Of a stretch of DNA of 17,471 nucleotides, positions 1 to 17,471 are shown in pieces (position 1 is the first letter of the stretch; every line of letters begins with the position of its first letter). The position numbers were made by a program, and so were the translations under genes. The notes beneath the pieces were generated by a model. It was given only the letters and a program-made list of their open reading frames with translations, was not told the DNA's origin and ran no database searches. The stretch comes from Candidatus Hermodarchaeota archaeon (GTDB lineage: Archaea; Asgardarchaeota; Hermodarchaeia; Hermodarchaeales; Hermodarchaeaceae), in assembly GCA_016840065.1 (NCBI GenBank), contig JAEOTB010000021.1, positions 1-17,471 of the forward strand, read 5' to 3'.

Positions 1-2
1 GT

Positions 3-740
3 GAAAGTGAAAGCCGTGCCCTTAACAACGCTGGGACTTATTGTCTAGCCGTAGAACAATTACCAGAAGCACTAGAGTATTTTCGGAAAGCTGACGCAAT
101 TGCTTTTGAATTGACCCACAGAGAGCTCCAAGCCCTCATCTCCATGAATATTGGTTCAGTCTATCAGAAGATGAAACAATTCGAGGAGGCACTAACGTAC
201 ATTCAGAAAGCTCTACAAATCTTTAAAGAACTCGATGATTCGGACAATGAAATTCTAGCCATTCTGGATATGGGTTCTGTACACCGGGACATGAACGAGT
301 TCCCGAAAGCCCTTGAATTCTTCAGACAGGGTCTTGGGAAAGCACGTTCAAGTGGTCAACGATTCTTCGAAGGAATGGCGCTAAACTACATTGCTTACAC
401 ATACCGATTGATGAAGCAATATGAGGAATCCCTAGACTCCTACCAAGAGGTGTTGCTTATCATGAGAGAAATAGGTAATCAATTGTATGAAGGCGTCGCA
501 TTATTCAGTATGGGAATAGTTTATCAACAAATGAGTCAACCTTTGAAAGCATTGGAGTGTTTGGAGCATTCAATCGAGGTTGATCCAAAAAGTGTACTGA
601 GATGGCTCAGTAAAGGTGAGGTGTTAGAGGAGTTGGGGCGATACGAAGAAGCAGTTACGAGTTTTCATCGCGTACTTAAAATTGCACCTAATAACGAGCA
701 AGCCCAGGAAGCCCTGCAACGACTCCAAGGACTCTTATAA
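3..740 (+). CDS. TPR protein 1 (5' partial, runs off the window edge)
   Basis: Frame is open from nt 3 (ESESRALNNAGTYCLAVEQLPEALEYFRKA...). Five ~40-aa TPR units, then a 34-aa TPR (RWLSKGEVLEELGRYEEAVTSFHRVLKIAPNN) and a capping helix. Confidence 0.9.
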   Translation, partial: ESESRALNNAGTYCLAVEQLPEALEYFRKADAIAFELTHRELQALISMNIGSVYQKMKQFEEALTYIQKALQIFKELDDSDNEILAILDMGSVHRDMNEFPKALEFFRQGLGKARSSGQRFFEGMALNYIAYTYRLMKQYEESLDSYQEVLLIMREIGNQLYEGVALFSMGIVYQQMSQPLKALECLEHSIEVDPKSVLRWLSKGEVLEELGRYEEAVTSFHRVLKIAPNNEQAQEALQRLQGLL

Positions 741-782
741 TTCCTTAATGCGATGCTCTTTGGATTTCAAACTAATACTATT

Positions 783-845
783 CGCCTTGAGCTGTGAAAG
801 GGCTGAAACTATCACAGAATGGGCTTTTAGACCCCTTTCAGGGCG
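783..845. terminator. Imperfect hairpin between convergent genes (possible terminator or structured 3' UTR)
   Basis: TGAAAGGG (795-802) pairs with CCCTTTCA (833-840); outer CGCC/GGCG and inner CTGAAA/TTTTAG pairings. Confidence 0.35.
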
Positions 846-874
846 CTCTATCGAAGAAGGAATCAACCGTCACT

Positions 875-2491
875 CTAGGTCGGAGAAGAGATGTCTTTGG
901 GGTGGAGGTGTTGATGGCAGTGGGGGCAGATCTCTCGGAGCTCCAGCCATTTCAGCAGGTGAACACGGTGGGCGAACTGGTCACAATGAGGACACCTGAC
1001 TGAATCTTCTAGTAGTTCGATGATTCCAAAGCACACAATACAGCGGTGTAAGGGTTGATTACAGACTAGACACGAAGTCGCTTCTAATGGAATTCCTTGA
1101 CCACAGTTCGGACACATCACCTCTCGTGAAGTAAAACCTGAAGCGTCTAATACTTCTACCGCGCTCTCGTCTAGACTCGGAATCGCCTCTTCAATGCGGT
1201 CAACAAGTTTCTCTTGTCTCTTAGTATGTACGAGGTGTTTAGTGGTCCACCAACCACGGCTTTCCCCCAATGCCCGTGCTACGGCTTTTTCAAAACCTTT
1301 CCTATCTAGGATTTGAGTGAGGAATGTGGCCGCGTGAGTTCCTCCAAGCTTTCCTAGGGCTTGAATACCTGACAACCAGCAGGACTTGTGGGTTTCACGT
1401 TGAAGAACGTTGATGATAGGCTCAACTGCTCTTCTATCTCCAAGGGCCCCCAAAACCTGAATTATTTTAGTTTGATACACCCAGGTTTGTTCTCGTTGTA
1501 GGGTATGAGCATGGTCGAGTGGTTCTATTACTCGTTCATCAGCAAGTTTTTCTAAATCATCTATTGCTGCGACTCTAACAAAATGTGAAAAGTCTTGGAG
1601 GAGGTGGAGAAGCGGTTCCACTGCCCTTGGATCTCCTATTCTTCCCAATGCAATCGCCGCGGATATTCGAACATAGCGGTTTTCGTCACTAAGTGTTTGG
1701 ATAAGCGCCTCCACAGCTTCTGAATCTCTGGTCCACCCTAATGCAGTTGCGGCAAAAACCCGAATTAAGATTCCATCATCGCGGAGTTTTTGGACAAGAG
1801 GTTTAACTACTGGCTCTCCTATCTCTCCAATTCCCTTAAGCACCTGTTCTATAGATATCCATTCATGTCGAAACTTTCCCATAATGTGCCCTTCAATTCG
1901 AAGCCTTCCTCCCCTAATGTACCATTCACCTCGAAAACCCCTAACAAATCGACGCTGTGCTCTTGAAATGTGATGCCATTTAACTAATACCTGTAAAATT
2001 TCATCAAGCATCCATTCCAAGGTGGTTCCAAGGATTTTCAGTGCTGCCGAATCCCCAAGTCGATGAATTGCTCTTGCAGCTTGGACACGTGTAAGAGGGG
2101 TGTTATGTTTCAAAGCTTCTACAATGTGCTTCATTATTTTCACTCGATGTTTTGGTGTTGATTCGGCAATTTTCTGGAGTGCAAAAACAGCTGCGGCACA
2201 TACGGAGTCAAAATTCTCATGCTTCAAAATAAATAATAAAGGATTTATTGCCTTTGAACCCCCTAGATGTCCTAGAGAGTGAATAGCCTTTCTTTGTATA
2301 TATACATCTTCGTCGTGAAGTGTCTGGATAAGTGGACCCACCGCTGCTTTGTCTGCTAGCTGTCCAAGTCTCTCAGCTATTAGGGCTCGTATCCCACGGT
2401 ACGTATCAGGATCCCGTAGCCTTTGACTCAGTTCATCAATGTTACCCTCCTTGAGATGTTGTTTCAGCTCATTAGTAACTAATGGGTTCAT
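875..2491 (-). CDS. HEAT (PBS-lyase-like) repeat protein with C-terminal zinc ribbon and RING finger; putative E3 ubiquitin ligase
   Basis: Repeats such as 'DENRYVRISAAIALGRIGDPRAVEPLLHLL'. C-terminus has CPNC-x10-CLVC, then C-x2-C-x12-C-x2-C-x4-H-x2-H-x3-W-x6-CPHC. ATG at 2491 follows GGAG; the ORF extends to 2518. Confidence 0.85.
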   Translation of the reverse strand: MNPLVTNELKQHLKEGNIDELSQRLRDPDTYRGIRALIAERLGQLADKAAVGPLIQTLHDEDVYIQRKAIHSLGHLGGSKAINPLLFILKHENFDSVCAAAVFALQKIAESTPKHRVKIMKHIVEALKHNTPLTRVQAARAIHRLGDSAALKILGTTLEWMLDEILQVLVKWHHISRAQRRFVRGFRGEWYIRGGRLRIEGHIMGKFRHEWISIEQVLKGIGEIGEPVVKPLVQKLRDDGILIRVFAATALGWTRDSEAVEALIQTLSDENRYVRISAAIALGRIGDPRAVEPLLHLLQDFSHFVRVAAIDDLEKLADERVIEPLDHAHTLQREQTWVYQTKIIQVLGALGDRRAVEPIINVLQRETHKSCWLSGIQALGKLGGTHAATFLTQILDRKGFEKAVARALGESRGWWTTKHLVHTKRQEKLVDRIEEAIPSLDESAVEVLDASGFTSREVMCPNCGQGIPLEATSCLVCNQPLHRCIVCFGIIELLEDSVRCPHCDQFAHRVHLLKWLELREICPHCHQHLHPKDISSPT

Positions 2492-2574
2492 TGAAAACTC
2501 TCCATATTGTACGCACATTATTGCTATCTAAGCTTGGTTCGCAGTTGTGGAGTACCATCCTCTTGAACTCCATC

Positions 2575-2655
2575 TCATTTGTGAGTTGTGATGTCCTAGG
2601 AACTAAAGTGTTGATGGTAGTGGGGATAACCCCGTCTTAGCTCCAACCGATTCAT
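2575..2655 (-). pseudogene. Decayed remnant of the C-terminal half of a RING domain
   Basis: Ungapped match to 875-955 at offset 1700 (34/47 nt over 2608-2654). Translates MNRLELRRGYPHYHQHFSS*DITTHK* versus LKWLELREICPHCHQHLHPKDISSPT*. Confidence 0.75.
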
Positions 2656-2857
2656 TTGTTACAGTTCCATTTCGCCTCAACCATATATCCTTCTTTTATT
2701 ATCAACATATGGATATATAATTAGGCTTCTCCATTGTAGAAGAAAGACAACAAGAAGGTTCTAAGTCACGGGTGTTCTAGACCTATTCAGTAACCTATTT
2801 CTACGAGATTACCTGACCCTAAGCGATAGTTGAACCTTCTAACTGGAGGATTGTCTT

Positions 2858-3775
2858 TTGAAGCTTGGATTAGTCACACATGCTGAATCAGTAGAAAAAC
2901 GCGCATTTACGGATCTTATCCAAGGATTGGATCTGAAGCCACCGACAATCATCAAACCGAACTGGGGCTTCTCCGTCGTGTTCACCGAAGCGATGGTCCT
3001 GGACTGGGTCCTGTCAGCGCTAGATGGTGAAGTCCTGGTTGTGGAGAGCTATGGCTGGGCACGCTGCAAGCAAGCCGTCGAGGAGGGGCTCTTTGGCTCA
3101 TTCGAGCCTGATGACCTACGGGCGAGTGACCAATGGTTCCTGGAATACTCGGGTATAGGGGACGTCCTGGCCAAGCATGATGTGGAGTTTCTGAACATCA
3201 CTGAGGAGGTCTGGGCGGGGCGCATCGCGGACCCCGCTGTCATCAAGCAGGGAGTGGAGGAGCTGTTTCCGGGAGTGCGCAGTGAGGAGATGTACGCCTT
3301 TGTTCCATCACGCTTGTATGAGCTACGGGGTGGTTCCTTCCTGAGCTTGGCCAAGCTCAAGTTCATGCCCCCTGAGACCCTTCATCCCATGATTGGGATT
3401 TCCCTGTCGATTAAGAACCTTTTCGGGATGCTCCCTGGACCAAGGAGGGGCAAGTTCCACGGGAAGGAGAACAGCCTGATGAACCTGAGCATCGTAGACA
3501 TAAACAAAATCTATCGTTCCCTCTTTACTGTCAAAGGGGTTGTCGAAGCTATTCAGACCGCTTCGAGAGGGATGAGTCTGGAGCCTGTGATTTTCGAGAA
3601 TCCCGGTCTAGCCTGGGCGTGTGCGGATACCGTGGAACTTGATGCGACGGTGGCCGCCCATGTTGGGCTTGAGCCATTGGAAGTAGACCACATAAGGCTC
3701 GCTGCAGAGTGTTTCGGGAAATGGAGCAAGGAAGGTGTAGCTTTTGCCCGCGATAACGCATTATCAACTTCTTAA
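2858..3775 (+). CDS. DUF362 domain-containing protein
   Basis: Motifs IIKPN, VVES, LAKLK, SLSIKNLFG and KFH, plus a C-terminal D-x-V-x-L-D. GGAGGA precedes the TTG start. Confidence 0.8.
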   Translation: MKLGLVTHAESVEKRAFTDLIQGLDLKPPTIIKPNWGFSVVFTEAMVLDWVLSALDGEVLVVESYGWARCKQAVEEGLFGSFEPDDLRASDQWFLEYSGIGDVLAKHDVEFLNITEEVWAGRIADPAVIKQGVEELFPGVRSEEMYAFVPSRLYELRGGSFLSLAKLKFMPPETLHPMIGISLSIKNLFGMLPGPRRGKFHGKENSLMNLSIVDINKIYRSLFTVKGVVEAIQTASRGMSLEPVIFENPGLAWACADTVELDATVAAHVGLEPLEVDHIRLAAECFGKWSKEGVAFARDNALSTS

Positions 3776-3792
3776 CGGTTTGATACACCTGT

Positions 3793-4545
3793 ATGTTCAA
3801 GGAGATCCAGCCTTTGACGAAAATGACAATTGATGATGATGTAGCCCCTCTTTACTCCGAGGGCAAGGACCTCTTAATGAAATTCAAACAGGCCGACCGT
3901 GGTGGGAAACGCGAGTTAATCGAGTCGGTCTGGAAACTGCTCTCCAAGCTCTCCGACGCTGCCCGGGGCTGTCACAGGGAGGGGCGGCTAGAGAGCGCCT
4001 ACGCCCTCTACAAGCTCGTTTTAATGTATTCAAGGGTTCTTGTGGACAAATATAGTGAGGGGCAGCACCTGAACAACCTGGGAATGGTGTGCCGGGCAAT
4101 GAAGCGGTATGACGAAGCGCTCAAGCATTTCTCTAAGGCACTCAAGATTGCCAAGGCCATGGACTCTAAGCGAGAAGAAGCGGCTGTCCTCGGCAACTTG
4201 GGTCTTGTATATCTCAAGCTGGAGCAGCACCAGGAGGCCCTCGACCATCTCCAACAAGCGCTCCAAATGATTCAGGGGCGAGGGAATACCCGTGGTGAGG
4301 CAATCGTCCTACATAACATTGGTGATGTCCATTACCAAATGCAGAGATATCAGGAGGCGCTCGAATATTTCGAGAAGGCGCTGACCCTCAATCCGAACCA
4401 GTTTGCGAGCTGGTACCTAAAGGGTTGTGTTCAGGAAGAGGTAGGGAATCTAGCTGAGGCGAAGGCAGCCTATCAACGCACCTTGGCTCTGAACCCAAGT
4501 CATGCTGAGGCAAAAGAGGCACTCAGACGGCTTGAAACAGCCTGA
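3793..4545 (+). CDS. TPR protein 2 (shared N-terminal module + TPRs)
   Basis: 40-aa units EGQHLNNLG, EAAVLGNLG and EAIVLHNIG, then a 34-aa TPR and cap. The true start may be ATG 3823. Confidence 0.9.
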   Translation: MFKEIQPLTKMTIDDDVAPLYSEGKDLLMKFKQADRGGKRELIESVWKLLSKLSDAARGCHREGRLESAYALYKLVLMYSRVLVDKYSEGQHLNNLGMVCRAMKRYDEALKHFSKALKIAKAMDSKREEAAVLGNLGLVYLKLEQHQEALDHLQQALQMIQGRGNTRGEAIVLHNIGDVHYQMQRYQEALEYFEKALTLNPNQFASWYLKGCVQEEVGNLAEAKAAYQRTLALNPSHAEAKEALRRLETA

Positions 4546-4546
4546 C

Positions 4547-4583
4547 CGAGTCCCTTATGAGGATGACGTCCTGATATTCACCT
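4547..4583 (+). repeat. 37-bp dispersed repeat, copy 1 (directly upstream of TPR protein 3)
   Basis: cgagtcccttatgaggatgacgtcctgatattcacct; 33/37 identical to 7554-7590. Confidence 0.85.
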
Positions 4584-4590
4584 ATTAGGG

Positions 4591-5502
4591 ATGGAATCGA
4601 TGACCACCATAAGTAATCAAGAAATCAAGCAGCTCTTGATTAGGGGTAGAGCGCTTCTCGAGGCGTTCTGGCAGAGCGACAAGTCGGGGAAGCAGTTTCT
4701 TGCCCCACAGGTGGAGGAACTCGCTGGGAAGGTCAGTCACAAGGCATCGCTCTGCGAGAACCGTTACCTGATGCAGCACGCCTATGACCTCGCTTTCCTA
4801 CTCCTGGCTTGTTACAAAGCACTTGGGAACCAACGTGCTGAATTCCTCCAGCTCCACCACATCGGTGACTTATACCGGAAACTGCGTCGATACGCTGAAT
4901 CCTTTGACTTTCTCCAACAAGCGCTGGCCAAGATCCGAGGGGGGATTTGGATCATTGAGGATGGGCAGCCACGGTTTGAAGCAGAAAACCCCCTCTGGGA
5001 AGCTATCGTCCTTAACTCCCTCGGGCTGACCTACCTGGAATGGGGTAAGCTAGAGGAGGCACAGGACCACTTTGAGCAATCGCTTCCTCTTCGCCAAAGA
5101 GTAGGAGATCGACGCGGTGAAGGCACAACCCTTCACAACCTGGGCAGGATGTACCGGGTAAAGCAGCAGTACCAGAAGGCTCTTGAGTTCTTCGAGCAGG
5201 CCCTGAAACTCCAGAAGAAGCATGGCTCTCGCCTAGAGCAAGGCATCACCCTTAGCTACCTAGGTCGCTCATACTGGGAATTGGGGAAGCTGAAGAAGGC
5301 AACCAAACTCTACAAACAGGCACTTAAGATACTTCAAGAGGTGGAGTACCCAGACCTAACCCACCTGTTGCTCAAGGGTGAAGCCTTGGCAGCACTTGGA
5401 CGCCGAGAGGAAGCCATCGCAAGCTACCGCCACGTCCTAACCATTGATTCCAAATTCCAGGAGGTTCGAGAGGCATTAAAGCAGCTAGGAATCGACACCT
5501 AG
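4591..5502 (+). CDS. TPR protein 3 (shared N-terminal module + TPRs)
   Basis: Units EFLQLHHIG, EAIVLNSLG, EGTTLHNLG and QGITLSYLG; terminal TPR and cap 'VREALKQLGI'. Confidence 0.9.
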   Translation: MESMTTISNQEIKQLLIRGRALLEAFWQSDKSGKQFLAPQVEELAGKVSHKASLCENRYLMQHAYDLAFLLLACYKALGNQRAEFLQLHHIGDLYRKLRRYAESFDFLQQALAKIRGGIWIIEDGQPRFEAENPLWEAIVLNSLGLTYLEWGKLEEAQDHFEQSLPLRQRVGDRRGEGTTLHNLGRMYRVKQQYQKALEFFEQALKLQKKHGSRLEQGITLSYLGRSYWELGKLKKATKLYKQALKILQEVEYPDLTHLLLKGEALAALGRREEAIASYRHVLTIDSKFQEVREALKQLGIDT

Positions 5503-5596
5503 ATTCTCTTCGTAGATGCAATTGGATGTTCTAATGCTAGTGTCAGTCAAGCGTCTTGAAGTCCCAGAATGATTAGGCGGTAGATGCAGGTTGCAA

Positions 5597-7234
5597 CTAG
5601 TTTTCTTCATGAGACTTCTTCTGCTTCTTCAATATCGTGATAGCGATTAGAAAGGAGACTCCGCAGAACACTGATAGAGAGACGATTAGGCCCAAATTAG
5701 CTCCATTCCATGGTATGGTTGGCGTGGTTGACGTAGAATCCCCTAGTATGGAGATTTCGATTTCCGTTGAGGGACCGTGTCCGTAAGACGAGGCCTTGAC
5801 AACATTGGGAGTCTGGTTCTGCATGTAGCTTGTGATGAGGTACGCCACATCCGCTGATAAACCGGTGAATGTATCGGTGACCGTGGTATTTGTTTCATCG
5901 TGTAAGCTCTGGTATGTGTGCCAGCCATGTGCATCGTGCAGGGCAAGAGAGACACCTATCGTGTGATTTGAGGTCTTCTTGATTTGGACTGTGAAAGTAT
6001 CAGGTGGAGATAGTAATTTGTGGATATGGATGCCGTAATATCGAAGGGAAATCGTATCATTGAGAAGGGAAGGATCGTTGACGGTGTCGTACTGGCTGAT
6101 TCGGGCATCTAGTCCTTCGAAGCCGTAGAGGTTGTCACCGAATCCCAGCTCATCAATCGTGACTGCTGTGATCCAGTTCAAGTAGAGTTCGTTGAATGTG
6201 ATGTCGTTGCCTGCTGCTTGCAAAACAGCTTCAACGCCATAGGCCCCATCTGTAGGTTCGGTTATCAGGTTTCGGAGTATATCTATACCGTAGTGCTCTG
6301 CTATGTAGAAGGTAAAAAGGTAGGCTCCACCATAATCGATGGTCATGGGCAACTCTGGGCTGCCAAACATATTCCAGTATAAGAGGGAATCTTCGGGATG
6401 CTGTAGAAAGTCGGGTACCCAAGGTACGATGTTATCATGGGGTGCGAGGTACCCTGCATAATATTCAGCATACTGTGATAATCCCTCTAAGAGGTAATGT
6501 GGTTCATCCCACTCGTTGTTGAACCAGATGAGATGTTGAAACTCATGGGCGACATACGGCAGCCAGGTCCTGTAGTAGAGGTAGACCATTTCACACATGT
6601 TAGAGTATGGCAGGTCCAGTTCGTTTCTTTCAGAATAGTAATTAGCGCTGCGGGAAAGCAAGATTACGATGTGAGGATCGCCGTCGATATCACCTAAGGA
6701 TCCGTCTGGGTGCCCGGATAGATCTGTGACTCGTGGATAGATCACGCTATCAAACTCGTCCCGAATCCCCTCCGCCTGCTGAGTAGCAGCTGTTTCCCCT
6801 AGCTCTGTTATGCAGCTGTGTTCCATGAACACATAGCCGTGCGTCCCTACCGCGAGCAGCGTTGCGTTGATTTCATTGAAGAGTTGGTTGTTGAAATCCC
6901 AGACCCAGAAGCTGCGCTGATGACCAACCTGCAAATCCCTACGCGGATAATGGTCATGATTCATTCCAGAAGTCAGGGGCGTGGCATCTTGCACATCATG
7001 ACTTGGATGCTTCAGGAGCGGGCATATTTCAGGGCGCCTTGGTACGTTTGTATTACCAAGGTCTTGATGGAGCTCATACGAAGGCGCATCAAGGCTTGTA
7101 TCTAGAAAGAAGCCAACGGTGAGTACCGCTGCGATAAACACGAAGAGCAGACAAAGCGAAACGACTATCCTCCCCTTACCTCCATGTCTAGCAGGAGTCA
7201 CTGCAAAACCTGAACTCCAACGGCGCGAAGTCAA
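5597..7234 (-). CDS. Secreted, membrane-anchored zinc metallopeptidase (M30/hyicolysin-like gluzincin)
   Basis: N-terminal hydrophobic helix, GDIDGDPHIVILL, AHEFQH (HEXXH), downstream LLEGLSQYAE and DYG motif. Thr-rich linker, C-terminal TM helix and KKQKK. GAGGTG lies 8 nt before the TTG. Confidence 0.8.
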   Translation of the reverse strand: MTSRRWSSGFAVTPARHGGKGRIVVSLCLLFVFIAAVLTVGFFLDTSLDAPSYELHQDLGNTNVPRRPEICPLLKHPSHDVQDATPLTSGMNHDHYPRRDLQVGHQRSFWVWDFNNQLFNEINATLLAVGTHGYVFMEHSCITELGETAATQQAEGIRDEFDSVIYPRVTDLSGHPDGSLGDIDGDPHIVILLSRSANYYSERNELDLPYSNMCEMVYLYYRTWLPYVAHEFQHLIWFNNEWDEPHYLLEGLSQYAEYYAGYLAPHDNIVPWVPDFLQHPEDSLLYWNMFGSPELPMTIDYGGAYLFTFYIAEHYGIDILRNLITEPTDGAYGVEAVLQAAGNDITFNELYLNWITAVTIDELGFGDNLYGFEGLDARISQYDTVNDPSLLNDTISLRYYGIHIHKLLSPPDTFTVQIKKTSNHTIGVSLALHDAHGWHTYQSLHDETNTTVTDTFTGLSADVAYLITSYMQNQTPNVVKASSYGHGPSTEIEISILGDSTSTTPTIPWNGANLGLIVSLSVFCGVSFLIAITILKKQKKSHEEN

Positions 7235-7355
7235 ACATGTTACACCTCAAACGATGACCAAGTTACACCTACAAAGTCAGTTGGAGTAAGACGGCTGGAA
7301 CACCTATTATCCTATGTAATAGAACGCCTTGTTCAACAGAATAGAACAATGATTC

Positions 7356-7480
7356 CCCAAAACACACAATGCACCGTTGTACAGGCTTGCTAAACGCAGG
7401 ACCAGACGCTATCCCTTTGGTAATCACCTCGCCACACTCTATGTATTTCGCATCTCAGTGAATTGAACAATTCTCCATAT
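7356..7480 (-). pseudogene. Decayed remnant of a HEAT-RING paralog (start region + zinc ribbon + first RING Cys pair)
   Basis: 7445-7356 translates YIECGEVITKGIASGPAFSKPVQRCIVCFG, which aligns without gaps to CPNCGQGIPLEATSCLVCNQPLHRCIVCFG. 7462-7480 matches the RBS/start region 2490-2507 (17/19 with one gap), with ATG changed to ATT. Confidence 0.75.
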
Positions 7481-7553
7481 GGAAAACAGCCTGTACAGCA
7501 TATTTTTTTCTTAGAATTCGATCCCTTATATTTCAAGTTCGAAGCTTTTTGCT

Positions 7554-7590
7554 CGAGTCCCTTACGAGGTTGACGCCCTGATGTTCACCT
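7554..7590 (+). repeat. 37-bp dispersed repeat, copy 2 (no + strand gene follows)
   Basis: cgagtcccttacgaggttgacgccctgatgttcacct; 33/37 identical to 4547-4583. Confidence 0.85.
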
Positions 7591-7601
7591 GACTTCCTTT
7601 T

Positions 7602-8456
7602 TTAGTCGATGATGAGACCTCGTGAGTACTTGAGTGGTGGTTGTTTGGGTTCGCCGTGAACATCAGGGTCCCAGTAAAGTTCATCACAAAAGCTCCCGGA
7701 GAAGAGGGTTTGCGTTCTCCTCCCTCGCAGATGTTTGAATCGATAGCGCCCGACTGTCATTCCTAAATAGCAGGTGGCATAATACCCGAGCTCAGGGTCA
7801 TCCACATCCTTGAGGGACTCGTAAATAACACAGCGGTCAAACTTGGCCAAGAACTTGCTCTCATCGAAGTGGGCGATGGCGAAGGAGAAGCCACCATCGG
7901 TGGAGGAGGACTTGATGAAACTTTCTCGAAACTGTTGAAATGTGATCGTAACCGGTGCTCGTTTCGCTTGTTCTTCCCCAAGATAGTTCACGAACGCCTT
8001 GTACGTTTGGATAGCAGACTCTCTCCCTAGCACGTCAACCAAGGCTTTGATGGCGTTGTATTGGAGCAGATTATCTCCACGGTTGAAGTTTAGGTAGGAT
8101 ACAACGGCTTTTCCTGTTTCCTTGTCGTAGGTGTCGAGAGGTCCCAGATGATTCAAGAGAAAATTGAATGCCTTATCCCTCAGGGTCAAGTTTTTCTGGA
8201 GGTGGGGGAAGTGCTCCGTGATTTCCTCACGGTTGACAATATGGGATGCGGCTTCAGCTGGGGAGGTGTCGGGCAAGAGGCTGAGGCGGTGGATGAGTCG
8301 TTCAACGAACTGGTCGAGAATCGCGGGTTCTTGGAGCTTCAAGGCCTCCAGCATTGTGTCAAGGCGGTAGCACACCTTGAAGAAATATTGGTGTACATCG
8401 AATTCCTTTGTCGCTTTTGGGTCATAACCCTTGTACACCTCATACTCGGAACTCAT
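7602..8456 (-). CDS. L-2-amino-thiazoline-4-carboxylic acid (ATC) hydrolase-like family protein with N-terminal extension
   Basis: C-terminal 'FDRCVIYESLK...LGYYATC...RRTQTLFSGSFCDELYW' fits the three-Cys / RTxTLxxGxxCD pattern of this family. Confidence 0.65.
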   Translation of the reverse strand: MSSEYEVYKGYDPKATKEFDVHQYFFKVCYRLDTMLEALKLQEPAILDQFVERLIHRLSLLPDTSPAEAASHIVNREEITEHFPHLQKNLTLRDKAFNFLLNHLGPLDTYDKETGKAVVSYLNFNRGDNLLQYNAIKALVDVLGRESAIQTYKAFVNYLGEEQAKRAPVTITFQQFRESFIKSSSTDGGFSFAIAHFDESKFLAKFDRCVIYESLKDVDDPELGYYATCYLGMTVGRYRFKHLRGRRTQTLFSGSFCDELYWDPDVHGEPKQPPLKYSRGLIID

Positions 8457-8619
8457 AGAACCTGCAGTCTTTTCTACAACTTAAATTATTGCTGTTCAGG
8501 GCAATGCGGTAAATCTTCCCACTCCTCTAAGAGACGCGATATGAGTACACCGTGAGAAGCCTAGGTTTTACTTGGCATCGACACATAGATTAACATGCGT
8601 TAGTGAAATATCAAGTGCC

Positions 8620-9246
8620 TTGAGTGACTTGGATACTCGAACGCTTCAGCTCATCACGAAGGGGAAATCCCTCTTGTCCGAATACAGGAACTGTGATTGG
8701 GATAACCAACCTAAGCTAGCCAAGACGATCCGTTCGTTTCTTCGGCGGCTCAGAGAAATCAGCCATCACCTCAAATGGGAGGACAAGCTACACGACTGCC
8801 TCACGCTCTATTCGTTGGCACAGGAGCTTATCCAGACGATTAGGGACCAGGGGAGTGAGCTAGATGGAGTTCTCCTCCATGACTTGGGTACGGTCTACAC
8901 CGCCCTAGGACAGTACTCTGAAGTCCTTAGATATCTCCAACAGTCTATTCAGATCCAGGAGGAGGAGGGCACCAGACTGGGCGTGGCTATAGCTCTATCT
9001 AGTTTGGGCAGGTTGTACCAGAAGGTGCAACGCTACGAAGAGGCTTTGGATTGTTTTGAACAAGCGCTCAAACGAGTTCCTGCCCTTGGGGGATGCTGGA
9101 TAGCCAAGGGAGGTGTCTTGGAGGCGATGGGGCGGCGTGAGGAGGCGATTGCTAGTTACCACCGGGCCCTCAGGATACGACGGTGGCACAACGAAGCACG
9201 GGGGGCGCTACAACGACTCGGTATTGATGTGGACAACGAAAGCTAG
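8620..9246 (+). CDS. TPR protein 4 (shared N-terminal module + TPRs)
   Basis: Start TTG-AGT at 8620 chosen by alignment to paralog N-termini (ORF open from 8572). Units DGVLLHDLG and VAIALSSLG, terminal CWIAKG TPR, cap 'ARGALQRLGI'. Confidence 0.88.
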   Translation: MSDLDTRTLQLITKGKSLLSEYRNCDWDNQPKLAKTIRSFLRRLREISHHLKWEDKLHDCLTLYSLAQELIQTIRDQGSELDGVLLHDLGTVYTALGQYSEVLRYLQQSIQIQEEEGTRLGVAIALSSLGRLYQKVQRYEEALDCFEQALKRVPALGGCWIAKGGVLEAMGRREEAIASYHRALRIRRWHNEARGALQRLGIDVDNES

Positions 9247-9274
9247 ATAGGTTGGTTAATGGAATAGAAGAGCT

Positions 9275-9493
9275 ATGTCAAAAATCCCCTCACTTCTATG
9301 TAATCAGATTCTCACTACACTGAAGGAGGCAGGCAAACCATTAAGTGTGAGTCAAATTTCCCGGCTCACGAGTATTTCCGAAAAGGAGGTTACTGTCAGC
9401 ATCCAGCACCTTATGAAACAGGGTAGGATAAGCTCTCCGAAGTCTAGCTACTTCACGGTTACTGATCCTAGTGCAATCGGGCGTCGTGTGTAG
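9275..9493 (+). CDS. Small winged-helix DNA-binding protein
   Basis: ILTTLKEAGKPLSVSQISRLTSISEKEVTVSIQHLMKQGRISSPKSSYF is a three-helix plus wing pattern. Confidence 0.75.
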   Translation: MSKIPSLLCNQILTTLKEAGKPLSVSQISRLTSISEKEVTVSIQHLMKQGRISSPKSSYFTVTDPSAIGRRV

Positions 9494-9500
9494 TACCACA

Positions 9501-9887
9501 TTAGGTGTGTTCACTTCTTGACGCGGCGTCTCTGGCTATCTGTTTTAGGAGTCTAATTACTTCACTTCCCCTCGCTTTGAGCTCAGTTTCGGTGAGGGTG
9601 TCTTTCTCTGGGCAGAGGTCATCCACGGTGATTCCTTCGTCTTCGCTGTAGATGACGGGGTAGATTCGGCAGCCTTGGGGTCTGTGCTGGTAGACGGTGC
9701 ATTTGCATTGTATCACGTCAAAGAAGACGCAGTACCCCTTGTGGTTTCGCAGTTGGGCGAAGCCATTGCTGTCAATGTGTAGGAACTTCTCTTTCTCGTA
9801 GCCTATTGCCTTTAGTCGTTCTATGTCTGAGTTAGAAAGCAGCATCTCGGTTTCTTCGCAGCATAATCCACAGCGGGAGCAACGCAT
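9501..9887 (-). CDS. YkgJ family cysteine-cluster protein (CxxCxxCC)
   Basis: MRCSRCGLCC...CVFF...CTVYQHRPQGCRIYP...C. ORF extends to 9905. Confidence 0.9.
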   Translation of the reverse strand: MRCSRCGLCCEETEMLLSNSDIERLKAIGYEKEKFLHIDSNGFAQLRNHKGYCVFFDVIQCKCTVYQHRPQGCRIYPVIYSEDEGITVDDLCPEKDTLTETELKARGSEVIRLLKQIARDAASRSEHT

Positions 9888-10008
9888 AGGATAGGTTCTC
9901 CTCATACTATCTTTAGTAGTTTCCCTGCTTCCCTACAAGAAGAAAAGTTCTCAGATTCAGCATGGCTACTGGCCCAAACAGGTGAGGGTTCTAATCGGTC
10001 CCTGTTAT

Positions 10009-10056
10009 GAAGGCTTTTATCTTATCTCGTGATAGTAGTATTCGAGTTGGCGTTTC
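10009..10056 (+). promoter_or_regulatory. Putative BRE/TATA promoter and leader of TPR protein 5
   Basis: GAAGGC-TTTTATC with the TATA-like box 42 nt before the TTG. GAGTTGG-N6-TTG is shared with the 11072 gene. Confidence 0.4.
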
Positions 10057-10713
10057 TTGAGTACTGGAAAAGATGACAAGCTGGAACAGTTGCTCATTCA
10101 TGGTAACACCGTATTGAAGATGTTCCTTGAGGGTAACGTAGAAGCCCGGCGTGGGATGCAGCAGTCCTTACTCCAGCTCATCGAGGATATCACTCGAGAG
10201 TCCCAAGCCTACTACAGAAAGGACTGGCTCGCCGAAGCCCATCGCCTTTACGCGTTTATGCAAGAGCTAGGAAAACAGCTCACCCTAACCAACATCGAAG
10301 CCAAAGGCTGGACTGGTATGGGGAAAGTTTTCGCCAAGATGAAACGATACGAAACAGCCATTGACAACCTGTTAATGGCCCTCAGCCTCGTGCAAGAGCT
10401 AGGCGACAGGAACGAGGAACGCAACATCGCCTACATTATAGGCCTCGCTTACGAGGCAAAGGAGAGCTATAATAAGGCAATAGAATACTTCCAGAAATGT
10501 CTGGTGATTGATCGAGAGCTTAACGACCCAGTAGGAGAGGCTGCGATTCTCTGCCGGATCGCCAAGTGCTACCAGCTTATGGGTCAGTACAACGAAGCAC
10601 TAACCAGTCTACAGCAAGCCTTGAAGATAACCCGGGAAACAGGTAGCCGGGAGGGAGAAGGTGCTATAATCACCATGATTAAAGCAGTGAACAAGGAAAT
10701 GGCCCAACGCTAG
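10057..10713 (+). CDS. TPR protein 5 (shared N-terminal module; lacks the 34-aa terminal TPR)
   Basis: 40-aa units EAKGWTGMG, ERNIAYIIG and EAAILCRIA, then a partial EGAIITMIK unit. Confidence 0.9.
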   Translation: MSTGKDDKLEQLLIHGNTVLKMFLEGNVEARRGMQQSLLQLIEDITRESQAYYRKDWLAEAHRLYAFMQELGKQLTLTNIEAKGWTGMGKVFAKMKRYETAIDNLLMALSLVQELGDRNEERNIAYIIGLAYEAKESYNKAIEYFQKCLVIDRELNDPVGEAAILCRIAKCYQLMGQYNEALTSLQQALKITRETGSREGEGAIITMIKAVNKEMAQR

Positions 10714-10751
10714 GAGATTTCTCGAAAGGACCACTTAGTAAAGCCTTATTT

Positions 10752-10898
10752 CTATCTCATCGCCCCAGTCTTCCTACATCTGCAACAGAAGAGGTTTCTT
10801 CGCTTGATTTTAGTTTCTCTGCAGATTGGACATTCTTCGTGCCCACAATAGATGCATTTCCTACTGTAGGGGCTTCTACCAATTTCGGTTCCTATCAC
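10752..10898 (-). CDS. 48-aa Cys-rich putative zinc-finger microprotein (not in the ORF track)
   Basis: MIGTEIGRSPYSRKCIYCGHEECPICRETKIKRRNLFCCRCRKTGAMR*; three CxxC motifs. AAGGAGGTG lies 10 nt upstream of the GTG. Confidence 0.6.
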   Translation of the reverse strand: MIGTEIGRSPYSRKCIYCGHEECPICRETKIKRRNLFCCRCRKTGAMR

Positions 10899-11023
10899 CT
10901 TCGGGTGACACCTCCTTCCTTGTAGGTATCTTAGGGATTGGTTGATGAAAAGGATTTCGTTACACTTCTACAGATACTTGAACCTTGCATCATTGTTTCC
11001 TACTAGGCAGGTTTTTCCTTCGG

Positions 11024-11071
11024 GAAGATTATATAGTCCTCCCTCAACATTACTAATGGAGTTGGAGCCTA
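11024..11071 (+). promoter_or_regulatory. Putative BRE/TATA promoter and leader of TPR protein 6
   Basis: GAAGA-TTATATA with the TATA box 43 nt before the TTG; GAGTTGG-N6-TTG. Confidence 0.45.
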
Positions 11072-12043
11072 TTGAGTTCGGCAGCCGATAGCAAGGTCTC
11101 AGCCCTCGTCAAAAGAGTCAAGGACCTGGTTGCCCAATACCAGAAGAGTTCAGACCCTACTCAACAACAGAAACTGATCGAGAAAATATCCGAGAATGTG
11201 AGGAAACTCATCAAAGAGGCAAAAAGATTCTACGAGGAGGGTCAGTTTCAGGAGTCACTGAACCTTTATGCACCCCTACTTGACCTTGTAAGCAGGCTAG
11301 GCATCCGAAGCCTAGAGGGAACCTTAAACGAGGGGGTCGGAACCCTCTATCTAGCCTGGAGGGATTTCACGAAGGCTCTCAAGTTCCTACAGCAGGCAAG
11401 GGACATAGCCCAGCTTAGCGGTGACATTGACGCTGAAGACTCTGCCCAGTACCGGATAGCAGAAACCTATCGGAGAATGAAGCTCTACAAAGAGGCCCTG
11501 AAGATACTCAAGGCAATTCTCAAGAACAAGCAGAAGAAGGACCGTCATGGGGAGGGGATTGTCCTTAACCAGGTAGGTTTGGTCTATCTTTTCTGGGGAA
11601 AACACAAGGATGCAATGAAGCATTTCCAGAAAGCCCTTGACCTCTTCCAGCTGATAGGTGAACAGCATCAAGAAGCGGTTACTCATGCTTTCATCGGGGA
11701 AACTCTTCGGAAAATGGGGAAATACGTTGAGGCTGTTGATCATCTCTCAAAGGCTATGCCTCTTCTTATCAAGGAGAATGACCGGGAGAACTTGGGTCTG
11801 GTCTACTTCAACTTAGGTTCCTTGTACGTCATCAATAAACGTTACACAGAGGCCCTCGAAGCCTTTGAGCTCTCAAACAAGATTAATCCTAGGGGTGCCC
11901 GGAGTTGGGCTGCACGAGGTTGGCTACTGGAGCAGCTAGGTTTCCCAGACAAGGCTATTGCCTGCTTTAAGCGAGCAATTGCTTTGGATCCAGAAAACAA
12001 GGGTATCCGAGACCAACTGACAAAACATGGAATCTACATCTGA
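11072..12043 (+). CDS. TPR protein 6 (shared N-terminal module + TPRs)
   Basis: Five ~40-aa units, terminal SWAARG TPR, and cap 'DPENKGIRDQLTKHGI'. Confidence 0.9.
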   Translation: MSSAADSKVSALVKRVKDLVAQYQKSSDPTQQQKLIEKISENVRKLIKEAKRFYEEGQFQESLNLYAPLLDLVSRLGIRSLEGTLNEGVGTLYLAWRDFTKALKFLQQARDIAQLSGDIDAEDSAQYRIAETYRRMKLYKEALKILKAILKNKQKKDRHGEGIVLNQVGLVYLFWGKHKDAMKHFQKALDLFQLIGEQHQEAVTHAFIGETLRKMGKYVEAVDHLSKAMPLLIKENDRENLGLVYFNLGSLYVINKRYTEALEAFELSNKINPRGARSWAARGWLLEQLGFPDKAIACFKRAIALDPENKGIRDQLTKHGIYI

Positions 12044-12074
12044 AGATACGAAAGCGGTGTGGCATTCAACTACT

Positions 12075-12737
12075 TCATTTGGTCAGTTTTTGTAATTCTT
12101 TTAGTAGTTCTGGTTTTTCAAGTAGAGCTGCGAAGATGCCCACATATTGGATGATTTTTCTTAGAGAAACTATGGAACCAGTGGAAATCATTTCCAATGT
12201 TTTTCGATCCCCACTCTCAACTAGCCGTTCTAGACCTTCCTCTCTCGCTTGGTCAAAGTGGGTGAGGATTTCTAGGATTGCTTTCTGCGAGGGCGCCTGG
12301 CCATCAAACATATGGCTTAGTAGATTGCCTATTCTCTTGGCGATGGTTTTACCCTTGCGGGTTTCCCAGTATTTCGGTGGGTCCTCGACGAGGAGGAAGA
12401 AGTCGGCGGTTCGGGAGAAGAGCTTCTCGGTGACCGCCTTGCCTATAACGAGGCGCTGCCCTGCTGGGATGATGAGTCCAGCCTTCTCGAGCACCTTCAA
12501 GTAGCGATAGATGGTTTTATCCGACTTTGGGTCGATTCCAGCGTCGTTTTCTGCGGCTTCTCTGTATGCCTTTTCAAGGTCTCGGACAGTCATTGGTCGC
12601 TGGCGTAGGACAATCAGCATGGTCCAGTATTTGGGGTTGAAGATTAACCTTATCGCTGATTTATCCTTGACGATTTGTACTGGGACGGGCTTGAAGGTTA
12701 CGACATCTCGGTAATTTTCTGGGTTGGTTGCTGACAT
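12075..12737 (-). CDS. ArsR-like winged-helix transcriptional regulator with C-terminal helical domain
   Basis: 'NPKYWTMLIVLRQRPMTVRDL...KSDKTIYRYLKVLEKAGLI...EKLFSRTA'. Likely ATG 12737; the ORF extends to 12839. Confidence 0.8.
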   Translation of the reverse strand: MSATNPENYRDVVTFKPVPVQIVKDKSAIRLIFNPKYWTMLIVLRQRPMTVRDLEKAYREAAENDAGIDPKSDKTIYRYLKVLEKAGLIIPAGQRLVIGKAVTEKLFSRTADFFLLVEDPPKYWETRKGKTIAKRIGNLLSHMFDGQAPSQKAILEILTHFDQAREEGLERLVESGDRKTLEMISTGSIVSLRKIIQYVGIFAALLEKPELLKELQKLTK

Positions 12738-12875
12738 GACTTTATCACTGGTTTCTTTTCTTCTGTATCTTATAGTACATGTGGAATGGTACTCTTTTTC
12801 CTTTCCGTTTTGCCATCCTGTATTTCTTGTTGATACCAATACTCTTTTATAGGATATAAAGCTATTGACATTACG

Positions 12876-12914
12876 TGAGAATCACTTTCTCAATATAATG
12901 AGAAACATGTTCTC
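12876..12914. promoter_or_regulatory. Paired palindromic operator GAGAA-N5-TTCTC x2 (23-bp spacing)
   Basis: GAGAATCACTTTCTC (12877-12891) and GAGAAACATGTTCTC (12900-12914). Confidence 0.75.
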
Positions 12915-12958
12915 TGAAACAACACCCAAAAACCAAAAGAATAACTCAGGTGAAAAGA

Positions 12959-13801
12959 ATGATTTGCACCCAGCACCTAAAGACCAAAACAGCCCTCCTA
13001 GCTTTATGCATTCTCGTCCTCTCCTACGGAACTATTCCCCAAACAACAGCAGCTGTTCTCTGGTCTGACAACTTCAATGACAACAACTACAATGGGTGGA
13101 CTGTCAAGACTGGGGCCTTTACCACCGCAGATAGCACTCTTCGGTGTACAAGTATAACCCTTAGCGCAATCCATCACTCTTCAACAGTCGCCACTGGAAC
13201 CTGGAGCATTGACTTCGTATTCAGTGGTGCGATTCATGTGGCTGCAGTCTACTTTGCAGTTGGAGCAATCAACGATATTATGGGTGATCAAGGGTATCAA
13301 GTAACTATTCACAACTACGGTGTAACACTCTACGAGGTTACAGACACAGCGACCCACCTCCTTGACAGCTACACAGCATCGACGACTCTCCAAGGAAGAC
13401 AGAGCATTGATATTACTCGCGACATTGGTGGGCTCTTCAGAGTTTACGTCAACGATTCACTCGTGATGGAGGCAACGAATACAGTACACACCACAATCAA
13501 CTACTTCCTACTCCACATGTATGAGGATGACTCCGTGGACAATATCGTTGTTAGCAACACCGTCGACGTCACTCCCTCCACCACTGACCCTGACACCAAT
13601 ACTCCGACAGACACCCCTCCAGCCATCCCAGGTTTTCCAGCAGCCGCCATCATCATCGGATTGGTTCTGTCTGTTCTCCTAGTCATAGTGATTAGACGAC
13701 GCCAACCAAGCACACAAGCGAAAGCGCCTATCTTGCCAATTGTCTGTAGTGATTCTGTAGCTGCTGATGGGAAACACATTCTCAATACGATGGGAAACTG
13801 A
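12959..13801 (+). CDS. Secreted surface protein A (probable beta-sandwich/ConA-like domain) with IPGFP-TM-RRR sorting tail
   Basis: Signal peptide, WSDNFNDNNYNGWTV..., DNIVVS, Thr/Pro linker, AIPGFPAAAIIIGLVLSVLLVIVIRRR. AGGTGA precedes ATG 12959 (GTG 12950 is an alternative). Confidence 0.8.
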   Translation: MICTQHLKTKTALLALCILVLSYGTIPQTTAAVLWSDNFNDNNYNGWTVKTGAFTTADSTLRCTSITLSAIHHSSTVATGTWSIDFVFSGAIHVAAVYFAVGAINDIMGDQGYQVTIHNYGVTLYEVTDTATHLLDSYTASTTLQGRQSIDITRDIGGLFRVYVNDSLVMEATNTVHTTINYFLLHMYEDDSVDNIVVSNTVDVTPSTTDPDTNTPTDTPPAIPGFPAAAIIIGLVLSVLLVIVIRRRQPSTQAKAPILPIVCSDSVAADGKHILNTMGN

Positions 13802-13806
13802 TTCTC
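13769..13806. promoter_or_regulatory. Second paired operator GGGAA-N5-TTCTC x2 (23-bp spacing)
   Basis: GGGAAACACATTCTC (13769-13783) and GGGAAACTGATTCTC (13792-13806), in the same position relative to the paralog's start. Confidence 0.7.
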
Positions 13807-13853
13807 TGAAACAACATGAATACATCACAACACAACTATCTCAGGTGAAAAGA

Positions 13854-14621
13854 ATGATTTACACCCCGCAAGCAAAGACCAAGACTATCCTTCTTGTACT
13901 GTGTTTACTCGCTCTCACATATGGAGTATCTCCTCAAGTTGGGGCAGTGATGGTCTGGTCTGACAACTTCAACGACACCAATTACAACGGATGGACTGTA
14001 GAGACAGGTGCCTTCAGCGCCGCAGACAATACGCTCCGTTGCACCAGTGAAGCTATGGGCGTAGTCCATCATCCCTCAACTGTTGCATCAGGAACCTGGA
14101 GCTTTGATTTTCTATTTACAGGTTCGCTACATGTCTCCATCATCTATTTTGCCGTTGGAGTGATGAGTGACCTAATGGGCAACCAAGGATACCAGATTAC
14201 AGTCAACAATTACGGATTCACGCTCTATGTAGTAACCGATTCGGCAACCACAACCCTTGACAGCTACACTGCGCCTGGAGGCATTCAAGGAAGACAGCAC
14301 TTCGACTTCACACGTGACGCAGGAGGACTCATCCGAGGATATCTAAACTCCACACTAGTCGTAGAGGCAACGAACACAGAACACACCACCGTGAACTACT
14401 TCCTAGCCCATATGTTCCAAGACGAATCACTTGATAATGTCGTCGTCAGTAACACAATCGACATCACTCCCACCACAACAGACACAGGCACTGGGGCTGG
14501 TACAGAAACACCCCCTGGAATCCCTGGGTTCCCCGCTGCAGCGATCCTTGTTGGCTTGTTCCTGTCAGTTCTTCTAGTCATGGTGATTCGACGTCATCGA
14601 CCAGCTTCTAGCAGGGAATGA
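13854..14621 (+). CDS. Secreted surface protein B, tandem paralog of 12959-13801
   Basis: Collinear with paralog A throughout and has the same CTCAGGTGAAAAGAATGATTT start context. Tail GIPGFPAAAILVGLFLSVLLVMVIRRHR. Confidence 0.82.
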   Translation: MIYTPQAKTKTILLVLCLLALTYGVSPQVGAVMVWSDNFNDTNYNGWTVETGAFSAADNTLRCTSEAMGVVHHPSTVASGTWSFDFLFTGSLHVSIIYFAVGVMSDLMGNQGYQITVNNYGFTLYVVTDSATTTLDSYTAPGGIQGRQHFDFTRDAGGLIRGYLNSTLVVEATNTEHTTVNYFLAHMFQDESLDNVVVSNTIDITPTTTDTGTGAGTETPPGIPGFPAAAILVGLFLSVLLVMVIRRHRPASSRE

Positions 14622-14636
14622 CCCTACCATTCGGAA

Positions 14637-14695
14637 TATCCGTGGTGCTCCTGTTCGAAACGAGTAGGGACATCACGGATACTATGTTCTTTTTC
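14637..14695 (+). terminator. Long hairpin followed by a U-rich tract
   Basis: TATCCGTGGTGCTCCTGTTCG-AAA-CGAGTAGGGACATCACGGATA (21-position stem, 4 G-U pairs, 1 mismatch), then TTCTTTTT. Confidence 0.6.
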
Positions 14696-14809
14696 TCAAC
14701 CACATTCGTTTTCTACACATGCAGAGTTTCATCAACTGAGTAGGCTGGTTTTCTTTTGAAGTGTAAGTTTTTATTTTCAGGGTTCACAATACTAAGTGAA
14801 GGTGGTGTT

Positions 14810-15037
14810 ATGGGCTATCAAAGAGAGACGCTGGGTCTGGGACTTGACCTTGCGTTGAGCAAAAGGCAGAAAACCCTGATTCTTGGTACATTCTTCGTAT
14901 TACTCCTTCTCCTTATCCTCGCGGTTTTCTATGGACCACCTCTGATATGGATGGTCTTTGCCTTCCTGATTATTATCCTATGGGTTTCTGTACTCTGTTA
15001 TGTATCCTCCCGTAGGGGTGACAGGGGAGTATCCTGA
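14810..15037 (+). CDS. Small two-TM membrane protein, unknown function
   Basis: Two hydrophobic helices separated by YGPP, with basic flanks. GGTGGTG precedes the ATG. Confidence 0.65.
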   Translation: MGYQRETLGLGLDLALSKRQKTLILGTFFVLLLLLILAVFYGPPLIWMVFAFLIIILWVSVLCYVSSRRGDRGVS

Positions 15038-15129
15038 CATCGATGGGTTTGACACACTAGGCACTCACTTAGTGCTCTTTTAGAAAGTGTCTTATAATTC
15101 CAGGGAATATTAGAAGGGAGGGAAGCCCA

Positions 15130-15726
15130 TTGAGCTCCTTGAAGGATGAAATAACAGAGTTAACAAATCAGACAAAGAATTTGTTAGAGGGTTACGGGGC
15201 TGGTGATACGCTCCGTGAGGAGGCCTTACGTGCAAGTGTTCCTAAACTCATGGATTTAATTACTCGGTGCTACAAGCAGAGAAAGTTCCACTACTCCCTT
15301 CAGCTGATTGCGGTTTTACAGGTTGTGGGGAGGACTCTTGAGATTGGTCGCATCGAGGCCCATGCCTATACTCTTCGGGGAATCATTCAACATCTCTTGG
15401 GGTTATTCTATGAGGCCTTGGCAAGTTATAGGAGGGCTGTAACCATATACAACAAGGAGAACTATGACCCGGGGAAATGCACGGTACTTCAGAGGATGGG
15501 GGAAACCTTCCTTGCACTCCTCCGCTACCAAGAGGCTCTGATTAGTTTTGAAAGAGTTCTCCAAATCAGCCCCGACAATATAGTATGCTTATTGGGTAAG
15601 GCAAACGCTCTGGATCTCATGGGGCGAGAAGCCGAGGCGATTGAAAGTTTTCGTAGAGTCCTTGTTATAGATCCTGAAAATAAGTCCGCTAGACAAGGGC
15701 TGGCAGGTCTTGGAGTGGAAGTATGA
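15130..15726 (+). CDS. TPR protein 7 (shared N-terminal module + TPRs)
   Basis: Units EAHAYTLRG and KCTVLQRMG, terminal CLLGKA TPR, cap 'DPENKSARQGLAGLGV'. TTATAA at 15092. Confidence 0.9.
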   Translation: MSSLKDEITELTNQTKNLLEGYGAGDTLREEALRASVPKLMDLITRCYKQRKFHYSLQLIAVLQVVGRTLEIGRIEAHAYTLRGIIQHLLGLFYEALASYRRAVTIYNKENYDPGKCTVLQRMGETFLALLRYQEALISFERVLQISPDNIVCLLGKANALDLMGREAEAIESFRRVLVIDPENKSARQGLAGLGVEV

Positions 15727-15769
15727 AAGCAACATCAGTCCAGATCTTGTACTCGGAAGGGTAGTTCCT

Positions 15770-16189
15770 ATGGAATCGAGTACTGAGGAAAAAATCGAGG
15801 AGTTACTAACTTATGGTAGGGATCTTGTTACTAGGTACAACAAGACTAGGGATCCCTTTGCCCGGCTAGCTATGAAGCCGCGGATGCGTCAGCTCAAAAA
15901 AGTACTCGGTCAGGGCGTAAGGGTCTACTACAAGCGGGAACAGTATCGCCGTGTTATCTGCTTTGCTAAGCTTCTTCTAGATGTGACAAGTGTGCTCAGG
16001 GTCCACGTTGATCGTGCTGTAACTCACATGAACCTAGGTCGAGCCCATCGGAAATTGGGAGAGCTAGAGGAGGCGTATAGCCATTTCGAGAAAGCACACC
16101 TACTGTTACAACTACAGGAGGAACCTGGGCTCCAAGCTAGAGCTTTGAGTCACATGGCGTCTGTGGAAAGAGAGATGAAAGGAGATTAG
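15770..16189 (+). CDS. TPR protein 8 (shared N-terminal module, shortest member)
   Basis: MESSTEEKIEELLTYGRDLVTRY..., unit RAVTHMNLG and a partial QARALSHMA. Start chosen by paralog alignment (ORF open from 15710). Confidence 0.8.
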   Translation: MESSTEEKIEELLTYGRDLVTRYNKTRDPFARLAMKPRMRQLKKVLGQGVRVYYKREQYRRVICFAKLLLDVTSVLRVHVDRAVTHMNLGRAHRKLGELEEAYSHFEKAHLLLQLQEEPGLQARALSHMASVEREMKGD

Positions 16190-16191
16190 GT

Positions 16192-16641
16192 TCACTTCAA
16201 GATTGAGTAGTCTAGAACTCCTGTGTGCATGATTAGCTTCCATTCACTCCCAATCTTTGTGTACACCTTGCACACTCTCCCCTTCCAATGGTCTTTATTC
16301 CCCTCCTCATCAACCCACAAGGTATCAATATCAACAACCGCGAAACCCCCATCACCCTCACGGGAAACTGCGATTCTTTGGATGGTCCTATGATTGTGAA
16401 CAAGTCTGTAGTTATCAAACAGGTCCTGCCAAAGACGCTTCCACCTCTTGTAATCATACTTGCCCCATTCAATAACCCAGTCAATCGGGTCATGTGATTG
16501 GGCTGTTCTGGGCCAAGGCCAGACCATATCTGGGTGGAATACTGATATCAGGAGTTCAGTATCTTGAGTGTCCCAAGCCCGTGTCTCTCTATTTATCATA
16601 TCGATGATTTCTCTTTCTACTTCAGAGGTGTGTGGACCCAT
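16192..16641 (-). CDS. NTF2/SnoaL-like (DUF4440) protein
   Basis: 'RETRAWDTQDTELLISVFHPDMVWPWP...KVYTKIGSEWKLIMHTG'. GGAGG precedes ATG 16641; the ORF extends to 16659. Confidence 0.8.
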   Translation of the reverse strand: MGPHTSEVEREIIDMINRETRAWDTQDTELLISVFHPDMVWPWPRTAQSHDPIDWVIEWGKYDYKRWKRLWQDLFDNYRLVHNHRTIQRIAVSREGDGGFAVVDIDTLWVDEEGNKDHWKGRVCKVYTKIGSEWKLIMHTGVLDYSILK

Positions 16642-16723
16642 CAGGTGAACCTCCAACATCAGAACTAGTTATACATTCTTTGAGCTATCACACTACCAAA
16701 TGCTATGTCTAAAAGCATACTGG

Positions 16724-17401
16724 CTAATTGCTGCTACCTAGGACCTCCCTTTGTCTGGGTTGTTGATTACTCCAGATAGCCCCAGAAATGAGAGTGCCAC
16801 CAACTAGACTGATAGCGAAGAACCAGATGGAGAAGCCAAAACCAAGGAGAGGGGCACCAATGATGTATAGAACCGCAAGTATCACTGGGAGAAGGATAAG
16901 CCCGATTTCTAGAAGGGTCTGCCTGGGCTTCTTTCCCGCCACCTTGGCGAGGAACCTGACATCATCACCACTGACTCGGAGTCCGATGAAGAAGCTGTAG
17001 GCAAGGTAGAGTTTTAGTGCCCAGTGAATTGCTAGAAAGGGCCACCAGACCAGGAGGAGAAGTAGGGCTAGACTGAGTAAGTAGAGGGGGGCGAAACAGA
17101 CCAGGAAACCAGCGGTGAAGGTGTGGACGGCTTTCCCTTCAACCTCCACGCTGCCAGAGACGCCGATATTTGTAACTTTAATCCTGTGTTCAGTCACAGG
17201 AATCCCGAAGAGCCTGCACATCAGGGAGTGACACAGCTCGTGGAGCACGACACCAGGAAAACCAATGTACTCGAGTAACCTTGCTGCGTCCTTGTTCACT
17301 CGCCTAATGATTGCCTTTAAGCCAAGGCTGGCGATGAGGAAGAATGGAATGCATACCAGGGCATCCACCAGGCAGAGCAGAATGAAGACATCCAAGGTCA
17401 A
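16724..17401 (-). CDS. Integral-membrane zinc metalloprotease (M50-like / DUF3267-like)
   Basis: GFPGVVLHELCH (HEXXH in a hydrophobic context), FAPL, SGDD, and several TM helices. Confidence 0.7.
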   Translation of the reverse strand: MTLDVFILLCLVDALVCIPFFLIASLGLKAIIRRVNKDAARLLEYIGFPGVVLHELCHSLMCRLFGIPVTEHRIKVTNIGVSGSVEVEGKAVHTFTAGFLVCFAPLYLLSLALLLLLVWWPFLAIHWALKLYLAYSFFIGLRVSGDDVRFLAKVAGKKPRQTLLEIGLILLPVILAVLYIIGAPLLGFGFSIWFFAISLVGGTLISGAIWSNQQPRQREVLGSSN

Positions 17402-17471
17402 ACAAGCATCTCCTTACTTGGTCCTTGGATTGGTGCCGAATTTAGTTCGTTTTTAAGCGTTTCCCTGAAAA

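Follow-up and report, generated by a model that had tools for sequence, protein, structure and literature searches.

Results

Genes and features of the locus

The window, the whole stretch of 17,471 nt analysed here, is an entire contig from an 84% complete genome bin of the Hermodarchaeia (Asgard). It contains eight TPR genes in one orientation, a single HEAT-zinc-ribbon-RING gene (HEAT-RING), two RING remnants and one orphan copy of a TPR upstream region. The same inventory had been drawn up in the earlier note on this DNA, and each of these items was recovered in our analysis. Because about 13 unrelated genes are scattered between the TPR and RING genes, the TPR cluster is not a tight array.

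All eight TPR genes lie on the forward strand and have Pfam TPR matches. TPR1 (3-740) is cut at its 5' end by the contig edge and was assigned to the family by its C-terminal part. The complete genes are TPR2 (3793-4545), TPR3 (4600-5502), TPR4 (8620-9246), TPR5 (10057-10713), TPR6 (11072-12043), TPR7 (15130-15726) and TPR8 (15770-16189). Their proteins, of 159-323 amino acids (about 140 for TPR8, which is shorter than its ortholog in the congener G003), are filled by TPRs, and most end in their own capping repeats, with no apparent truncation. Neither an NTPase nor an effector domain was among the Pfam matches listed for them, and no CHAT domain was found in the window proteins.

The HEAT-RING gene (875-2491, reverse strand; the start may be 2518) is intact and encodes a putative single-chain E3 ligase. 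A PBS/alphaRep-type HEAT solenoid of about 450 residues is followed by a zinc ribbon (C-x2-C-x10-C-x2-C) and a RING (C-x2-C-x12-C-x2-C-x4-H-x2-H-x10-C-x2-C).

Interspersed accessory genes include a membrane-anchored HExxH-type metallopeptidase-like gene (5597-7234, reverse strand), for which the Pfam match was weak, and an ATC-hydrolase-like gene (7602-8456, reverse strand). A spacer motif of about 37 nt (803-839) has counterparts on the congener-type contig C21, where its position matches, and on contig C77. The idea of a cassette array with a shared recombination-site motif was rejected, as the best 12-mer occurred in four spacers, the same as in shuffles.

Remnants and turnover

The two decayed RING genes lie on the reverse strand, opposite to the TPR genes. 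Remnant 1 (2583-2654) is what is left of the 3'-terminal part of a RING gene of the HEAT clade, with a stop and with cysteines lost; remnant 2 (7342-7456) consists of a zinc ribbon and the first Cys pair of the RING. When 14,046 tiles of the genome were compared at the DNA level with the 3' end of the HEAT-RING gene, these two ranked first and second, respectively; by the family profile alone remnant 2 is weak (nhmmer E 0.17). A protein RING HMM run over six frames detected neither, so DNA comparison was needed. A cysteine-rich stretch between TPR5 and TPR6 (10752-10898, reverse strand) was rejected as a third remnant, since it ranked 8,956th of the 14,046 tiles and is an intact, conserved ORF of 48 amino acids.

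Head-to-head with remnant 2 lies the orphan segment (7524-7590, forward strand), which includes an AT-rich, TATA-like stretch and has no TPR gene after it. Its source is the region upstream of TPR3 (4547-4590, forward strand): 7554-7590 is 89% identical to 4547-4583, and in a comparison with the sequence upstream of TPR3 in a congener the likeness runs back to 7524.

A DUF362 gene (2858-3775, forward strand) and a CxxCxxCC gene (9501-9905, reverse strand) are conserved anchors at the left and right edges of a variable interval, of which five versions were found and within which the ATC-hydrolase-like gene takes another place in congeners. A second DUF362 copy, on C21, was considered as a recent paralogous duplication and rejected, because C21 overlaps a congener contig by 117 nt at 100%. 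The five versions, the remnants and a change in repeat number are signs of turnover at this locus; one ortholog of TPR2 elsewhere is without 81 internal residues (about two repeats). Features of birth-and-death evolution are present: relatives differ by genes gained and lost and by scars of pseudogenes, and the TPR tree contains ortholog clades (support 100/99-100).

An old, genus-specific TPR family

An N-terminal module of about 77 amino acids is common to the seven complete TPR proteins (leave-one-out HMM E 3e-13 to 4e-6), which makes them true paralogs beyond generic TPR likeness. The paralogs are 13-33% identical; within the module identity is 17-29%, with one invariant residue. Module matches were found in 4 of 41 genomes, all four of this genus. 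An Atlas search with the module gave generic TPR clusters only, and profile comparison of the module with the RING gave no match. In structure models the module is a three-helix unit followed by a TPR superhelix. The TPR6 model (all-helical, pLDDT 95) had Rap (RRNPP) proteins and the TPR domain of LGN/Pins as its top fold matches, which are generic to TPR superhelices at 12-20% identity; APPBP2 scored close to Rap.

TPR5-8 are present genus-wide, whereas no ortholog of TPR1 or TPR4 was found in the three congeners searched; the TPR4 region is confirmed by an independent assembly. Whole-gene dN/dS of TPR orthologs was 0.06-0.19, similar to neighbour genes (0.07-0.21), the values being based on two or three orthologs per gene with dS near saturation. 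It was 0.13 for TPR3 (78% identical to the G003 ortholog), 0.12 for TPR5, 0.07-0.09 for TPR6 and 0.13-0.17 for TPR7, whose module evolves faster (about 0.3). The TPR paralogs are old and purifying selection acts on their orthologs, which sets them apart from immune receptors that diversify fast. The analogy to immune-like receptors drawn in the earlier note is weakened by this selection, by the age and stability of the paralogs and by the lack of NTPase or effector domains among their matches.

The HEAT-RING protein and its relatives

The eight zinc ligands of the HEAT-RING protein are spaced as in the RING of the ubiquitin operon (33% identity over 48 amino acids), and the E2-contact residues, a loop-1 hydrophobic (Ile) and a helix Trp, are kept. 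In the Caldiarchaeum subterraneum srfp RING these are I30 and W58, and the linchpin is R69 (PMC5654768). At the linchpin position after the last Cys, the window protein has His and other HEAT-clade RINGs have Gln, with neither Arg nor Lys; His here lowers the expected E3 activity and does not exclude it. No close relative was found in 5.8 billion proteins, and the gene is species-specific. An exact look-up of the sequence gave no record, scans of genome and metagenome contig collections gave no relevant loci, and fold searches with the HEAT and TPR parts gave generic matches only.

The ZnR-RING profile, in contrast to the TPR module, is pan-Asgard (62 of 81 genomes). The host genome has 32 RING genes on 17 contigs in 20 clusters, of which 19 have predicted membrane segments, 4 have HEAT and 3 have LRR parts, so that for most of them the targeting module is supplied in cis. 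As previously stated, no ubiquitin, E1 or E2 gene lies within the window and Asgard archaea encode ubiquitin systems: a search of the host genome located ubiquitin (ending in GG), E1, E2 (with a loop-4 PY) and a small RING in one operon on contig C69. Cullin (PF00888) had no match in this 84% complete genome, in a search without a positive control.

Linkage of the two families

On contig C56 of the same genome, TPR and HEAT-RING genes are again co-oriented and interleaved, next to genes for a membrane protein of WD40-like type and for several small GTPases; a direct join of contig C116 to C56 was rejected for lack of contig-end overlap. Both soluble-HEAT-RING loci of this genome have a family TPR gene within 0.5 kb. 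With the window excluded, TPR-RING proximity was at p 0.01 for HEAT-RING genes, a choice made post hoc, but at p 0.11 for any RING. LRR genes are likewise near RING genes in this genome (p 0.01-0.02), most TPR-family loci are on contigs without any RING, and contig C5 carries a HEAT-RING gene without an adjacent TPR.

In congeners the linkage is broken both ways. Their assemblies (G001-G003) are about 80% complete with contigs of 2-18 kb, so neighbours missing there are not proven absent. G002 and G003 have 5 and 13 TPR-module matches, respectively, and the RING contigs examined in them yielded no intact HEAT-RING. G001 has a HEAT-RING gene between LRR genes on a 5-kb contig without TPR. At the locus corresponding to C56, G002 keeps a HEAT-ZnR gene and both flanks, both TPRs are missing, and an LRR gene occupies the expected place of the HEAT-RING gene. 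In G003 the orthologous RING piece is head-to-head with another family TPR gene. The predicted complex of HEAT-RING with TPR2 scored 0.00, which says nothing either way.

The earlier claim that TPR and RING genes were duplicated and lost together is not supported, given a RING family that is genome-wide and pan-Asgard and a TPR family that is genus-only. The proposed variable TPR-RING system is partly supported, by the turnover, by the C56 locus and by the ubiquitin operon of the Asgard host. Since the two families come and go separately in relatives, a joint receptor-ligase system is possible only.

Discussion

We favour, with a probability of about 0.58, the reading that the window is a plastic chromosome region in which two separately expanded families gain and lose single genes in the midst of unrelated accessory genes. 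The HEAT-RING protein, which belongs to the roughly 30 RING proteins of modular build in this genome, is most likely an E3 ligase complete in itself: its HEAT solenoid would bind the substrate, and its RING would recruit E2~ubiquitin from the operon on another contig. Architecture and machinery are present; the inferred activity may be weak, since the linchpin Arg is replaced by His. The TPR genes form an old family, specific to the genus, of small and soluble binding proteins without an enzyme domain, and purifying selection suggests that every paralog probably has kept a protein or peptide partner of its own. The RING remnants and the orphan segment would be scars of insertions and deletions, and an obligate TPR-RING partnership would be unnecessary.

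The HEAT-RING protein resembles the srfp RING E3 of archaeal ubiquitin operons, relatives of which are active in vitro (C. subterraneum, PMC5654768; Helarchaeia, 10.1101/2023.07.25.550441), in ligand spacing, E2-contact residues and the presence of ubiquitin, E1 and E2. It differs in carrying a zinc ribbon and a 450-residue HEAT solenoid in the same chain, in lying outside the operon, in its His at the linchpin and in being one of about 30. Like listerin/Ltn1, plant PUB-ARM and CHIP, it joins helical repeats and a C-terminal E2-recruiting domain in one chain; its repeats, however, are of the prokaryotic PBS/alphaRep type and no RWD domain was found, so that the likeness is probably convergent. 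Tandem duplication is reported to be common in Asgard archaea, also with different duplications next to each other and under purifying selection (10.1101/2025.07.24.666526). The locus shares such features, together with domain shuffling and class- or genus-restricted solenoid families, with the lineage-specific tandem expansions and the enrichment of solenoids described for these archaea (10.1101/2025.07.24.666526; PMC13734099; 10.1101/2020.10.19.343400). No description of this TPR family or of the HEAT-ZnR-RING fusion was found in the literature searched.

A more tentative idea, which we consider doubtful, is that the N-module is a docking domain and the many TPRs are exchangeable receptors for one core, either a HEAT-RING E3 or module-bearing TPR-CHAT proteases. 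If true, a HEAT-RING core would make a cullin-free archaeal analogue of SCF and a TPR-CHAT core an analogue of death-domain adaptors; a modular receptor system of either kind is not described in Asgard archaea. Eukaryotic F-box/SCF and NLR clusters likewise show clustered paralogs, a common N-module, presence/absence turnover and pseudogene scars, but here there is no STAND NTPase or effector domain among the matches listed, no sign of diversifying selection in whole-gene dN/dS and no conserved ligase linkage.

With the HEAT-RING as core, the N-module would dock on the HEAT solenoid and the TPR groove would pick the substrate, in the style of F-box proteins on Skp1-cullin. The module common to all complete paralogs, the adjacency at two loci, the G003 RING piece next to a TPR gene of the family, the replacement by an LRR gene where G002 has no TPRs, and ubiquitin, E1 and E2 in the genome are consistent with this. 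TPR subunits also serve in the eukaryotic APC/C and CRL2-APPBP2, both among the generic fold matches. However, the divergent module looks ill-suited to be a common docking motif, TPRs are kept under purifying selection where an intact HEAT-RING was not found, the HEAT-RING genes of G001 and of C5 have no TPR next to them, and the HEAT-RING is species-specific whereas TPR5-8 are genus-wide. We regard this version as unlikely.

The TPRs might instead be effector-less sensors, adaptors or decoys of a conflict system built on TPR-CHAT, a caspase-like protease. With ligand bound, they would engage module-bearing TPR-CHAT proteins by way of the N-module, in a system that is immune-like but works by proteolysis and does not depend on the RING gene. 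Two G003 family members are N-module-TPR-CHAT proteins with intact His and Cys motifs; the TPRs of C56 group with them (95/99) and end just after the repeats. Presence/absence turnover of TPRs would also fit, as would the reported lack of CRISPR-Cas in Hermodarchaeia (PMC13700489). But module-bearing CHAT genes were found in one of the four genomes, and the only CHAT match of the present genome is a 1,140-aa family-wide protein without the module, whose last 300 residues show no His/Cys motif. Most window TPRs, capped by their own repeats, do not look truncated, and PADLOC matches were to generic TPR/HEAT only. This makes the second version quite unlikely.

In GATOR2/SEA and IFT-A, zinc tails pair with other zinc tails. 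The solenoid-ZnR-RING protein could similarly be structural rather than catalytic, part of a coat- or tether-like scaffold with the TPRs as accessories, and its ZnR+RING profile does match the whole tails of WDR59, WDR19/IFT144, WDR24 and MIOS (E 2e-5 to 3e-4), which, like those of IFT122, follow an alpha-solenoid. The Gln/His at the linchpin in the HEAT clade, the neighbours of the C56 locus and the existence of a conserved HEAT-ZnR gene without RING point the same way. Yet the best structural-database matches are catalytic RING-H2 E3s (RNF24, E 4e-9; Arkadia), and the ligand spacing is that of the operon RING, whose relatives work in vitro (PMC5654768; 10.1101/2023.07.25.550441). Moreover, the HEAT-RING model is helical from residue 7, with no N-terminal beta-propeller, its repeat type is another, and a species-specific gene is unlike a core scaffold. 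A structural role is, in our judgement, very unlikely.

That the TPRs are Rap-like regulators, each with a three-helix module for its target and a groove for a signalling peptide, is highly improbable: the architecture, the multi-paralog family under purifying selection and the full-length RapH alignment to TPR6 (Z 22-24) agree with it, but LGN/Pins, APPBP2 and other TPR proteins have similar scores, and no small exported-peptide gene was evident downstream of the TPR genes among ORFs of at least 50 amino acids.

To our knowledge, archaeal ubiquitylation has been tested only with the tiny operon RING proteins. About 30 RING proteins fused to HEAT, LRR or membrane modules suggest that diversification of substrate-specific single-chain E3s had already begun in Asgard archaea, and the HEAT-RING protein is a ready test case because one genome encodes it together with ubiquitin, E1 and E2. 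Should the TPRs turn out to be exchangeable receptors, the logic of multi-subunit E3s would be older than cullins. As the evidence stands, the cluster mainly exemplifies eukaryote-like gene-family turnover in Asgard genomes.

Results

The gene content proposed in the earlier note was confirmed. All eight TPR genes (TPR1 to TPR8, left to right) lie on the + strand and match Pfam TPR families; about 13 unrelated genes are interspersed among them. An N-terminal module of ~77 residues is common to all seven complete TPRs (7/7), each of which was found by a profile built without it (E 3e-13 to 4e-6). TPR6 is predicted to fold into an all-helical superhelix (pLDDT 95). The product of the gene at 875-2491 (-), hereafter HEAT-RING, combines HEAT repeats of PBS type with a zinc ribbon (ZnR) and a RING. 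The two claimed RING remnants, stretches of spacer DNA at 2583-2654 and 7342-7389 (-), are the top two of 14,046 genome tiles compared with the HEAT-RING 3' end, and the family profile lengthens the second to 7456 (E 0.17). The orphan TPR upstream copy also held: 7554-7590 is 89% identical to the TPR3 upstream region, and against that of a congener the match reaches 7524, an AT-rich stretch included.

Several other features of the window were recorded. A 37-nt spacer motif at 803-839 recurs at C21:838-874 and C77:563-591 on other host contigs, more than in shuffles. Between TPR5 and TPR6, a 48-aa Cys-rich ORF with a GTG start (10752-10898, -) has no Pfam family and is intact in congeners G002 and G003; it is a conserved small gene, zinc-finger-like. 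At 12950-14621 (+) lies a tandem pair of exported proteins, 63% identical, with a Thr-rich linker, an IPGFP motif and a terminal membrane helix; they have seven genome matches and no Pfam family. Of two winged-helix genes, the larger (12075-12839) is 82-86% conserved in congeners and the small one (9275-9493) was found only in the window. TPR8 (15770-16189) has ~140 aa in the host, G002 and one further relative; the G003 version is longer. Abutting TPR8 is a SnoaL-like gene (16192-16659), absent in G003 and that further relative. The right end, 17345-17471, is a 127-nt overlap with contig C52, where the next gene is Hef-type helicase-like, as in congeners.

The window is the entire contig C116 of a 2.59-Mb bin of 131 contigs (completeness 84%, contamination 5%). 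GCA_016550485.1, which matches a same-genus genome, is assigned to Hermodarchaeia in the list of Eme et al. (10.1101/2023.03.07.531504). Overlaps at 100% identity join C21 (locus L130) to G002:C12 (117 nt) and C44 to G002:C38 (L085; 127 nt); the host and G002 bins come from a common assembly, with contigs swapped between them.

A ubiquitination role would fail in a host lacking ubiquitin, E1 or E2. All three lie on contig C69, which carries a small RING, ubiquitin with a GG end, E2, E1 and an ESCRT cluster, so the proposal is not refuted by missing machinery. Four JAB matches were found in the genome. The bin is mildly chimeric, with many contig pairs 75-85% identical, so that genome-wide counts are slightly inflated. 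It has 32 RING genes (17 contigs, 20 clusters): membrane segments are predicted in 19 of them, HEAT repeats occur in four and LRR repeats in three. The ZnR-RING profile matches 62 of 81 Asgard genomes (0-35 per genome).

Discussion

HEAT-RING is most likely a single-chain E3 that would be fed by the C69 cascade; the parts are present, and the activity we infer. Its RING has the same zinc-ligand spacing as that of the C69 operon. Two residues shown to matter in Caldiarchaeum (PMC5654768), the Ile of loop 1 and the Trp of the helix, are retained, but the linchpin position is His. The best matches of its profile are RING-H2 E3s. GATOR2 and IFT-A subunits are also matched, across the full zinc tail, and one alternative is that this tail is a structural scaffold. 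With moderate support, the RINGs linked to HEAT repeats group in a single clade. The sister of the window RING is an ORF of 66 residues, RING only, found at this locus in G003. Full-length HEAT-RING has no close relative among 5.8 billion sequences. Earlier publications already cover archaeal RING E3s, the enrichment of solenoids in Asgard archaea and tandem expansions lying side by side; our literature search, outside which many subscription papers lay, found no description of the window TPR family or the HEAT-ZnR-RING fusion.

One rival is that the TPRs serve as receptors for HEAT-RING. Some observations favour a link between the two families. On C56 (L030:881-6232), two HEAT-ZnR-RING genes, one HEAT-ZnR gene and two family TPRs are interleaved on one strand; of three TPR loci, two are no more than 3 kb from a RING (p 0.02; when the window locus is left out, p becomes 0.11 if any RING counts and 0.01 if only HEAT-RING does, the latter chosen post hoc); and in G003 a RING piece and a family TPR gene stand head-to-head. 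Against it, the C56 flanks and HEAT-ZnR persist in G002, from which both TPRs are cleanly missing, HEAT-RING is flanked by LRR genes in G001, and RING is absent from the contigs (2-20 kb) of five other TPR-family loci. Intact HEAT-RING was not found in G002 or G003, though both retain family TPRs. The window locus in its congener form (C21 + G002:C12) carries a membrane RING in place of HEAT-RING, and TPR1-4 are missing from its interval. LRR genes also cluster near RING genes, as is expected of plastic regions. On the 5' side, every RING piece breaks off at upstream DNA of another gene; we infer that displacement fits these pieces better than joint duplication. A joint TPR-RING system is unproven.

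Downstream of the C56 genes lies a WD40-like membrane protein, together with four small GTPases and two genes that are probably their partners. Elsewhere on that contig (L031, 26311-30300), two LRR-RING genes sit beside a generic TPR gene; this neighbourhood, conserved in G003, is steadier than that of the window, and its TPR is unrelated.

A TPR-CHAT conflict system is suggested by two tandem N-module-TPR-CHAT caspase-like proteases in G003 (L070 on C213, 8188-11616 and 12112-14793), with His/Cys motifs intact. We found no paper joining Asgard, CHAT, caspase and TPR. A single-copy TPR-CHAT protein of ~1,140 aa (L103, host contig C128:11471-14875), present in most Hermodarchaeia genomes searched, lacks evident His/Cys motifs of the usual kind and is possibly a pseudo-protease. 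Rap-like peptide sensing by the TPRs is the remaining alternative.

The window TPRs are most likely independent binding proteins, each with its own partner. Their family is narrowly distributed. The host has ten module-bearing TPRs (seven on C116, two on C56, one on C96) and the three congeners have 4, 5 and 13 module matches; none was found in 37 other Asgard genomes, 15 sister-genus genomes among them. Among 1.84 billion proteins searched by profile, about a dozen matched the whole module at their N-terminus, and those traced were all from the host genus. In G003, the 3' end of a TPR4-like gene survives in decayed form beside the peptidase gene, as a TPR remnant (L066:627-830, on C82). The interval between the DUF362 (2858-3775, +) and CxxCxxCC (9501-9905, -) genes has five versions, from empty up to the seven genes of the window, and one TPR2 ortholog has an internal deletion of 81 residues. 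Turnover of the locus is real, but proceeds gene by gene. Paralogs are 13-33% identical; orthologs are 65-80% identical, syntenic and in fully supported clades, with dN/dS of 0.06-0.19, the range of neighbour genes (dS near saturation). Therefore, the TPR duplications are older than the sampled species, and the copies are maintained by purifying selection.
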